Shown here one piece after another: positions 1 to 64,000 of a stretch of DNA of 64,000 nt. The notes beneath the pieces were generated by a model. It was not told the origin of the DNA and searched no databases. It saw nothing but the letters and a program-made list of their open reading frames with translations. The DNA is taken from IMG/VR virus record IMGVR_UViG_3300037541_000696, positions 14,500 to 78,499 of that record; one strand, given 5' to 3'. A program made the translations under genes and the position numbers. Each line of letters starts with the position of its first letter. Positions within the stretch are counted from its first letter, which is position 1. The DNA is from a virus.

Positions 1-343
1 GGCACTCATTCAAGTGTTTGATTTGACTGTCGTGAATCATTCCTCTCTGCACTTCAATCAAGGCATTTATTACCGTTGTTTTTACTAGATTGACAAATGC
101 TTTTGGCATTTTATCTAGCGCTAAAAAGCCACCTTGACATGAAACTTCAGTTAGCAAAATATCATTAGGCTTAAACTTTAACCACGGATAAAAGGGGTCA
201 AATCCAAAAGCGCCTTGAACATAAAACTTGTGCATCCATGGATCTGAGTCATTGCTAATTTGTATATTCCAATGAAATTCAGGTGACCTATTGCGCCACC
301 AAAATGACCCGATACAGCCGCCTTCAGAGTTAATGTTGATCAT
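1..343 (-). CDS. hypothetical protein, 3' end truncated by window edge (MININSEGGCIGSFWWRN...)
   Basis: Manual translation from ATG at 343 is open to position 1; the start overlaps the end of the upstream ORF. Not in ORF track. Confidence 0.6.
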   Translation of the reverse strand, partial: MININSEGGCIGSFWWRNRSPEFHWNIQISNDSDPWMHKFYVQGAFGFDPFYPWLKFKPNDILLTEVSCQGGFLALDKMPKAFVNLVKTTVINALIEVQRGMIHDSQIKHLNEC

Positions 344-998
344 CTTTGTTGCAGGGGTGCTGTTTGATTTTACCGAGAACCGGTCGGATCCGCTCGAATG
401 TTAAGTTAAGACATGCTACAGTTCTTTTTTGCTCTACGGAGCGCTGTATTGTATGATGGCTTACATTAAAGTGCCTGGCGGCGATTGGAGCACTATCCCA
501 TTCCTCACCTGTCTCTACGCACCTAATGGTGTAAGGTGATTTTTTCGCAAGAGAAAGACTGCTTCTTATCGCGTTGATTGTATCCATGTCTTCTATCACT
601 AAATAAAGCTTGTCGCATGAAATGCCATGAAACAATTCTGGATGCAACAATGCTAATCGCGCGAGTTTTTTTCTCTCAACATACCAAAAATACTCCTTAA
701 AAGGTTTAAGAATACAACTTAACTCAGGATTCTGGATTAGCTGTTTACAAAAAAGTTCGCTCCACCCAAGCATTCGTCTTACGTCCACCAATTTAATAAT
801 AGACGAATCTGACACTGCCCATGAAAGCTTTAGATGTTCGCATTTCCATTTAATAGAATGCCATGTTCTTTTTGGCCAGCCACGATTCAGCGCAGTCTGA
901 TTATATCGCCTTATGACAGAGGCGAATGGATATTCACCTACGTTTGATCGCAAAAAATCAACCTCTTCTTGTGACCACTTATGTTTTTCCATAATCAA
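330..998 (-). CDS. DNA-binding protein: N-terminal Myb/SANT-like HTH plus C-terminal NUMOD1/IENR1-like module
   Basis: KWSQEEVDFLR...RTWHSIKWK (Myb-like); IRCVETGEEWDSAPIAARHFNVSHHTI (NUMOD1-like). No HNH or GIY-YIG motif seen. Confidence 0.6.
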   Translation of the reverse strand: MIMEKHKWSQEEVDFLRSNVGEYPFASVIRRYNQTALNRGWPKRTWHSIKWKCEHLKLSWAVSDSSIIKLVDVRRMLGWSELFCKQLIQNPELSCILKPFKEYFWYVERKKLARLALLHPELFHGISCDKLYLVIEDMDTINAIRSSLSLAKKSPYTIRCVETGEEWDSAPIAARHFNVSHHTIQRSVEQKRTVACLNLTFERIRPVLGKIKQHPCNKDDQH

Positions 999-1747
999 TC
1001 AAACAACCATGCCCAACCTTTGAATGGCCCACCTACAAGCCATCGCGGATTAAAGTTTTTGTAACTGTATTTTTGGTTCATTCCATGTATTCCTCCGACT
1101 TTGACAAAGCCGCCATTCACTAGATCCTGTTCACCATAAGGATCATGCACAATCCATCCGCTGCTGTCATACCCAATGATAACAACGTAGTGCCCTCCTC
1201 CTGATGGGGCTGTTGCTGGCCCATGATGCAACATCCCGACCGCTAGCGGGCGACCAGCGTCAATCTCCTGTTTTGCCTGCCCTTCAGAGCAGTCAGTAAC
1301 AAACCGATACTTAATCTTAAGCGAGGCAAGAGCTTTTGACACGCTGGCTTGATTTGTTACATCACCATAGCTCTTGACGAGCTTTACAAATCCATTGTCA
1401 TCTATAATTCCTGGCCCGAAGGGATCTTTGACGCGCAAAAAGTTTAAGCACATTGCAACCGATGTAGGCTGGCATTCTCGCCACCCTTCAGGGCCATTAT
1501 CGCCTTGCGCAAAATAATGAACTGTCAAGGGATTTTTCTTGACAATCACAGGTGAAAATGTTTTGGCCCATTGAGCATTTTCGCTTAAGATCTGATCAGC
1601 CGGGACACCGCTTTGAATAGCTTCATATAGCCGCTTAACACCATCTTTTTGGTGTTTAATTGCGGGATTATAAGCCTTGAAGCGGTCTTCAAACCGCTCA
1701 AATGTCATCAGAGTCATTAGAGTTGCCAGGAAGAAATGGTCTCCCAT
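995..1747 (-). CDS. C39-like (papain-fold) peptidase, probable endolysin
   Basis: Cys/His/Asp triad in RECQPTSVAM, GHYVVIIGYD and VHDPYG; N-terminal domain as in cyanophage lysins. True start may be a downstream Met. Confidence 0.75.
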   Translation of the reverse strand: MGDHFFLATLMTLMTFERFEDRFKAYNPAIKHQKDGVKRLYEAIQSGVPADQILSENAQWAKTFSPVIVKKNPLTVHYFAQGDNGPEGWRECQPTSVAMCLNFLRVKDPFGPGIIDDNGFVKLVKSYGDVTNQASVSKALASLKIKYRFVTDCSEGQAKQEIDAGRPLAVGMLHHGPATAPSGGGHYVVIIGYDSSGWIVHDPYGEQDLVNGGFVKVGGIHGMNQKYSYKNFNPRWLVGGPFKGWAWLFD

Positions 1748-1798
1748 CCGAGGGAGTGAAGGCGATTCAGAGTAGTCAGCTCAAGATCTGGTGAAACA

Positions 1799-2083
1799 TC
1801 ATAGACCACAGGCATCCCGATCGCTAGAGGGGGAGGATCCGATGGTTCCTCGCAGATCAATCGGATTTGGTTGTGCATTAGCAAGAGTCTCTCTCATAAA
1901 GAATATCGTAGCAGCCTTCTGAGTGTGCCACGCTTCAACCAGTTGCTTGCACAGCCCTCGGAGTTTCTCGATATCGCGTTCTTCGCCGATAATACGCAAT
2001 TGCCGTTCAAGTTCAAATTTTTGTTGTAGTGATAAATTCATTGATGATGGCTGATCTGATGGGTTTGGCTGTAAAGTGGCCAT
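1799..2083 (-). CDS. nblA: phage NblA-like phycobilisome degradation adaptor
   Basis: LSLQQKFELER...LRGLCKQLVEAWHTQKAAT matches the NblA helix-turn-helix pattern (LSLEQxF). Start placed at ATG 2083, downstream of a -10 at 2108-2113. Confidence 0.7.
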   Translation of the reverse strand: MATLQPNPSDQPSSMNLSLQQKFELERQLRIIGEERDIEKLRGLCKQLVEAWHTQKAATIFFMRETLANAQPNPIDLRGTIGSSPSSDRDACGL

Positions 2084-2154
2084 TTCAGCGGAATGAATCG
2101 CGAGCACACTGTAGGTCAAAAAATGATAGGATGCACGTACTGTAACAATACGTC

Positions 2155-2586
2155 ATGGCGTTGCCGATCAATTCGTATCAAATCTTCGACCTGCTGGCGG
2201 CCGACTCAACGCTGACGGCACTTCTAGGCGTGCATCGTCTCAGGGATGGCACCACAAGGCCCGCACTGGCGCACCTATGGCCCAACGAGGCGATAGAGGC
2301 GACATCAGAATCCGCAGGGGTGGAGGTCATAGTCTACCGGTCTCCCATGGGATCCGCAACGCAGCTTGCGGAGACCGGGCAGATCGTGCCAAATTTAACA
2401 TTCAAGCTTGCCGTGACGCAATGGAAGCCAATATCTGGTGCATATAATCAATCTGCTGTTATTAACAGGCTGCTTCAATTGCTGCCAGGCGCAAACGCAT
2501 CGGACGTAACAATAGATAATTTAACAGCCGGATTGCAACAACATATCATTACATGGCAATGTGTGGCCGCTGTGATTTTGCCATAA
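2155..2586 (+). CDS. putative tail completion/terminator-type virion protein
   Basis: 143 aa, immediately upstream of tape measure; IFDLLAADSTLTALLG start resembles tail-terminator proteins. Confidence 0.45.
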   Translation: MALPINSYQIFDLLAADSTLTALLGVHRLRDGTTRPALAHLWPNEAIEATSESAGVEVIVYRSPMGSATQLAETGQIVPNLTFKLAVTQWKPISGAYNQSAVINRLLQLLPGANASDVTIDNLTAGLQQHIITWQCVAAVILP

Positions 2587-2596
2587 CGGGAAAACT
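2587..2596 (+). promoter_or_regulatory. CGGGAAAACT late-gene box (copy 1 of 6)
   Basis: Exact 10-mer right after a stop codon, 22 nt before the tape measure start. Confidence 0.7.
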
Positions 2597-2618
2597 ACAA
2601 GCAGAATAGTTTAATTGC

Positions 2619-5600
2619 GTGGCAGATCTTCAGGTAACGCTTGCCTTTTTGCTTGAAAACCAAGCAGAAGTTGCGCGTGAACTTGAAAGGACTGGTGGGA
2701 TCGCTGGGGCGGATTTTGGGAAGGGGCTGTCAGCAGGAGCAAAAAAATCTTTAGATGATTTAATTGATCAAGCCACAAAAGCGGCCAAGCAGGTTGGACT
2801 TGTTTTTAATAAGCAAAAATTTCAATTTGAAACTATTCGCGGTGAGATTGTTCCGCCTGAAGCGCTTAAAAATCTTGCTCAGGTAAGCAAAGAATTTAAG
2901 ACGGCACAAAATGCTGTACAAGCTTTTAAGGCAGCATTGTCACAAGCATCTAGGCAATCTGTTCAAGACTTTAGCCTTATTGAGGCCGCAATAACAGGCG
3001 TTGCCATATCACTCAGCAATCGACTAACCGACGCATCTCTGTCGGCACTAGGTTCAATTCGCGGTCTTATCGGAGGTTTTATAGAGCTAGATAGCGAGCT
3101 GCGCCTAGCATCTGCGGCCGCAGGCGAACAAGGTGGTTATCAACGATTATCAACGGTTGTAAGCAAGGTCGGCATCGAAGCAGCAGGCACCACAAAAGAA
3201 GTCGCACAGCTTACTACATCACTTGTGCAGGCTGGATTTAGTGTCAAAGAAGTTGAAGCAGCGCTGCCCGGAATTGTTCGCGGCGCTGAGGCAACTGGAA
3301 CAGGATTCCAAGAATTTGGAAGGATTATTGCTGATACTTTAAGATCATTTGGGCTAGAAGCTTCTGAAACAGGGCGTGTTGTTGATGTGATGGCAAAAAC
3401 TGTGAATAGCAGTAGTGCCCAAATGGAAGACTTAAGTTATACACTTAAGTCTTCTGCCTTAACTGCTAAGGCTGTTGGCATCTCCATGGAAGAGTTGGCC
3501 GCTGCGACTGGCTTGCTGGCTAATGTAGGTATTCGCAGTAGTGTTGCTGGTACAGGGTTGCGCACAATGATTGAGCGACTGGGAAGGGCATCCGGTGGCG
3601 CATCTCAAGATGTTTTAGATCTGGCATGGGGGCAAGAGCGCCTTGCCAAGGCCATGGTAAAGGTTGGCGCCAGTGTAATTGATGCAAACGGAAATATGCT
3701 GCCTTTAGAGGATCAGTTAATTAAGCTCAAAGATGGGTTTAATGATTTTAGTCAAGCAGACCAAATTCAGCTTTCTAATATCTTATTTGGCGATGAAGCC
3801 GGTAATAAATTTCTGTCAATTATCAATCAAAGCACATCATCTATTCGAGATATGTTTGCTGAGATTAGAGACAGCAAAGGATCAACGGATGAGGCACGAA
3901 AAGAAATGGCTGGCTTCGGGCTTGAATTAAAGCAACTTGAAGGAACTCTTGGTAGTATTGGAAATGATATTGGCCAGGTTGTTGTTGCTGTATTGCGTCC
4001 ATTGCTGGGCATCGCAAATCAACTTGCCGGCACTGTATCGGGATTGCCGACACCAATTAAAGCTACTGCTATTGTGCTAACCGCACTTGGCGCCGCTGGA
4101 TTAGCAGCAAGTATAGGCATTGCGGCAATAGGACTTGCCGTAAAAAATATAGGTGGTTTTTCTGTATTGCGCGATCAGATTGCATTAGTAACTAGCACAA
4201 TTACTGGCCCATTTGCTGCGTCAACTGTTGTTTTTCTTGGTGTTGCCGCTGCTGTTGGGTTGATGACAGGTCAGTTTAGAAATATGGATGCTGTAACAAA
4301 ACAAGTTGTCATAACAATGATTTCATTAAGTGCAGCCATTGGCACTGCAATGGTACTTGCAAATGCACAAGTAATTGCCTCTTCGATTGCTGGATGGTCT
4401 GCTGTATTACTGCCAGTAGTTACATCATATAGGTCGTTGATTGCATTAACAAAAGGATTAACAATATCTCAAATTGCGTTAAATGTTGTCCAGGCTCCAT
4501 TGGCTGGAATTGCGGCTGTAATCGCTGGTATTACAAATGCCTATGCTGCACTAAGAAGAGGCATAGGACTTGTGGCGGCAGCAACCGCTTTTTTGCAGTC
4601 GCTAACATCTCCAGGAATGGGCGCCGCCAAGGTTGCCGCCGCTGCAATAGTTGGTGTTGCGGCCTATGGTGCGCTTAATCTTATGATTAAAGAGGCATCT
4701 AAGGAGACGTCTCAACTATCAGAAGAGCAGCGAGCTTTGCAAAGCGAAATAGAAGAAACACGTAAGCTAATTAGTGAGCAAAGAGAAATGGGATTAAATA
4801 CAGGATATGCGCAAAAAAGACTTGCTCAACTTGAGGTGAAAAAATCAGCTATTGCAGAACCGCTTGAATTTAATCTTGACATCGACCAAGCAGAAAAGAA
4901 GATTGAATTACTCAAAAAGAAACTAGAAGAATCAAAAGATGACACAACAAAAATAGCATCTGAAGCGCAAATTGAAGCGACTAGCCAATGGAAGCGATTT
5001 TTAGAGATATTGAAAAATAACGAAGATTTGAGCAAGCTTCCTGCGCCATTAAGAGAATATGCCGAAAAACTTAAGAAAGCAAACGATGATATACAAAAAT
5101 TACAAGAAAAAAGGCTAACTATTCCGATTGATGCGACTGCAGACAATGCGGAGATAAATAGGCGCGTAAGTGAACTTCAAGAATACATTAACGATTTGAC
5201 TGTTAATGTACGCATTTCAATTGAAAAATCAACAATACAAGATCAATTAAAGCGCGTTCAGCAAGAATTAAACAAAATGCCAAGCGGTGAAAACAAGGAA
5301 AAAACAAAGCTTGAAAAAGAGCGTGACCGTTTAAATGTAATGCTTAGCAAAAACAAGAATGAAGAAATTGATCGCGGCCAAAAAACAGTAGCTGTTGCAA
5401 AAGAAATAACAGCAACAAATGAAGCAAGAATTGCTTTAATTAAAACACAACAGGCAGAAGAAGAATCTTTATTGGCGCAACAGCAGATCACTGGAAAGAT
5501 CACTGAGTCGCAGCTAAGTAGAGAAACGTCAATGATTAGACTAAAAGCGATTGAATTAGAAAAAGAAATTAAACTTAAGCAGCTTAGTGCGTCAATTCAA

Positions 5601-7160
5601 GATGGCGGCAGAGAAAGTCCTTCCGCTATAACGCTACGAAAAGAAGTGGCGGATCTTAATGCTGAAAAAGCGCGAATACGAACAGATATGATCAAACAAG
5701 ACCGAGAATCTACGATTGCGAGAGAAACAGCCGCAATTCAATTGCAAAAATCTAGCTATCAGTCGCTAATGAGTCAGCGGCTGGCTGATGGAGAAATAAG
5801 TAAAGAAGCTTATGATAATGAATTAAGATACCTTGAAAAGATTACGCTAGAAAGAGAACGTGCGTCAAAAGTTTATCAACTTAATAATCCTGGCCTGTCT
5901 GCGCAAGATGATTTAGGCATTAGGCGCGAGATTGCTGATATTGATAAGTCATTAGCCGAAAACAAACTTGCCACGGCCGAGGCCTCAAGAGCAAAGCTTG
6001 AGAAGGAGCTTGATTTGCATTCAAGAATTTTAGATCTTTCTTCGCAAAATGCACAGACCGTAACAGATACAGCAAAAAATGGTTATGCGCTGCAGTTGCA
6101 ATACCTAGAAGCAATTATGGAGAATTCAAGAGCACGGCAAGAGCTGTCAAGATCAGAATTCGATGTAGCGCTTGCATTTCAAAATCGCGCTATCGCAGGC
6201 GCCGAGGCTCAACTTGCGGGCATGAGAGAATCATTAAGCAGCAAGCCTGAGGGAAGGGTATCAAAGAAAAAAGAAGAAGAAGCAAGGCTGCTAAAACTTG
6301 ATGCAATCGCCAGGAAAGAAGCAGAAATTGCTGGGATGAAAGAAAGGGCGTCTCAATTAGCTATACAAGCAAAAAGGGCTGAACTTGAAGGTCTTAATGA
6401 ACAAGAGCGCATGGAATGGTTGTCATTGGATCTCAAGCAACGCATGGCAGTGATTGATCAAGAAGCGAGATACGCTCAATCCAGGTTTCTTAATTATCAA
6501 CAAGCACTAGAATGGAGAAGATCTATGGCCAAGGCACGCGAGCCAGGCCTATCAGAAGAAGAAAGAAAGCAATATGAAGAAATCGCAAAAATACAAGGAG
6601 ATGCTCTTAACTTAAGCAAAAAAGACGTTGATTTTCAATATGAAAAACTAGGGTTGATTAAAGAAATGAACAAAGTTGAACGTGACACTTTAGCGATGAA
6701 TCAAAAATCAAGGAGAAATAAGGTCTATTCTGAACTCATATCACTTGGCGGTGCTCGTTTTGCTGGTGGTGATGTAATTCCAAGCAAAGATTATGTTATC
6801 AACGAGATTGGAAGAGAGAGCTTCTTGTCTGATTCTGGACAGCTTTCATGGATCAATCGCCCAGCCAATGCGCTGTGGCGGCCCCCTTCTCGGGGCATGG
6901 TTCTCCCGGCAGACGTATCGGCTCAGCTAGCAGGCGCTGGTCTTCTGCCAGGAGGTCGCTCAGGTACACCTGGAGGGCGCATTGAGCGCGTAGTTGAGGC
7001 GGCTGGCATGGCTGGCGGTGCAATGGCGTTGATTGCCGGCCATTCTGTCGCAATAGGAAAACTACAGAAGAGTATTGACCGGCTAGTTGCTAAGGATTGG
7101 AATGTTACTGTGCCAGTAGCAAGCAGTGCTAGATTACTGAAAACTGTTAGTGCATTCTAA
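2619..7160 (+). CDS. tail tape measure protein (TP901-type core)
   Basis: 1513 aa; Ala/Gly-rich TMP core (GIRSSVAGTGLRTM, LFGDEAG), hydrophobic mid segment, long coiled coil, C-terminal RFAGG..VINEIGRESF motif. Confidence 0.92.
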   Translation: MADLQVTLAFLLENQAEVARELERTGGIAGADFGKGLSAGAKKSLDDLIDQATKAAKQVGLVFNKQKFQFETIRGEIVPPEALKNLAQVSKEFKTAQNAVQAFKAALSQASRQSVQDFSLIEAAITGVAISLSNRLTDASLSALGSIRGLIGGFIELDSELRLASAAAGEQGGYQRLSTVVSKVGIEAAGTTKEVAQLTTSLVQAGFSVKEVEAALPGIVRGAEATGTGFQEFGRIIADTLRSFGLEASETGRVVDVMAKTVNSSSAQMEDLSYTLKSSALTAKAVGISMEELAAATGLLANVGIRSSVAGTGLRTMIERLGRASGGASQDVLDLAWGQERLAKAMVKVGASVIDANGNMLPLEDQLIKLKDGFNDFSQADQIQLSNILFGDEAGNKFLSIINQSTSSIRDMFAEIRDSKGSTDEARKEMAGFGLELKQLEGTLGSIGNDIGQVVVAVLRPLLGIANQLAGTVSGLPTPIKATAIVLTALGAAGLAASIGIAAIGLAVKNIGGFSVLRDQIALVTSTITGPFAASTVVFLGVAAAVGLMTGQFRNMDAVTKQVVITMISLSAAIGTAMVLANAQVIASSIAGWSAVLLPVVTSYRSLIALTKGLTISQIALNVVQAPLAGIAAVIAGITNAYAALRRGIGLVAAATAFLQSLTSPGMGAAKVAAAAIVGVAAYGALNLMIKEASKETSQLSEEQRALQSEIEETRKLISEQREMGLNTGYAQKRLAQLEVKKSAIAEPLEFNLDIDQAEKKIELLKKKLEESKDDTTKIASEAQIEATSQWKRFLEILKNNEDLSKLPAPLREYAEKLKKANDDIQKLQEKRLTIPIDATADNAEINRRVSELQEYINDLTVNVRISIEKSTIQDQLKRVQQELNKMPSGENKEKTKLEKERDRLNVMLSKNKNEEIDRGQKTVAVAKEITATNEARIALIKTQQAEEESLLAQQQITGKITESQLSRETSMIRLKAIELEKEIKLKQLSASIQDGGRESPSAITLRKEVADLNAEKARIRTDMIKQDRESTIARETAAIQLQKSSYQSLMSQRLADGEISKEAYDNELRYLEKITLERERASKVYQLNNPGLSAQDDLGIRREIADIDKSLAENKLATAEASRAKLEKELDLHSRILDLSSQNAQTVTDTAKNGYALQLQYLEAIMENSRARQELSRSEFDVALAFQNRAIAGAEAQLAGMRESLSSKPEGRVSKKKEEEARLLKLDAIARKEAEIAGMKERASQLAIQAKRAELEGLNEQERMEWLSLDLKQRMAVIDQEARYAQSRFLNYQQALEWRRSMAKAREPGLSEEERKQYEEIAKIQGDALNLSKKDVDFQYEKLGLIKEMNKVERDTLAMNQKSRRNKVYSELISLGGARFAGGDVIPSKDYVINEIGRESFLSDSGQLSWINRPANALWRPPSRGMVLPADVSAQLAGAGLLPGGRSGTPGGRIERVVEAAGMAGGAMALIAGHSVAIGKLQKSIDRLVAKDWNVTVPVASSARLLKTVSAF

Positions 7161-7900
7161 TGGCAATTACAATCTCTTATTCCGGCTCAACAGTTACCAT
7201 TCCAGATAGGCTTGTGAAGTCTCCGTTTGGATTTAACGAGGTCAATACAAGGCGTGGAAGAACAGCAGAAATGATCTCAATAGATGGGCTGCTTCTTAGG
7301 TCTGAAGCTGCAGCACTTGTCGCACTATTTAAGTCATATCGTGATGTAAAAATTACAGAAGAAGATCCACAAAAAACAGGTGTTACTGGAGCAACTGTTG
7401 CAATTACTGGATCTGGTGTTGGTTTTTCATGGAACAATAGGGCATGTTGGGTAGACAAGGCTCCATCGGTTGAATATAGGGGCGCATTTGTTAAGGTTAC
7501 GGCTGATTTTGTAGATGCAACACAAGCGCTGCAGATCTTGCTAGAGGAGCGTGATGATAGCGATGAAGACGGGATTAACCTTGGCACAATCACCCTTGGA
7601 TCTGCCGTGATTAACCTTTTGTCGTATCCATTGACCTATGAAGAACTACCGCAACCGAGCCGCAATCCTGCTGGCGTGCATGTTTTTACTGGCCAGCTTA
7701 CGCTTCAGGAAGCCAAAGAGGTGGAGGGATGGGTGACCGAAGTAAACAAAAACAATCTTGAATCATGGTTGACAACCGTTACCGCAACAACACCTGCGCC
7801 TAATACGTGGTATCCGGTTTCGTATCAACGTCCAGTAGCCAAGACAAGATTTGGAGCACTGACGTATGATGTAGGTCTTAAAATCATTAAAATACGATAA
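7160..7900 (+). CDS. putative distal tail / tail-tip protein
   Basis: Directly follows TMP with overlapping stop/start; beta-rich 246 aa. Confidence 0.55.
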   Translation: MAITISYSGSTVTIPDRLVKSPFGFNEVNTRRGRTAEMISIDGLLLRSEAAALVALFKSYRDVKITEEDPQKTGVTGATVAITGSGVGFSWNNRACWVDKAPSVEYRGAFVKVTADFVDATQALQILLEERDDSDEDGINLGTITLGSAVINLLSYPLTYEELPQPSRNPAGVHVFTGQLTLQEAKEVEGWVTEVNKNNLESWLTTVTATTPAPNTWYPVSYQRPVAKTRFGALTYDVGLKIIKIR

Positions 7901-10761
7901 TGGCTGTTGATACTAGGAGTTGGTCGTGGTGCAACCTAGGGAAGTTGTCTCCAGACGCTACAACACTGTCTGAGACGCACCTACAAGGCTCGGGAGGAGG
8001 TGTCATCAAGGTCACCGGCACGATCAACCTATCTGGAATCTATCGCCCGTCAGTGGGCACAGAAGTGTTCCTGGCGGCAAGTGACGGGCAAAGATGGATA
8101 TGCAGAATTCCTCGTAAGTTACGCGTAATTGATAGCTTTGCGGATCCATTGCGCAAGATCACTACCGTATCAGTTGGGTGCAAGTTTGCTTATTTTGAAA
8201 ATAGAAAAGCTCCTGTGCTTTTGCGTTCGGTAACAGAAGAAGAAGCCAACCCATTTGTCACGCAATTGGAGCGTGAACTTAGGACGCAGACAATATCATC
8301 AAAATTTGTAGCAGAAAAGATATTGCAGGAGCTTGGTCTTACAGCAGCAAGCTCCATCCCGTTTACGAGCCATCGCATCATGAGCGAATGGGACCTATCT
8401 GGCGGTTATGTTCAAGAATTAGCAAAGATAGCAGAAGCTGAATGCTATCGCTGCAGGTTAAACGAGTATGAACAGGTAGAATTTATTAACCTACTGAATC
8501 AAGGTGTTAGTGCTGCACCATTGCTCACCGAAAATCAGCTAGTAGATATTTCCCCTCAAACTGTTGGCGATCTACCGGCAGAAGCCGTCTATGCGTCATA
8601 TTCGTATAATGTACTCAGGCCTCAACCTAAAGAAACGGATACGTTAAAGCGTCACTGGGAACGAGATGAAAGCACATCGGTTGAGCAGTATATTCACAAC
8701 GGCCCAGATGAAATAGAAAGCGGAACATTTGTTTCGTCTAGGAGAACAGAAACTGAATATGATACAAAAGATAGAGTTAAAAGGAGAGTCGAAACATCGG
8801 CAAACTTAACAGGTACAACAATTGCAATCACTGAATATACCTATGAAGCTCCAGCGCCGCAGCGAAATGAAGACGGCACGCTGCCGCCACCAGATGAATT
8901 TAATGATTATACGGTTGTTCAAAAAGAAGAATACAGGCAAACATCCCCGATTGCCGATATTGCTGGAAGTTGTGGATTTGAAGGTTCGTTAGGTGAATTA
9001 CGAGCGCTTGGCACCTATCTAAGCGCAAAGCGAACAACTGAATATGATAGAGATAAAGTTTCTGGAATTACAAAGCAAGTAACGCGTAATTGGGTGCCTT
9101 TTGGTAGCACACCATTTGGATCAGATGCCGTGCAAAAAAGTGCATTTGATATGTCAGTAGGTGATTTAATTGCTAGCGCAAGCGCATTGGTTGAATATGG
9201 AAGTGAAGTTAGCATAAGAACAGAGCGTGAATATGGATTACGCAAAAGGCCAAGTCAGCAGGAGCGTAATTTATCATCTGATCGGCTGTATCCAAATTTT
9301 GCCCAAAGAAGTGATTTTGCGTGGACAACTGGATCGGCAACATCACAAACAAGCATTGAGCTTTCGCCTCCATTTGTGTCTGATGATCGAATGGAAAAAA
9401 GCACCGTCAATGGTGTAGTGACGTGGACATATCAACCGTCAGACGCCTATAGGCAAGCATTGAATTATGCACGCACAGAAAACAAGCTACTTTTAGGGAA
9501 TCGCTCTGGCGCTGGCATTCAGATCAGGTTAATTGATGCCCCAGCAAGGCCTTTTGATTTGTTTTATCTTCGCATGAATAATTGCACAGCGGCATATAGG
9601 TCAAATGGCATGACGTGGACTATAAAAGGGGATGGAATCATTGTATCAGTCGATGCTTTATTTATGGGCGCAATAGATGGCAATATCAATGACGCATGGT
9701 TTCCTCTTCCTAGTGGAATCACATCACTTCCAAGCCTATACGCCATTGCAACAAATTCTAACCCATTGCCATCAAACGCAATAAACATACCATCAAATTT
9801 TGATCCAACAAATGTTGATCTAACTGCGCTATTTGCATCACTCCCGAGTGGTCAGGCGCCAGTTCCTGCAGCCACGTTGAATCCGTCTGCGATAGTATTG
9901 CCGTATCAAGAAACATTGCCAATACATGCTGGGATTCAAGTGGGACTTAGTGTTGAAATTGTTGAACCAGACCTGCCGGCTCAATCATTGGTGGCCGGAG
10001 TAGACGTTGCTGCGTTGATCACTGCGATGCCAGCACAGGTTAGCTTGATTGCAGGAGTCGAAGTTGGATTGTCTTATACTGAAGAATCTACTGCAAGTGA
10101 TGTTGTATTTCAGCTTCAAATGTCTGGCTCAAATGGAAGCACTACATTTACAGATTTAAGCCCTAATGCAATAGCTGTAACAACAGGCGGAGGAGCGCAA
10201 GTCAATGGTAACGAACTTTTGTTAGATGGAGATGATGATTATTTGTATGCCGAAAACTCGGCTCTTGTGTTGACATCCGATCAGCCGTGGACAGTCGAGA
10301 TGTTTGTAACTCCGCTAGATATTCCTTTTTATTCTTTCATTGGTATAATGACATTTTTCAATGATTCGCAAGTTGATCAAAACGGATCGCCTATTATTCA
10401 ATCAGGAATCACCCTTGGCATTATGGCAGGGTACTGGGCGTTTGGTGATGCAAATATGACTACAGATTTTGAGCTAGAAGCACAAGTAAATACAAAAGTT
10501 CATGTTGCAATTGTGGCATCAGGTGATGGCACCTTTAGGCTTGCAATTGCGGGAACATTTATTGCGACTAGAACTTTCTATGGCGTATATCAAGAAGGAG
10601 CCAACAAGCTTTATATTGGCAAAATTGAAGATCCAAATATAAATGCAGGCACTCCATATGATCTTGATTTTAATGGTAAGATAGGACCGTTCCGAATCAC
10701 ATCCGCAGAACTTTATACTGGAGCAACATTTACACCACCCACATCATTCCCTAATCCATAA
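7900..10761 (+). CDS. tail hub/minor tail protein with C-terminal LamG/concanavalin-like domain
   Basis: C-terminus GSNGSTTFTDLS..LLLDGDDDYL..WTVEMFV..HVAIV..FNGKIGPFRIT..YTGATFTPPT is LamG-like; position after TMP. Confidence 0.7.
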   Translation: MAVDTRSWSWCNLGKLSPDATTLSETHLQGSGGGVIKVTGTINLSGIYRPSVGTEVFLAASDGQRWICRIPRKLRVIDSFADPLRKITTVSVGCKFAYFENRKAPVLLRSVTEEEANPFVTQLERELRTQTISSKFVAEKILQELGLTAASSIPFTSHRIMSEWDLSGGYVQELAKIAEAECYRCRLNEYEQVEFINLLNQGVSAAPLLTENQLVDISPQTVGDLPAEAVYASYSYNVLRPQPKETDTLKRHWERDESTSVEQYIHNGPDEIESGTFVSSRRTETEYDTKDRVKRRVETSANLTGTTIAITEYTYEAPAPQRNEDGTLPPPDEFNDYTVVQKEEYRQTSPIADIAGSCGFEGSLGELRALGTYLSAKRTTEYDRDKVSGITKQVTRNWVPFGSTPFGSDAVQKSAFDMSVGDLIASASALVEYGSEVSIRTEREYGLRKRPSQQERNLSSDRLYPNFAQRSDFAWTTGSATSQTSIELSPPFVSDDRMEKSTVNGVVTWTYQPSDAYRQALNYARTENKLLLGNRSGAGIQIRLIDAPARPFDLFYLRMNNCTAAYRSNGMTWTIKGDGIIVSVDALFMGAIDGNINDAWFPLPSGITSLPSLYAIATNSNPLPSNAINIPSNFDPTNVDLTALFASLPSGQAPVPAATLNPSAIVLPYQETLPIHAGIQVGLSVEIVEPDLPAQSLVAGVDVAALITAMPAQVSLIAGVEVGLSYTEESTASDVVFQLQMSGSNGSTTFTDLSPNAIAVTTGGGAQVNGNELLLDGDDDYLYAENSALVLTSDQPWTVEMFVTPLDIPFYSFIGIMTFFNDSQVDQNGSPIIQSGITLGIMAGYWAFGDANMTTDFELEAQVNTKVHVAIVASGDGTFRLAIAGTFIATRTFYGVYQEGANKLYIGKIEDPNINAGTPYDLDFNGKIGPFRITSAELYTGATFTPPTSFPNP

Positions 10762-10771
10762 CGGGAAAACT
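10762..10771 (+). promoter_or_regulatory. CGGGAAAACT late-gene box (copy 2)
   Basis: Exact 10-mer right after a stop codon, 19 nt before ATG 10791. Confidence 0.7.
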
Positions 10772-10790
10772 ATCACAACTCATTAGTCCT

Positions 10791-11234
10791 ATGGCGTCAG
10801 TTTTTCAGGTCAGTACAAGCGAACTTCTTAGGGTGCATTCTTCATCCTACGAGGGCAAGGTGGTCAGGTTTTGCCTTGCTTTTAACTCTGTATTAACAGT
10901 TGAATCAACTACTGCGCAATGGGATGCGGTTGAGCTAGCTAGCACCAATGGTTATGCGCGATCTGTTATTACAATTCCTTCCGCGAGTTATGATGGTACA
11001 ATTGGAATGGCTAAAACTGCAGAATTAACGGCTACATTTACTGCGTCTGGTGCTGGATTTACCTTTAATCGCGTGTATGGCGTCATTGGAACTGTGTCCG
11101 GTGGTGTTACAACATGGAACACAAATATCAGTTATTTATGGGCTGAAACTGAATCTATTGGATTGTCACCTGGCGTTTCAAGGCCATATAAGGTAGTATT
11201 TTTGTCAGATAACAAAACATCTAGCCCATTGTGA
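10791..11234 (+). CDS. minor tail/virion structural protein
   Basis: ELASTNGYAR..ATFTASG motif common in phage minor tail proteins. Confidence 0.55.
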   Translation: MASVFQVSTSELLRVHSSSYEGKVVRFCLAFNSVLTVESTTAQWDAVELASTNGYARSVITIPSASYDGTIGMAKTAELTATFTASGAGFTFNRVYGVIGTVSGGVTTWNTNISYLWAETESIGLSPGVSRPYKVVFLSDNKTSSPL

Positions 11235-12406
11235 CGACACGCATTTCTGTTGATTTGCCGGCTGACTTGCTAGAAGCAGCTAATTTGAATCAATATAGAA
11301 ATAGGACTAGATTAGCAACAAGAGAAAATGGAAGCAAATTTAAGCAAGATGCGTTAAAACAGGTTGAGTTGCTGCCGGCAAAAGACAAGAAAGATTTGTA
11401 CAAAGGTGCTGTTCCTGAATACAGGCAAAGCATTGCATTATCAAAGACAAGTAACATTGATTTTGGATGGCTTATTGTTGAAGAATCTTGCAAAAACCTT
11501 ACATATTCAAATACTGTTGACGCGTGTCAACAGACAAGATTTAATGGAAGAAACATTGATTACGATTATTCGTTTGCTGCTGGAACACGAGTATCAAGCG
11601 GCTCAAGATATTTCAAAGACTCGCAAATATCATACATGCGAGGGGTTGACTATTCTCATGAAGGCACAAGCGGGCCGGGTTTTCCTTTGCCACCGCCCAT
11701 TCCAGACTCGGAAAAAATTAAACTTAACAGGGCCAATTTTAGTGGACTTGGAGTATCAACTTCAACAGCTTTGAATAATATAGATAGAGCAAGATTTGTT
11801 GAATTTACAATTTCTAAACAACTGAAAAACATCAAAAGCAATATCTTTACCGGATTTGTTAATTGCCCTGGAGGCATAGTGATAGATACGTCTAATAGCT
11901 TTCAAGATTTTGATCATTATATGCTAAACCTATATTTTTCTATTGCCAAGACCAACGGAGCAGGTTTTTTGTATGTCGTATGGAAAACAACTGGCAACGA
12001 AAGTTCTGGAAACGGATTTGACAATGGGCTGAGAATTTTAGAAAGAGATGGTGTGAGCTTAAATGGATATGGAAGAAGACTTGCTGTAACTTGGTGGACC
12101 AAGAATGGCGAATTTGCTGGTGGAATGCCTTTTGTTGGAGCAACAAGAAAACAATCGTATCAAGACTATCGAGTATTCTCAGAGGAATTGTTGCCAGAAA
12201 ATCTTCGTGGATTCATGACTGCAATTTTTGAAATAAACCCAAATATCGTCAGCAACCCATATCAACTTATTCCAAAATTGACTTTTTTTGCAAAGCCAGA
12301 AGCGCAGTTGAATTCTAACAGTCCATACGGATCAGAGACTGCTACAATATCACTTAATGAAAAGTTTTTAATTGCTATTTCAGGAAGAAATTATGCAGCA
12401 ACCTAA
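11231..12406 (+). CDS. hypothetical virion-associated protein
   Basis: 391-aa ORF translationally coupled within the structural operon. Confidence 0.6.
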   Translation: MTTRISVDLPADLLEAANLNQYRNRTRLATRENGSKFKQDALKQVELLPAKDKKDLYKGAVPEYRQSIALSKTSNIDFGWLIVEESCKNLTYSNTVDACQQTRFNGRNIDYDYSFAAGTRVSSGSRYFKDSQISYMRGVDYSHEGTSGPGFPLPPPIPDSEKIKLNRANFSGLGVSTSTALNNIDRARFVEFTISKQLKNIKSNIFTGFVNCPGGIVIDTSNSFQDFDHYMLNLYFSIAKTNGAGFLYVVWKTTGNESSGNGFDNGLRILERDGVSLNGYGRRLAVTWWTKNGEFAGGMPFVGATRKQSYQDYRVFSEELLPENLRGFMTAIFEINPNIVSNPYQLIPKLTFFAKPEAQLNSNSPYGSETATISLNEKFLIAISGRNYAAT

Positions 12407-12533
12407 TCAATCGCAATCTGAAGAATCAGCAGAAATTTCTTCTTTGCTTGCATTAAGCAATCGCGCAAAGTTGCAAGCTCGCGAACGAGACAATAGAACA
12501 CTTGCGGAAGTAATGAGGCAAGCTAAGGAATAG
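12393..12533 (+). CDS. small hypothetical protein (46 aa, MQQPNQSQSEESAE...)
   Basis: Manual translation; fills the gap between the 391-aa ORF and the next CGGGAAAACT box. Confidence 0.5.
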   Translation: MQQPNQSQSEESAEISSLLALSNRAKLQARERDNRTLAEVMRQAKE

Positions 12534-12537
12534 TAAT

Positions 12538-12547
12538 CGGGAAAACT
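12538..12547 (+). promoter_or_regulatory. CGGGAAAACT late-gene box (copy 3)
   Basis: Exact 10-mer upstream of the scaffold gene. Confidence 0.7.
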
Positions 12548-12592
12548 TAACCTGCAACTTATGCCGGCTGAGCGATTCACCGGTCATAATCC

Positions 12593-13417
12593 ATGAAAAA
12601 AATCTGGCTCAACAAGCTCCCCTTTGCCAGTGATTTCCCAATCCCCACCGTTGATGATGCGCCTGAAGGTGATCAAGTCGGAGGGGGTTCCGCTGATGAC
12701 TCTATCGGCGAATTAGACCATTCTGATGATGATAGCGAGCCCCTTGGAGAAGAGGGCAGGAAAGCGCTGACAAGAGAACGGCAGGCTCGAAAAGAGCGTG
12801 AGCGCGAATTGTCACAATTGAGGGAGCAGCTCAAGGCTGTTGCTGAAATCAACCCGGATTTGTATAAAAAAACACTTGAGCGAGCGGAAGAACTTAAGCG
12901 CACGCTTGAGGAAAAGGAGCGTGAGACCACTGAGGCGACAAGGCGCATTCGCGAAAAAGCTGACTCCGAGGTTCGAGCGGCAAGGCAGGCCGCTGATGCC
13001 GCTGAGCGGGCGCGAATTGATCTGCTGACCAAGACTGCAGGGCAGCAGATTTTTAGGTTGAATAAGGGGCTGGATGAAGTTGATGAAGTGCTCGGTCAAA
13101 CATCATTCGATGCGTGGTGGAGACTTCATGGAAGCCAACACCTTAAATGGGACAACAAATTGAATAACGTTGTTGTTGTTGACAAGGATGGGGATCCGAT
13201 CACTGAAGATGGCAAGCCGGTTGATCCTGTCAAGTGGCTAGACGAAGTTGCCGATAAGTCACCAATGGTGGCTCAATACTTCAGATCAAAATCTGGTGAG
13301 GGATCTGGTGGTCTTCAGGGTGCACGAAATGTGCGCACTGTGACAAGTAGAAACAAACAAGATCTAGCAAAACTTAGTCCCGACAAGCTGCTTGAGGAGC
13401 ATTACAGCAACAAATAA
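12593..13417 (+). CDS. capsid scaffolding protein
   Basis: Acidic flexible N-terminus, EEGRKALTRERQARK coiled coil, C-terminal G-rich linker; directly upstream of the major capsid gene. Confidence 0.75.
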   Translation: MKKIWLNKLPFASDFPIPTVDDAPEGDQVGGGSADDSIGELDHSDDDSEPLGEEGRKALTRERQARKERERELSQLREQLKAVAEINPDLYKKTLERAEELKRTLEEKERETTEATRRIREKADSEVRAARQAADAAERARIDLLTKTAGQQIFRLNKGLDEVDEVLGQTSFDAWWRLHGSQHLKWDNKLNNVVVVDKDGDPITEDGKPVDPVKWLDEVADKSPMVAQYFRSKSGEGSGGLQGARNVRTVTSRNKQDLAKLSPDKLLEEHYSNK

Positions 13418-13428
13418 GAATTGTTGAC

Positions 13429-13438
13429 CGGGAAAACT
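13429..13438 (+). promoter_or_regulatory. CGGGAAAACT late-gene box (copy 4)
   Basis: Exact 10-mer preceding the 139-nt structured leader of the capsid gene. Confidence 0.7.
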
Positions 13439-13577
13439 GCGGATAGGTGAGGCGCGATGCCAAATCTATCCGCTTTTTGATGCGACATCAAAAAGCTTTT
13501 TGCGATTGCTGTATTCAATGGCGCGATGCCAATGAAAGCGCAACTTTCAAAACTGGCAACCCTTCTCATTACAGGTA

Positions 13578-14534
13578 ATGTCTTCCACTACACTTTGGTC
13601 TCATTTTGAGGCTCGCGCCGAACTTGGCGCTCCTGCCCTAGAGCTTGCTGCCCTTCAAATCCTGCGAAATGGTCCCCTAGCTGGCCTTATTCCGTGGGTA
13701 GATATTGTAGGAATGACCTACAACTTCGCCCTTCAAGATGAGCTGCCCAAGGTTAAAGCTCGTCTATTTGATGAGGCAAGCGAGCGCGGACAGGGCACCA
13801 CCATGAAAGGTGCGCAAAATGTGCACATTTACAGCTATGATGTTCGCACTGATTCATCAAAGCTGGCGCTGCTTGGTCAGGGTACGCACAATCGGCAGGT
13901 AAAAGCCGCCATTCAATCGTTGCGGTTGGCAATCGAAAACGACTTCCTGAATGGGAACGATGCGCTTAGCGGCGGCCGCGAAATGGATGGAGTTCGCAAA
14001 CAAATCCCCGTGTCGCAACAGGTGGTCAATGCCAGCGGCGGCGCCGGGCTTAAATTGTCAAAACTCGATGAATTGATCGCCGAGGTAGATGGCCCCAACG
14101 AAGAGAAGGTACTCGTTCTTCCCAAAAAGCTGAAGACCAAATTTGGCGCGGCGGTGCGCAACATTGGGGTGTCCGGTCTTTACATTCAAGGGATTGACCA
14201 GCTTGGTCGATCCGCTCAGATGTACGACGGCGTTCCCCTGATTGAGACTGATGTTCGGGATGACAACACCCCGATTCAACCCTTCACTGAATCAAACAGT
14301 ACAACGACTATCTACTGTATGCGGCTCGGCGAAGGATTTACCAGTGGGATCCAATCTCCCGCATATAACGAAGCCGGTGAATTGACTCAAGGGCTTGTAA
14401 TTTACGACCTTAATGAGTCATTTACCACGGCAACACGCGCTACGCGATTCACTTGGCACTGCGGCGCTGTTGTAGAGGATCCGAACTCAATCGCTTCCCT
14501 CTCTGGCATCACACTTGCGGACATCACCGCTTGA
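13578..14534 (+). CDS. major capsid protein (HK97 fold)
   Basis: 318 aa; FLNGND..REMDGVRK, KLDELIAEV, YDGVPLIE, IASLSGIT motifs typical of this capsid family; follows scaffold. Confidence 0.85.
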   Translation: MSSTTLWSHFEARAELGAPALELAALQILRNGPLAGLIPWVDIVGMTYNFALQDELPKVKARLFDEASERGQGTTMKGAQNVHIYSYDVRTDSSKLALLGQGTHNRQVKAAIQSLRLAIENDFLNGNDALSGGREMDGVRKQIPVSQQVVNASGGAGLKLSKLDELIAEVDGPNEEKVLVLPKKLKTKFGAAVRNIGVSGLYIQGIDQLGRSAQMYDGVPLIETDVRDDNTPIQPFTESNSTTTIYCMRLGEGFTSGIQSPAYNEAGELTQGLVIYDLNESFTTATRATRFTWHCGAVVEDPNSIASLSGITLADITA

Positions 14535-14572
14535 TTTTGATCATCAAACCATTCAACCACTGAGGTCACTCA

Positions 14573-15067
14573 ATGTCTCGCCCTACAGGTATCTTTCTCC
14601 AACGTCCCTATCTCCGCAGCCGCGAAAATGTTCTTTTTGGAGCCGTTCGTGATGGCGAAGGTGTAGCAGCCGAAACGCGCACTGGCGCTGCACGGCTGCT
14701 GCCGGATAAGCTCAATGGCCAATCCAATGCGCTGATTGTTGCTGTCGGAGCACTGTCTAATGCGTCCGGTGGCTACTGGATTGAAGTTGCGCATGTGCCG
14801 ATCGGTGGCACAATTTCTGATGCTAACCCTTCGGGATATGTCCGCATCGGCAGCATCTCTTTTGATGGGATGAATCCTACCGAAGCGATCTTCTCCAAGG
14901 TTCAACTGGAAAGTTTGATTAAGGCCAATGCCTCGCCAGCCCTGACAGTTGATCCGCGTGTTGTCGCCATCCGCCTTGTGGCTGGCACAGGCACGGGCAG
15001 CGGCCAAAATGGCCTTGCCGTTCCCACAAACGCCACTGGAGCTGTGATTCATTATCAGCCCACCTGA
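14573..15067 (+). CDS. putative capsid decoration/cement protein
   Basis: Beta-rich 164 aa directly after MCP, followed by a terminator. Confidence 0.5.
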   Translation: MSRPTGIFLQRPYLRSRENVLFGAVRDGEGVAAETRTGAARLLPDKLNGQSNALIVAVGALSNASGGYWIEVAHVPIGGTISDANPSGYVRIGSISFDGMNPTEAIFSKVQLESLIKANASPALTVDPRVVAIRLVAGTGTGSGQNGLAVPTNATGAVIHYQPT

Positions 15068-15091
15068 TCTTGATTGCACATCTGATACAAT

Positions 15092-15114
15092 GGGAGGGTC
15101 AATCCTCCCTTTTT
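15092..15114 (+). terminator. intrinsic terminator of the capsid operon
   Basis: GGGAGG-gtcaat-CCTCCC followed by a T-run. Confidence 0.6.
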
Positions 15115-15130
15115 CTTTACCATAAAAATC

Positions 15131-15400
15131 ATGCTTGAATGTCAATCAAGTTTTTCACTTGCCACGAGCTGTGAAAAGATTGACTTTTGCTCACTGCAAA
15201 GAAAGCAATGGGAAAATGAAATTCACGCTGATCCCGTTCGTGTTAATTACGGCAATGGGTATGGCACAATGTTCCTTGAAGAACACACTTATTCAGATAT
15301 GTTGCGTCACCTTATCAGTGATTGCGGATGGGATGAATTAAATATGATATTGCAAGGATTGAAAAACTACGATTCTAGTCAACTCCAAGAAATCACTTAG
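15131..15400 (+). CDS. hypothetical protein
   Basis: ORF track; TGaTACAAT extended -10 at 15083-15091 upstream. Confidence 0.45.
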   Translation: MLECQSSFSLATSCEKIDFCSLQRKQWENEIHADPVRVNYGNGYGTMFLEEHTYSDMLRHLISDCGWDELNMILQGLKNYDSSQLQEIT

Positions 15401-15423
15401 CACATCATCACTCTAAAATCATC

Positions 15424-15648
15424 ATGACTTTTGCATTTAATCCTCACGCCAGTCAAGAAGCTAACGAAAACTTTGTTAGATCTTTAGGGCAAGAAAGTGA
15501 GCAAGAATCGCCACCTATTGAGGCGGCGGAGCCAAATCTTAAGCCAGTGCTTAATCTAAAGCCCAAGCGCCAACGCGCACGCGTTGAAGACGGCAAGTTT
15601 GCTGGCGACAATCCAGAGACACCACAAAATGAAGCATGGAAAGAATAA
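15424..15648 (+). CDS. small hypothetical protein with RARxxDGKFxGDNPETPxNEAW motif
   Basis: C-terminal motif recurrent in phage small proteins near head genes. Confidence 0.6.
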   Translation: MTFAFNPHASQEANENFVRSLGQESEQESPPIEAAEPNLKPVLNLKPKRQRARVEDGKFAGDNPETPQNEAWKE

Positions 15649-15650
15649 TG

Positions 15651-15660
15651 CGGGAAAACT
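15651..15660 (+). promoter_or_regulatory. CGGGAAAACT late-gene box (copy 5)
   Basis: Exact 10-mer, 20 nt before ATG 15681. Confidence 0.7.
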
Positions 15661-15680
15661 AGGTCAACAAGTGTAACGCC

Positions 15681-16037
15681 ATGGCTTGGGTTACAAAAAC
15701 TTGGGAAATGGAGCAAGGCAAAGATGCTTTGCTTCCTTTTAGATTTTGGCAAGATTCTGCCAAAACACAGCCATGGCCATTTATTGGATGGGATGTAAAT
15801 GCAACTGTTAGCGATACAAGAGGGCGTAATGTATGGCCAGTTACAATAAGGGCAACACCTGAGAGCGGTCTGCTAGACTTGATTTTTCCTGAGAGTTTAG
15901 TAAATGCGCTTAAGGCTGGTAGGACTTATCGTTATGATTGCGGCGGCTGGCCCCCTGGGGCAACCGCAGCGGATGATCACTTCCTGGCCACAGGTCCCGT
16001 CACGGTGGCGCTACGAACCTCTCGGAGGGATCCATGA
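15681..16037 (+). CDS. tail-fibre anchor/adaptor (BppU N-terminal-like)
   Basis: MEQG...GRTYRYD...FLATGPVTV pattern; precedes tail fibre. Confidence 0.55.
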   Translation: MAWVTKTWEMEQGKDALLPFRFWQDSAKTQPWPFIGWDVNATVSDTRGRNVWPVTIRATPESGLLDLIFPESLVNALKAGRTYRYDCGGWPPGATAADDHFLATGPVTVALRTSRRDP

Positions 16038-18250
16038 CCTGTCCGGCGGTAGTCGATGTAATCACTCCTGGCCCCCCCGGAATAGGGCTTCCGTCCGGAG
16101 TTGGATTCGCGGAGTATGCGATAGTCAAGGACGGGAATACACCTTATTTATATAAGCTAGTAAGCCTTGAGCAGGTAGGACTTCCTCAGGCTCTTGGTAT
16201 AACAGCCTCGCCTACATTTACTGGAATAACACTATCGGGATTTACCTCTGCCTCTGTTGGAATTGTAACATCCGGCGCCAATGGTCAACTTGCCAGGGTT
16301 TCAATTGGCAGTGGATTGTCTATCGTAAATGGTGCGCTAGTTGCTTCTGGAAGTGCAGGCACCAACCTATCTTATGATCCTGCTACAAGAATTCTCGCCA
16401 GTAGCACTGGAGACGATGTAACGCTACCGTTAGCCACAACACTAGCAGCAGGCCTGCAATCTGCAGCCGATAAAACCAAGCTTGATGCTATTACTGTAGA
16501 TACAGCGATAAGAACTATAGAACGCGTCAGGAATACAACTGGAGCTGAAATTCCAAGGGGATCTGTTGTTCGTATTCCATCGCCTGGATCATCGGGAACT
16601 ACGCTGCTAGTTGCGCTAGCTGATGCATCCGAGGAGTCAACAGCAGCAAATACCTATGGTATTGCAGAAAATGCAATTCCGCATAATTCAGATGGTATTG
16701 TCGTAACATCAGGTGAACTTACTGGATTAAATACAGATCATCTTGTAGAAGGTGGATTGGTTTATTTATCTGAAATTGCAGGGCAAACAACTAGCACGAG
16801 GCCAACGCAGCCTGCGCATGGCGTTATTCTTGGATGGTGCATTAAAAAAGGGCCTGGCACAAGCGGCATTCTTGCTGTAAAGATTGCTAACGGCCAGGAA
16901 CTAAATGAGTTGCACGATGTTTTAATCAATAATCCAACAGAAGATCAATTTTTGCGCAGATCTGGTGATTTGTGGATCAACGAAACTGTTGATTTGTATT
17001 CAACTTTTGCTGCCCCACTTGGCTTTACCGTAACAGGATCTGATACTGCTTCAATCTCCCTGGCATTTTCCACTGGATATAGCCTTCCAACAACCGCCAA
17101 GCAAGGCGAATGGGACACGGCTTATTCTGAGCGCAATAGGTGGGATGGTGGATCTACAGGGCTCAATCAGGCCACTGGCAGATCAAGCCTAGGCCTTGGA
17201 TCTGCCGCGACGCGAGACGCAGGATCAACGCCAGGAAACGTTCCGATCCTAGATAGCAATGCCTTAATTCCTAGCATATTGCTGCCAGGATTTGTAGATG
17301 ACGTATTAGAATTTGCAAATCTTGCCGCATTTCCTACATTAGGAGAAAGTGGCAAACTTTATATAAGCCTAGCAACAAACAGACAATATAGATGGTCTGG
17401 CTCTGTTTATGTTGAAATCAATCCGTCACCAGGTAGCACAGATAGCGTACCCGAAGGTTCTATAAATTTATATTTTACGAGCGCAAGAGCCTCCGCCGCT
17501 GCGCCTGTTCAATCCGTAGCCGGCAAACAAGGCAGTGTCACACTTAGTGTTGATGATATTGCTAATGCTGTTTCAACGTCTGATTTACGTCTAACAGATT
17601 CGCGAGAATGGTCCGCTGAGACCATAGGACAGGCAGAGGCGGAGGCTGGAACTGCAACCACCCGTCGGGCGTGGACTTCAGAGCGCGTGCGCCAGGCAGT
17701 TCTAGGCTGGTGGAATTCGATCACTTCCAGCCTAGGCCGATCACTTGTGGGCGCCGCGACCCAGGTGGACGCCCGCAGTGTGATTGGCGCTGGCACTTCC
17801 AGCTTGGTCCTGGGAACCGCCGCCCCCCTTGGGCTGGCGGGCACGGCCGCAGCGGGCACGGCGAGCACTGCTTCCCCGAGTGATCACCAGCACCAGCGCG
17901 ACGCGACAACATTTATAGTCCCACTGTCATTTACGACAGCCCCGGCTGGGAATAGTGCCAACATTATAGCTAGGCTCTCTCTTCCATTCTCGTTCGACAT
18001 TCTTTCAGTCACGCTCGAATGTGAATCGGCCGTTACAACAAACCCAATCATCGCCAATATCACTCTTGGTGGCACGACTATTTTTAGCACAAAACCACAG
18101 ATAAATGTAGGAGGAACGACTACTGGCAACACCCCAGTATTTTCTATTACAACCGGAGCCTCAGGAAGTATTTTGAGGTTCTACATTGACCAGGCAGCCG
18201 GTGGCGGTCTATTTTTAAACGCAAACGTTACGATCAGGAGGACCAATTAA
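16034..18250 (+). CDS. tail fibre protein
   Basis: Modular fibre motifs: ELNELHDVLI, LGLGSAATRD, LPGFVDDVLEF..FPTLGESGKLY, STDSVPEGSINLYFT, PVQSVAGKQGSVTL. Confidence 0.85.
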   Translation: MTCPAVVDVITPGPPGIGLPSGVGFAEYAIVKDGNTPYLYKLVSLEQVGLPQALGITASPTFTGITLSGFTSASVGIVTSGANGQLARVSIGSGLSIVNGALVASGSAGTNLSYDPATRILASSTGDDVTLPLATTLAAGLQSAADKTKLDAITVDTAIRTIERVRNTTGAEIPRGSVVRIPSPGSSGTTLLVALADASEESTAANTYGIAENAIPHNSDGIVVTSGELTGLNTDHLVEGGLVYLSEIAGQTTSTRPTQPAHGVILGWCIKKGPGTSGILAVKIANGQELNELHDVLINNPTEDQFLRRSGDLWINETVDLYSTFAAPLGFTVTGSDTASISLAFSTGYSLPTTAKQGEWDTAYSERNRWDGGSTGLNQATGRSSLGLGSAATRDAGSTPGNVPILDSNALIPSILLPGFVDDVLEFANLAAFPTLGESGKLYISLATNRQYRWSGSVYVEINPSPGSTDSVPEGSINLYFTSARASAAAPVQSVAGKQGSVTLSVDDIANAVSTSDLRLTDSREWSAETIGQAEAEAGTATTRRAWTSERVRQAVLGWWNSITSSLGRSLVGAATQVDARSVIGAGTSSLVLGTAAPLGLAGTAAAGTASTASPSDHQHQRDATTFIVPLSFTTAPAGNSANIIARLSLPFSFDILSVTLECESAVTTNPIIANITLGGTTIFSTKPQINVGGTTTGNTPVFSITTGASGSILRFYIDQAAGGGLFLNANVTIRRTN

Positions 18251-18251
18251 G

Positions 18252-18767
18252 ATGAGCGAATATATCATTGCCAACAGTGAAACAGGAGAAGAAAAGGCTT
18301 GGCCGAGGAGGGCGGGAGAGGCTGTAATCGGCCTTCAGGAGCCCCCCTGGCACGTGCTGGAAGTGATTCGCGAGCCGACGCCTGAGGTGGCACCTGGACA
18401 GGTTGCCGTTCCGTCGAAAACGCAGGATTTCCAGAATGGCAGGCTGGTTTATGGCTGGCAAATGGAAGACCTACCCCCGCCAGGCCCCAAATACCAGGAA
18501 TTCTATGATGGCTTGATTGCCAGCAATGTTTATGCCAATGTGGTCTCGACTCCTGGGAAAACAGGAGACCAAGCGGCGGCAATGACTGTTTTTCTGGGAG
18601 CAATCTCAGAGGCAAAATCAGGCCGGGAAAATCGGCCGGCGCTGCAGTCTGCCATCTGGCGGTTGCTGGGCCAGATGGCGTTGACGGAGGCTGGCCTTGC
18701 GGAGTTGCAGGGCCTGATGAACGAAAACCACTTGGCTGGGATTTATCAACTGGAGCCACCGGGATGA
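18252..18767 (+). CDS. tail-fibre-associated protein (possible assembly chaperone)
   Basis: Follows the fibre gene; GC-rich. Confidence 0.5.
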   Translation: MSEYIIANSETGEEKAWPRRAGEAVIGLQEPPWHVLEVIREPTPEVAPGQVAVPSKTQDFQNGRLVYGWQMEDLPPPGPKYQEFYDGLIASNVYANVVSTPGKTGDQAAAMTVFLGAISEAKSGRENRPALQSAIWRLLGQMALTEAGLAELQGLMNENHLAGIYQLEPPG

Positions 18768-19507
18768 ATATAATTTATGTAGCAAATCGCCCTTTGTTTT
18801 CAAATATTATTCTTCCTTCAGAAATCACAACCGCTTTTTGGGGTGACGCTTCAGATGCGTCTACTGTAATAACATCTGGTGGGTTTTTGTCGCAATGGAA
18901 CGACAAAAGTGGTAATGCGAGACACGCCACGCAAGCGGTCGGATCTAGTCAGCCAGCCTATACCTTAAACGGGCAAAATAATTTGAACTGTCTAACGCTT
19001 GACGGTTCCAATGATTGGCTTGCGCTTCCTAATTCAGTAGCTCCGACAGGACCCCATGCGGTTTTTGCTGTATGCAGACCTAACCATTCATCTTTGTCGA
19101 GTGGAATAATTATCAGCAGATCCTATAATTGGGGATCCTTTTATCTAAATTCCGCCACATTTGGCACATCTGCGTTTCATAACATAGGTGTCAATGGAGT
19201 CAGTGAAGCAAAAGCAACAGTAACAGGTTTGCAGAATAATACACTAAAAATGTTCACCGCAATTTATGATAATACAGCCGTCAGGCTTTCAGTGAACAAG
19301 GGACCATTCATAAGCACGCCATACACCCCAAATCTGACTTACCATGCAAACGATCAGGCTACAATAGGTGCACTGCGCGAAGGCACCGCAAACGTTTCCG
19401 CCTTGTTTAGGGGCGCTATGTGCGAGCTAATTGTTACACATTACGTTCCAACTTCTGAAGTGATCACAGGCATTCAGAACCATCTTGATAGGTGGTTTCC
19501 GACGTAA
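18764..19507 (+). CDS. LamG/lectin-like virion protein
   Basis: WGDASDAST..SQWNDKSGNARHATQ..LDGSNDWL..FRGAMCELIV motifs. Confidence 0.7.
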   Translation: MNIIYVANRPLFSNIILPSEITTAFWGDASDASTVITSGGFLSQWNDKSGNARHATQAVGSSQPAYTLNGQNNLNCLTLDGSNDWLALPNSVAPTGPHAVFAVCRPNHSSLSSGIIISRSYNWGSFYLNSATFGTSAFHNIGVNGVSEAKATVTGLQNNTLKMFTAIYDNTAVRLSVNKGPFISTPYTPNLTYHANDQATIGALREGTANVSALFRGAMCELIVTHYVPTSEVITGIQNHLDRWFPT

Positions 19508-19514
19508 TCAACAA

Positions 19515-19524
19515 CGGGAAAACT
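19515..19524 (+). promoter_or_regulatory. CGGGAAAACT late-gene box (copy 6)
   Basis: Exact 10-mer, 20 nt before ATG 19545. Confidence 0.7.
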
Positions 19525-19544
19525 TAATCAACCCTGCTAGGATC

Positions 19545-19808
19545 ATGGCGCCTTCTCCTCAGCAAGACAATCAACTATGGCGTTTCATGAATCAGCCTCT
19601 TACGGCTGGCGTAATACTATTTCTTTTGAGCGTAATTTGTGCTGGATTGCTTAGAATTTCTAATCAACTAAACGAGCTGAGCGATGGTCAAAAATTAGGA
19701 CTAATTGAAATTGGCACTTTAAAAGAAAAAACTAATGAACTTGAAGCTAGCGATAGAAGACAAGACAAAGACATTGTGCTTTTGCAATACCAAGTTAGGC
19801 AGAGATGA
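19545..19808 (+). CDS. single-TM plus coiled-coil protein, putative lysis (holin-like) gene
   Basis: TM segment AGVILFLLSVICAGLL then coiled coil; at end of the late operon with its own late box. Confidence 0.45.
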   Translation: MAPSPQQDNQLWRFMNQPLTAGVILFLLSVICAGLLRISNQLNELSDGQKLGLIEIGTLKEKTNELEASDRRQDKDIVLLQYQVRQR

Positions 19809-19993
19809 GCAAGACATATATAGAGAAAGCATTTTGTGCGTGTGTGCTAATTAGTTGTATTGGTGGATTTGGTCGTGCTTTTTGTGGAACCACGCAATGC
19901 GCAGACGCATGGGGACAGGCGGCAGCAGGGGCACTATCCGCCGCAGGAGTGCTAGGAACTTATCTGGCTACCCCCCCATCAGGAGGACCCTGA
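19805..19993 (+). CDS. small two-TM membrane protein, putative holin
   Basis: Two hydrophobic segments in 62 aa; coupled to the previous gene. Confidence 0.4.
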   Translation: MSKTYIEKAFCACVLISCIGGFGRAFCGTTQCADAWGQAAAGALSAAGVLGTYLATPPSGGP

Positions 19994-21049
19994 TCACTCC
20001 TCCTCCAGGCGTCTGATCTGCTCCTGAATGACGCGCTTATACCATCCAGGCAGGACAGCGGGTTTAGCGGCCGTGTCATATCCAGGCCAATAATCAATCG
20101 CATGGCTCCTGTGAATCTTATCAATTGCTAAGCGATATAAGCGCCGTCCATCACTTAACTGCTCTTCGGTCATATAATATCGGCCTATAAATTCAGGCAT
20201 CGACATTTGTTTCTCGATTGCAACCCATTCAAATACAATAGGAAGAATGATCAAGCATCCATCCGTAAGGCCTAAAACCTGCTCAAGCGCTGCGCGACAA
20301 TACCATATAGCATCATGATAAAATGCCGATTGAATAATATAAGCAAAACTAGCGATCGACTTACCGAAATGATCAGCACCTTCGCCAGCATCAAGAGCTG
20401 TTTTTATATCGCCAACCCAAATATGATCACTAAAAATCCTAATAGAATCAAGCCTTGCCTTGATTCGTCTTTTTGTTACAGGGTCAATATATGTAAACGT
20501 AATTTCATTTAATATCCTATGCTCTTCTGTTTTTGCATACCTATACTTTAATACAGGATGACTCAAAAGGGCATTAGCGCAAGATACGCCCTTGTCATAA
20601 TTGGCTTGCGATACTACTTCCACACCTGGATTATCCTTTTCCCATTGCAGCCACTGGTCGTTAATCGCCTTATACTCCTTCCAATTTTCATGTGCCTTTG
20701 CCGGCTTGCCGCCCTTGGTAAGGGATGGCGGCTCTTCTAGTTGCTTGCTAGTTGGACGCGGCGGAAGATCTGGTCCTAATGAATATCGCGCATCAAATTC
20801 ATCCCATTCAAGCACCAAGGCATGTGCGATGTTGCCTTGAATAAAAGTATCCTTGTCTTCCCTAGGTGGTCTATTTGGGTCAATGTACTTGCGATAAGCA
20901 TGAGCCAGTGTGCCCCCTACAACTTCCTTGATTAAGGAAGAGTTGTCTCCCGGCAGGTCATCATAGGCTTCTCGCGGAAGCTTGCAAAAAACTTGAGGAG
21001 AATCAAGTAGTTTGATTCCCCATTTTTGTTGCCAATCAACTTCATTCAT
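19994..21049 (-). CDS. RecE/exonuclease VIII-like PD-(D/E)XK nuclease (DUF3799-like)
   Basis: GNIAHALVLE, KARLD, GDIKT, YIIQSAFY, WPGY motifs. Confidence 0.85.
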   Translation of the reverse strand: MNEVDWQQKWGIKLLDSPQVFCKLPREAYDDLPGDNSSLIKEVVGGTLAHAYRKYIDPNRPPREDKDTFIQGNIAHALVLEWDEFDARYSLGPDLPPRPTSKQLEEPPSLTKGGKPAKAHENWKEYKAINDQWLQWEKDNPGVEVVSQANYDKGVSCANALLSHPVLKYRYAKTEEHRILNEITFTYIDPVTKRRIKARLDSIRIFSDHIWVGDIKTALDAGEGADHFGKSIASFAYIIQSAFYHDAIWYCRAALEQVLGLTDGCLIILPIVFEWVAIEKQMSMPEFIGRYYMTEEQLSDGRRLYRLAIDKIHRSHAIDYWPGYDTAAKPAVLPGWYKRVIQEQIRRLEEE

Positions 21050-21191
21050 GACGATTCCTTAAAGTTGTTGCAATCGTCTCTAACGTGCACACTAATCTTT
21101 GTAGTCTGTCTGGATCTTTTGCTTTTTGAGCCTGAATCAAGGCTTCGATGCCTTGCTCAATAAGATCATTAGTTGTTGTTGTTTTGTGCAT
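21042..21191 (-). CDS. small hypothetical protein
   Basis: MHKTTTTNDLIEQG...; overlaps neighbours in an operon-like way. Confidence 0.45.
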   Translation of the reverse strand: MHKTTTTNDLIEQGIEALIQAQKAKDPDRLQRLVCTLETIATTLRNRHE

Positions 21192-21399
21192 TGAGTTTGC
21201 GAAGTAAATTTTCAAGATAATTAATACGTCTGTTTTTTTGATGAAGCAATTCAGATAATTGATGAAGCAGTTCAGATAACTTATTAAAGCGATAAGCATA
21301 CCTGCGCTCATCTAATGAAGGCCGGAAAAAATATCCGGCCACAAATCCAAATCCTCCTCCCGTGATCAGGAGGAGTAGGATCACTGTTTTAGCCTCCAT
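21169..21399 (-). CDS. TM plus heptad-repeat protein
   Basis: N-terminal TM; LSELLHQ repeated twice, from a 21-bp tandem repeat at about 21240-21281. Confidence 0.5.
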   Translation of the reverse strand: MEAKTVILLLLITGGGFGFVAGYFFRPSLDERRYAYRFNKLSELLHQLSELLHQKNRRINYLENLLRKLNAQNNNN

Positions 21400-21619
21400 C
21401 GGGATCGTCAGGCTTGAAACTGCCGCTAAAATCGGACACGGCAAGCTGATAGCCATAGCACATTCCTAAATAAATCGCCTCTCGCCAAGCGGCGAGGTTT
21501 TTGACATTAGACTCGGGCACTTCCGGGTCCATCATAAGCGCAACTTGTGCCATGATGAACTCCTGTACTTCATGAGTAACCTGAAGATCCTTCAGTGGAA
21601 TAATTTGAAGCGCCATCAA
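21389..21619 (-). CDS. hypothetical protein
   Basis: ORF track, translationally coupled. Confidence 0.55.
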   Translation of the reverse strand: MMALQIIPLKDLQVTHEVQEFIMAQVALMMDPEVPESNVKNLAAWREAIYLGMCYGYQLAVSDFSGSFKPDDPDGG

Positions 21620-22722
21620 ACAAGTTCTCCTTGAACTTCATCATCATTGGATTCAGCTTGAGGCTGAAGATCGGCGATCTCTTCATGGCTTAAGATCTGC
21701 TCACCAGATCCAGACGCGCATCCGTTATTCCAGCGCTCTACCGACACTGAATTAGCAAGGCCGCTAATCACCGCCTTAAACTGATCGGCTGGTAGATCAT
21801 CCAGGCGTTCCACCCCAAAACACGCGCATACATCCGCCTCGAACGCGCGAGCGCCAAGACCTGACAGTTGCTTGCTCATAGCCGCGTCTAATCGCGTGCG
21901 TTGTTCTTCAGACAGGGTAGCGGTCTCCTGAGTGGCGCCAGGGGATGCGGATTGAGCCCGCTGATAGGTTCCGGCAGGATCCACCTGAGCCATGAGGGGC
22001 GTCAGCGGAGGCGTTGAGCCCGTAATGGGTTGAGACTGAGGTTCAGACGAGTCCCCATCCGAAATGACCTTGCCGGTCATTTGCTGATAACAGCGAGACA
22101 AAAACTTTCTCGTGGCCTTGCCAATCAACTGATCTGCCGTGCTGTATGAATCGGCCTTAACCGGAATCGTCGCGCTAAACTCGCGAATTTTTCCACCTTG
22201 ATTCCATGTTGCTGAACATTCGACAACAGCGTTATTTTGCGCTATTGTGGGCACCCCTATCCTGATCTGCAAATCAGCAATTGGGGCCATTCTGATTAGA
22301 TGCTCAAAGCCTTCTTTGGTGCAATAACACCTTCCGGCAATGATATTAAATTGATTCCCGACCAGCTGCAACCCGCGAAGCAGCGCTTCAATAGCCGCCT
22401 CTTTTACGACTTCATAAGGGTAAGCAGTGTTTGGGACATAACTACCGTCTCTATTTTTCTTTTTTATTGCCGGATCTTTGTCCGTCCTAAATCCTAACGG
22501 AGTATCCCGTAGTGCAATTATAGCGTCTTTAATTCCTGGATCATCAAAGTATTGCCGCAATGCGTTCATAGCGGCTGCAGCCTGAATAGCTGCAACAATG
22601 CTGCCTTTTTCAGCTTCTGCATAAACAGAAATAGCAGAATTAGCAGCAGACTGCAAGCCAATTAGCGTATTTTCCGGAATTTCTAGCGCAGAAGACTTTC
22701 TTGGTGTGATTGCTGAATTCAT
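21616..22722 (-). CDS. putative single-strand annealing protein (RecT/Red-beta-like)
   Basis: GLQLVGNQFNIIAGRCYCTKEGF and GKATRK motifs, Pro/Gln linker, acidic C-terminal tail; co-transcribed with the RecE-like nuclease. Confidence 0.55.
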   Translation of the reverse strand: MNSAITPRKSSALEIPENTLIGLQSAANSAISVYAEAEKGSIVAAIQAAAAMNALRQYFDDPGIKDAIIALRDTPLGFRTDKDPAIKKKNRDGSYVPNTAYPYEVVKEAAIEALLRGLQLVGNQFNIIAGRCYCTKEGFEHLIRMAPIADLQIRIGVPTIAQNNAVVECSATWNQGGKIREFSATIPVKADSYSTADQLIGKATRKFLSRCYQQMTGKVISDGDSSEPQSQPITGSTPPLTPLMAQVDPAGTYQRAQSASPGATQETATLSEEQRTRLDAAMSKQLSGLGARAFEADVCACFGVERLDDLPADQFKAVISGLANSVSVERWNNGCASGSGEQILSHEEIADLQPQAESNDDEVQGELV

Positions 22723-22791
22723 AAAGACGGATCGTGCGGGCCCTTTCGGGTAATCTTACTCTACCTAACGTGACCATTGTAATGGCAATGT

Positions 22792-22808
22792 CTTAACAAT
22801 GCTTAACC
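22792..22808 (-). promoter_or_regulatory. tandem-box promoter of the recombination operon
   Basis: Sense GGTTAAG-cat-TGTTAAG, 28 nt from -10 TAGAGT (22758-22763). Confidence 0.55.
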
Positions 22809-22859
22809 AATAAAAAAGGGGGCCATGCCCCCAGTGATCTGTTCTCTACCGATAAGGTA

Positions 22860-23339
22860 TCAGGATTCAACTTCTTCCAATGGCGTGGTTTCGGAATCCA
22901 CACCATTCGTGAGAGCGACGTCTTCATCATCATCAGGAAAATCCGGCTGATCTTCACTCGTTGAACATGCACCATCAGGGCATTGACCGGAAGGTTGTGT
23001 CGGCTTCAATGTAAACCCCTTTCGATTTACGCCGATCTGAAACTCATCACCAGGATTAAAGCCTGCCTGCTTAGTATAGGCAGAGCCAATCATCAAGTTG
23101 CCGTTAAACTGCACCCTGGTTCGGAATGTCAGCTTTCGCCCTGGCGATCCAGATCCCTCCAAAATAACGCCTTTTGCCGCCAATAGGGCTTCAAAAAAGG
23201 CAGATCGGTCGATCTTCTCACTGCCATCCTTTTTGATGGAGACATAGCCAGTCTGTCGAGCAAGTTCGTTCTTGCCGCAGCCTTCGGCCTCAAGTTGTTT
23301 GACCTTGGCCAGCAGTTCAGATCCAGTCAGTGCGCTCAT
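22860..23339 (-). CDS. cyanobacterial AbrB-like transcription regulator (cyAbrB)
   Basis: LTGSELLAKVK..ELARQTGYVS..FFEALLAAKG..GRKLTFRTRVQFNGNLMIGSAYT..PGDEFQI matches the cyAbrB signature. Confidence 0.9.
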   Translation of the reverse strand: MSALTGSELLAKVKQLEAEGCGKNELARQTGYVSIKKDGSEKIDRSAFFEALLAAKGVILEGSGSPGRKLTFRTRVQFNGNLMIGSAYTKQAGFNPGDEFQIGVNRKGFTLKPTQPSGQCPDGACSTSEDQPDFPDDDEDVALTNGVDSETTPLEEVES

Positions 23340-23575
23340 AAAAAAGTGGGAGCAGGCCATAGAATTATAGTGCTTGCCGTGCCATAGTGCTATTGTTTGG
23401 CGCCATCTATATCTGATAAGCATTGCTGATCCGAGTCTTCTGCGGCCATGGCTTCAATTCGCTCTATTTCTTTTAAGAGTGGCAGCAGTTCCTCTACAAA
23501 GCACCATAGATCTAAGCTGATCATTGCTTTTTGTGGCAACAATCAGCTTAACTTAAAAAGTTTTAAGTTGCGGCG

Positions 23576-24994
23576 CTATTTGGCTTGATTTTGACGTTTT
23601 TTCTGTGGTTTTATCTTTTCAGGTAGTGTTAATCCTTTAATTTTTGCCACCCTAGCATTTAACTTTGCCCAATCTTCAAGATCACGAAACCTAAAGTGAG
23701 CGGTGCCCTTTTTGTAAAGGCAAAACTCAAAGAATCCCCACTCATGCCATGCGCCAGATCCAAGGCGATCAAACCCGAATTCAGGTTTTTCGACTTCTTC
23801 ATATTTTTTGCCTGTGACATAGCAAAGTGCTTTAATTAGATCATCAACCTGCCTTCCCCTGTCACTCCAGCGGTCAAATGTAAGACCAGCCGGAAAGCAA
23901 GGTTTCGCTGCATAGGGCACAATGAACTTTTGGCCAAACAGGTATTGCTCATTCGTTTTCCATCCATCCACGTTCCACCTGTTTTCGTGGGTGTACTTAG
24001 TAAACGCATCAAACACCGCTTCAATCGCGCGGTCCATTCGCTGTTCTGTTGTGCCCGCAATAATTTGCAGCATTCGGAACAAGTTTCGCTCTGTGAATGG
24101 CACTTGACTTTGTTGCTCCACGAATATGTTAATATCACCTTGCAGCTGACTGGTGGCCATATCACGAGGAAGCATTTCTGCAATCACAGATGCCCAAAAA
24201 TCTTTTTGCAATTCTTTGCGAAACTGTGAGCGCGTAGGCGTGCATCTTTCCATGGTAATTTGAATGCCCAGATCGCCTTTGTAAATACCATTTAAGGTGG
24301 CTTGCAATCGCACACCTGCCTCTAGCTGCTCATCAAAAATACGACACGCCTCAATGTAACGATTTACCAAATCACGAGATCGACGATAAGGAATGATTCC
24401 TTCGCCTTGGGCTTCAATATCATCCGGGCCAAGAAAAAAACCGCTAAATTCGTCTACATCGGGCCTACTGCCTGGCTTGGTAAGTCGCACCAATCCAATC
24501 TCGCAATCAGTTGTGCGCTCAGCATCTTCAAACACAGAGCCAAGATTTAGCCTTCCTCCATAGGAATCAATTAGCGTGCGCAGCTCTCGACTAGCACGAA
24601 AACCATAACGACTGTTATCAACAGTACTCCAATTACATAGACTTACAATGTTACATCCTGGCGGTGCAATCTTCCATGCGTGCAAAATGTGATGTTCATC
24701 CGCTGAGAAAGGTGGATTCATTACAATTACATCTGCGTGAGCAATCTGTTCTGCGGCAACAGAAAGCCAATCACTGCCGATTAACATGCAGCCAGAAATG
24801 CTAGCCAAAATAGCTCGCAACTTGGGCTCAACTTCCACTGCAAGCACTTCCGTGGCTTCCCTTTCTAGTGCTGCACGCACCAGGTTGCCACTACCAGCCG
24901 AGGGTTCTACCACCACCCGACCACGCAGGTCTAGTGGATCTAGCATGGTGGCAGCCACTTCGGGCGGCGTAGGATAAAAATCAGGGTTGAACAC
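23576..24994 (-). CDS. amino (N6-adenine-type) DNA methyltransferase with DUF4942-like C-terminus
   Basis: DFYPTP, motif I VVEPSAGSGNL, motif IV NPPF; C-terminal GWKTN..WGFFEFCLYKKGTAHFRF. Confidence 0.88.
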   Translation of the reverse strand: MFNPDFYPTPPEVAATMLDPLDLRGRVVVEPSAGSGNLVRAALEREATEVLAVEVEPKLRAILASISGCMLIGSDWLSVAAEQIAHADVIVMNPPFSADEHHILHAWKIAPPGCNIVSLCNWSTVDNSRYGFRASRELRTLIDSYGGRLNLGSVFEDAERTTDCEIGLVRLTKPGSRPDVDEFSGFFLGPDDIEAQGEGIIPYRRSRDLVNRYIEACRIFDEQLEAGVRLQATLNGIYKGDLGIQITMERCTPTRSQFRKELQKDFWASVIAEMLPRDMATSQLQGDINIFVEQQSQVPFTERNLFRMLQIIAGTTEQRMDRAIEAVFDAFTKYTHENRWNVDGWKTNEQYLFGQKFIVPYAAKPCFPAGLTFDRWSDRGRQVDDLIKALCYVTGKKYEEVEKPEFGFDRLGSGAWHEWGFFEFCLYKKGTAHFRFRDLEDWAKLNARVAKIKGLTLPEKIKPQKKRQNQAK

Positions 24995-25378
24995 TCAGTC
25001 CTCCCACCAAAGCTGACCCCATGTCTCGTTATCTGAGTTGGACCAACACAGACGGCCAATGTTGCCTTGGCGCAGTCTATCTCCTGGATAAAGATAAGCC
25101 GTGGTATCCTCCACTATTTCAAAAGGCCACCAGGCAGTAGCTATTTCAGCAATAGAAATAAATATCTTTTCATTATCATCATCCTTTTTAGTGTTGTTGC
25201 CCCTTGAAGAAAACGGCGGATTGTTAAGCATAAAGCCGCCACTACCAGCAACAGCAGGATAATACCATATTCCTGAGACAAAACAACAATCTTTAGCGTT
25301 AGCTGGGTTAACAGGTGATAATTTTTTGCTAAAAACTTGCATCACCCAATGCAATAAAAAAGCCATTAAGCGTGCCAT
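24995..25378 (-). CDS. hypothetical protein
   Basis: ORF abutting both neighbours. Confidence 0.55.
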   Translation of the reverse strand: MARLMAFLLHWVMQVFSKKLSPVNPANAKDCCFVSGIWYYPAVAGSGGFMLNNPPFSSRGNNTKKDDDNEKIFISIAEIATAWWPFEIVEDTTAYLYPGDRLRQGNIGRLCWSNSDNETWGQLWWED

Positions 25379-25884
25379 CAGCGATTCCTCCTCAGCTTAA
25401 CCGATTGCGACGCAATCAGCCACCTGTAATTTGCTATCCAAGCATGATCAAAATTACCGTTAAACACAAAAACATGTCCTACTTTAATATCTATTGATCT
25501 TCCTTGTGCAATCAATTGACAGCTATCATCAAAACAATTAAGAGATCTGGAAAAACTTTGCAATGCAACAAGAACATTTACAGTTAAACCCATGTCAACA
25601 TCTTTATGTAACATTACTGATCCAGCTCCGAAAGTGTAATCGCAAGTTAAATAACCATTGCGGCTAATGCTGTTGACTACAAAACCATGCAACTCGCACG
25701 CTTTTTGCAAACTAATCAGAATTGGATCATTTTTTTCAATTTCTGCAGTATTTACACTGCCCAATGAATCGCACTTGGTTGACCTTCTTAAAAAATCTCT
25801 ATGTTGACTTGTTTGATCTATTAACAAATCGCCAAGAATGCGCGGCTTGCGACTTATAGAGTGGCTTAACTTGACGTAGTTCAT
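25378..25884 (-). CDS. putative 2OG-Fe(II)/cupin-fold oxygenase (paralogue B)
   Basis: GAGSVMLHKD (HxD) ... GHVFVFNGNFDHAW (distal H) ... YRW. Confidence 0.55.
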   Translation of the reverse strand: MNYVKLSHSISRKPRILGDLLIDQTSQHRDFLRRSTKCDSLGSVNTAEIEKNDPILISLQKACELHGFVVNSISRNGYLTCDYTFGAGSVMLHKDVDMGLTVNVLVALQSFSRSLNCFDDSCQLIAQGRSIDIKVGHVFVFNGNFDHAWIANYRWLIASQSVKLRRNR

Positions 25885-26390
25885 TAACGGACTCTCTTTA
25901 ATTTAACCGATTGCGTCGCAATCAGCCACCTGCAATTAGCCATCCAAGCGTGCTCAGCATCACTATCAAATAAAAAAACTTCTCCCACCGTGATTGACAG
26001 GATCTTGCCTTTTGTAAAGAGAAAACATTCCTCGCCATCACTTTCTAACGACTTAGAGAGTGGTCGTGTTGCAACAAGCACTCCCACTGCAAAACCAAAG
26101 CCTGAATCTTTGTGTGGAGAAACGGATCCCGCTCCATATACATAATCGCTAAAATAATATAAATCACTGTTATCCTTAAACGCAAAACCATGTAGCGAGC
26201 AAGCTTTACGCAAATCACCTAAGGTCGGATCACTGCTGTTAGGATAAGCTGTGTGAACGGATCCTAGCCAGTACCTTGAAGCTTGCCTTAAAAGCGTATC
26301 ATGAAAGCTATTTTTTTTAACTTTCATGCGGCCTAGAATGCGCGGTTGCCGCGATGTTGCAAGCGAGTAATCTTCCCTTGTGTAAAACAT
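25884..26390 (-). CDS. putative 2OG-Fe(II)/cupin-fold oxygenase (paralogue A)
   Basis: GAGSVSPHKD ... GEVFLFDSDAEHAW ... CRW; clear paralogue of the next gene; start set at MFYTRED. Confidence 0.55.
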   Translation of the reverse strand: MFYTREDYSLATSRQPRILGRMKVKKNSFHDTLLRQASRYWLGSVHTAYPNSSDPTLGDLRKACSLHGFAFKDNSDLYYFSDYVYGAGSVSPHKDSGFGFAVGVLVATRPLSKSLESDGEECFLFTKGKILSITVGEVFLFDSDAEHAWMANCRWLIATQSVKLKRVR

Positions 26391-26611
26391 CAACACTGAT
26401 CTAAGGATTCCAGGAAGCGACGCGATTCCTCGTCGCAATGCCCGCCCTCCGTGTTTTCTATTACGATTGCATAGGCTTCGTAAGCTGACATAAGCAGATC
26501 ACCACAAAAGCCATATTTCTTTGATAAAAAGATGGCGAGTTGTCGCGCTTTTTCAGGTGTTTGATTTACTGGCATTACAGCCAGTTGATCAACTCTATCT
26601 GATGTTTTCAT
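26390..26611 (-). CDS. hypothetical protein
   Basis: ORF track, coupled to the oxygenase gene. Confidence 0.55.
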   Translation of the reverse strand: MKTSDRVDQLAVMPVNQTPEKARQLAIFLSKKYGFCGDLLMSAYEAYAIVIENTEGGHCDEESRRFLESLDQC

Positions 26612-26727
26612 TGAAGAACAATCAAAATGGGTTTAACAAAATTTCCAAGATGCAAACTTACTGATGATCTCTAGTGATCTCCTAATCTATTTCAAATTAG
26701 GAGATCACAGGATCGTTGGTTGCGGCA

Positions 26728-27129
26728 CTAGGCCGCTACAGCCTCCAACGCGGTCTTACGTGCTCGCTTGGCGGGACGTGGGCGCTTCGGCGCCGGCGCA
26801 GCGGGGGGAGCGGGCGGGGCAGCAACAGCAGCTTTTTTCGTGCGAGGCTTGCGGGTGGGAGTGATCACGATAGGCTCAGGAGTGATGGCAGGAATGATAG
26901 CTGAGATGGTGGCTGGCGCCGGGGCAGGGGCAAGTGAGAGACCCAAGACTGCGACCCACCATGCCGCGAGCTGATCGTTGCGCTCGTCAAGCGCAAGCCT
27001 AAGCTCGCGTCCGAGCCAGTAGGTCAGCTCAGCAGTAGTGATCGCCAGCGCAATCAATGGAGTGATGACGCGGGCGGCAACTTGAATGTTGCGGCCGATG
27101 TTGCTGGAAGAAAAATCAGACGGTTTCAT
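26728..27129 (-). CDS. early protein with hydrophobic core and basic Ala/Pro/Lys-rich tail
   Basis: Has its own tandem-box promoter; start MKPSDF. Confidence 0.65.
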   Translation of the reverse strand: MKPSDFSSSNIGRNIQVAARVITPLIALAITTAELTYWLGRELRLALDERNDQLAAWWVAVLGLSLAPAPAPATISAIIPAITPEPIVITPTRKPRTKKAAVAAPPAPPAAPAPKRPRPAKRARKTALEAVAA

Positions 27130-27250
27130 GGTGAAAAAGGGGTGTGGGTGGATGATTGCCGGGGCCATCTCAGGGCCTCGCCGGCTTGAGGCTTTCTCTG
27201 CCGCCTCATGTGCCAATCATAGATCACACTGCCTGGCGATGGCTTGGATC

Positions 27251-27267
27251 TGTAACAATCTGTTGTA
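27251..27267 (-). promoter_or_regulatory. tandem-box promoter
   Basis: Sense TACAACA-gat-TGTTACA, 29 nt from -10 TATGAT (27216-27221). Confidence 0.65.
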
Positions 27268-27282
27268 ATTAGATCAAGGCAC

Positions 27283-27307
27283 AAAAAAGCCCCGGTTTGA
27301 CCGGGGC
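27283..27307 (-). terminator. intrinsic terminator
   Basis: GCCCCGG-tcaaa-CCGGGGC plus T6 on the minus strand. Confidence 0.7.
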
Positions 27308-27314
27308 AATTTTG

Positions 27315-27527
27315 TTAGCCACGACATGACGCACGCCGCCTAGACAACTCTTGGCTATAAGTGCAACCTTCGTCTGTATAACGACCGGCAACAACAGAAT
27401 CAATCTTGTCAAAATTTCTTGCGGATTGAAAAGCATCACGAGCGCTATAAATCAACGCATAATCTGTCATAGATTTTGCCTTTTCCATCCATTTTGCAAA
27501 ATCTTCTGCTGTTGCGTGTTGAGACAT
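27315..27527 (-). CDS. small early hypothetical protein
   Basis: Single-gene cassette with promoter, leader hairpin and terminator. Confidence 0.7.
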   Translation of the reverse strand: MSQHATAEDFAKWMEKAKSMTDYALIYSARDAFQSARNFDKIDSVVAGRYTDEGCTYSQELSRRRASCRG

Positions 27528-27606
27528 GGTTTAGAGGGGGTTGAGGAAGCATCTCTGCCTCCGATGCGCTCATCATAAGGCGCAAGGCCAGCGTGCAATA
27601 TCAACC

Positions 27607-27623
27607 CGTCGCAATCTGTCACA
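27607..27623 (-). promoter_or_regulatory. tandem-box promoter
   Basis: Sense TGTGACA-gat-TGCGACG, 29 nt from -10 TATGAT (27572-27577). Confidence 0.7.
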
Positions 27624-27675
27624 AATGTTCCGGTCAAACCGGAGCATTTGCAACGTGTCACGCCAGGAGATTATC

Positions 27676-27945
27676 CTAAGAACTGGCGTGGCGATGATCA
27701 CTTGCACGCTCTTCCCATGCCTCAGCGTACTCGGACACCCGCTGCAGCATTCGCAGCGCTTCATCGCGCTCAATACGAGCCTGCTGCCATGTGTCGGAAC
27801 CTTGGGGATAAAAATCCCGTTGATTGCAAGTTGCCGCAACCAAAAGCTCACGAGCAGCGTTGACTGCCTTGCGCACTGCGCGATACTCTTCAAACAAATT
27901 ATCAGCGCTGGTTCCATTAAGGTGGATTGTCGGAAGAGTGGTCAT
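27676..27945 (-). CDS. small early hypothetical protein (PTIHLNGTS..RDFYPQG)
   Basis: Start MTTLPT downstream of promoter and hairpin. Confidence 0.7.
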   Translation of the reverse strand: MTTLPTIHLNGTSADNLFEEYRAVRKAVNAARELLVAATCNQRDFYPQGSDTWQQARIERDEALRMLQRVSEYAEAWEERASDHRHASS

Positions 27946-28025
27946 AAACCAGATGAGGAAATAAGGGGACATCCCTGCCCCCAGTGAGTTGATCCTATCG
28001 CTCTTGACCTTGAACTCCTGAATCC

Positions 28026-28042
28026 CGTCGCAATCTGTCACA
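28026..28042 (-). promoter_or_regulatory. tandem-box promoter
   Basis: Same 17-mer as 27607, 28 nt from -10 TAGGAT (27992-27997). Confidence 0.7.
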
Positions 28043-28089
28043 AAGCCCCCAGTGATGGCCTAGACTGCTCATGCCGATACAAACTGGCC

Positions 28090-28377
28090 ATGATCGACTC
28101 CCAACCCACAGCAGACACTACCGACGATCGCGTATCTGACGCGCTGGCTCAATTGGAGGAAGCAGGATTTTCCATTGGCGAATATCATCGCCTCGCGCAA
28201 ACAATTCTGCGAATGCTTGCCACCAGTCATGAAGACATGATTGATGAAGACACTTCAACAGAAGAAGCGTGCGCCTTGACATTCCTGTCAACAATTTATG
28301 CAAATGCTGAGCAATTGCTTAGTGTTGGCGAGGAAGACGATGACGGCATGAATGAAGACGAAGATGATATTGAATGA
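28090..28377 (+). CDS. highly acidic small protein
   Basis: About 27 D/E against 3 R and 0 K in 95 aa; divergent, with TAGACT -10 at 28061-28066. Confidence 0.65.
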   Translation: MIDSQPTADTTDDRVSDALAQLEEAGFSIGEYHRLAQTILRMLATSHEDMIDEDTSTEEACALTFLSTIYANAEQLLSVGEEDDDGMNEDEDDIE

Positions 28378-28418
28378 CGCTTGCAAGTTTTAAGATGCCT
28401 TTTCAAAGCTGAGGTTAC

Positions 28419-28787
28419 TCAGCTTTTTTTATCTAAGTATAGATAAAGCTCTTGAATAAGTGGCACTAACTCATTATCTGAGAGTTGCTCAACTGCATTA
28501 CTAACTTGCTGCAACAAAAATCGAGCTTGCGTCTTTAGTTTTTTTGTTTTTATACTATTTGCAATTTCTTGTTTTTCTTCTTCTGTTGGAATCCATGTTC
28601 TTGGGTAGATCCATTCACTGCTTCTTCCTCTTGCATCACCACTGGATTTATTAAATACAGTTTTTCCAGCAGTAAAAGTTGTCTTTGTTACTTTTATGAC
28701 CTTAAGTAAAGACATTTTGTCATAACCATGGTCGGTACAAGCAACAATATCACCAATTTTAAGATCTTCAAAATTCCTATTTTTCAT
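28419..28787 (-). CDS. hypothetical protein (SH3-like beta barrel N-terminus)
   Basis: LKIGDIV..KVIKVTKT pattern. Confidence 0.6.
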   Translation of the reverse strand: MKNRNFEDLKIGDIVACTDHGYDKMSLLKVIKVTKTTFTAGKTVFNKSSGDARGRSSEWIYPRTWIPTEEEKQEIANSIKTKKLKTQARFLLQQVSNAVEQLSDNELVPLIQELYLYLDKKS

Positions 28788-29026
28788 TACTCAGCCTCGC
28801 AGACTTCAATTTCATTTTGCACACCACAAAAGGTGTTTCCTCTTGTGATCTGTGTGTGCGCTTCAAATTCATGAATTTCCACATTTACAGTATTGTCACA
28901 TCCTTTTGTATCTACTTTAATTCCCCATGATGCATCAAGAGCCAGTTGCTTAGCTTCTTCTTCGCTTTCTGCGTCTACTGTTACGCAGATAGACGCAGTG
29001 CAAGGGACGAACACGTTGAATTTCAT
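28787..29026 (-). CDS. small acidic hypothetical protein
   Basis: VTVDAESEEEAKQLA motif; start MKFNVF. Confidence 0.6.
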   Translation of the reverse strand: MKFNVFVPCTASICVTVDAESEEEAKQLALDASWGIKVDTKGCDNTVNVEIHEFEAHTQITRGNTFCGVQNEIEVCEAE

Positions 29027-29078
29027 GGTGGTGATTGAATAAATAAATGAACAGATGTTGGGATAGGCTCCCGGTAAG

Positions 29079-29303
29079 TTACAGATTGCTATCAGCACAT
29101 TCTAGCAACCTAGTAGCCCTTGCGGCAGAGACAACGCCTGATTCAGGGCCATTCTCAAGAATGGCTAGTGCCAATCGTTGAGCTTGTAAATCACTTAGCG
29201 CTGAATGTTGCGCAATAAAGCTGCTAAGGCAAGAGACGGTTTCTGTTAATTCTTGACGGTCTTGCTGTTGATCAAACCAGTCGCGAGTGATTGTGTCGAG
29301 CAT
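29079..29303 (-). CDS. hypothetical protein
   Basis: ORF track; preceded by a repeated CCGGGAGCCTATCCC hairpin. Confidence 0.6.
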   Translation of the reverse strand: MLDTITRDWFDQQQDRQELTETVSCLSSFIAQHSALSDLQAQRLALAILENGPESGVVSAARATRLLECADSNL

Positions 29304-29357
29304 AAAAGATGTTTTGATGTGATTGCCGGGATAGGCTCCCGGCTGGCCATAAAGTCT

Positions 29358-30338
29358 TTAGTTCACTCCACAAAGTTGGAGGGCGCTTTCCCTGGCTCGA
29401 TCTACCACGCGGGATCCTTGGCCCCAGGTGGCGGACTGAAACCGCGTGGAAAGTGTGCCATCACGCAGGCTTGTCTCCACCTCTGTAACAGCATTGTAGC
29501 CGCCCCAAACGGTGCCTGACACGCCATCAATATGCGCACCATATCCGCCAACGTAGGCGTTACGAAGTTTCTCCCATTTCCGAGGGGAATCTTCAATTGT
29601 GCCGTGGCGAATGCCTTCAGGGGTTGTCACAGAAGGCATGTTGTAGAGATGACCAAGCCAGATCTTGTAACCTTCAAAATCCATAGGCGTTTCTGCCATG
29701 CGCTTGTACTCTTCAACGTGCTTTCCAAATGTTTGGCGGGCAACGTCTATATTTTTCAGAATTTCATCAATCTGCGCAATGCCGATTTTAGTATGATTGA
29801 TTGAAAATTGTTTACCTGTGCGGGCGCCATCTTTTTGGGCAAAACCTAGAGTATTCATACAGACAACACGAATGTCTGTATAAATACCTCCAAAACTTGT
29901 CATGCCATCATGGCCAAGATAGCCGACAAAATTACGATGGATTTTATCACCTTCAACGATACTTGCATCAGTACCAAGAATCTTACCTGTAAATGCAACT
30001 TTGGCACCTTTCTTGAGCACAACAACCGTATCCATGATAATGTCATCACGAAGCATTTCTGCGAGTTGACATAAAATTTCGTTCTGGATCAATTCGTACT
30101 GCGGAGAAACGGTGCCAAGAACAACACCATTATCAGAGCGACAAACAGCAACGCGTTGATCAATTTGCTGATAGTCGTCTTCATTTTTGACAAACAGCGG
30201 GCGCTTTTCGACTTCAAACAATGCGCCAGCACGAGTGAAGGCCTCGCGAGCCGGCAACGTGCCTTCGATGACTTCGCCGAGGCTGTGCCAGGCACGTTTG
30301 CCGTTCATCATGATGCCAGAGTGAAAGTTGTGAGCCAT
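29358..30338 (-). CDS. DUF932-family protein
   Basis: MAHNF..AWHSLG..YELIQN..GHDG..IRVVCMNTL..HT..GTVWGGYNAVTE signature. Confidence 0.88.
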   Translation of the reverse strand: MAHNFHSGIMMNGKRAWHSLGEVIEGTLPAREAFTRAGALFEVEKRPLFVKNEDDYQQIDQRVAVCRSDNGVVLGTVSPQYELIQNEILCQLAEMLRDDIIMDTVVVLKKGAKVAFTGKILGTDASIVEGDKIHRNFVGYLGHDGMTSFGGIYTDIRVVCMNTLGFAQKDGARTGKQFSINHTKIGIAQIDEILKNIDVARQTFGKHVEEYKRMAETPMDFEGYKIWLGHLYNMPSVTTPEGIRHGTIEDSPRKWEKLRNAYVGGYGAHIDGVSGTVWGGYNAVTEVETSLRDGTLSTRFQSATWGQGSRVVDRARESALQLCGVN

Positions 30339-30421
30339 GACAGTGGAAGCAGGGTTTATGTCAGGCTTTGTCCGCCTGACTCCCTTATCCTATGCGCAGG
30401 AGGCTTTGAGGCGGATGGTGT

Positions 30422-30438
30422 TGTCACAATCTGTCGCA
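30422..30438 (-). promoter_or_regulatory. tandem-box promoter of DUF932 gene
   Basis: Sense TGCGACA-gat-TGTGACA, 29 nt from -10 TAGGAT (30387-30392). Confidence 0.7.
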
Positions 30439-30621
30439 ATTGCGCTGACGCTCCCTGGCGCCGAAGGCGCGGCGCCTGCGGCTGATGTCCTGGCGGCGCA
30501 AGAAATTGCGGTACCAGTGCTCCCGGCGCTGCTCCCGGCGCCAGGCCAGGGCCAGCATTCCAAGCAGCTGGGCCATGATTACCGAGCACATTCCAGCGGC
30601 AAACCAGTCGAGTGGGGTCAT
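30424..30621 (-). CDS. small TM protein with Arg-rich tail
   Basis: Coupled to the ASCH gene. Confidence 0.45.
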   Translation of the reverse strand: MTPLDWFAAGMCSVIMAQLLGMLALAWRREQRREHWYRNFLRRQDISRRRRAFGARERQRNCDRL

Positions 30622-31043
30622 GACACCTCAAGCAGCGCTTCCCTGGTCTCAGCCGGCAACCCCCCCACTGGCACATCAAAGAATCCCAGTTGACCGCGCC
30701 ATGGCGTAAACGGCAGTGGCCTTGGTTTTCTCAAGAGAAAACCATAGCTGCCTATGAACCACTCGCTGCAAGATGTAGTAACGCAATCGTAAATCTCAAC
30801 GCTTCCAATTATTCCCCCGCGTTGGATGTTTTCGCGGGTGACACCGGCTTCCATGCCCTTGAGGCCTGCGCCAGCGCCTTGAGCAAGGTCCCATGCGTGG
30901 GTCCACTCCGTTGGGGTCATTGTTTTTGCCGCATGAATTAGAATTCGACCGCGCACCGTGGTGGGCCAATCGCGGTTTTCGACGTTCTTGCCACCGTAGA
31001 TGATCATCCACGCCCATGGTTGGCGGATGCTTAGGGCGAGCAT
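30618..31043 (-). CDS. ASCH-domain protein
   Basis: ALSIRQPWAWMIIYGGKNVENR..RGRILIHA..GGIIGSV..RGQLGFF. Confidence 0.9.
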   Translation of the reverse strand: MLALSIRQPWAWMIIYGGKNVENRDWPTTVRGRILIHAAKTMTPTEWTHAWDLAQGAGAGLKGMEAGVTRENIQRGGIIGSVEIYDCVTTSCSEWFIGSYGFLLRKPRPLPFTPWRGQLGFFDVPVGGLPAETREALLEVS

Positions 31044-31583
31044 GGTTGCCCCTCCAGCTCAGCCCTTTTCGTGGCGTCAGGAGAATGGTTGCCTGGCACT
31101 GGGAAATGATAATGCGGCAGAAAATACTTATCAGCGTGGTATGGCACGCGTAAGTGCCAGGAAGCTGGGACATCCCGCTCCCCGTCAGCACTCTCAAAGC
31201 ACCAGCATTCGCCATCCTCGTTGTAGAAAGGACTGCTCTTCAGGATTGACCTATTGCCCTTTCTGACTGGCTCAAGCGCAGGGCCAGCCTTCATCACGGC
31301 TTCCATGTGATCCCGCGCCAGCCCCCGCAGCATTTCCCGGCGCTCCTTCACGGCCAGAATCTGCTTGATATCTGTCGCCAGTTCCGCTGCCATGTGGTTC
31401 ACCATGCGCTCGGTCAGCTCACTGATGAAATTCAGCACCGCCTTTTCGGCGGCGGTCTTCACTTGCGTCTCAAAATCCGTCATGTGGTTCTCCGGGTTTT
31501 GTGGTGTGTGGTCTAACCCTGCAATGAAGGCGGCGAACCTGGTGCGGGTTGCGGACGCTTAGGGCGAGCATGGTTGCCCCTCC
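31023..31583. repeat. 33-bp direct repeat (31023-31055 / 31551-31583)
   Basis: GCGGA(T/C)GCTTAGGGCGAGCATGGTTGCCCCTCC, 32/33 identical. Confidence 0.85.
31031..31483 (-). CDS. hypothetical (mosaic) protein
   Basis: Lies between the two 33-bp direct repeats. Confidence 0.5.
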   Translation of the reverse strand: MTDFETQVKTAAEKAVLNFISELTERMVNHMAAELATDIKQILAVKERREMLRGLARDHMEAVMKAGPALEPVRKGNRSILKSSPFYNEDGECWCFESADGERDVPASWHLRVPYHADKYFLPHYHFPVPGNHSPDATKRAELEGQPCSP

Positions 31584-31739
31584 CACCGCCGCCCACCACT
31601 CCCGGGAAGACTTAGCCTCCCAGCACTCCTGGCAGATGATGGCGCCATTGTCGTCGGGCCATTCCTCGGCTGGATCCGGGATGGTGTTGTTGCAGGTGTT
31701 GCAGGTGGTCAATGGCAAGCGGGTGGTAGTGTTACTCAT
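31470..31739 (-). CDS. small Zn-finger protein (CxxC..CxxC)
   Basis: CNTC and CQEC; runs into a duplicated ASCH start (MLALSVRNP). Confidence 0.55.
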   Translation of the reverse strand: MSNTTTRLPLTTCNTCNNTIPDPAEEWPDDNGAIICQECWEAKSSREWWAAVGGATMLALSVRNPHQVRRLHCRVRPHTTKPGEPHDGF

Positions 31740-31802
31740 GAGCGGTAGGTGGTGGAGCGAAGGTAATGCGAGAAGGCCCCCGGCGAAGCGTAAATGATTA
31801 TA

Positions 31803-32198
31803 CTAGATTCTTTGCCAGCACCTTTGAGTGAAAGCATTGGCCTGCTCAAATTGATGGTCCAGCGCTCGACCCACCGTGCCATGATATAGCAACAAGACCC
31901 ACTCATATCCAATTTTTTCTATTTCTTCCTTCGATAAAATTACTCCTTCGGGAGTTCTGTCTTTCAGCTTAAAACAGAGAAGGCGGTCTCCCGGCTTAGG
32001 GATCACTTGAATGCGGGAGACGGGAATCGTTCTTCCCAAAAGCCCGCCCATAAGGGCCGCTGTAGAATGATGACCAACAGCAGACTCCCACTCGAACTCT
32101 TGAAGATTGAGCTTTGCCGATTCCAAGTGGATAGCAATCGCTTCCCAGATGCCGTCACATCCTGAAGGGATAACGGTTGTATTCATTACGTAAAGCAT
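31803..32198 (-). CDS. acrIII-1: DUF1874 / AcrIII-1 family ring nuclease (anti-type III CRISPR)
   Basis: SAVGHHSTA (catalytic GH), IPVSRIQ, GDRL, RTPEGVILSKEEI match the SIRV1 gp29/YddF family. Confidence 0.85.
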   Translation of the reverse strand: MLYVMNTTVIPSGCDGIWEAIAIHLESAKLNLQEFEWESAVGHHSTAALMGGLLGRTIPVSRIQVIPKPGDRLLCFKLKDRTPEGVILSKEEIEKIGYEWVLLLYHGTVGRALDHQFEQANAFTQRCWQRI

Positions 32199-32241
32199 GG
32201 CGAAAATGGTTAATGAGTGTGGTTAAGAGTTGGAGATTAAA

Positions 32242-32415
32242 TTAGCGCCGGTTTCGGTTGTATTCAGGATAAGTGCCTTTGCGCTTTTCTTTCTCTGCAA
32301 CGCGTTGATCTTGGGTAAGGTAAAGACCCAAGCTAATCACAAAGTATAACCAATAGACCACGGCAAAAATAGCCAGTGCGCCTACAACTGCAAGAAAATT
32401 AAGCAAAATGGTCAT
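32242..32415 (-). CDS. small membrane protein (57 aa)
   Basis: Manual translation MTILLNFLAVVGALAIFAVVYWLYFVISLGLYL...; below the ORF-track cutoff. Confidence 0.5.
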   Translation of the reverse strand: MTILLNFLAVVGALAIFAVVYWLYFVISLGLYLTQDQRVAEKEKRKGTYPEYNRNRR

Positions 32416-32457
32416 GGGTCTGTGGCGAGGTGTGGATGATGGGATGTGGTGCGCTAC

Positions 32458-32685
32458 TCAGGCAACAAGGGTGTAGTTGTCAATGTCTTCAATGGGCACA
32501 ACGCGCCATTCCTCTCCGGGATTGGTGCCGATGCCACATTCACGCAACTCTCGCGCTACGACCTCAGCATCCTCAACCGTGGGCCATTCGTTAACGGCAA
32601 CTCGATAGACAATGGCATCAGCGTTAACGCCATTACCAAGGGGGTCGGTCCAACCGTCATGAGTGAAAAGTAGCAGGGCGAACAT
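32458..32685 (-). CDS. small acidic early protein
   Basis: Start MFALLLF, downstream of a tandem-box promoter. Confidence 0.55.
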   Translation of the reverse strand: MFALLLFTHDGWTDPLGNGVNADAIVYRVAVNEWPTVEDAEVVARELRECGIGTNPGEEWRVVPIEDIDNYTLVA

Positions 32686-32829
32686 GATCAAAACGCAAGG
32701 GAAAATGGTGTGCAGAGATTGCCGACTGCTTGGCAGGCTCCCTGCGGGCCAGGGGCTGAGCCCCGGAGGAGGCCCGTTGGCCTCCCGATGGACACACCAT
32801 ACCCACCGCACACCCCAACCACTCACTTC

Positions 32830-32846
32830 TGTTGTAAACCGTCACA
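32830..32846 (-). promoter_or_regulatory. tandem-box promoter of the AcrIII-1/ASCH unit
   Basis: Sense TGTGACG-gtt-TACAACA, 28 nt from -10 TATGGT (32796-32801). Confidence 0.65.
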
Positions 32847-33099
32847 AACCTCGATAACCGTATCACTGTGCTACACTTCCGCAAAGATCACATCATAGTT
32901 TATGGATGAAAAGTTTTTGCGTGAATTTAAGAAGGTTTCGCGCAATCTTTATGGCGCCGCTTGGCGTGTTGCAAATGGGACGCATATTACAAGAAAAGAA
33001 ATAGATGAAGACATGGCTGGGCTTAGAGCAGCAGTGACCGCGTACGGTAATCTGGTGCATTCTGAAGCTAAGCCTCAATAGGCGTGATATAATGAAGTG

Positions 33100-33172
33100 G
33101 TGGGACGGAGTGCGAATCCCCGACGGTCGCCCTAGGCCGGCGAATGAGAGGTTCGACTCCTCGCGGTCCACT
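33100..33172 (+). ncRNA. tRNA-like element (nominal anticodon AGG, no canonical D-arm)
   Basis: Acceptor GTGGGAC/GGTCCAC, stem TCGCC-CTAGGCC-GGCGA, T-arm GAGG-TTCGACT-CCTC; TGaTATAAT just upstream. Confidence 0.45.
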
Positions 33173-33222
33173 GCGGGTCGCACGACTGGCGCTTTCGTCC
33201 CACAAACATTATCACTTCCAGT

Positions 33223-34941
33223 ATGGATCCACTTTTTCGCGTTGAAGTCATCGCGCAAACGCCTAATCCTCAGCAATGCATGTACGCTGCAATGCATCAG
33301 GATTACAGTGAAGGTTTTGTGTATGATGAGCGTGATAAATGGCCGGATGAAACTAAAGCTGGGGAGATCTGTGTAAATAGACTATTGAAAGGAGAACGTG
33401 GGCACTATGGGTGCTATTCAAGTGATACTGAAGTTTTAACTTCTGAGGGTTGGCTCGATTGGCCTAGTGTTACCGCGTCATCTATGCTTGCAGCAGTCGA
33501 TATTCATACTAATCTAATTTCATTTGAAAAACCTACAGCGCTTCAAAAAGTACAACTTAATGCGGGCGACAAGCTTTATAGTCTTGTTAGTCAAAAGCTA
33601 GATATATTAGTAACACTTGATCACCGTATGGTAATAACTACAAAAAAACAAGGAAACAATTGGACTGAGCCGTTTTTTGCTTCCGCCAGTGAGGTGGCGG
33701 GCAGGGCTGTTCGCTATAGGCTTGCTGGTAAACTAAAAACACGACATGTTCCTTCGCATTGCCCAAGCGGAGTTGACTTGGTTTCATTGTTTAAGCTTGC
33801 AGGGTTTTTCTATGGTGACGGATGCAGGTCTAACAATATAAATCCAGGATGTCTTCGCTTTCGCCTCAGAAGGGCGAGAAAAATAGCTTATCTCAAAAGT
33901 CTAGGCTTTCATATTGATCAAATGCAGTCTGATAGATTCACGTTAAGAGAAAAAGAAGTGTCTCAATGGGTGCATAAATACTTTACTCATGAAAACGGTA
34001 AGGCGATACCTTCATTTATCATGCATTTACCTAGCGGTCTTTTTGATGCTTTTGCAGATGGATTAAAAAACAGCGATGGGACACTATCAAATGATACATG
34101 GTGTTTTGATTCAAAAGAAAAAAAATCTCTTGATATTTTGCAAGCCGCTTTTCATCTTAATGATAAGCTTGCGTCTTTTTCTTTAAATAATCCAAACGAA
34201 GGAGTTGGGCATGAAAATCATGCTCCTTGCTGGAGGATATATATTTCATCACGCGAGCCATACGCCAGAAGCGAAGTTAATCAAAAAGGAAGAACCCGTG
34301 GATCAGAGCAGTTAATAAATTATCAAGGGTATGTTTACTGTGCAACTATTTCCACAGGCGCTTTACTCGTAAGGCGAAACAATAAGCCATTTATTTCTGG
34401 AAACTGTTTAGAACATCCACAAATTATCCTTAACTGCGGACACTTTCCGCACTCCGTGATGCAACAAGCTCGGACACACAGAGTAGGCGTGAGTATGGAT
34501 TGTCAGTCAATGCGCTATACCGGTGATCGCATTTGCAAAGCCGCCAACGGTGAATTGCCTCTTGAAGAAGTATTCTACTTGCGTCCATTAGGTCATTATA
34601 CCGACCGTCAAGGCAAAAAATATGAATACACCAGTAATCATCGCGCAAAAGATCTTTGGCTTTGCAAATTTGCCGCTGAACGCTATCGCGATCTTCTGTC
34701 GCAAGGTTTTGCTGAAGAACACGCACGCGGAATCCTTCCTTTTGATTATAGGCAACATTTTGTAGTCAGCTTTAACGCAAGGTCATTTATGCACTTCCTA
34801 GACCTACGCGCAAAGCTTGATGCTCAGCTAGAGATCCGTCAGCTATGTGACTTAATGTGGCCGCACTTTAAGGCTTGGGTGCCGCAGATTGCGGAATGGT
34901 ATGAACAGGCCAGGCTGCATAAGGCACGGTTGGCGCCATAG
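33223..34941 (+). CDS. thyX: flavin-dependent thymidylate synthase with intein
   Basis: GHYG|..|CLEHP, QARTHRVGVSMDCQSMRY, LDLRAKLDAQLEI; cyanobacterial-type sequence. Confidence 0.95.
   Translation: MDPLFRVEVIAQTPNPQQCMYAAMHQDYSEGFVYDERDKWPDETKAGEICVNRLLKGERGHYGCYSSDTEVLTSEGWLDWPSVTASSMLAAVDIHTNLISFEKPTALQKVQLNAGDKLYSLVSQKLDILVTLDHRMVITTKKQGNNWTEPFFASASEVAGRAVRYRLAGKLKTRHVPSHCPSGVDLVSLFKLAGFFYGDGCRSNNINPGCLRFRLRRARKIAYLKSLGFHIDQMQSDRFTLREKEVSQWVHKYFTHENGKAIPSFIMHLPSGLFDAFADGLKNSDGTLSNDTWCFDSKEKKSLDILQAAFHLNDKLASFSLNNPNEGVGHENHAPCWRIYISSREPYARSEVNQKGRTRGSEQLINYQGYVYCATISTGALLVRRNNKPFISGNCLEHPQIILNCGHFPHSVMQQARTHRVGVSMDCQSMRYTGDRICKAANGELPLEEVFYLRPLGHYTDRQGKKYEYTSNHRAKDLWLCKFAAERYRDLLSQGFAEEHARGILPFDYRQHFVVSFNARSFMHFLDLRAKLDAQLEIRQLCDLMWPHFKAWVPQIAEWYEQARLHKARLAP
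33412..34404 (+). mobile_element. intein (331 aa) with LAGLIDADG endonuclease in thyX
   Basis: CYSSDTEVLT, block B VTLDHRM, LAGFFYGDG, DGLKNSDG, VYCATI..ISGN|C. Confidence 0.92.
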
Positions 34942-34945
34942 GAAT

Positions 34946-34962
34946 TGTTTCGTTATGTAACC
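34946..34962 (+). promoter_or_regulatory. tandem-box promoter
   Basis: TGTTTCG-tta-TGTAACC, 28 nt from TACGCT (34991-34996). Confidence 0.5.
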
Positions 34963-35041
34963 AATCAGCGGAATAACTGCCTAACCAAGCTACGCTTTGC
35001 AATAGAAGGCGACACTTTTCAACCGCTTTCAAAATACAACA

Positions 35042-35416
35042 ATGAATTACAATTTCACCATCAGCGACGTCATGAATTTTGCTGAGTCTAAATCTAGTAT
35101 TTTAGGCTGGAAAGCGTTTGGATGGGAAAAAGTTGGTGATGATTCAATCGTCACAGGATCAGTTCCAACCGGCACCTATCGCTCAGGGCCACGCAAAGGT
35201 AGGCCAAAATTTGCCGGCCCGGAATCCAAGGTCATAGTTACAAGAGCTGAGCTTGAAGCCCATGCAGCCGCCCACGAATCAAACACTGGCAAGTGCTGGG
35301 ATTGCAAAGGATCGGGCCAGACGATTGCTGGATGGAGCAAAGACAATGGCACTCGATATGAGACGTGTTCACGATGCAAGGGAACAGGCATCGTTTCAAT
35401 ATCAGACGCAAGTTAA
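35042..35416 (+). CDS. protein with DnaJ-type Zn finger
   Basis: CWDCKGSG and CSRCKGTG. Confidence 0.7.
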   Translation: MNYNFTISDVMNFAESKSSILGWKAFGWEKVGDDSIVTGSVPTGTYRSGPRKGRPKFAGPESKVIVTRAELEAHAAAHESNTGKCWDCKGSGQTIAGWSKDNGTRYETCSRCKGTGIVSISDAS

Positions 35417-35418
35417 AT

Positions 35419-35448
35419 AAAAAAGGGGGCGTAATTGCCCCCTTTTTT
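35419..35448. terminator. bidirectional intrinsic terminator
   Basis: A6-GGGGGC-gtaatt-GCCCCC-T6 between convergent genes. Confidence 0.8.
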
Positions 35449-35513
35449 ATTTGAGAAAGCAGTAATCAGTGCTCATTTTTGTGAATCAGCGAGTTCAGTG
35501 ATTTAATCTGGTG

Positions 35514-35906
35514 TCATGATTGCACGGGCATCAATCCAACCTTAGCATTTATGGCGGAATTCCTAAGCAGTGCATTAAATGTTTTGAATTGACCGGTTGA
35601 CCATGCTTGGTGGTCGGGTCTTGGTTTAAACTCAAACACGGAAACAATAGATTGGTCAATATTAAGCTCAATTCTAAGTCCTATCATGTGATCTGCAATG
35701 CAATCACAGTGATATCCACGAACAACATTCATTCCGTCGTTATTACTAGCAAAAAATGAACTACAGTAACTAAGCACGGTATTTATAGAAATATCTGCAC
35801 TTACCTGAGATTTCAAGCCTGATTCTTGATAAGCAAGAAAAAAATAATGTTGCGCAAGAGTATCAAACTTGTCGGCGTTGATCTTGTACCTAATCGCGTA
35901 AGCCAT
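35514..35906 (-). CDS. hypothetical protein
   Basis: Probable start MAYAIRYK. Confidence 0.55.
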   Translation of the reverse strand: MAYAIRYKINADKFDTLAQHYFFLAYQESGLKSQVSADISINTVLSYCSSFFASNNDGMNVVRGYHCDCIADHMIGLRIELNIDQSIVSVFEFKPRPDHQAWSTGQFKTFNALLRNSAINAKVGLMPVQS

Positions 35907-35978
35907 AATACTTTTGTGGAAACTCAGTGCTTCCAATAGTTGCATCATAAGCAATGCGGCGACAGGTGAAACGCGTTG

Positions 35979-36431
35979 TTACAAAACTTGATCAGGACGC
36001 TGCAGCTGAGATTCCATCCGCGATACGGCCAAGGAGAGCCTCTGCTCTCTCTGCTCGCCTTTCTGCCTCCTCTCTTCCCTCTCTTGCTTCATTGATTGCA
36101 GCAATAAGGAGAGTTTTTTGTTCTGTGAGGAGATCTTTTTGTTCTGCGATTCTATTTTCTGCCTTAATTCTGTCTCTGTTGTTACTGCTGATTGCATTCT
36201 TGAAATAGCCAAATCGGTATCATTTGACTCAATAATTGCAGCCATGTCTTCATTAAATTTTTTCTTTCTCTCCGCAGCCTCTTTGTCGTACTTTATTTGT
36301 CTAATCACAAGAATAGGTGGCACGATGACAAGACATGCGCAAGCGATGATAAAGTCAGGTGAAATGCTCATAGTTGCTAAAGCAAAGGACAAAAGTGCAA
36401 GATGCGACAAAAGAATAATAGCACAAATCAA
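35979..36431 (-). CDS. TM plus coiled-coil protein
   Basis: Hydrophobic N-terminus then coiled coil. Confidence 0.55.
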   Translation of the reverse strand: MICAIILLSHLALLSFALATMSISPDFIIACACLVIVPPILVIRQIKYDKEAAERKKKFNEDMAAIIESNDTDLAISRMQSAVTTETELRQKIESQNKKISSQNKKLSLLLQSMKQEREERRQKGEQREQRLSLAVSRMESQLQRPDQVL

Positions 36432-36875
36432 TCAAAACGGCTCTAATGGAATCAACGTAATCAACACCCCCGGCAGCTCGTTCTCTACGCAATAACGCTT
36501 ACTTGTGTTGCCATCCACAATATAGCTATCATCACGATAAAGAACACCGGTCAAAGCGTCACCTATGGCACGCAACAGCTTATCCCTATCTGGGCGTGCT
36601 GTCATGTATTTAGGCGCATTAGACCTTAAGCCTTTCTTGTTGAAATGTGACTTAGGCCTTTGAAACATAAAAACAACGCTCATTGATACAGCACCTTCTA
36701 TCATTTGTGCGTCAAGATCTATTGCAACGCTGGCTACAAGATCACGCCATTCCTTTAGCTGCTTGCATGTTTCAATTAAAACAGCTCTTCCATCATGACC
36801 TTTGCCGACATATTTCTTTGAGCCTTGCGGCATGGGATTCATTCCGCGCACTTGAAAAGTGATTGATTCAGGCAT
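36432..36875 (-). CDS. rusA: RusA-family Holliday junction resolvase
   Basis: PMPQGSK, RPKSH, RPDRDKLLRAIGDALTGVLYRDDS. Confidence 0.9.
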   Translation of the reverse strand: MPESITFQVRGMNPMPQGSKKYVGKGHDGRAVLIETCKQLKEWRDLVASVAIDLDAQMIEGAVSMSVVFMFQRPKSHFNKKGLRSNAPKYMTARPDRDKLLRAIGDALTGVLYRDDSYIVDGNTSKRYCVENELPGVLITLIPLEPF

Positions 36876-36900
36876 AAAGATCAGCGCTTTAATCTTAACA

Positions 36901-37275
36901 TTATAGCCATATTATAGGCTCAGGCCGCATCCGCAATCGACTGTTTTCTTCAGTTAATGCCGTCAATTGCGATTTAAGACTTGCGTTGTCTTGCTTCAGT
37001 GTTAAATTAGCAAGCACTAATCTTTTGGCTGCTTTGTTGTATTCTCTACCTTTAAGCGCCAGACTTTTTAAACAGGCTACATACAGTTTATTCATGATAT
37101 GCACAATATCGCCTTTGAACTGAGGATATTCATTCTTTAGCTTGCCTGCAAAATCTCTCATCATGCAATCTTCTATCCATCCGTGCTTTTCAAACAAATC
37201 ATGATCTTCTATGATTTGCCATAGATCGGCTTCCAGTAGTGCATTTTTAGCGATGAAATCATCAAACAAGGTCAT
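36901..37275 (-). CDS. hypothetical protein
   Basis: ORF in the replication operon. Confidence 0.55.
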   Translation of the reverse strand: MTLFDDFIAKNALLEADLWQIIEDHDLFEKHGWIEDCMMRDFAGKLKNEYPQFKGDIVHIMNKLYVACLKSLALKGREYNKAAKRLVLANLTLKQDNASLKSQLTALTEENSRLRMRPEPIIWL

Positions 37276-37444
37276 TTGCTTTGTTGCGAAGTTTTGTTAT
37301 GTTTTTAACAATATGTCTAACCGTGCGCTTGTTTAGCTTGCCAGGTTTTGCGAAGCTTTTGATTGTTCGTGATTGATTGATCAGCGACAATAAAACAGCA
37401 AACAAACACCAAATACAAATCAAAGCAAAAAATATCGTCGTCAT
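37262..37444 (-). CDS. small TM protein
   Basis: Coupled ORF with hydrophobic N-terminus. Confidence 0.5.
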   Translation of the reverse strand: MTTIFFALICIWCLFAVLLSLINQSRTIKSFAKPGKLNKRTVRHIVKNITKLRNKANDLV

Positions 37445-38340
37445 AATTGTGTACCAAAAGTAAACTTTACATTGCGCTTACGATTGACAATATCTAGCAT
37501 ACCTTCCGCCCAAATGTTCTCACCGCCCTTGCCTGCGCGGTAGGACGCCTTGTGCGCCTCGCCGACTAACGCCCTTGCGCCAATTTCTTTTAATCTTTTA
37601 TACAACCTTTCGTCTGACAGCCCAACGTCAATCTTTCGATTCAATACAGCCAAGCCAAGAAGCAATATATGATGCAAACTTACATCATCAAGAGATGCCA
37701 ATTCACATGCAACTTTAAAAATCTCCCTGAATTTACCTGGATTTTGATTATAGACTCGCTGGCACGCGGCAATGCAAGTTATAGTTCTTGTTGACCCTGT
37801 ATCAGGCCTGATCACAAAACCATTTTCTTGTGCAGCATCTGCAATTTGCCGTGCCGTACTGTCGCCAGCAATCAATAATGCTTTGAATTTAGTGTAAGCA
37901 GACACTGCTTTTCGATTTGTATTTATTTCTACAAATGCCGTTGCTTCGTGATGGATGCCTTGTGATTCAAATATCATGCAAGGAAGATGAGTAATATCCG
38001 ACCTTTTCCATGCCGCTAATGTTCTATTTTGACCGTCAACAACTACATATTTACCATTCTGTCGCTCCATAACACTAATCGCTCCGCATGATTCCCAGTT
38101 CCATTCCGCTGCAATGCTTAAAATTTTGCTTGAAACAACATCACGCTGATATGACCTATCAACAAACAAAGATCCCTTTGGGATCCACTTGAATGATCCA
38201 GTGTCGCCAAGCGGGCGCCATTTGTATGTTGTTACCTTGTCAAGTAAGGTATTTCCAAATGCAATTGTTTGTTCAAAACTTGAGTCAAACGAAACAATCT
38301 CAGAAGAAATGCTCATGGAGCTGTGGCCATGTGTTTCCAA
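37441..38340 (-). CDS. ParB/DGQHR-like (DUF6551-type) protein
   Basis: VDRSYQR..YVVVDGQNRT..EATAFVEIN. Confidence 0.7.
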   Translation of the reverse strand: METHGHSSMSISSEIVSFDSSFEQTIAFGNTLLDKVTTYKWRPLGDTGSFKWIPKGSLFVDRSYQRDVVSSKILSIAAEWNWESCGAISVMERQNGKYVVVDGQNRTLAAWKRSDITHLPCMIFESQGIHHEATAFVEINTNRKAVSAYTKFKALLIAGDSTARQIADAAQENGFVIRPDTGSTRTITCIAACQRVYNQNPGKFREIFKVACELASLDDVSLHHILLLGLAVLNRKIDVGLSDERLYKRLKEIGARALVGEAHKASYRAGKGGENIWAEGMLDIVNRKRNVKFTFGTQL

Positions 38341-38912
38341 GCCATCCTAGCCAAATTCAACGCGTCAACCCAAGTCTGTAACACTTCGTCACCATTGTGT
38401 AATTCAACACGGATCTTTTCAGATCCAACCCAAATCACGCTGCACACATCAATCATCACGCCACGATCTGCCAGGGTTGCTACAGCGCCCCCTAGCTCCG
38501 CCCATGGCGCTTCTGGATGGATCCTGGCACCATCAGGCCAAATCGCAAGCAAGCCCAGTCCTTTGCTACCTAAATTTGCTGCAATATCTATTGTAACAGC
38601 AGCTTCATGTTGTGGAATTATTAGATGTATCATTGCGCCTAAAATTTCCATCCTTTCCCATAGCTGATGACTTAACAATGTATCTATCATTGGTCTAACA
38701 GAATTAAATTTAGCGGATGGCTTCCAATTCTTATTTTTTGCGTAATTTATTGCCGCTGCACGTAATAGCTTATTTCTGCCAGAAAAAGACTGATCAATGC
38801 CGTAGCCATCATGAATGATGTTTATTACAGGTTTTAAGACTTTTTCTCCTGCAAGATACAAACCCTCTTCTGGCACGGGTTTTACATCATCGCCATTAAG
38901 CCAATTTACCAT
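38313..38912 (-). CDS. hypothetical protein
   Basis: Coupled ORF in the replication operon. Confidence 0.6.
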   Translation of the reverse strand: MVNWLNGDDVKPVPEEGLYLAGEKVLKPVINIIHDGYGIDQSFSGRNKLLRAAAINYAKNKNWKPSAKFNSVRPMIDTLLSHQLWERMEILGAMIHLIIPQHEAAVTIDIAANLGSKGLGLLAIWPDGARIHPEAPWAELGGAVATLADRGVMIDVCSVIWVGSEKIRVELHNGDEVLQTWVDALNLARMAWKHMATAP

Positions 38913-39598
38913 GGCACTTCATCTCCTTCTGTTGTATTAACCTGGGAAAATCCTGTCTTTTCCGTAATAGCTTGTTCTAGCATTTCTTGCGCTAGCTTTT
39001 TGTTGCGTGCAATCCAGTTATGCGCAACTTTACCAGTGTCAACATTAAGCAGCCAAAATCCGCCTAATGATTGTTCATAGAATTTTTTGCCCTGCAAAAG
39101 TTGCTCTAGTGTCATCGGCTCTATTACACTATCATTTACAAGCGATACTTGCACTTGAAGTGTTCTAAAATGCCTTTGCCATTGCTCTGTTGTCATCTTG
39201 CTCGGATGCCAATATGCACTAGGCGGAAGGCGAAATTCATCATGATTTGGGGCCATAAATTCCTCGCGTTGTGGTGATGGATCATGAAAAATATCTGGAT
39301 TGGATATTCGCTCTCTTAAGTCATCTCTAAAGCCACGACTCAGTACAGCGGCGCCATTTTGTAATGGATAAACATATCTAAATAGTTGCATGTGAAAAGC
39401 TATCTTATCCGGTGGATCAGGATCTAACATTCGTTGTTTGATTGCATATTGCAAAACAACCGGACTTAATTCCTTGATCACCTTATCCGGCAATTGCATA
39501 TACATTTGCGCTAATGTTACCGTAGATAACTGCCGCATCATTGGCAGCATTTCTAGGGCGCACGCGATTGAACCTGTGAAGTCTTCTTCGCTTATCAT
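38906..39598 (-). CDS. hypothetical protein, possible helicase loader/adaptor
   Basis: Position directly after the initiator (lambda P position); function inferred from synteny only. Confidence 0.4.
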   Translation of the reverse strand: MISEEDFTGSIACALEMLPMMRQLSTVTLAQMYMQLPDKVIKELSPVVLQYAIKQRMLDPDPPDKIAFHMQLFRYVYPLQNGAAVLSRGFRDDLRERISNPDIFHDPSPQREEFMAPNHDEFRLPPSAYWHPSKMTTEQWQRHFRTLQVQVSLVNDSVIEPMTLEQLLQGKKFYEQSLGGFWLLNVDTGKVAHNWIARNKKLAQEMLEQAITEKTGFSQVNTTEGDEVPW

Positions 39599-39637
39599 AT
39601 TGAAAATTGTTGCAAAATTTGACCATCAAAAAGCACC

Positions 39638-40828
39638 TTAAGAAGGCAACGCGCCACCTAGCGTAGCAAAAAACTCAGCCTCCTCGCGCTTTTGGCGTTC
39701 TTTAAGAAATTTTACCATTTGTGAAGCTTCGTGTGCTTTTTCTAAAACATCTTGACGGCCGTATCTTTGGCGTGCTTTAGGTTGTGATCCACCGCCCATC
39801 TTGATAAAATTGTTTAGAGTAATAGACATCCAACCTTTGCCGTTAATTTTTGCTTTTATTCCAAGGTCACATTGCTCTGATACTGCATCTAAACCACCAT
39901 TCACAAAGTCGTTAATTTTTGTTAGTTCTGTGACCAAAAGCTCCCATGCTTGAGGTGTCTTTTTGCCTGCTTTGTGTTGCCAGAATGCTATAATTTTTTC
40001 AGAAACCGGACCAAGCGCCGCAGGAACGTCATCGTTATTAGGGCAAAAAACGGTCGTCCTGGCTTGTGAGGCTCGCTTTTTGACGGGAGCATCAGAAGGG
40101 CCTTCTAGGGGCCTTGGCTGCCCCCATGGTGGTATGGGCTGCTGAGGCTGCTTTTGAACGCCTACAGGGGCTTCCAGGGGCCTCTCAGGAGCTTGTGGCT
40201 CCAGAAATGATGGGTTGCTGATCAGGAAGGTGTTCAAAACGAGGTTTTCCACAGGGTTTTCCACAGGTTGGGGAGAAGGGGCGGTTTTTGGCAGGTCGGG
40301 CGGTGTGTCGCTGACCGCAGGTCGGCGGGGTTGCGCCGAGCCGTGGGGGGGTGTCAAAGGGGGGTTCTGGCTTTCAAGTTTTGTTCTTGTTAAAGGCTTC
40401 TTGTTAGTGTCCCCCCCCATTTGGGGGAGGGGTGGGGTACCCCGTTTGGGGGATCCCCCATTTGGGGGAGGGGTACCCCATTTGGGGGAGGGGTCTACCC
40501 GTGGCCTAATGCGCTCCGCTCTGACGTGGTAAACCGTTGCGGCGCCAGGCCTCTCGTGCCTTTCGATCCATCCCTGATCCACCAAGAACCGCAAGGATCG
40601 GCGAATGTCGTCACCCTTCATGCCGCATTCCTGTTCAAGGGTGGCGATCGTTGGGAACGCCGTATCAGTGGCGCCGGCGTGATGCCAGAGCCATGCGTAG
40701 ACGAAGACCAGCCCCTTTTTGTCCCTTGCGACCGTCAGTAAGTCCAGAGGCACTTGCACAAATGCCGACCGTGCCAACCTGTCGCGAAGACTGCCGTGGT
40801 CGGCTGGCGACGGTTTTGATCGTTTCAT
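39638..40828 (-). CDS. replication initiator (lambda O/G38P-like, N-terminal wHTH)
   Basis: FVQVP..VYAWL..AFPTIATL..IRRSLRFLVDQGWIERHERPG..VYHV; internal iterons. Confidence 0.8.
   Translation of the reverse strand: MKRSKPSPADHGSLRDRLARSAFVQVPLDLLTVARDKKGLVFVYAWLWHHAGATDTAFPTIATLEQECGMKGDDIRRSLRFLVDQGWIERHERPGAATVYHVRAERIRPRVDPSPKWGTPPPNGGSPKRGTPPLPQMGGDTNKKPLTRTKLESQNPPLTPPHGSAQPRRPAVSDTPPDLPKTAPSPQPVENPVENLVLNTFLISNPSFLEPQAPERPLEAPVGVQKQPQQPIPPWGQPRPLEGPSDAPVKKRASQARTTVFCPNNDDVPAALGPVSEKIIAFWQHKAGKKTPQAWELLVTELTKINDFVNGGLDAVSEQCDLGIKAKINGKGWMSITLNNFIKMGGGSQPKARQRYGRQDVLEKAHEASQMVKFLKERQKREEAEFFATLGGALPS
40245..40265 (+). promoter_or_regulatory. two tandem DnaA boxes TTTTCCACA
   Basis: Exact copies at 40245-40253 and 40257-40265, inside the initiator gene. 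Confidence 0.6.
40415..40489. repeat. origin iterons, 4x CCCC(A/G)TTTGGGGGA
   Basis: Copies at 40415, 40440, 40456 and 40476, within the initiator gene linker. Confidence 0.8.
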
Positions 40829-40842
40829 GGTAGAATCACCTT

Positions 40843-40926
40843 AGTTCTGTTTTCATGCAAGCTCCTTTCAGTCGGCAAAACTGAATCGGGAGCATCCAAG
40901 CCCACGGCGCAAACCGTGGGCTTTTT
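40843..40926 (+). ncRNA. candidate antisense (countertranscript) RNA over the initiator 5' UTR
   Basis: TGgTAGAAT -10 at 40828-40836, hairpin at about 40861-40893, terminator GCCCACGG-cgcaaa-CCGTGGGC-T5. Confidence 0.45.
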
Positions 40927-40950
40927 ACTCTAGCAGCTTTTTGAGATGCA

Positions 40951-40967
40951 CGTAACAATTTGTGACA
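40951..40967 (+). promoter_or_regulatory. tandem-box promoter at the strand-divergence point
   Basis: CGTAACA-att-TGTGACA; 27 nt to TATGGT (40995-41000); the second box is also 28 nt from minus-strand TAGAGT (40927-40932). Confidence 0.65.
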
Positions 40968-41022
40968 AGTCGCGCAAGGCGTTGTCCGTGATGCTATGGT
41001 TTTGGTTGAGTTGATCTTTTTT

Positions 41023-41211
41023 ATGTTAAACCGACTTCAAATTCTTGCCGGAATTCTTGTGTTGTTAATTTTATTTTCACTTCCTTTAATTGGTGCTTTC
41101 AATAAAGCATCCGCATTTAATAAATTTACAACAGGACGAAAAGCTACTGTTTGGGATGCCTTGTTTGTTGAGTTGCGCGTAGAATCACAATGCAATAATC
41201 AAAAATCTTGA
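41023..41211 (+). CDS. small membrane protein
   Basis: TM N-terminus; start at MLNRLQ. Confidence 0.5.
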   Translation: MLNRLQILAGILVLLILFSLPLIGAFNKASAFNKFTTGRKATVWDALFVELRVESQCNNQKS

Positions 41212-41312
41212 AATGGAAAGTTTTGTAAACTTAATCCCCGCCACTTCTAACGATGCACTATGGTGGCTTTTGTTCCTTTCAGCTTTGCTAAACCTTTCGC
41301 TGAGTTCTGTTT

Positions 41313-41555
41313 ATGACGACTGAGGATGACTGGATCCCGATCTCAAAAGAATTTCCGCCACCTGATCAGTGGCTTTTTGTGGTGTATAAGTGTGCTGGTG
41401 GTGGGTTTCGTAGGTTTGGACGCACAGGTGGTCAACATGTTACTACGGCGCATACTTTTTACGAACACAATGGAAAGCCGTTGATTTCTCTTCTTCCTGA
41501 ACTTAGCTGTACCGTGACTCATTGGATGATTCAACCACCCTTACCGAAAAGATGA
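41313..41555 (+). CDS. DUF551-like protein
   Basis: WIPISKEFPP...VTHWMIQPPLP. Confidence 0.7.
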   Translation: MTTEDDWIPISKEFPPPDQWLFVVYKCAGGGFRRFGRTGGQHVTTAHTFYEHNGKPLISLLPELSCTVTHWMIQPPLPKR

Positions 41556-41649
41556 CGATGCTTGATTTGTATTTTGTTTTCATCAGGTTTAGTTGTTGTT
41601 GCTTTTCATTGCTGGGCTTAATCAATAAGTAATGAACTATAGTAATCAC

Positions 41650-41731
41650 GAGAGCATGGCGGAATTGGTAGACGCGCTGGGTTTAGGTTCCAGTGACTTC
41701 GATCGTGGGGGTTCAAGTCCCCCTGCTCTCA
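41650..41731 (+). tRNA. tRNA-Leu(UAG)
   Basis: Cloverleaf GAGAGCA/TGCTCTC, anticodon loop TT-TAG-GT, long variable arm, GGGGG-TTCAAGT-CCCCC; no encoded CCA. Confidence 0.92.
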
Positions 41732-41735
41732 TTTT

Positions 41736-41808
41736 GGTGGCCTAGCAATCTGGAGAATGCAGTGGCCTCATAAGCCGCCGAAGATGGGTTCGATCCCCAT
41801 GGCCATCA
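41736..41808 (+). tRNA. tRNA with CAU anticodon (elongator Met or Ile2)
   Basis: GGTGGCC/GGCCATC, loop CT-CAT-AA, ATGGG-TTCGATC-CCCAT. Confidence 0.85.
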
Positions 41809-41973
41809 TCACAAGCCCATGACAAGGGCAAAAAGCTTGCAGCGCAACGGGTTTCAAGATTTTGTGCAGCTGATCCCATGACGATTTTTGCCCCTTGGAT
41901 TTCGGTTTTTATGCCATACAGCTTGCAGATCGTTTCATTTTGTGCCAAAATCATAGAAATTTTATGACGTGGC

Positions 41974-42693
41974 ATGAAAAAAGAAACCAAAAGTAATGTT
42001 TGGGATATAAACTGTGGTCACTCCTCACGCAATAAAGAAAGCAAAGAAGCCTATCGGCGCTTTAGAATTTACCTAGAAATGGGTCCATCACGCAACATAA
42101 GTAAGCTGTCTTCGATATTAAAAATCCCAAGACAAAATCTTTATGTTCAAGCAAAAACATACAATTGGAATGATCGTGTTGATGCTTATGATGACTACAT
42201 AGAGAAAGTTAATAAAATAGATAATATGGATCAGAAGATGGATAAGTTATCGCCAGTGCCGGAAGTTAATGTTTTGACGCCTGATGAAGATATAATCAGG
42301 CCTGATATTGTTGATCTAGCGGCAAGGCCTAGTCGTCACACGCAAGAAATTAACATTTATCAACGTCAATTTCAAGGCATTGGTCAAAAATTAGCCAATG
42401 AAGCACTTGCTACGTTAGAGCTTGCTAGAGAATGTAGGGAATCAATTCAAGAAGATGCAGAGCGCTATAGAAAAGCTGTTGAGGAAAATCAGCATGACCG
42501 TGCATTAAGTATTACAAAGCGATTATCTGAGCGCATTAAGCAATATACTTTACTTGGTAGCATGGCCGTGAATTGCGGGAACAGTAGCCGAACACTGTGG
42601 GGTGATGCGATCGGCATAAACACATTATTGCAACATTTCTATACAATGCAACAAAATATGAAGCCAGTAGCAAAGGAGGGGAAGAGGAAGTAA
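41974..42693 (+). CDS. HTH protein, probable terminase small subunit
   Basis: ESKEAYRRFRIYLEMGPSRNISKL..YNWNDRVDAYD pattern followed by helical region. Confidence 0.55.
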   Translation: MKKETKSNVWDINCGHSSRNKESKEAYRRFRIYLEMGPSRNISKLSSILKIPRQNLYVQAKTYNWNDRVDAYDDYIEKVNKIDNMDQKMDKLSPVPEVNVLTPDEDIIRPDIVDLAARPSRHTQEINIYQRQFQGIGQKLANEALATLELARECRESIQEDAERYRKAVEENQHDRALSITKRLSERIKQYTLLGSMAVNCGNSSRTLWGDAIGINTLLQHFYTMQQNMKPVAKEGKRK

Positions 42694-43056
42694 GATGTGA
42701 AGGTTGTTTCTTTTGATGACCTTCGCTATTCTTTACTACATCTCATCATGATCAACTTTCATAGCGGCTGCCACGGCTGCACTCAGCAATACAAACACGG
42801 CATAGATTTTTGCTTTGATTGCTGCTACTTTCAGGCAGACTGGAGCAAGCCTGGCCTCAATAACGAGCCGTCCAGTCCGGCAGACTGGAGCAAGCCTGGC
42901 CTCAATAACGAGCCGTCCAGTCCGGCCGATCTTGCGCGCCAGCGTGTGATCGACCGTCGCAACATTATTGCAACATTTCTATACAATGCAACAAAATATG
43001 AAGCCAGTAGCAAAGGAGGGGAAGAGGAAGTAAGATGTGAAGGTTGTTTCTTTTGA
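42622..43056. repeat. 95-bp perfect direct repeat (42622-42716 / 42962-43056) enclosing a 45-bp tandem duplication (42834-42923)
   Basis: Direct sequence comparison. Confidence 0.92.
42697..43056 (+). CDS. Cys-rich hypothetical protein
   Basis: CHGC..CFDCC; ADWSKPGLNNEPSSP twice; spans the repeat cassette. Confidence 0.45.
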   Translation: MKVVSFDDLRYSLLHLIMINFHSGCHGCTQQYKHGIDFCFDCCYFQADWSKPGLNNEPSSPADWSKPGLNNEPSSPADLARQRVIDRRNIIATFLYNATKYEASSKGGEEEVRCEGCFF

Positions 43057-43256
43057 GGTTTGGTTTTGACTGGCTTAATTCTTAATCGGTTGCGAGACTC
43101 AATTATTTTTACACACATCAAAAAATCAGGTGTTTTTGTTGTTATTTTTAAGGGAGAAAAGTTTTATAGCGAAACTTTGTCAATTGATCAAGTAATGCAG
43201 TTCAGTCAAGAGATTGCTAATTTGGCTCAAAAAGCAAAGCAAGAAGAGGGGGCGGA

Positions 43257-43514
43257 GTGATGCCTGATTCAATTCTTGATCGCTTGGAAGGCATTTTTTC
43301 AGTGTGGCTTAACACTACACAAAATTTTTCAGTGCAAGCTGAGCATTATGGAAATTCAGTTGCAGTGGAAATCTTGACACCAGAAGAAATGCGCCAGCTT
43401 GGCCATGAGCTGATCGCAATGGCTGATGAAGCTCAGCCGGATCCATCCGAAGCCGAAATGCACGATTGGAGAACACATCCTGCGCTAACATCAGAACAGC
43501 GGAATGGCGTGTGA
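43257..43514 (+). CDS. hypothetical protein
   Basis: ORF track; similar LxxxxMxQxxxE motif in upstream ORF 43060-43260. Confidence 0.55.
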   Translation: MMPDSILDRLEGIFSVWLNTTQNFSVQAEHYGNSVAVEILTPEEMRQLGHELIAMADEAQPDPSEAEMHDWRTHPALTSEQRNGV

Positions 43515-43642
43515 TGGTAGAATGCTTTTACATCGCAATCACGATAGTGCTGCTGCCAATGATTATGGTTGCACTTGTCGCATTTGTTCGTGATAAATTT
43601 AACAAAAATGGTCATAGACCGAAAAGCATTCCTGGATGTTGA

Positions 43643-43659
43643 TGTTTCAATTTGTTAAA
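43643..43659 (+). promoter_or_regulatory. tandem-box promoter
   Basis: TGTTTCA-att-TGTTAAA, 28 nt from TATCGT (43688-43693). Confidence 0.6.
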
Positions 43660-43715
43660 GCGGCTAGTCATTCATTTGTGTTAGCCTTATCGTAAGAGAG
43701 TCCACTTGAAAGACC

Positions 43716-43955
43716 ATGGCCACACTCAAACCTCCTCCAGTCCGCACCCCTGTGCGCCCCGCTCCTCAACCCGCCCGGCCTTTTGATAGGCCAACTCGTC
43801 CTTTTACGGTTGAATCGGCGCATCGTTTGGCGACGCTGATCACTACCCTGATCGTGGTGTCACTGGGCTCCTGCACGGTGGCGCCGCTTATTGGCGCATT
43901 GGAAGGGGCCAGGATGCAAGCTCCCGCTCAAAACACAACTGCAATGGTGGCGTGA
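43716..43955 (+). CDS. Pro-rich membrane protein
   Basis: First gene after the tandem-box promoter. Confidence 0.6.
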   Translation: MATLKPPPVRTPVRPAPQPARPFDRPTRPFTVESAHRLATLITTLIVVSLGSCTVAPLIGALEGARMQAPAQNTTAMVA

Positions 43956-44326
43956 TGAATCTTGTTTCGCAAATTGTTGACTTTCTTGAGTCCGAAGGAT
44001 TTGGTAATGCTGCCAAGTTTCTTCGTAAGTATAGAACAAATAAAAAGCCGTATGAAGATATGGCGATCACAGAGATCCTAAGTGATCCTGATGTTTCTCC
44101 AGCCATTAAAATCATGATTCTGGCCAATGAAGTTGTGCCAGAAACTCCTGAACCAAACATGAACGCAGGCTATCCACAGGGGATAGAAAACAACCTGCAA
44201 GACATTGCGTGGACGCAATGGAAAACACAGCAAGATGTGCGTAAAGCTATGAACGACATAGCAAAAGCACTAAATGCGCATTATTTTGGCGCGGTTCCAA
44301 TTGAAAAGCTTAATCATGAATCATGA
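43952..44326 (+). CDS. hypothetical protein
   Basis: Coupled ORF. Confidence 0.6.
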   Translation: MMNLVSQIVDFLESEGFGNAAKFLRKYRTNKKPYEDMAITEILSDPDVSPAIKIMILANEVVPETPEPNMNAGYPQGIENNLQDIAWTQWKTQQDVRKAMNDIAKALNAHYFGAVPIEKLNHES

Positions 44327-44663
44327 TGAAGAACAAGTCCTGCTTTGTGCTGGACGCATCGCAGATCTTTCACTGCGTCTTGTTGGCGGGCGTGGATTGA
44401 ATGGTTACATTACTGCAGTAGGAATTGATGGCTTTTCGGATGTAGCTACAGAGTTGAAAGCAGAGTTGCTGAATTATGCTAGCTTTATACTAGCTCTTGA
44501 TTGCAGCGATTTAAACTGCCATGTATACAAAATGGCTCATTGTGCTACAATTTTTTGCGCACAAAAAATGCCATTGGAAAGTTTTTCGCAATTAGCAAAA
44601 AAATTAAGATTAGCCACAGAAGCGTATAATGTTTATATTCTTCAACAAAGCACAAACCAATGA
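44316..44663 (+). CDS. hypothetical protein
   Basis: Start MNHDEE, coupled to neighbours. Confidence 0.55.
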   Translation: MNHDEEQVLLCAGRIADLSLRLVGGRGLNGYITAVGIDGFSDVATELKAELLNYASFILALDCSDLNCHVYKMAHCATIFCAQKMPLESFSQLAKKLRLATEAYNVYILQQSTNQ

Positions 44664-45334
44664 AAGGATTTTTCATCGCCTTAGAAGGCATTGATGGCTG
44701 TGGTAAGACCACTCAGCTCACGGCATTAGCTGAGTGGTTGCCCATGAGTGGCCTGATGCTAGATGGCGCCAATCTAGTCACCACTCAAGAGCCAGGCGGC
44801 ACGGCATTTGGTGCAGGTGTGCGCAACATGTTGTTGGCTCCAGAAGCTGGCAAAGAGCCGTGCCCCAGAGCTGAGTTGCTGTTGTATATGGCCGATCGTG
44901 CGCAGCATGTTGAAACTGTAATCATGCCAGCGCTAAATAATGGTCACTGGGTATTGTGTGATCGCTTTAACGCTTCAACTGTTGCGTATCAAGGTTATGG
45001 CCGTGGATGGCCACGGTGCGATATTCAAATGCTAAACTATTATGCGTCCACAGGCCTTAGGCCAGATCTAATCCTTTGGATTGATATTCCAGTAGATGAA
45101 GCATTACGGCGAATAAGGAATAAACAGCTAGATCGAATTGAAGCTGAAGGAAAAGAATTTTTAAGACGTGTGCATCAAGGATACGAAGAGCATTATTATG
45201 CATATACAAACAATGTAACTTCTTCTCGAAGAAAGACTTTATTCATGAGAATTAACGGATTAGACGCTGCAGAATTAGTAACACAAAAGTGCAAGAATGT
45301 GATTAGTGATCGTGTTGCATGGCTGCAATCATGA
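44660..45334 (+). CDS. tmk: thymidylate kinase
   Basis: FIALEGIDGCGKTTQ P-loop, EPGGT, ADRAQHV, LCDRF..STVAYQGYGRG. Confidence 0.95.
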   Translation: MKGFFIALEGIDGCGKTTQLTALAEWLPMSGLMLDGANLVTTQEPGGTAFGAGVRNMLLAPEAGKEPCPRAELLLYMADRAQHVETVIMPALNNGHWVLCDRFNASTVAYQGYGRGWPRCDIQMLNYYASTGLRPDLILWIDIPVDEALRRIRNKQLDRIEAEGKEFLRRVHQGYEEHYYAYTNNVTSSRRKTLFMRINGLDAAELVTQKCKNVISDRVAWLQS

Positions 45335-45528
45335 AACCAGACAGCTATCACATCAGCGGCCCCATGGATGACCTATGCAAGTCTCATGGCCTATGGATTG
45401 GTGACGGAAATGGTTTGAGCCCATTGATATACTTCAAAAAGCCCGCTTGGATTAAAGATGAAGAAATGTGAAGACAAATCGTGGCGTCTGTTAGGATTAC
45501 GCTTCCTTCTGGAGTTGAAATTCAATGA
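45331..45528 (+). pseudogene. small gene interrupted by an in-frame TGA at 45469-45471
   Basis: MKPDSY...KDEEM*RQIVASVRITLPSGVEIQ*; the frame continues to an ATGA overlap with the next gene. Confidence 0.5.
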
Positions 45529-45797
45529 ATGACTCTGATCAGGACACTAAAGCCAAGGAGCCTACATGGTTTCTTTTATATGAAGACACTAGCTGTGATG
45601 GAAAAGGACCCGCGAAATATATTGGACGAACTACTGATAAAACTGTCGCATTTAATCATTGCAAAAAGCGACAAAATCATAGTAATCTTTATGTGCATTA
45701 CGGAACTCGCCATGTAATGGCAATTACGGATACGAAAGAGATCATAATGGATGTCACATGCCCTTCTGTTTGTGGATGCACATGGGAAGAATTGTGA
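45525..45797 (+). CDS. hypothetical protein
   Basis: ORF track. Confidence 0.55.
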   Translation: MNDSDQDTKAKEPTWFLLYEDTSCDGKGPAKYIGRTTDKTVAFNHCKKRQNHSNLYVHYGTRHVMAITDTKEIIMDVTCPSVCGCTWEEL

Positions 45798-45835
45798 TTT
45801 TTTAATTTATCAACACTACCGCAATACAAAACACC

Positions 45836-46576
45836 ATGACCAACCAACCTAATTTTTCTTGCTGGGAAGCCCTTCAAAACCTTCGTGATCTTGGCGCAGG
45901 CGCACCATTTGTTGATTGCTTGTTTGATTTGCACGACATGCTTATGGCGCAAGAAAATAATGCTGAAATGCGGCGTAAGCAAGTTACAGAAAAAGACAAA
46001 GATATTGAATCAGTGAAAAGTGATAGATTGCGATCCGAAAAAGTCAGCGATGCTATATGCGAGCTTGATGATTTGTTTAATATAAGTTTTCCTGAGTCAC
46101 TAGAAAGCGCAGTTGCTTGCGACTTCGCTGGTGATGGCTCAAATTGGCGGCAAGACAGAGCAGAGTTGTTTACAGGAAAAATTGAACGCGTGATGCGCCA
46201 CTTGCAAGAAGTTAAAAACAGATTACAAGGTATGCCGGTTGCAACTAAAGAGCACAACAATGATCTTGAACATACAATTACTATTGATGGCGTTGTTTAT
46301 TATAGCGCTAAGCATCATAAGCCTAAGGACGGCGAAGCGGTTACTGGGTACGCAAAAGGAAATGATTGGATCAGTTATTCATGTTTGGGTCCTGTGACGT
46401 CCGATCCTGTTTGGCGACCAGTTCCTTTTACTGTTTGGTATGAACACGATAAATCGTGTTGGTATACTTACGATTACCTTAGACAGAGTGATTGTAAAAT
46501 CAACGTAATTGCATGGACACATCTTCCTCACCCAAAAAGCGCTGAAGAATTTCAAGATTTTTGCAATAGCTTGTAA
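45836..46576 (+). CDS. multi-domain hypothetical protein, DUF551-like C-terminus
   Basis: VIAWTHLPHP at the C-terminus. Confidence 0.6.
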   Translation: MTNQPNFSCWEALQNLRDLGAGAPFVDCLFDLHDMLMAQENNAEMRRKQVTEKDKDIESVKSDRLRSEKVSDAICELDDLFNISFPESLESAVACDFAGDGSNWRQDRAELFTGKIERVMRHLQEVKNRLQGMPVATKEHNNDLEHTITIDGVVYYSAKHHKPKDGEAVTGYAKGNDWISYSCLGPVTSDPVWRPVPFTVWYEHDKSCWYTYDYLRQSDCKINVIAWTHLPHPKSAEEFQDFCNSL

Positions 46577-46578
46577 TC

Positions 46579-46977
46579 ATGGGACTTGATCTTTCTATCG
46601 ACGTTTTTTCAGGTGGTTATGTTGCGTTCGACCGGCTGCGTGCGTTCATTTGTGAGGCTACTGGCGGTAGCTGGCCGCCTCATTCTGATCAAACATTAGA
46701 TCCTGAGATTTGGTATATTGATGATGCGTTTAGCAAAAGTACTCATCCTGGGCTTTGGGAGCTTTTGTCACATTCAGATAGCATGGGTGAAATTAGTCCA
46801 TCGCTATGTGCATCATTAGCAAAGGATCTGGAAGAATTGCTGCCGGCCATGATTAAAATGGACTCAATTGGTCAGGGTCATATTGCAAACAATGGAGGAT
46901 ATGTTCCGATTGTGAAAAAATTGATTATTGGATGCAAGGCTGCTGCTGATATGGGTGAGCCTTTGTGTTTTAGGTGA
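46579..46977 (+). CDS. conserved phage protein (MGLD..LLSHSDxxGEI)
   Basis: Recognisable phage motif; function unknown. Confidence 0.65.
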   Translation: MGLDLSIDVFSGGYVAFDRLRAFICEATGGSWPPHSDQTLDPEIWYIDDAFSKSTHPGLWELLSHSDSMGEISPSLCASLAKDLEELLPAMIKMDSIGQGHIANNGGYVPIVKKLIIGCKAAADMGEPLCFR

Positions 46978-46978
46978 T

Positions 46979-46995
46979 TGCGACAGTTTGTTACG
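46979..46995 (+). promoter_or_regulatory. tandem-box promoter
   Basis: TGCGACA-gtt-TGTTACG, 29 nt from TAGGAT (47025-47030), then a leader hairpin. Confidence 0.7.
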
Positions 46996-47079
46996 GATCT
47001 TGGCTGTTGGCAGGATGCGTGCCTTAGGATCAGTGCATCGGGCGGAAAAATCTGCTCGGCATTCCTTGCGTCTTAATTC

Positions 47080-47319
47080 ATGGTTACTACCGCCCCTTTG
47101 CTTTCTGTTGGCACGTTTGGGGTTCATTTAATTAAGTCTTCTACTGGTTTTTCTTTTGTTGGTGCTGTACCTACTGGCATCAAAGTTGGTGGCTATAGCA
47201 GCATTGAAGATGGAATCGCGGCATTTGTTCGTTGGTTCAAATCACAAGATGCTTCTTTCCAGCGTGAGCATGTTGGCAATCTTCGCAATGATGTATTTGT
47301 GATGATGTTTGCTTCTTGA
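47080..47319 (+). CDS. small early hypothetical protein
   Basis: Directly under the tandem-box promoter. Confidence 0.65.
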   Translation: MVTTAPLLSVGTFGVHLIKSSTGFSFVGAVPTGIKVGGYSSIEDGIAAFVRWFKSQDASFQREHVGNLRNDVFVMMFAS

Positions 47320-47332
47320 TTAGCCTCGTGCA

Positions 47333-47674
47333 TTGCCTCAATCCTTTTCTGGCACCATCTACCCCTTCTGCATCATGATTTTTGAAGCGCAGCGCCTTCG
47401 CAATCTGACAACCGAAAGATTGCACACTAAGATGGATGATATTTATACGGATATTTGCTTGGTAATGGGTCTACCTTCAATTATGACTCATTCTCTTCCT
47501 GCTGCAAACAAAGCAATTGCTCCGTGGCTGCACAAGCACGTTAAAGAGCCATCTTTTTGGGATGGCAGCTACAATCCTGGGTTAAAAGGTATCGTTTACT
47601 TGCCAGATCCAACACCCGAAGAACAACAAGAAATGAAAACACTTTGGATAGCTGAATTAAATGACATTTCCTGA
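47333..47674 (+). CDS. hypothetical protein
   Basis: AQRLRNLTTxRLHT motif; true start probably MIFEAQ. Confidence 0.6.
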   Translation: MPQSFSGTIYPFCIMIFEAQRLRNLTTERLHTKMDDIYTDICLVMGLPSIMTHSLPAANKAIAPWLHKHVKEPSFWDGSYNPGLKGIVYLPDPTPEEQQEMKTLWIAELNDIS

Positions 47675-47746
47675 CCTAGCCTTCATCATATTTAGCTTTC
47701 TGCCTGCCGGAGCTTTTCCTGTATCATTTCCCTCGCTCGAATCATC

Positions 47747-47977
47747 ATGACCACTTCTGTCAAATACGGCTTTTATTCTGAAATTGCGGCAAAACAGTTT
47801 GGAACTTTTATTTACCTTGATACAAACAACAAAGAAGTGGAAGTAACAAACATATCCTTAGATCAATTATGTAGCGGGTATCACTTTGCCGATAAGGTTT
47901 GCCTAGGGCAGGTGACGACTTTTGTTCGCAAAGGGCGAAGAGGCAACGATAGCTGGCTTAAAACTTTTGTGACATAA
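47747..47977 (+). CDS. hypothetical protein
   Basis: ORF track. Confidence 0.55.
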   Translation: MTTSVKYGFYSEIAAKQFGTFIYLDTNNKEVEVTNISLDQLCSGYHFADKVCLGQVTTFVRKGRRGNDSWLKTFVT

Positions 47978-48287
47978 AATGACACTCTCCGATCTAGTTT
48001 TCATTCTGGCCCTTCACTGCTCACTCATTCCAATCATTATCGCCACCAATGTCATCCTCTCCAAGGAAAACGTTTAATGATGTTTCAAAGTGTGTTGGTT
48101 TTGAACTGACGAAAAGAGTGCTCCATCAAGATTGCCTTGATTGCCAACTTAGGCAAGGTCATTCATTAGAACATCAAAATCTTTTTGCTATTGACAGGAA
48201 AGAATTTTTGAACAATCGTTGCCCTTACAGGGTCTGATCACAATGCTTAATTTGATCTGCTAGGATTAGCAAAATCACTCAAGCACT

Positions 48288-51200
48288 GTGTCTGATTTTC
48301 CAGCGTCCGCACCTGCTGCTAATCCAGTCTTCTATCGCACTTACAGTCGAAAGGGTGCGCACGGTCGTGAAAGTTGGCAGCAGGTTGTAGATCGCAATCT
48401 GAGCGGGCTGGCGAAGGTTGGCAGACTCACGGATGACCAGGTTGCCTTGCTGCGCAGGATGCAACTGGAGCAAAAAGCATTGCCGTCCGGTCGCTGGCTT
48501 TGGGTTGGTGGTACAGAATGGATCGAAAAACCAGAAAATGTAAGCGGTGCATATAATTGCACATCAACCGATCTAGTTGATTGGCGTGCATTTGCTCTGA
48601 TGATGGATCTAGCGATGATGGGTAGTGGAACTGGTGCCATCATTGAACCACGCATGGTTGATATGTTGCCAGTGATTCGGAATAGGTTGAATGTAACAGT
48701 TATTGGGGAATTTGGGGACAAGCCTTCTGATCCTGATACAACGTTTAAGCTTGATGCTACTAATGAATCGCTGCAAAATTGGTTTTTGGAGCCAGTTTTG
48801 GGACTTGGTCGCAGTGCGTCGATTCCTGCTGTAGCAATCGAAGTTGGCGATAGCCGCAAGGGATGGGTTGATGCCTATTGGAAAATGTTTGACCTGGCCA
48901 GCAATCCTTTTGATGTGTACCGGGGGGCAGGTAACACCGAAATTTGCGTAACAGTTGATGTTTCAAAAGTCCGCCCATCTGGTGAGCCTTTGAAAGGTTT
49001 TGGCGGCACAGCAAATCCAGTGAGGCTAAAGGATTTGTTTGTTAAAATGGCTGCGATTTTTAACAAAGCTCAAGGTAGGAAGCTTACATCAGTTGAATGT
49101 TGTTTGCTTATAGATGAAGCGGCGTTAGTTGTAGTTGCCGGTAACGTACGTCGCTCAGCCGGAATACGTCAATTCAGCGCAAATGATATTGAAGCAAGTA
49201 TAGCAAAAGACAGCCTATGGCAGCAAGATGAAGATGGTAATTGGCGCATTGATCCTGAGCGTGATGCTTTGCGCATGGCGAATCATACCTTAGTTTATCA
49301 TCATTATCCGACAAAAGAAGAAATTGTAGATTCTGTGCGGAGGCAATTCCTATCAGGCGAAGGTGCAATTATGTTTGCTCCTGAAGCTATTGCGCGTGCA
49401 AATCGAGACATCTTGCCTGATCGGCAGTTGCAGAGTGATTTTATCTCAGCTTATTGCGACCATAAGCAAAGTGGTGCTGAGATGCTTAAAAGATTGGATC
49501 CAGATTGCGTGGAAGATGATAAAAAATTGGAGCATAGAATGGGGAGATATGGTATCAATCCTTGCTTTGCGCCTGGCACCATGGTGATGACGCGTGATGG
49601 GCATTATCCTATTGAATCGCTTGTGGGCAAGACTGTTGAAATTCATGATGGGCAAAAATGGGTAAAAGTTGATAACTTTCGCGTGACCGGAAATGATCAG
49701 CCTGTTTTTGATGTAATGCTGCATTCTGGACAGGTAATTACTGCTACTGAGTATCACAAATTTATTCTTAAAAACGGGAAAAGAGTCAAGCTGGAAGATC
49801 TAAAGCCCGGAATGGAGCTTGCGTCAAGCGATGTGCGCGTTCATGGAACGGTTTCAGTCAAGGGAGCATACCTAAAAGGCTTTCTTATTGGCGATGGGAC
49901 AAGTGATGCAAACCTTGGTATACCAATTTGCAAGGTTTACGAGCCTAAGCGCATGTGTGTTAATCGCCTAATTGAATCTCAGGTGGAAATTGGAGTACAA
50001 GACCTTGTAGCTGCGAATGGTCGTCGTGTTGGTGATATTCTTGGCCTTACGGATGCTGGATATTTGCGAGCGTTGAACACTCCTATGGAGGAAAAGCTGT
50101 TACCATGGTGTTCTGTCTATAAGCATGAATTTCCGGTTGAAGTGTATAACTGGACAGATCGCGCAAAGGCTGATTTTATTGCTGGTTTGTTTGATGCTGA
50201 TGGGACATTTATGGATACAAAAAATGGATTCGCATATCAACTTACATCAGTGTCGCGAAAATTTCTTGAGGGATTTGGTATTTTGCTAACCGGGATGGGA
50301 ATCAAGTGGAAGATTGGTCCCGTTCGCAAGGGCGGAGTAAAGGACTGGGGTGAACGCGGTGGTATTTGCAATGCACAAGATACCTATCGTTTGACAATTC
50401 CTCAATCTGGATCCATAGCGCTGTCAAGGCTGGTAACATTTGAAAGGCTTAAAAGTGCATCTAATAAGTCAACCATTAACAAAGTGCGAAACAAGGGCAA
50501 TGTAATCAGCTCTGTTGAATTTTCACACATTGCTCCCGCTGTCTATTGCTGCACTGTTCCTATAACTCATTCATTCATTCTTTCAGGTGGTCAGCTAGTT
50601 GGGCAGTGCGGCGAAATCGAAGGTAAAAACTTTCACTGTAACCTAGCAGAAGTGCACCTAAATCGCATATCACCAGCTGATCATGCTGAGCAGAAAAATG
50701 CTTTCACGGCGGCTGCATTGTCTGTTGCTGCATTGTTGCATCATAAGTTTCAAGAACCGCGTTATCAGTACAGCAGGGAGATTGATCCTATTGTTGGCGT
50801 GAGCTTTACCGGATTGTTTGACTTTTTTGTTGAGGCATTTGGTGTATCATGGCTTGAATGGTGGGCAAAGGGCCGGCCTGATACAGATGAAGGAGTTGCA
50901 TATAAAGAAGTGGAGGCGAATTATCTTAAGCGCTGGCGCGAAATTGTGGAAGAAACCATCAAGAAGTATTGCGGCCGCCATGGATTGAATTGTCCTAATC
51001 GGATGACAACATGCCAGCCTGCAGGCACCAAGAGCCTGCTCACGGGCGCATCTCCCGGCTGGCATCCGCCGAAGGCGCAGCGGTTCATTCGCCGCATCAC
51101 CTTCCGCAAGAACGATCCCGTGGCCCTGGCCTGCCTGGAATACGGCTACAGCATTGTGCCCAGCCAGAGCGACAAGGATGAGCAGGGCCGCCTATTGGAT

Positions 51201-51680
51201 GATCCCTTCGATCCTCGATGCACGGAATGGCTGGTAGAGATCCCAACTGAGGTGAGCTGGGCGAATTTGCCAGGGGCGGATAAGATCAGGATTGATCAGT
51301 TTTCAGCGCTTGCGCAATTTGACTTCTACATGCAAGTACAGATGCACTATACAATGCATAACACATCTGCCACGATTGAGTTTAGGGAACATGAAATTGA
51401 GCCCTTGGCTAACAAGATTCATGATGCAATCGTGAATCACAGGGGTTACATCTCCGCCGCGTTGTTAGCTCGCTTTGATGCAAACGAAACATTCCCCCGC
51501 TTGCCCTTTGAGCCGATCGACAAGGCAGCATACGAGCGGCTTCGTGAAGAAGTATTACAGCGTCGCAAGGGTGACGACTTCTTTGGTTTGCTCCGAGCCT
51601 ATGATGGCGGTAGTTTGGTGGAGGCTGGCCCAGCAGGGTGTGACTCGGATAAGTGCTTGCTACCGCAGGTTAAAAAGTGA
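48288..51680 (+). CDS. nrdJ: class II (B12-dependent) ribonucleotide reductase with intein
   Basis: FYRTYSR, LPSGRWLWVGG, YNCT, GNVRRSA, NP|C..|CGEI, QPAGTKSLL, HNTSATI, C-terminal GCDSDKC. Confidence 0.95.
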   Translation: MSDFPASAPAANPVFYRTYSRKGAHGRESWQQVVDRNLSGLAKVGRLTDDQVALLRRMQLEQKALPSGRWLWVGGTEWIEKPENVSGAYNCTSTDLVDWRAFALMMDLAMMGSGTGAIIEPRMVDMLPVIRNRLNVTVIGEFGDKPSDPDTTFKLDATNESLQNWFLEPVLGLGRSASIPAVAIEVGDSRKGWVDAYWKMFDLASNPFDVYRGAGNTEICVTVDVSKVRPSGEPLKGFGGTANPVRLKDLFVKMAAIFNKAQGRKLTSVECCLLIDEAALVVVAGNVRRSAGIRQFSANDIEASIAKDSLWQQDEDGNWRIDPERDALRMANHTLVYHHYPTKEEIVDSVRRQFLSGEGAIMFAPEAIARANRDILPDRQLQSDFISAYCDHKQSGAEMLKRLDPDCVEDDKKLEHRMGRYGINPCFAPGTMVMTRDGHYPIESLVGKTVEIHDGQKWVKVDNFRVTGNDQPVFDVMLHSGQVITATEYHKFILKNGKRVKLEDLKPGMELASSDVRVHGTVSVKGAYLKGFLIGDGTSDANLGIPICKVYEPKRMCVNRLIESQVEIGVQDLVAANGRRVGDILGLTDAGYLRALNTPMEEKLLPWCSVYKHEFPVEVYNWTDRAKADFIAGLFDADGTFMDTKNGFAYQLTSVSRKFLEGFGILLTGMGIKWKIGPVRKGGVKDWGERGGICNAQDTYRLTIPQSGSIALSRLVTFERLKSASNKSTINKVRNKGNVISSVEFSHIAPAVYCCTVPITHSFILSGGQLVGQCGEIEGKNFHCNLAEVHLNRISPADHAEQKNAFTAAALSVAALLHHKFQEPRYQYSREIDPIVGVSFTGLFDFFVEAFGVSWLEWWAKGRPDTDEGVAYKEVEANYLKRWREIVEETIKKYCGRHGLNCPNRMTTCQPAGTKSLLTGASPGWHPPKAQRFIRRITFRKNDPVALACLEYGYSIVPSQSDKDEQGRLLDDPFDPRCTEWLVEIPTEVSWANLPGADKIRIDQFSALAQFDFYMQVQMHYTMHNTSATIEFREHEIEPLANKIHDAIVNHRGYISAALLARFDANETFPRLPFEPIDKAAYERLREEVLQRRKGDDFFGLLRAYDGGSLVEAGPAGCDSDKCLLPQVKK
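49563..50606 (+). mobile_element. intein (348 aa) with LAGLIDADG endonuclease in nrdJ
   Basis: CFAPGTMV, ATEYHKF, LKGFLIGDG, FIAGLFDADG, VYCCTV..LVGQ|CGE. Confidence 0.92.
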
Positions 51681-51689
51681 ACCGTTTTT

Positions 51690-51914
51690 ATGATTTTTAC
51701 CATGAAAAATCCTCGCATTTTTAGCATTCCATGCGTTTACGCGTCCTATTCTTCCAATAGTAACGGCCAAAGACTAGGACAGTTTATTTACAATTACTTT
51801 AGAGAAAAGTTTCCAGATACAAAAATCCCAGATGAAGTAGATTGTTTTGATAATGATGATCTAATTTCGGATTTTCTTGCCTTTGCTCTTCTTTGCAATT
51901 CACAATCTTGTTAA
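51690..51914 (+). CDS. hypothetical protein (QRLGQF motif)
   Basis: ORF track. Confidence 0.5.
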   Translation: MIFTMKNPRIFSIPCVYASYSSNSNGQRLGQFIYNYFREKFPDTKIPDEVDCFDNDDLISDFLAFALLCNSQSC

Positions 51915-52005
51915 AACTGCCCCGTTTAATCATGACACTCTTCCGACAAGCGTATAAGCAAATAACAAAGTAACCCACCATTATTAAACCATTGCCCCTT
52001 TTATC

Positions 52006-52311
52006 ATGGAGCCATTTTCGCTTGAACGACTTTTTTCTGATGACAAAGAACACGAAATTAACAAAAAAATTGATAAGTACAAAGATCATTGTGAATGGCT
52101 GCGTTCAACTGAGTTTGGTGCAAGGGTGGAAAAATTAAAAGCGTTTTTAAAGTGGGAACTGAGCCAAACATTGAATCGTGCAGACCAGCTTGGGCTTAGG
52201 GGGGTTGAGGGCGAAAGTGGTGTGCTGGATGATGCTATATTTGAATTGTATCAATCCGTTATTTCTGAGCAAATGGCAACACAAAAGGTGGCTGATTTTT
52301 TAGGTTTCTAA
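52006..52311 (+). CDS. hypothetical protein
   Basis: ORF track. Confidence 0.55.
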   Translation: MEPFSLERLFSDDKEHEINKKIDKYKDHCEWLRSTEFGARVEKLKAFLKWELSQTLNRADQLGLRGVEGESGVLDDAIFELYQSVISEQMATQKVADFLGF

Positions 52312-52345
52312 ACAAAAACCATTAACCTATTTGGTTGCTTAAACC

Positions 52346-52873
52346 ATGCAGTTTCAACCTTTTCATCAACGCGTAATTGACGAAAAACGCGAACTTGATA
52401 AAATTAATGAAAGGCTTGCAAAGCTTAATGCTTTCATTAAAGCCGATACGTTTCAAAGTCTTGATAGGATTGATCAGATCTTGTTAAGGCGTCAATTGTG
52501 GACCATGCAAGAATATAGCAAAACTCTTGAACTTAGGATTAAGAAGTTTTCAATAACCGACAAGCACATTAAAGCCATGATCAAAAGTGCATCTCACTCT
52601 ACATCAGTCCGCGAGCAACTTGCTCACGAACCAGTCTTTTTACCAGATGAATTTCCATTCGAGAATGGCAAAGGTGGCAGCCCTGTTGCCCCAACTCGTC
52701 ATCAGGTTGAATTATGGGTGGCTGAAGGAGGGAACTTGTCTGCCTCGCCCGATGATCCTCCTCATGGTAGACGAGACAAGAATGACCTGATTGCCACCCG
52801 TGCATATCAAGCCGGGTTTGATGCTGGAATTATGTCTGTGATTTTTGGCGACGATCTAAATAAGCAGCAATGA
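52346..52873 (+). CDS. crAss001_48-like helical domain fused to an unknown domain (candidate nucleotide-signal sponge)
   Basis: QRVIDEKRELD..LAKLNAFI..F..L..LLRRQLWTMQEYSKTLELRI matches the family pattern. Confidence 0.65.
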   Translation: MQFQPFHQRVIDEKRELDKINERLAKLNAFIKADTFQSLDRIDQILLRRQLWTMQEYSKTLELRIKKFSITDKHIKAMIKSASHSTSVREQLAHEPVFLPDEFPFENGKGGSPVAPTRHQVELWVAEGGNLSASPDDPPHGRRDKNDLIATRAYQAGFDAGIMSVIFGDDLNKQQ

Positions 52874-53071
52874 TTCACCTAAACTCTCTAAACCCATGCC
52901 CCGGTATTATCTACGAAGAAGAAGGCGATATGTATGAAGAATGCGAAACATGCCTTAGGCGCAAGGTATCTAACGGACTGCCGCCGATTGAACCGCCAAA
53001 AATCATTGCGCTGTGGTGTGAATACGGCGTGCATGAATAGATGCTATCATAAGGTGTCTGCGGGTTTGATC

Positions 53072-53347
53072 ATGACCGTTAAAATCGGCAAAGAATCATT
53101 TGAAGGGTATAACAAGCCTAAGCGCACGCCTAGTCACCCAAAGAAAAGTCATGCCGTAGCAGCAAAGGAGAAGGGCAAGGTTAAGCTCTTGCGATTTGGT
53201 CAGCAAGGCGTCAGCGGGTCGCCAAAACGCACGGGCGAGAGCCAGGCGGACAAGGATCGCCGCGCAAGATTCAAGGCACGCCATGCGTCCAATATCAAGA
53301 AAGGTAAAATGAGCGCTGCTTATTGGGCCAACAAGGTAAAGTGGTGA
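53072..53347 (+). CDS. small basic protein (DUF6321-like)
   Basis: KLLRFGQQG..RRARFKARH..SAAYWANKVKW; TGcTATCAT -10 upstream. Confidence 0.7.
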   Translation: MTVKIGKESFEGYNKPKRTPSHPKKSHAVAAKEKGKVKLLRFGQQGVSGSPKRTGESQADKDRRARFKARHASNIKKGKMSAAYWANKVKW

Positions 53348-53760
53348 CGCCAAAAATCCCCGGCTGGGGCCTTGCATCAGCGATGATCATTGAAACACGC
53401 AAAGCGCCAAATGGGCACACGCAGGCCTGTGTTTTACCTCCAGAGCACGAGGCACCTTTTTGGGTGGATTTGCGGGAAGTCGGCCGATTTGGGGGCAGAT
53501 TCATCTATGATGATGGGGCACCTTTGATTCAGGAGGCAAGTGAAAACGGTTCCAGTGAAGATTCAGATTAAGGATGATGTTGTCAAGCGAATGGATGAAA
53601 TACTGATAGACTGTTCAGATGAACAAATCTATTCAGGTTGTTCTAATCTTGAATACTACGCACATCTTTTTTGCAAGCATCAGCTAATTCGTGCTCGCGC
53701 TAAGCGCAAAGCCAGGGCAAAAAATAAAGCGATTCGTCCTAGGTTGATCAAAGGTTAATC

Positions 53761-53979
53761 ATGGAATCTTTTGGTGACAAGTCTCTTTACGAAATGATTC
53801 AAGATCTTAAGTCCAGGGTGGAGGCCCTAGAAGGGTTGCGCCAGCAGTCGCAATACCAAGGATCATTAAGCGATCAAATGAAAAGGCTTATTCAAATTGC
53901 CAATCATCTTGGAATGTATGACGCTGCTGATTATATAATAAAATTTGTAACGACACTGCAAAGAACGGAGGATGCTTAG
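53761..53979 (+). CDS. hypothetical protein
   Basis: ORF track. Confidence 0.55.
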   Translation: MESFGDKSLYEMIQDLKSRVEALEGLRQQSQYQGSLSDQMKRLIQIANHLGMYDAADYIIKFVTTLQRTEDA

Positions 53980-54004
53980 TTATGATTGAAGGTGTTCAAA
54001 TGCT

Positions 54005-54463
54005 TTGTGCTTTGCAGTGAGCAGCATCGAAAAATTACTTTCTAGGGTCGATGTACTTCTAGACGGCATCGACCGCTCTGAGGATGACCCGTTAGGGGGA
54101 TGGTGGCAGTCGTCTGACGGCGCCAGGGTTGGCCGCATCAAGCTGCGCGAACTAAAGGATCTAATTAGGGAAAAGACGAAGACTGAAGCTGATGCGATTT
54201 CTATTGCAAAGCTAGCTCTTGTTGCATCTGCAAAAATTAACTGCCTGCGCGAGTGGGATGCCACAAATGATCCACCTTGTCATCCAAGTGATGACGGATG
54301 GGAGGGTTGTGGTCTATGCGTTAAAAGCGCAGGCCTTGCGGCTGCGTTTCGCATTATTGCGGATCACGTAGATCTTAAATCAAAGCAAATGATTCTCAAT
54401 GCCGCTGACTATCTTGACGGCAAAATTCAAACACAAAAGGAGACCGCTAATGCTAATGCCTGA
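54005..54463 (+). CDS. hypothetical (fused) protein
   Basis: ORF track. Confidence 0.5.
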   Translation: MCFAVSSIEKLLSRVDVLLDGIDRSEDDPLGGWWQSSDGARVGRIKLRELKDLIREKTKTEADAISIAKLALVASAKINCLREWDATNDPPCHPSDDGWEGCGLCVKSAGLAAAFRIIADHVDLKSKQMILNAADYLDGKIQTQKETANANA

Positions 54464-55724
54464 TCTTTCTCCAAAAATCGGCCATATCCTTCGCCTTGCG
54501 GAAATAATCCGCGATGTGGATAGATCTCACAGCCTGGGCGCCAGTGCCCTGGCCGAGGCCATCCTCGCCCACCCTGGCAGCAGGTGGCAGCCGGCCGAGG
54601 AATCCCCTGACCGCCTCCGCCAATGCCCCACCCACGGCCAACAACCCGCCAATGCCTGGGCTTGTCCCGAGTGCCTGCGGGAACTGCGGGAATGCCGTGA
54701 CGCGGTGCCGCCTAGGGCCATCGAAGTGAGAAGATGGATTGAAAACTCTAAGCACTACGAGGAAGGCGGCAATCCTCCTGAGTTTGATTGTGGAGAATTT
54801 GTTTTTTGCGTTGAACATGTTGCGGATATTGTTATTGACGCACTGAAGCACTGGGGGCAGGCGGCTAAAAGATCCCCAGACCCGACTGCCTTAGATCTAC
54901 TGCGCCAAACGCTAATGCTCCTGCCTGGCGATTCTGGTCTTCTGCAGGAAGTTGGAAACTATTTGCAAAAATTCCCGCCATGTGCGGACTGTGGCGCCAT
55001 GACCGAAGCGAAGACTGAGCGCACCTGCCTAGGTAGCAGCGCCGATGATGACTGCCATGGTTGCGAGCTGTGGCCAGACGATAAACCCCAGTCCACCGTC
55101 GACGCCAGCGACCGCCCCGGCTGTCCGCGCGAGCTGCCCACCGCCGAAGAGGTTCAGACCTGGCTAGACGTGGACCCAGATGTGAAGTTTCCGGTGTTCC
55201 TCGCTGACCCGGACACCCCCAGCGACGATTTTCTGGCCTATCCCGCCTATGAGGTTCCCGCCATCATCCTGGCCGCCCTAAGGCGCTGGGGCTGTGATCC
55301 GCAATTCTCCGCCGAGGAGGTTGCGATGCTGGCCGCGCCGTGGTCCCTCCTGCCTCCCCCGCCAGCCCCAGCTGGTAGCTCGATCACAAACGGGCTTGAA
55401 AAGGTCCATGAGGGGATCGTGTCCGCTCCCATCCCGGTCAGTGAGCAAATGCCAGAACCTGGCATAAAAGTGATTGCTCACTATCTTAATGATTTAGGAA
55501 AAGGGCGAACCATCATGGCGGAATGGGTGCCAGCCAAATCGCACAAAAGCGATGATGCTGATGAAGATTTTGCCGAGTACGATGAAGAGTTCTATCGGCC
55601 TGAAGGATGGTATGAAGTAGTCGAAAATTCAAGTGATTATTGTGCGCTATTGGTTGACAATGAAGTCACTCACTGGCAATCACTGCCCGCATCACCCTAT
55701 CAAGACAAAAAAACTAATGGCTGA
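54399..55724 (+). CDS. mosaic multi-module protein with Zn-finger motifs and DUF551-like C-terminus
   Basis: CPTH..CPEC, CADC..CHGC, PIPVSEQMP..VTHWQSLP; alternating GC content. Confidence 0.65.
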   Translation: MPLTILTAKFKHKRRPLMLMPDLSPKIGHILRLAEIIRDVDRSHSLGASALAEAILAHPGSRWQPAEESPDRLRQCPTHGQQPANAWACPECLRELRECRDAVPPRAIEVRRWIENSKHYEEGGNPPEFDCGEFVFCVEHVADIVIDALKHWGQAAKRSPDPTALDLLRQTLMLLPGDSGLLQEVGNYLQKFPPCADCGAMTEAKTERTCLGSSADDDCHGCELWPDDKPQSTVDASDRPGCPRELPTAEEVQTWLDVDPDVKFPVFLADPDTPSDDFLAYPAYEVPAIILAALRRWGCDPQFSAEEVAMLAAPWSLLPPPPAPAGSSITNGLEKVHEGIVSAPIPVSEQMPEPGIKVIAHYLNDLGKGRTIMAEWVPAKSHKSDDADEDFAEYDEEFYRPEGWYEVVENSSDYCALLVDNEVTHWQSLPASPYQDKKTNG

Positions 55725-56199
55725 GCCCGACTTTCGCGCCTTGTGCGCAAAACTGCTGCAAGGATTGGACGAAAACCGCCACGAGGAGGTGCGCTATCCA
55801 GGCCACCTGAGGCTCGTGATGGCCGATGCTCGCGCGGCGCTGGGGCGGTCGTCGCCCGCCCCCACCCGCGACGAGTTGAACGGTGCCCTCGGGCCTGGCC
55901 CCACGGTGGAGGAAGTGGCTGCCGCCGCCGAGCAACTCGCGCAACCAGGTGCGCTGGGCACCTGGCGCCAGCTGGTGGTCAGGGCCGAGGAAGTGGCTGC
56001 CGCCGCCAAGCGGTTGGATGACGCCCAGCGCATCCAACGCCTTCGCCAAGCCCTCCGCGAGACGATTTCTGCTTGTGGTGGGCTGGCCGCAGAGCTGGCC
56101 ACAGAGAAGGCATCAGATGATTTCTTGTGTCAAGCTCCTTTAGAAGTCCGCATACAGCTGGCCAAGCTACGATACGGCAACAAATTGTATCCCTGGTAG
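55717..56199 (+). CDS. hypothetical protein (DFRALCAxL start, EEVAAAA repeated)
   Basis: Start MAEPDFR overlaps the previous stop. Confidence 0.6.
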   Translation: MAEPDFRALCAKLLQGLDENRHEEVRYPGHLRLVMADARAALGRSSPAPTRDELNGALGPGPTVEEVAAAAEQLAQPGALGTWRQLVVRAEEVAAAAKRLDDAQRIQRLRQALRETISACGGLAAELATEKASDDFLCQAPLEVRIQLAKLRYGNKLYPW

Positions 56200-56396
56200 C
56201 AATGTTGTACTCCCATTTGGGAATTCGTTCACGTATCTGCAATGATTGAAAGACGCAATGTTGAAATACTGAGAACGGCTGGGAGGTGGACTATGTGCCT
56301 TCCGTATTGGGCAATCCCCCACCCCCTTGCCTGCCCTGATGACCATTTTCGTGGCGCCACGCAAATGGTGAATGGCCACTTGCCCTCAAACAAAAC

Positions 56397-56699
56397 ATGA
56401 CCTCCACGGAACTACAGCAAAAATCACTGGCAGTGCTTGCTGCCATCGCTGATATGGTCTCTAACGGCGAGCAATTAACAATAGCGCAGGACTGGGGATA
56501 TGGTAGTGCTACGTTAATCAGTCAGGATGGTAGCCATACTCATGTAGGTGGCGATTGGGGAGAAACCAAAGAAGAAAATCTAACTATGTTTATCAATGGT
56601 CTTTATGATCAATTGGTAAATGTCCGAGGGCTTTCGTGGGCTGCTTCCAATAATGATCCTATATCAATCAAGCACGGGCTGCCGGTATCCGATGATTAA
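56397..56699 (+). CDS. hypothetical protein
   Basis: ORF track. Confidence 0.6.
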   Translation: MTSTELQQKSLAVLAAIADMVSNGEQLTIAQDWGYGSATLISQDGSHTHVGGDWGETKEENLTMFINGLYDQLVNVRGLSWAASNNDPISIKHGLPVSDD

Positions 56700-56752
56700 C
56701 TGGATCGTGGTACATGATCACCGACCGTAACACTGTGCAACACTTTGAGTAA

Positions 56753-56769
56753 TGTTGCGGATTGTTTCA
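56753..56769 (+). promoter_or_regulatory. tandem-box promoter
   Basis: TGTTGCG-gat-TGTTTCA, 28 nt from GATGAT (56798-56803), then GGGCA-GAAA-TGCTC hairpin; an extra box pair lies at 56726-56742. Confidence 0.55.
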
Positions 56770-56844
56770 ACCACAGGCAGTGGCTGGCTTGATGAGCGAT
56801 GATTAGGTCACGAGGGCAGAAATGCTCCACACTTTGCTAACACC

Positions 56845-57210
56845 ATGGGATTTTTGACTACTGTCACGCTTTACAATGATGGCTTACACCTGTTAAAGGA
56901 ATATCCCGAAGAGTTTTGCGAAAAACTATATGACGCATCAGCAAGCATGGATCGTCAAGAGTTCGGATTGGGCGGTTTTTGCAATTTTGCCAATGTTCAG
57001 CGAACAAGGCACGCAGATGATCACACGCTTTATATTCACATGGGCAATTGCGTGACGGAAGTTCATCCTTGGACCAAAGAGTTTGAGCATCTGATTAGAA
57101 CACACCCTGACCTTATAGACGCATATATCCGCTTTTTGGAAGGTACACTACAGGAAATGAAAGAACATCGTGCGACAATTGGCAGTGATTCATTGACAAA
57201 GCAAAGTTGA
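56845..57210 (+). CDS. early hypothetical protein (MGFLTTV..ND..HADD)
   Basis: Under the tandem-box promoter. Confidence 0.65.
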   Translation: MGFLTTVTLYNDGLHLLKEYPEEFCEKLYDASASMDRQEFGLGGFCNFANVQRTRHADDHTLYIHMGNCVTEVHPWTKEFEHLIRTHPDLIDAYIRFLEGTLQEMKEHRATIGSDSLTKQS

Positions 57211-57629
57211 TGACTGAAACTCAATCCATTTTTGTTCGCAATGGATACTGGTATTCATATTATGAGCCTCATGACATGAAAGGAGTTGTGCTACGCACAA
57301 GATATAAACTTGAGCCTGTTAGTGGTGAAAGTATTCCAACGGATGGCAAGTATAAAGGAATCATCATTAGTAATGATATCTTAAGAGTCATATCTGGCGG
57401 AGAGTCATACGGAGAGTGGATAATAAACTTTAAACTTAGTGATTTTAAGTTTGAATTTGATGATCAGTATCATGATGACTTTAAGGCTGGCGCAATAAGA
57501 GGATTTACCGGCAAGCGTGCATGTCATCGTGATTTTTATTATCGCCAGTGTGATGATTGGAGGTTTGGGTATGAAGAGGGCCGCAGAGCACGCTTAGAAG
57601 CGATTGAAAGGTTTAAGCTGCCCTTTTAG
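57207..57629 (+). CDS. hypothetical protein
   Basis: Coupled ORF. Confidence 0.55.
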   Translation: MMTETQSIFVRNGYWYSYYEPHDMKGVVLRTRYKLEPVSGESIPTDGKYKGIIISNDILRVISGGESYGEWIINFKLSDFKFEFDDQYHDDFKAGAIRGFTGKRACHRDFYYRQCDDWRFGYEEGRRARLEAIERFKLPF

Positions 57630-57641
57630 TGATAGAATTAA

Positions 57642-57750
57642 CCCTTGGTCGTCCCATCATCCGTAAGGGGGGAGCCGTGGTCGCTTGTTGGGGGGCGTCC
57701 TGAAACGGTATCGAAGGCCAAGGGTGCTACAGGCCAACAGGTCTGTAGCT
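57642..57750 (+). ncRNA. candidate structured RNA upstream of tRNA-Thr
   Basis: CCCTTGGTC/GGCCAAGGG closes a multi-stem domain, followed by GCTACAGGCC-aaca-GGTCTGTAGC; TGaTAGAAT at 57630-57638. Confidence 0.45.
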
Positions 57751-57752
57751 TC

Positions 57753-57825
57753 GCCGATTTAGCTCAGTTGGTAGAGCAGCGCTTTTGTAAAGCGCTTGTC
57801 GTCGGTTCGAGTCCGACAATCGGCT
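57753..57825 (+). tRNA. tRNA-Thr(UGU)
   Basis: GCCGATT/AATCGGC, GCTC-AGTTGGTA-GAGC, loop TT-TGT-AA, GTCGG-TTCGAGT-CCGAC. Confidence 0.95.
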
Positions 57826-57853
57826 TTGTATCAAGATGAACAGTTGGTGGGTT

Positions 57854-57870
57854 TGTTTCAAATTGTTACG
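57854..57870 (+). promoter_or_regulatory. tandem-box promoter
   Basis: TGTTTCA-aat-TGTTACG, 28 nt from TATAGT (57899-57904). Confidence 0.7.
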
Positions 57871-57946
57871 ACTGGCTTGTGGGCTGTCGCTTGTGCCCTA
57901 TAGTGAGTTCACAGGGGCAGAGATGCCCCACCACCCAACCCCAAAA

Positions 57947-58114
57947 ATGAACAATTTTACCATCGACCTCGAAAAAATCGAAAATTCTTTATTCAATATC
58001 CGTTGCCATTTAAATTCAATGCAAGCTGCTGAAACTCGCATGGGTAGGCAGTTGGCTACCTGCCGCAAAATTGCAGGTGATGCCATGGCTTTATTAGAAG
58101 AAGCCACTGACTAA
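57947..58114 (+). CDS. small early protein (55 aa)
   Basis: Single-gene cassette: promoter, hairpin, ATG, terminator at about 58128-58153. Confidence 0.6.
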   Translation: MNNFTIDLEKIENSLFNIRCHLNSMQAAETRMGRQLATCRKIAGDAMALLEEATD

Positions 58115-58168
58115 TAGATATAAACAAGGCTCGGCATTAAGCCGAGCTTTTTTATGTCTATGCAGAGG

Positions 58169-58185
58169 TGTTACAGGTTGTGACA
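58169..58185 (+). promoter_or_regulatory. tandem-box promoter (one helical turn further upstream)
   Basis: TGTTACA-ggt-TGTGACA, 38 nt from TATAGT (58224-58229). Confidence 0.65.
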
Positions 58186-58272
58186 ACCCTGCTTCAATCC
58201 CTTCCCTGTCAGGCCTGTTAGCCTATAGTGAGTTCACAGGGGCAGAGATGCCCCACTACCCAATCTCAAAAA

Positions 58273-58551
58273 ATGACTCGCATCACCATTGCCACCATCA
58301 AACCCGGAACTGTAATCGAGGTCGGTTATCGCGGCAAAAACATGGGGCCTTCTGAGTTTCTTGGCTTTGGCACAGATAACGAAATCGCATCATTTGCATC
58401 TTTAGCTCAACTCAGGTGCAATGTTGCGGATGAAGGTGCTCACCGTGCGATCTTTCGAGACATGGAAGATGGGTCCACCTGGGCGGCTTATAGATTCAAC
58501 AAGCGTTGGGTCGTGGGCGCATCTGCGGATTACCTGCAGTTTTTTGCTTAA
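58273..58551 (+). CDS. small early protein
   Basis: Single-gene cassette; terminator GCCCCG..CGGGGC-T5 at about 58575-58598. Confidence 0.65.
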   Translation: MTRITIATIKPGTVIEVGYRGKNMGPSEFLGFGTDNEIASFASLAQLRCNVADEGAHRAIFRDMEDGSTWAAYRFNKRWVVGASADYLQFFA

Positions 58552-58628
58552 CCTCATAATTGGTGATATGCATTGCCCCGGTTAATTCGGGGCTTTTTAA
58601 TGTAGAATATATGCGTTGCATCTTCTCA

Positions 58629-59234
58629 ATGCTCAAAAACGATCGCTGGATCAGGGAACAAGCTGTGCAAGGCATGATCACTCCGTTTCAGCTCGACCTT
58701 GTAAGACAAGTGTTGGTCACTGATTTTGATGGTGAGCCAATACGAAAGGTGTTGAGTTATGGTTGCAGTTCTTACGGATATGATATAAGGCTATCTGCAA
58801 AGGATTTTAAGATTTTTCGTCATGTGCCAGGCACAGTGATGAATCCAAAGCGGTTCAATGAAGCGAACCTTGAGCCAGCAAAATTGCACAAAGATGAAGA
58901 TGGAGAGTTTTTTATTCTTCCGGGCCATTCTTATGGTCTTGGAGTAGCACTAGAAAAGCTATCTGTGCCATCTAATATCACTGTAGTCTGCTTAGGCAAA
59001 AGCACCTATGCTCGTTTAGGTATTATTGCAAATATGACTCCCGCAGAGGCTGGCTGGCGTGGCAATCTAACACTAGAATTTAGCAACTCATCTAGCGCAG
59101 ATTGCAGGATTTACGCCAATGAAGGCATCTGTCAGCTGTTATTTTTTGAAGGTGATCCTTGTGAAGTAACCTATCAAGACCGTAATGGCAAATATCAAGA
59201 TCAACCTGAAAAAGTTGTCTTTGCAAAGGTATAA
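58629..59234 (+). CDS. dcd: dCTP deaminase
   Basis: LSYGCSSYGYDIRL, GKSTYARLG, TPAEAGWRGNLTLE, YANEGICQ, GKYQ; start MLKNDRWI. Confidence 0.95.
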   Translation: MLKNDRWIREQAVQGMITPFQLDLVRQVLVTDFDGEPIRKVLSYGCSSYGYDIRLSAKDFKIFRHVPGTVMNPKRFNEANLEPAKLHKDEDGEFFILPGHSYGLGVALEKLSVPSNITVVCLGKSTYARLGIIANMTPAEAGWRGNLTLEFSNSSSADCRIYANEGICQLLFFEGDPCEVTYQDRNGKYQDQPEKVVFAKV

Positions 59235-59626
59235 TGCAAGAAAATCAAACCACAGAAAAGAAGGTGCGCCGACAAGCGAGTAAGCGCAAGGCAGTTTTAC
59301 CTGAAAAGTATGATCCATCCACATTGTTGCAATTTGGTGGATACATCTTTCCGATCAGTGAGGTGGCACGAGTCGAAGATCATATCAGGGAATTGTTTGA
59401 TGAAGAAGAACAAATAGGTTGGACATTTTTTGTAGTATTAAAAAATGGTGATATTTTAATGTGGGAGATAGATAGTCGTGACTATGAAGGACAAGAAGCT
59501 TTGATGAATTTGCATACTCAACTAAAGAACTATACCGAAGCGTTAAGAATTGCAACAATTCAAATTGTATGGGGTCGTGACGCTATGATAGTGAGGCCCG
59601 AAGATCTTGTTTATGGCAACGCCTAG
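59234..59626 (+). CDS. hypothetical protein (paralogue 1 of 3)
   Basis: GYIFPISEV..RIATIQIVWG. Confidence 0.6.
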   Translation: MQENQTTEKKVRRQASKRKAVLPEKYDPSTLLQFGGYIFPISEVARVEDHIRELFDEEEQIGWTFFVVLKNGDILMWEIDSRDYEGQEALMNLHTQLKNYTEALRIATIQIVWGRDAMIVRPEDLVYGNA

Positions 59627-59900
59627 CACTGCGGCAATCTTTCTTTATGGAGACACGTTTAGTGTTGCGGATATTAAACGTGTTAAGCCGATAATTTACA
59701 ATCTGTCTGCTAATACGATTGGTTACAAGATTCAGTTTTTTAATGGATCACCACTTAAGGTTTACAAAAGCGTTTCTGGGCTTAATACTGATGAAATCAT
59801 GAAAGCTATTTCAAACTTGGAGGAAGAACGTCAAGCAATCATTCGAGAAAGATGGCCCATGGCAGAAATGCTGATTATTGAATTTGAGAAAAAATCATGA
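59607..59900 (+). CDS. hypothetical protein (paralogue 2 of 3)
   Basis: GDTFSVADI..RQAIIRERWP. Confidence 0.6.
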   Translation: MFMATPSTAAIFLYGDTFSVADIKRVKPIIYNLSANTIGYKIQFFNGSPLKVYKSVSGLNTDEIMKAISNLEEERQAIIRERWPMAEMLIIEFEKKS

Positions 59901-60463
59901 GCGGTGGATCCATGCTGCACCTTTATCTAAAGGTGCTAGATGCTGCAAGGATTGATTCCGACGAAGGCGAAGGAGGCTTTCCGAAGAATACAGACTTGCG
60001 CAAGCGTTTTGCCGCGCATCTTGTAGATGTTGCTGTAGCATTAAGAGCTATTGAATGGAATGATTCTGGAGATAACCTAAGTAATGAAAATGAGCTAATT
60101 TTGAAGTGTTTCAAATTTTTGCCACCACAAACAATGAACAATGAACCTAGACTGATGTATCAACAAGATGCAAAACCGCTCGAAAGAGCAAGTCTTTTGC
60201 CGCCGATGGGATGGGTTAAGCTGCCCAGTGGAGAATCATTTGCACTTGCAGATGTTGTAGCACTTGGCGCAACAAAGGAAAGTTTTGACAAAGATGCAGA
60301 TCTTGAATTTTTCTATTTTAATATCAACCTTACTCACACTGCCGTGAAATGTATTTTTTATGACGAGTCAACAGACGCGCGAGAACAGCTAGAGCGCTTT
60401 CGTGATCAAATCGCTATCGCAAGGTGGGGCAATAATTGCATTAAGGTGGCAAGTGAGGCTTGA
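59897..60463 (+). CDS. fused hypothetical protein (paralogue 3 at C-terminus)
   Basis: MSGGS..IEWNDSGD domain followed by GESFALADV..RDQIAIARWG. Confidence 0.6.
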   Translation: MSGGSMLHLYLKVLDAARIDSDEGEGGFPKNTDLRKRFAAHLVDVAVALRAIEWNDSGDNLSNENELILKCFKFLPPQTMNNEPRLMYQQDAKPLERASLLPPMGWVKLPSGESFALADVVALGATKESFDKDADLEFFYFNINLTHTAVKCIFYDESTDAREQLERFRDQIAIARWGNNCIKVASEA

Positions 60464-60714
60464 TCATGAGCATTCTTCACGTTTCCTGCCAGGTCTACGA
60501 CGAAGTGGTGATCAGGCGTATAGGCTGCCCTACGTGCAAGCGCACTAGGTTTATGGTCGTCGCACATGCGCCATGGTATGGTACGGACCTTACGTGCCTC
60601 AGATGCGGCGAAAGATGGGAGGATGGCACCAGGGCCGATAGGCCATTTGAACGCGGCTGGCGCAAAACGTCAATCAATGCCGCCAAGGATCTTTATCGAA
60701 AGCATCATCCATGA
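60460..60714 (+). CDS. Zn-ribbon protein
   Basis: CPTC..CLRC. Confidence 0.6.
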   Translation: MIMSILHVSCQVYDEVVIRRIGCPTCKRTRFMVVAHAPWYGTDLTCLRCGERWEDGTRADRPFERGWRKTSINAAKDLYRKHHP

Positions 60715-60759
60715 ACACAAACCACCATCAACAGCTAACCCGCTCAAAAGGAAACCAAA

Positions 60760-61149
60760 ATGAAACCATTTGATTACTATTCCAAGTCGGAAGTTTTATA
60801 TCCAAGAAAGCCTGATTATGTCACTCTTTACGCTTACGATAAAGGTGCGGTTGTTTGGTCTGGCGCTTACCGAGAAAAGCCTAAATGTGATCTAAAAAAA
60901 GAATATCCAAATGCAGTCATTCAAGAAGTTTTGGATGAATATGCATATCAAGATCATCTTCACAGGTATCACGAAGAATCGCACCGGCTTCATGAAGAAT
61001 TTAAGTCTGATCTTTATGCTGAATTTGGCGTCAGCGATCACCCTAAAAGAGATAAGGTGTTTAACCTTGCGCGGGAATATGGACGTGAGAGTGGACACGA
61101 GAACGTCTATAACTATTTTGCAGATTTAGTTGTACTCATCAAAGATTGA
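60760..61149 (+). CDS. hypothetical protein
   Basis: EEFKSDL..HPKRDKVFNLA..G..SG motif. Confidence 0.65.
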   Translation: MKPFDYYSKSEVLYPRKPDYVTLYAYDKGAVVWSGAYREKPKCDLKKEYPNAVIQEVLDEYAYQDHLHRYHEESHRLHEEFKSDLYAEFGVSDHPKRDKVFNLAREYGRESGHENVYNYFADLVVLIKD

Positions 61150-61442
61150 TCATGCCGTTTTTTGCTCCTGTTGATTCTATTGTTGAAGCCATGGAATATG
61201 ATGGAACGTCAAAATGTGCAGATAGAATTGTCCGCTGGGCAAATCTTTTTCTTCTCAATCCTGGTTTCAGTATAAGCTTTGTCAATAATCAGCTTTCTGT
61301 TGTTATCAATGATAGCCTTGGCCTAGTAACGCATAACGTTAATAAGGGTAATTATGTTGTATTTAAGCAAGGAAGTGTCACAGTGTTTTCTAGTGAATTA
61401 TTTAAGCAACTTTACGAACGTACTCCAGATTTCAACACTTAA
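61146..61442 (+). CDS. hypothetical protein (tandem paralogue A)
   Basis: MPFFAP..EAMEYDGT..KGNYVV..FKQLYE. Confidence 0.65.
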   Translation: MIMPFFAPVDSIVEAMEYDGTSKCADRIVRWANLFLLNPGFSISFVNNQLSVVINDSLGLVTHNVNKGNYVVFKQGSVTVFSSELFKQLYERTPDFNT

Positions 61443-61479
61443 CCATCACGTTAGTCTTCTTTTAATTATTGATTAAAGA

Positions 61480-61776
61480 TTGATCATGCCATTCTTTGCT
61501 CCAAATCACGCCATCATTGAAGCCATTGAATATGACGGCACGCCACAGTCTGCAATTAAAATTATCAAGTGGGCAAAGCAGCGGATCACAACATCCGATC
61601 AAATCAAATTCAGTGATAGCCGGCTTCTTGTGGTTTATCGTTACCCTGGATCTACTGATCTGGAAAAGATGCGCGAAGTTATCAAAGGTAATTTTGTCTG
61701 CATCATGACCGGGAGTGTTAGAATACTTTGCAAGGAAGATATTAAGCAAAACTACGAATTGATTCCGTCTTGGTGA
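61480..61776 (+). CDS. hypothetical protein (tandem paralogue B)
   Basis: MPFFAP..EAIEYDGT..KGNFVC..IKQNYE. Confidence 0.65.
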   Translation: MIMPFFAPNHAIIEAIEYDGTPQSAIKIIKWAKQRITTSDQIKFSDSRLLVVYRYPGSTDLEKMREVIKGNFVCIMTGSVRILCKEDIKQNYELIPSW

Positions 61777-61788
61777 TACAATAATCCA

Positions 61789-61900
61789 AAGCCCCGGCAA
61801 GTTTCCGGGTGTCTTGACACGCCGGGGACCCATTTGGCAAGCGTGGGATAGAGGTTAGGCCGCTGATGTGCATTGCGCATTACGCCTAGCCTATCTTTTT
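61789..61900 (+). ncRNA. candidate structured small RNA upstream of terL
   Basis: TGaTACAAT at 61774-61782, three consecutive stems, terminal T5. Confidence 0.45.
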
Positions 61901-61940
61901 CGATTAAGTAGTGTATAATTAAAGCACATGTCATATTCTC

Positions 61941-63560
61941 ATGCGTTCATTCTCTCGATTGGACATGTTATCAGTTGCGGCAATGGAAGCCTATGATGGC
62001 TTTCCATTGTTAGGTATAATTGAAACGCAACATCGAATTGATCTAGCAAGATCGGCCGAAGTTGAGCCATATACAGAATCATTTAGGAAGTATATTCAAA
62101 CAGCTTATCCAAGGTTTCCATTTACAAAACACACAGAGCGATTGATTGATATTGCTCAACGCGTTGCCGATGGTGATCTACCTAGGCTTATGGTAGAGCT
62201 TCCACCTAGGCACTGGAAGTCTACGATATTTTCTAGGTTTTTGCCTGGATATTGTATCAGGAGGTTTCCTGATCGCAGTGCTGGAATATGCTGCCACACG
62301 CAAGATCTTGCGACAGGTTTTAGCGAAAATGCAAGGGATTATTTTGTAGCGTCTGGAGGGGTTCTGAGGGCTTCCTTGCGTGGCAAAGAGGAGTGGGGGC
62401 CTGATGATGGGATCGGGAGTTGTTGGACTGCTGGTGTCGGCAAGGGCACGGGTAAGCCAGGGCATTTTTTGTTCGTGGATGACCCGATCAAATCAAGGGA
62501 GCAGGCGGAATCAGCAGCGTATCGCAGACAAATTCACTCATGGTGGGATTCTGTGCTTAGCACAAGGGAAGAGCCAGGAAGTTCAATGGTAATTGTTCAT
62601 ACTAGGTGGCATGAATATGATCTAATTGGCTACTTGTTGGAAAAGAACTTAGAACTTGAAAAAGAAGGGTTAGAAACCGAATGTGAACGCTGGCATGTTA
62701 TATCATTGCCGATCGAAGCACTGCCTGCTAATGATATTAAACCCTTGCCTTCAAGTGTAACAAGAGAGATTGATTCAAGAAGGGTTGGTGAGCCATTGGA
62801 TCCTGATAGATTTGGCCATAAATTTATCAAAAGGAAACGTGCTAACACTCCTCCGAGAGACTGGGAGGCAATCTATCAGCAACGACCAAGCGCCGGCGCA
62901 GGCACTGTATTTTTCAAAGATCGGCTTGCTTTTTATAGTTGTGATCAGTGGAGGGGATTAGAAGGTGATCCTATGCTGCCGCAACAATTCATCCGCAAGA
63001 TTCTATCTGTTGACTGCACGTTTGATGATACGGCAGGTAGCGATATGGTTGCGATGGGATTATATGGACAGACTGAGCATGGCTTATGGAAAATAGATCT
63101 TGTCAATGAAAGACTGGATTTTCCAAAGACACTAAATATGATCAAAACGCTTTACAAAAAGCATTATTTTAATGAGCTGTTGATTGAGAAAAAAGCTAAC
63201 GGCGCTGGCATCATTAAGATGCTTGAATCAGAACAGGCGCATGGCTTCCGAGTGGTTGCCGCTGGCATCGGCGAGATGGGCAGCAAAGAGGGCCGGGCCA
63301 ATGCTGCCAGCGTGGAGGTGAACAGCGGCCGCGTTTTGCTACCACGGTCAGCGCCATGGACCAATGAATGCGTAGACCAGTTGACTAAGTTTCCATCAGG
63401 CGTGCATGCTGATATTGTAGATGAAGTAAGCCAGGTTGTGATCTACATTACAGGCAGTGGTCCGCTGAGGTTTGAGACCGTAAGTTGGGGATATGGTGTT
63501 CCAAGTTTTCAGAATCAAGGCGTTATGGTGAATCAAGTAGGGTATAATTATGGTGCCTAA
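61941..63560 (+). CDS. terL: terminase large subunit
   Basis: LMVELPPRHWKST (Walker A), FLFVDDPIK (Walker B), TRWHEYDL, LSVDCTF, IEKKANG, FPSGVHADIVD. Confidence 0.93.
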   Translation: MRSFSRLDMLSVAAMEAYDGFPLLGIIETQHRIDLARSAEVEPYTESFRKYIQTAYPRFPFTKHTERLIDIAQRVADGDLPRLMVELPPRHWKSTIFSRFLPGYCIRRFPDRSAGICCHTQDLATGFSENARDYFVASGGVLRASLRGKEEWGPDDGIGSCWTAGVGKGTGKPGHFLFVDDPIKSREQAESAAYRRQIHSWWDSVLSTREEPGSSMVIVHTRWHEYDLIGYLLEKNLELEKEGLETECERWHVISLPIEALPANDIKPLPSSVTREIDSRRVGEPLDPDRFGHKFIKRKRANTPPRDWEAIYQQRPSAGAGTVFFKDRLAFYSCDQWRGLEGDPMLPQQFIRKILSVDCTFDDTAGSDMVAMGLYGQTEHGLWKIDLVNERLDFPKTLNMIKTLYKKHYFNELLIEKKANGAGIIKMLESEQAHGFRVVAAGIGEMGSKEGRANAASVEVNSGRVLLPRSAPWTNECVDQLTKFPSGVHADIVDEVSQVVIYITGSGPLRFETVSWGYGVPSFQNQGVMVNQVGYNYGA

Positions 63561-63588
63561 AAGGCGCTCAAGGTGGAGTTTTTGGTAG

Positions 63589-64000
63589 ATGACCCAACAG
63601 GCTTTGCGACCAACACGCGCTACAGGGGCTCGAAGCTTGAAGATTCGAGCGGTTTCGGCGCCTGCTGAATCAAACAAAAAGATACAGGCATTTCCACCGA
63701 CAGAATACAGTGAGCAGCTTGCGATAGACAACATTAAGCTGGCACAAAAGCACGCGCATCTAATGGCGGTGCGCACTGGAATGCCATTTGATGACCTATA
63801 TCAAGTTGCGTTGGTGGGGTTAATAAAGGGCTGTCGACGATATGACCCAAAGAAGCTTAGCCCAAAAACAGGTGAACCATGCAAGCTAAGCACAATCGCG
63901 GTGCCTTTTATTGAAGGCGCCATGAGGCAGTATTTGCGCGATCGTGGCCATAGCAGTGGGGTTAGGTTTCCTGATCGCTGGCGTGATAAAGCTTCAATTG
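63589..64000 (+). CDS. sigma-70 family, SigF/SigB-type RNA polymerase sigma factor (truncated by window edge)
   Basis: Manual translation: DNIKLAQKHAH..PFDDLYQVALVGLIKGCRRYDP..LSTIAVPFIEGAMRQYLRD..VRFP (regions 2.1-2.4). Not in ORF track. Confidence 0.85.
   Translation, partial: MTQQALRPTRATGARSLKIRAVSAPAESNKKIQAFPPTEYSEQLAIDNIKLAQKHAHLMAVRTGMPFDDLYQVALVGLIKGCRRYDPKKLSPKTGEPCKLSTIAVPFIEGAMRQYLRDRGHSSGVRFPDRWRDKASI

Follow-up and report, generated by a model that had tools for sequence, protein, structure and literature searches.

Which signal turns on the virion genes of this phage, and which sigma factor would read it? The window analysed here, a stretch of 64,000 nt that runs from base 14500 to base 78499 of a virus record of 78,499 bp, carries a 10-mer, CGGGAAAACT, which the first-pass annotation had located before virion genes at 2587, 10762, 12538, 13429, 15651 and 19515 and had interpreted as the promoter of a phage-encoded sigma factor. 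By scanning both strands for exact matches, these six copies were all recovered, and only on the + strand, compared with 0.07 expected from shuffles, none of 100 of which reached six. Over the whole record, nine exact copies were obtained, all on the + strand, together with three near copies that have the same layout as the exact ones (CGGGAAAAAT at record base 1480, GGGGAAAACT at 2808 and GGGGAAAAAT at 7119). All 12 boxes are on the virion-gene strand and fall in the virion-gene arm (record 1480-34023), and the whole-record scan found none in the remaining 44 kb, in agreement with the earlier statement that no exact copy lies outside the structural arm. One-mismatch copies elsewhere in the window did not rise above chance frequency, and a literature search for the 10-mer returned it as unrelated primers only. 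The boxes of the window, numbered as candidate late boxes, and the features behind them are as follows.

2587..2596, + strand: box 1, adjoining the stop codon of ORF 2155-2586, 22 nt before the tape-measure GTG
2602-2604, + strand: CAG after box 1, with the predicted transcription start near 2603
2619..7160, + strand: tape-measure protein gene, first gene after box 1 (PF10145 PhageMin_Tail, 1.3e-39)
10762..10771, + strand: box 2, adjoining the stop codon of a 953-aa ORF, 19 nt before the ATG at 10791
12538..12547, + strand: box 3, 45 nt before the scaffold gene
12564..12583, + strand: scaffold-leader hairpin (CCGG, 12-nt loop, CCGG)
12593..13417, + strand: head scaffolding protein gene (phrog_206)
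13429..13438, + strand: box 4, 139 nt before the major capsid gene
13439..13577, + strand: structured capsid leader (z = -3.5)
13578..14534, + strand: major capsid protein gene (weak SU10_MCP match; 29% identity to the PSS2 major head protein)
15651..15660, + strand: box 5, 20 nt before the ATG at 15681 (118-aa ORF, then a 738-aa ORF)
19515..19524, + strand: box 6, last box of the virion arm, 20 nt before the ATG at 19545, in frame with ORF 19485-19808

Each of the 12 record boxes is intergenic or lies within the last codons of the upstream gene. Ten sit 19-25 nt 5′ of a start codon that has no Shine-Dalgarno sequence, and the other two precede the structured scaffold and capsid leaders; SD-like 4-mers were found before 21% of genes, compared with a background of 15%. 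For the six window copies, the distances from the box end to the next start codon are, in order, 22, 19, 45, 139, 20 and 20 nt, which confirms the earlier observation of four copies 19-22 nt before a start and two before structured leaders, the latter at 45 and 139 nt. The genes behind the boxes encode portal-proximal head, tail, tape-measure, scaffold and capsid proteins. At the place of the scaffold-leader hairpin, the relative G001 has TCGG...CCGA, a compensatory change. In the capsid leader, which contains GGCGCGATGCC twice and over its first ~47 nt is identical in G001, a hairpin at 13439-13473 begins exactly at the end of box 4 and is followed by a T-run, and a second terminator-like hairpin lies at 13472-13496. 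Terminator-like hairpins downstream of the capsid-leader box count against a promoter reading. An Rfam search of the record gave three tRNAs as its sole matches and no family at the boxes or leaders, and the arm had no megablast match among GenBank phages.

The hexamer GGGAAA, present in 12 of the 12 record sites, matches the SigB/SigF-type −10 element GGG(A/T)A(A/T), which is the SigB consensus; for SigB homologues of S. coelicolor, GGGAAA and GGGAAC have both been mapped as −10 hexamers (PMC8346170). The box geometry also resembles that of the Synechocystis SigF promoter of pilA1, in which GGG at −15 to −13 is followed by TAAG (PMC2532724). Besides the box itself, the sole other information peak is a purine (A/G) at nt 6-7 after it (0.97 and 0.62 bit). 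This peak lies 9-10 nt after GGGAAA, compared with a start ~8-11 nt after the hexamer in SigB/SigF-type promoters, and as a sequence feature it fits a start site. Cellular SigB/SigF promoters (B. subtilis, S. coelicolor, Synechocystis) share the −10 GGG(A/T)A(A/T) and, at pilA1, the position of GGG with the phage boxes; they also use a −35/−32 element (GTTTAA or TAGGC), whereas no such element was found 12-17 bp upstream of the boxes. Among 147 unique sites, GTTT occurs in 1% in the −26 to −10 window, equal to control windows, and TAGGC in 0%, and the upstream information does not exceed ~0.4 bit at any position, or ~0.3 bit within the −35 zone. The phage box further differs from the cellular promoters in that three more bases (ACT) and the preceding C are fixed.

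At the other end of the record lies the gene for the candidate reader of the box, with its surroundings:

61914..61919, + strand: TATAAT hexamer, 21 nt before the terminase ATG
61941..63560, + strand: large terminase subunit gene (35% identity to TerL of S-CBS2, S-CRES and PSS2)
63589..63999, + strand: sigma factor gene, first 137 codons (region 2), with a AAGGTGGAG ribosome site before it

ORF 63589-63999, which is truncated by the record end, exceeds the gathering cut-off of PF04542 (28 bits, with 24 required) and is alone in the record in doing so. Among the NCBIfam models it scores best with SigF and SigB/F/G, so that the earlier assignment of SigF/SigB-type region 2 to this ORF is upheld. 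It is the sole sigma-like gene, no second sigma gene being found in the record, and a search of the large ORFs (class II RNR with an intein, ThyX, methylase-like and others) turned up no phage RNA polymerase. The sigma gene is preceded by TATAAT-type and Shine-Dalgarno signals, not by the box; the terminase gene directly 5′ of it likewise has no late box before it, and the TATAAT at 61914..61919 is a candidate host-type promoter of the TerL-sigma pair. Sigma-70-type promoters were not in excess within the virion arm, and simple k-mer counts gave nothing clear as an early-promoter motif in the other arm.

As a full-length proxy for the truncated protein we used P0005, a sigma of 300 aa that is 98% identical to it over the shared 137 aa. 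P0005 matches only profile positions ~5-167 of the SigB/SigF/SigG models and stays below their curated cut-offs (56.7 bits against 261 for NF005644 and 52.3 against 234 for TIGR02980). Therefore, on its sequence the phage sigma is filed as a sigma-70-family protein nearest to the SigB/SigF/SigG subfamily and not as a member of it; because it is so far below the cut-offs, the SigB/F/G promoter rules may not transfer to it. Profile alignments of the phage sigma to SigB and SigF end at region 4.1, no region 4 family was matched in five family members at E values up to 5, and PF04545 was not found in the record, where the C-terminal half of the sigma is missing. An AF2 model of moderate confidence (pLDDT 72) has three helices at 189-245, and VIA-align places model residues 34-249 on E. 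coli sigma70 370-611 with a Z of ~11, helical folds giving a high background Z; the model suggests that the phage protein is a three-domain sigma by fold. An insertion formerly assigned to region 2.3 is real, comprising seven residues relative to Geobacillus SigF and S. aureus SigB, but it was found in the loop between regions 2.2 and 2.3, outside the DNA-reading part. The further suggestion that it retunes specificity fails because the family members L057, L084, L085 and L091, as well as L141 of a sister clade, are without the insertion and keep the same box as their insertion-bearing kin.

The box recurs letter for letter in more than 60 uncultured freshwater phage contigs with a GC content of 42-69%, and the lineage was seen in DNA runs of 14 studies and in more than 80 viral contigs. 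The hosts of this lake-phage lineage are probably cyanobacteria, since one contig was binned in a cyanobacterial MAG. Box-bearing contigs share the sigma gene, sited between terminase and portal; in relatives including G001 it stands immediately 5′ of the first late gene, portal, and in every locus covering the relevant position it heads the boxed arm. Motif and sigma gene are co-inherited, and the exact 10-mer is kept though the sigmas are only 41-46% identical. The motif lies on the gene strand and, if a few rare copies 5′ of the sigma gene in relatives are set aside (e.g. at 6681 in L073), stays within the virion-gene arm. No exact copy was found on the opposite strand in any of the related loci, and in G001, in which a block of late genes is inverted, the boxes of that block are still on the gene strand. 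Statistically, 99 of the 128 unique sites of the family have an ORF start 17-27 nt downstream, compared with 13% for random positions, and the box-to-start spacing has its mode at 21 nt. The distant sigma loci L098-L100, which are HIP1-rich and have a normal region 4, are without the box and without the C-terminal tail motif described below.

Two sister clades carry GGGAAACCT or GGGAACCCT at the same places as CGGGAAAACT, and CGGGAAACCT is the variant used by one sub-clade. In its sister clade GGGAACCCT occupies orthologous places, including that right after the sigma stop codon, and maps to a single sigma clade with a support of 100/100. GGG, the next two As and the final CT are fixed across the variants, and the sigma segment at regions 2.4/3.0 differs between the box-variant clades. 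Among phages of equal GC, the variants follow the phage/sigma clades. The co-variation of box and sigma that had been put forward as a check was found, but because the variants track the whole phage lineage, not the sigma alone, it does not single out the sigma as the reader.

Based on these comparisons, CGGGAAAACT is probably a −10-only late promoter read by the host core RNA polymerase together with the phage sigma. The original interpretation is in part supported: its core, a −35-less promoter for this sigma, agrees with all that was computed, namely the conservation of the box, the variants that track sigma clades, the verified hexamers, the geometry like that of the Synechocystis SigF promoter, the purine peak and the lack of a −35, whereas the retuning of specificity by the insertion is not supported. 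While the motif, its strand, placement, conservation and co-variation, the kinship of the sigma and the missing −35 are read directly from sequence, we infer that a holoenzyme with the phage sigma binds the box, and likewise infer the position of the start and the timing. CGGGAAAACT would then be the core of a late-promoter class with about a dozen members. Host RNA polymerase would first transcribe the rightward arm, ending in the terminase and phage sigma genes, from ordinary promoters; the phage sigma, a divergent SigB/SigF/SigG relative, would displace the host sigma on the core polymerase, and the new holoenzyme would open the DNA at the box. In this register GGG would occupy about −15 to −13, and the conserved A and the final T would fall at −11 and −7. 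The first transcribed base would be the purine 6-7 nt past the box, no −35 would be used, and the resulting mRNAs would have leaders of ~15 nt and no Shine-Dalgarno sequence.

The tight start-codon spacing is not required of a promoter and would equally suit a signal at the RNA level, which would mark a site of processing or of translation initiation within long late transcripts and be set at a constant distance ahead of starts without a Shine-Dalgarno sequence. The mode at 21 nt, the low frequency of SD-like 4-mers and the structured leaders of the scaffold and capsid genes all favor such a signal, which we nevertheless regard as unlikely: the motif equals a sigma −10 hexamer and its cognate sigma is encoded adjacent, the variable positions are those least read by a sigma while GGG, A and T are fixed, the boxes of the two leaders stand 45 and 139 nt from the start alongside the tight spacing elsewhere, no Rfam family matched, and no complementarity to the 16S 3′ tail was seen by inspection.

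The promoter reading could also hold with a different reader, such as a host holoenzyme with the host's own group-3 SigF, the phage sigma acting otherwise, for example in redirecting host genes. The box does resemble the host-type SigF −12 region GGGTAAG, and several cellular SigB homologues, which show cross-recognition, read −10s of the GGGAAA type. Still, a host reader appears slightly less probable again than an RNA signal, given a box that is identical from 42 to 69% GC with variants following phage/sigma clades at equal GC, and a sigma gene that heads the boxed arm wherever that position is covered. The boxes also have no TAGGC-type or GTTT-type upstream element, and GGG is followed by A, not by T, which at −12 has been suggested as possibly important for Synechocystis SigF (PMC2532724). 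That another phage DNA-binding late activator or anti-terminator binds the box and the sigma has another target is very improbable; many phage ORFs have no assigned function, but the site is short, asymmetric and non-palindromic, has no partner half-site and stands at −10 distance from a start-like purine peak, all of which is typical for a sigma element and not for a dimeric regulator.

How the phage-sigma holoenzyme might use a promoter with no −35 is suggested by the C-terminus of the protein. P0005 ends in QLDLF, the consensus beta-clamp-binding motif, and the tail consists of a variable linker plus QLDLF; in sigmas of the low-GC clade, the stop codon comes directly after QLDLF. The ~0.6 kb missing between the end and the start of this record would hold the 3′ half of the sigma gene up to QLDLF, then a box and the start of portal, as in G001. 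Each of the 37 unique sigma tails carries Q[LAFC]x[LMFI][FLI], with QLxL[FL] in 28 of the 37, and of 57 representatives at 50% identity with scores of 100 bits or more, 31 show the motif within the last 45 residues, compared with 3.9 in shuffles. What is new, at the level of sequence, is a phage sigma with no recognizable region 4 sequence that ends in QLDLF, the motif being conserved family-wide, and this clamp-binding-type motif suggests how a promoter with no −35 could be activated. This record (record bases 13221-14306, − strand), G001 and G004 encode a DnaN homologue that has three beta-clamp domains; none was found in the complete high-GC relatives G006, G010 and G012, which would have to use the host clamp, as Mu does. 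Because a sigma with no region 4 sequence ends in QLDLF and the phage encodes DnaN, late transcription may be clamp-tethered, and we tentatively entertain a late switch in which a clamp-tethered SigF-like sigma couples virion-gene expression to replication. A three-domain SigF-like sigma would have lost sequence-recognizable −35 reading and would carry QLDLF on a flexible C-terminal tail, and clamps loaded on replicating phage DNA, of host DnaN or, in the low-GC clade, of the phage's own DnaN, would draw the holoenzyme to the −10-only boxes or activate it there. Such a sigma would be the first full-length sigma-70-family factor known to us to bind the clamp itself.

The T4 late system (gp55, gp33 and gp45; promoter TATAAATA) likewise combines a −10-type element only with a phage-encoded recognition protein, and gp55 has at its C-terminus a short epitope for clamp binding, preceded by a divergent linker (PMC2988020). 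However, gp55 contains sigma domain 2 only and needs gp33, whereas here the sigma has three domains by predicted fold and no gp33-like gene was recognized; the T4 clamp is the trimeric gp45, whereas here the motif is of the bacterial beta-clamp type and a DnaN homologue is found only in the low-GC sub-clade. In phage Mu, the late activator MuC is a DNA-binding protein that works with host sigma70, and its beta-clamp-binding motif, QHDLF versus the consensus QLDLF, is needed for Mu late transcription (bioRxiv 10.1101/2025.01.04.631326; PMC12867686). Mu late promoters, like the boxes here, have a recognizable −10 and no −35, but the MuC motif is N-terminal and on the activator; here the sigma itself carries the motif, at its C-terminus or close to it. 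Phage sigma-70-family proteins that steer host core RNA polymerase to a phage motif before middle or late genes are SPO1 gp28 and gp33-34 and phiEco32 gp36; these belong to other sub-families and read other motifs, and we know of no clamp-binding motif in them.

In the cultured cyanosiphoviruses S-CRES1-3, S-CBS2 and PSS2, a SigF-like sigma gene lies directly after terL, as here, with ~35% identity in TerL and ~30% in sigma to the record; there the sigma gene is followed by primase, here by portal. S-CRES1 gp20 ends in QGSLF and S-CBS2 has the same ending in another frame, whereas the PSS2 sigma is without the C-terminal motif. Neither S-CRES1 nor S-CBS2 showed a series of GGGAA-type boxes, and in S-CBS2 no common box was found before genes, with one GGGTAT before the sigma gene. 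TTGTCCACTAA repeats in S-CRES1 were considered as an analogous promoter and rejected, being two iteron-like tandem arrays and not gene-proximal boxes.

The box, predicted start and leader give a precise, testable late-promoter definition for a large lineage of uncultured lake phages, and the natural box variants paired with sigma variants are ready specificity-swap material on SigB/F-type reading of −10 and −9. A clamp-tethered sigma, if true, would place beside T4 gp55/gp45 and Mu MuC/beta a third system of the same logic, made of distinct parts, and would occur widely in uncultured siphoviruses of fresh water, probably cyanosiphoviruses, and, judged by the QGSLF tail, probably present in S-CRES/S-CBS2-type phages too. 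Should the QLDLF tail bind the beta clamp, the coupling of late transcription to replication would be a solution that recurs where late promoters have no −35 and not an oddity of T4 and Mu, and sigma factors would join the clients of the clamp.

An exact-match scan of the window found six copies of the 10-mer CGGGAAAACT (hereafter, the box), all on the + strand and at the positions where the first-pass annotation had read them, compared with a mean of 0.07 copies and a maximum of one in dinucleotide-preserving shuffles; one-mismatch copies elsewhere in the window were not more frequent than expected by chance. The distances from these boxes to the start codons were 22, 19, 45, 139, 20, and 20 nt. 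The virus record (L102) is 78,499 bp long, and the window makes up its final 64 kb. Three further exact and three near copies (CGGGAAAAAT, GGGGAAAACT, and GGGGAAAAAT) with the same layout were found in the first 14.5 kb of the record. In total, 12 box sites were obtained, each on the strand of the gene behind it and all within record positions 1480-34023, and no box site was found in the remaining 44 kb. Genes for portal, SPP1-gp7-like head protein, tail protein, tape measure, scaffold, and major capsid are carried by this boxed arm, in which sigma-70-type promoter matches showed no excess (23 found, 31.6 expected). Ten of the boxes sit 19-25 nt upstream of a start codon with no Shine-Dalgarno (SD) sequence between, and SD-like 4-mers precede 21% of all phage genes versus 15% in the background; the boxes of the scaffold gene and of the capsid gene are followed by leaders that are longer and structured.

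AAAACT without the GGG is also present at window 13547-13553, 23 nt 5′ of the capsid ATG and thus at the usual box-to-start distance; this may be a second box that is weak or has decayed, or it may be chance. Three very basic paralogues (L102 1515-2786, 2841-4274, and 8963-10072), each with its own box, have N-termini of the MARGG.../MPRGRR...Y.RD type, and homologous N-termini are encoded downstream of boxes in high-GC relatives as well. At L102 6234-6632, about 40 copies of GGCNA(T/C)GGC in a 6-base register form a Gly-X dipeptide repeat in small late ORFs, and this repeat is abundant also in L040, L041, and L043.

The SigB consensus −10 element is GGG(A/T)A(A/T), with the GGG and likewise the A at the fifth position nearly invariant, and GGGAAA and GGGAAC are among the −10 hexamers mapped for S. 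coelicolor SigB homologues (PMC8346170). In the pilA1 promoter of Synechocystis SigF, GGG occupies −15 to −13 and is followed by TAAG, and the '−12 region' is the most important (PMC2532724). Aligned to this pilA1 frame, the last T of the box falls at −7, and the sole other information peak among 147 unique sites, an A then G/A at the 6th-7th base past the box, lies where the transcription start would be expected. No upstream element was found in these 147 sites (information ≤ ~0.4 bit); GTTT preceded 1% of them, equal to controls, and TAGGC none.

One sigma-like gene was found in the record, and no phage RNA polymerase among its large ORFs:

Window 63589-63999, + strand: sigma region 2 ORF, with SigF (NF005644) and SigB/F/G as the best NCBIfam models

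This ORF runs past the record end and the record opens within the portal gene (L102 1-1476), which indicates that ~0.6 kb is missing, despite a CheckV completeness of 100%. The missing part comprises the sigma 3′ half, the portal 5′ end, and probably a box; G001, a 75.9-kb relative, has the gene order TerL, a 297-aa sigma, and portal, with a box 7 nt past the sigma stop. P0005, a 300-aa database protein with 98% identity to the 137 sigma residues of the window, was used as the full-length proxy. TerL has a TATAAT 21 nt upstream of its ATG and the sigma gene is preceded by AAGGTGGAG, with no box at either, which is consistent with both being switched on by ordinary signals before the late genes, a timing that we infer. 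In high-GC relatives (e.g., L058 10780-10830), no stop follows QLDLF, and the sigma ORF reads through the box, translated as G-K-T, into the portal start region, gaining 9-72 residues.

A sigma-homologue profile search yielded 64 viral contigs, and searching with the portal brought in more distant relatives, also with a sigma before the portal. The exact box is kept in contigs of 42-69% GC, often at 5-8 copies per 10 kb, whose sigmas share only 41-46% identity with that of G001, and no opposite-strand exact copy was found across the sigma-homologue loci scanned. An ORF-opening ATG or GTG lies 17-27 nt downstream in 99 of 128 unique exact sites (mode 21), compared with 13% of random positions. 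An inverted late-gene block elsewhere in the G001 genome carries its boxes along, still on the gene strand. In the sub-clade of L133, L134, and L137 the box is mostly CGGGAAACCT, and in the sister clade L141-L148 it is GGGAACCCT, plus GGGAAC[GAT]CT variants, at orthologous sites, one of them just past the sigma stop, that lie 20-27 nt before starts. The CC-variant boxes correspond to a single clade on the sigma tree (support 100/100), and since AAAAC is retained in main-clade phages of equal GC, the variants follow lineage and not base composition. GGG, the following two A's, and the final CT are invariant and only two inner positions change. The sigma regions 2.4/3.0 stretch differs in each of the three box groups; kin share everything, so this co-variation is no proof that the sigma reads the box. 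A 7-residue insertion, which had been proposed to retune specificity, is real and placed between regions 2.2 and 2.3. L057, L084, L085, and L091 lack it and all retain the AAAAC box, and L141 lacks it and retains the sister-clade box; members without it keep their clade's box, and thus specificity is not set by the insertion.

An RNA-level signal is a rival reading of the box, with the tight box-to-start-codon spacing as its best argument. Recognition as DNA is favoured because the box matches a sigma −10 element, because a cognate sigma is encoded next to it, and by which of its positions are fixed and which vary. Two further, improbable readings are that a host sigma acts at the box or that it is bound by another DNA-binding activator.

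The capsid leader (window 13439-13577) shows strong structure (z = −3.5). The first base past the box opens a long hairpin, which is followed by TTTTT and then by a second terminator-like hairpin, and GGCGCGATGCC is present twice. With a start 6-7 nt past the box, the 5′ arm of the first hairpin would be missing from the capsid mRNA and present in scaffold read-through RNA, so that the hairpin could stop read-through and spare box-initiated transcripts. The scaffold leader hairpin (window 12564-12583) consists of CCGG, the 12-nt loop CTGAGCGATTCA, and CCGG; in G001 it is TCGG...CCGA with an identical loop, a compensatory pair.

The host is likely a cyanobacterium. Judged by TerL, sigma, and capsid, the cultured phages closest to this one are cyanosiphoviruses; a search of 185,579 species genomes gave a single match, a contig with five boxes binned in a cyanobacterial MAG; the sequencing runs containing the phage DNA are lake and freshwater metagenomes; and SD use is weak. 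The genome also encodes a class II ribonucleotide reductase (window 48288-51680) split by a LAGLIDADG-domain intein, a 572-aa ThyX (window 33223-34941) with a long N-terminal extension, and tRNAs:

Window 41650-41810 and 57753-57825: tRNA genes Leu-TAG, Met-CAT, and Thr-TGT

In the C-terminal third of the sigma, region-4 Pfam families had no match in any family member searched, curated SigB/F/G models match regions 2-3 only and far under cut-offs, and profile alignments with S. aureus SigB and Geobacillus SigF end at region 4.1. An AF2 model of moderate confidence (pLDDT 72) nevertheless places three helices there, which align with domain 4 of the sigma in solved holoenzymes, a comparison in which helical folds give a high background. 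The C-terminus is a variable low-confidence linker and then a conserved short motif, which in low-GC clade sigmas is QLDLF directly before the stop codon. A phage Mu study quotes this pentapeptide as the consensus for binding the beta sliding clamp (bioRxiv 10.1101/2025.01.04.631326). Q[LAFC]x[LMFI][FLI] was found in all 37 of 37 unique family sigma tails, in forms including QLGLF, QLALF, QLVLF, QADLF, and QFDMF. The same peptide is written in different codons in low-GC and high-GC members (CAA CTA GAC TTA TTT versus CAG TTG GAT TTG TTT), indicating selection on the protein. Among representatives at 50% identity scored with the sigma profile, the motif was present within the last 45 residues in 31 of 57 scoring at least 100 bits, compared with 3.9 in shuffled tails, and in 9 of 93 weaker matches; Q..[LM]F is present in none of the phage's other crude ORFs. 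S-CRES1 gp20 ends in QGSLF. In S-CBS2 (L151, NC_015463.1, 3300-3590), the conserved C-terminus LQGSLF lies in the +1 frame past the annotated sigma stop, and the annotated gene appears frameshifted relative to S-CRES1 gp20; GGGTAT lies 17 nt upstream of its ATG. The PSS2 sigma lacks the tail motif. S-CRES1 (L101) also has two tandem arrays of ~21-bp iteron-like repeats containing GTCCAC (3243-3360 and 31507-31665), which adjoin AT-rich TATATA stretches and are therefore probably origins.

A sliding-clamp gene lies inside the late arm, just 5′ of the window:

L102 13221-14306, − strand: DnaN homologue containing the three beta-clamp domains

G001 and G004 also encode DnaN; the complete genomes of the high-GC relatives G006, G010, and G012 lack it. 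The gene is part of a minus-strand island that breaks up the late arm (L102 13221-14306 and window 2-2119). Of the other island genes, one (window 995-1747) encodes a Peptidase_C39_2/endolysin-like protein and three are ORFs without match; no late box precedes the island genes.

The −10-only boxes and the clamp-motif-tailed sigma closely parallel two known systems. T4 late promoters are −10-only, and a C-terminal epitope of gp55, behind a divergent linker, binds the gp45 clamp (PMC2988020); at Mu late promoters, which have a −10 but lack a −35, MuC depends on the host beta clamp and on a clamp motif close to consensus (PMC12867686). By this analogy, late transcription might be carried out by a clamp-tethered sigma through a predicted clamp contact, a tentative reading that we rate as less likely than not. 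Neither the box nor a sigma bearing a clamp motif was found described in the searchable literature, which is not proof of absence. Phages that encode a sigma and late promoters to go with it are already known; what would differ here, as judged from sequence, is the pairing of a SigB/F-like sigma with strictly −35-less promoters, the predicted ~15-nt leaders without SD, and a putative consensus clamp-binding-type tail on the sigma.
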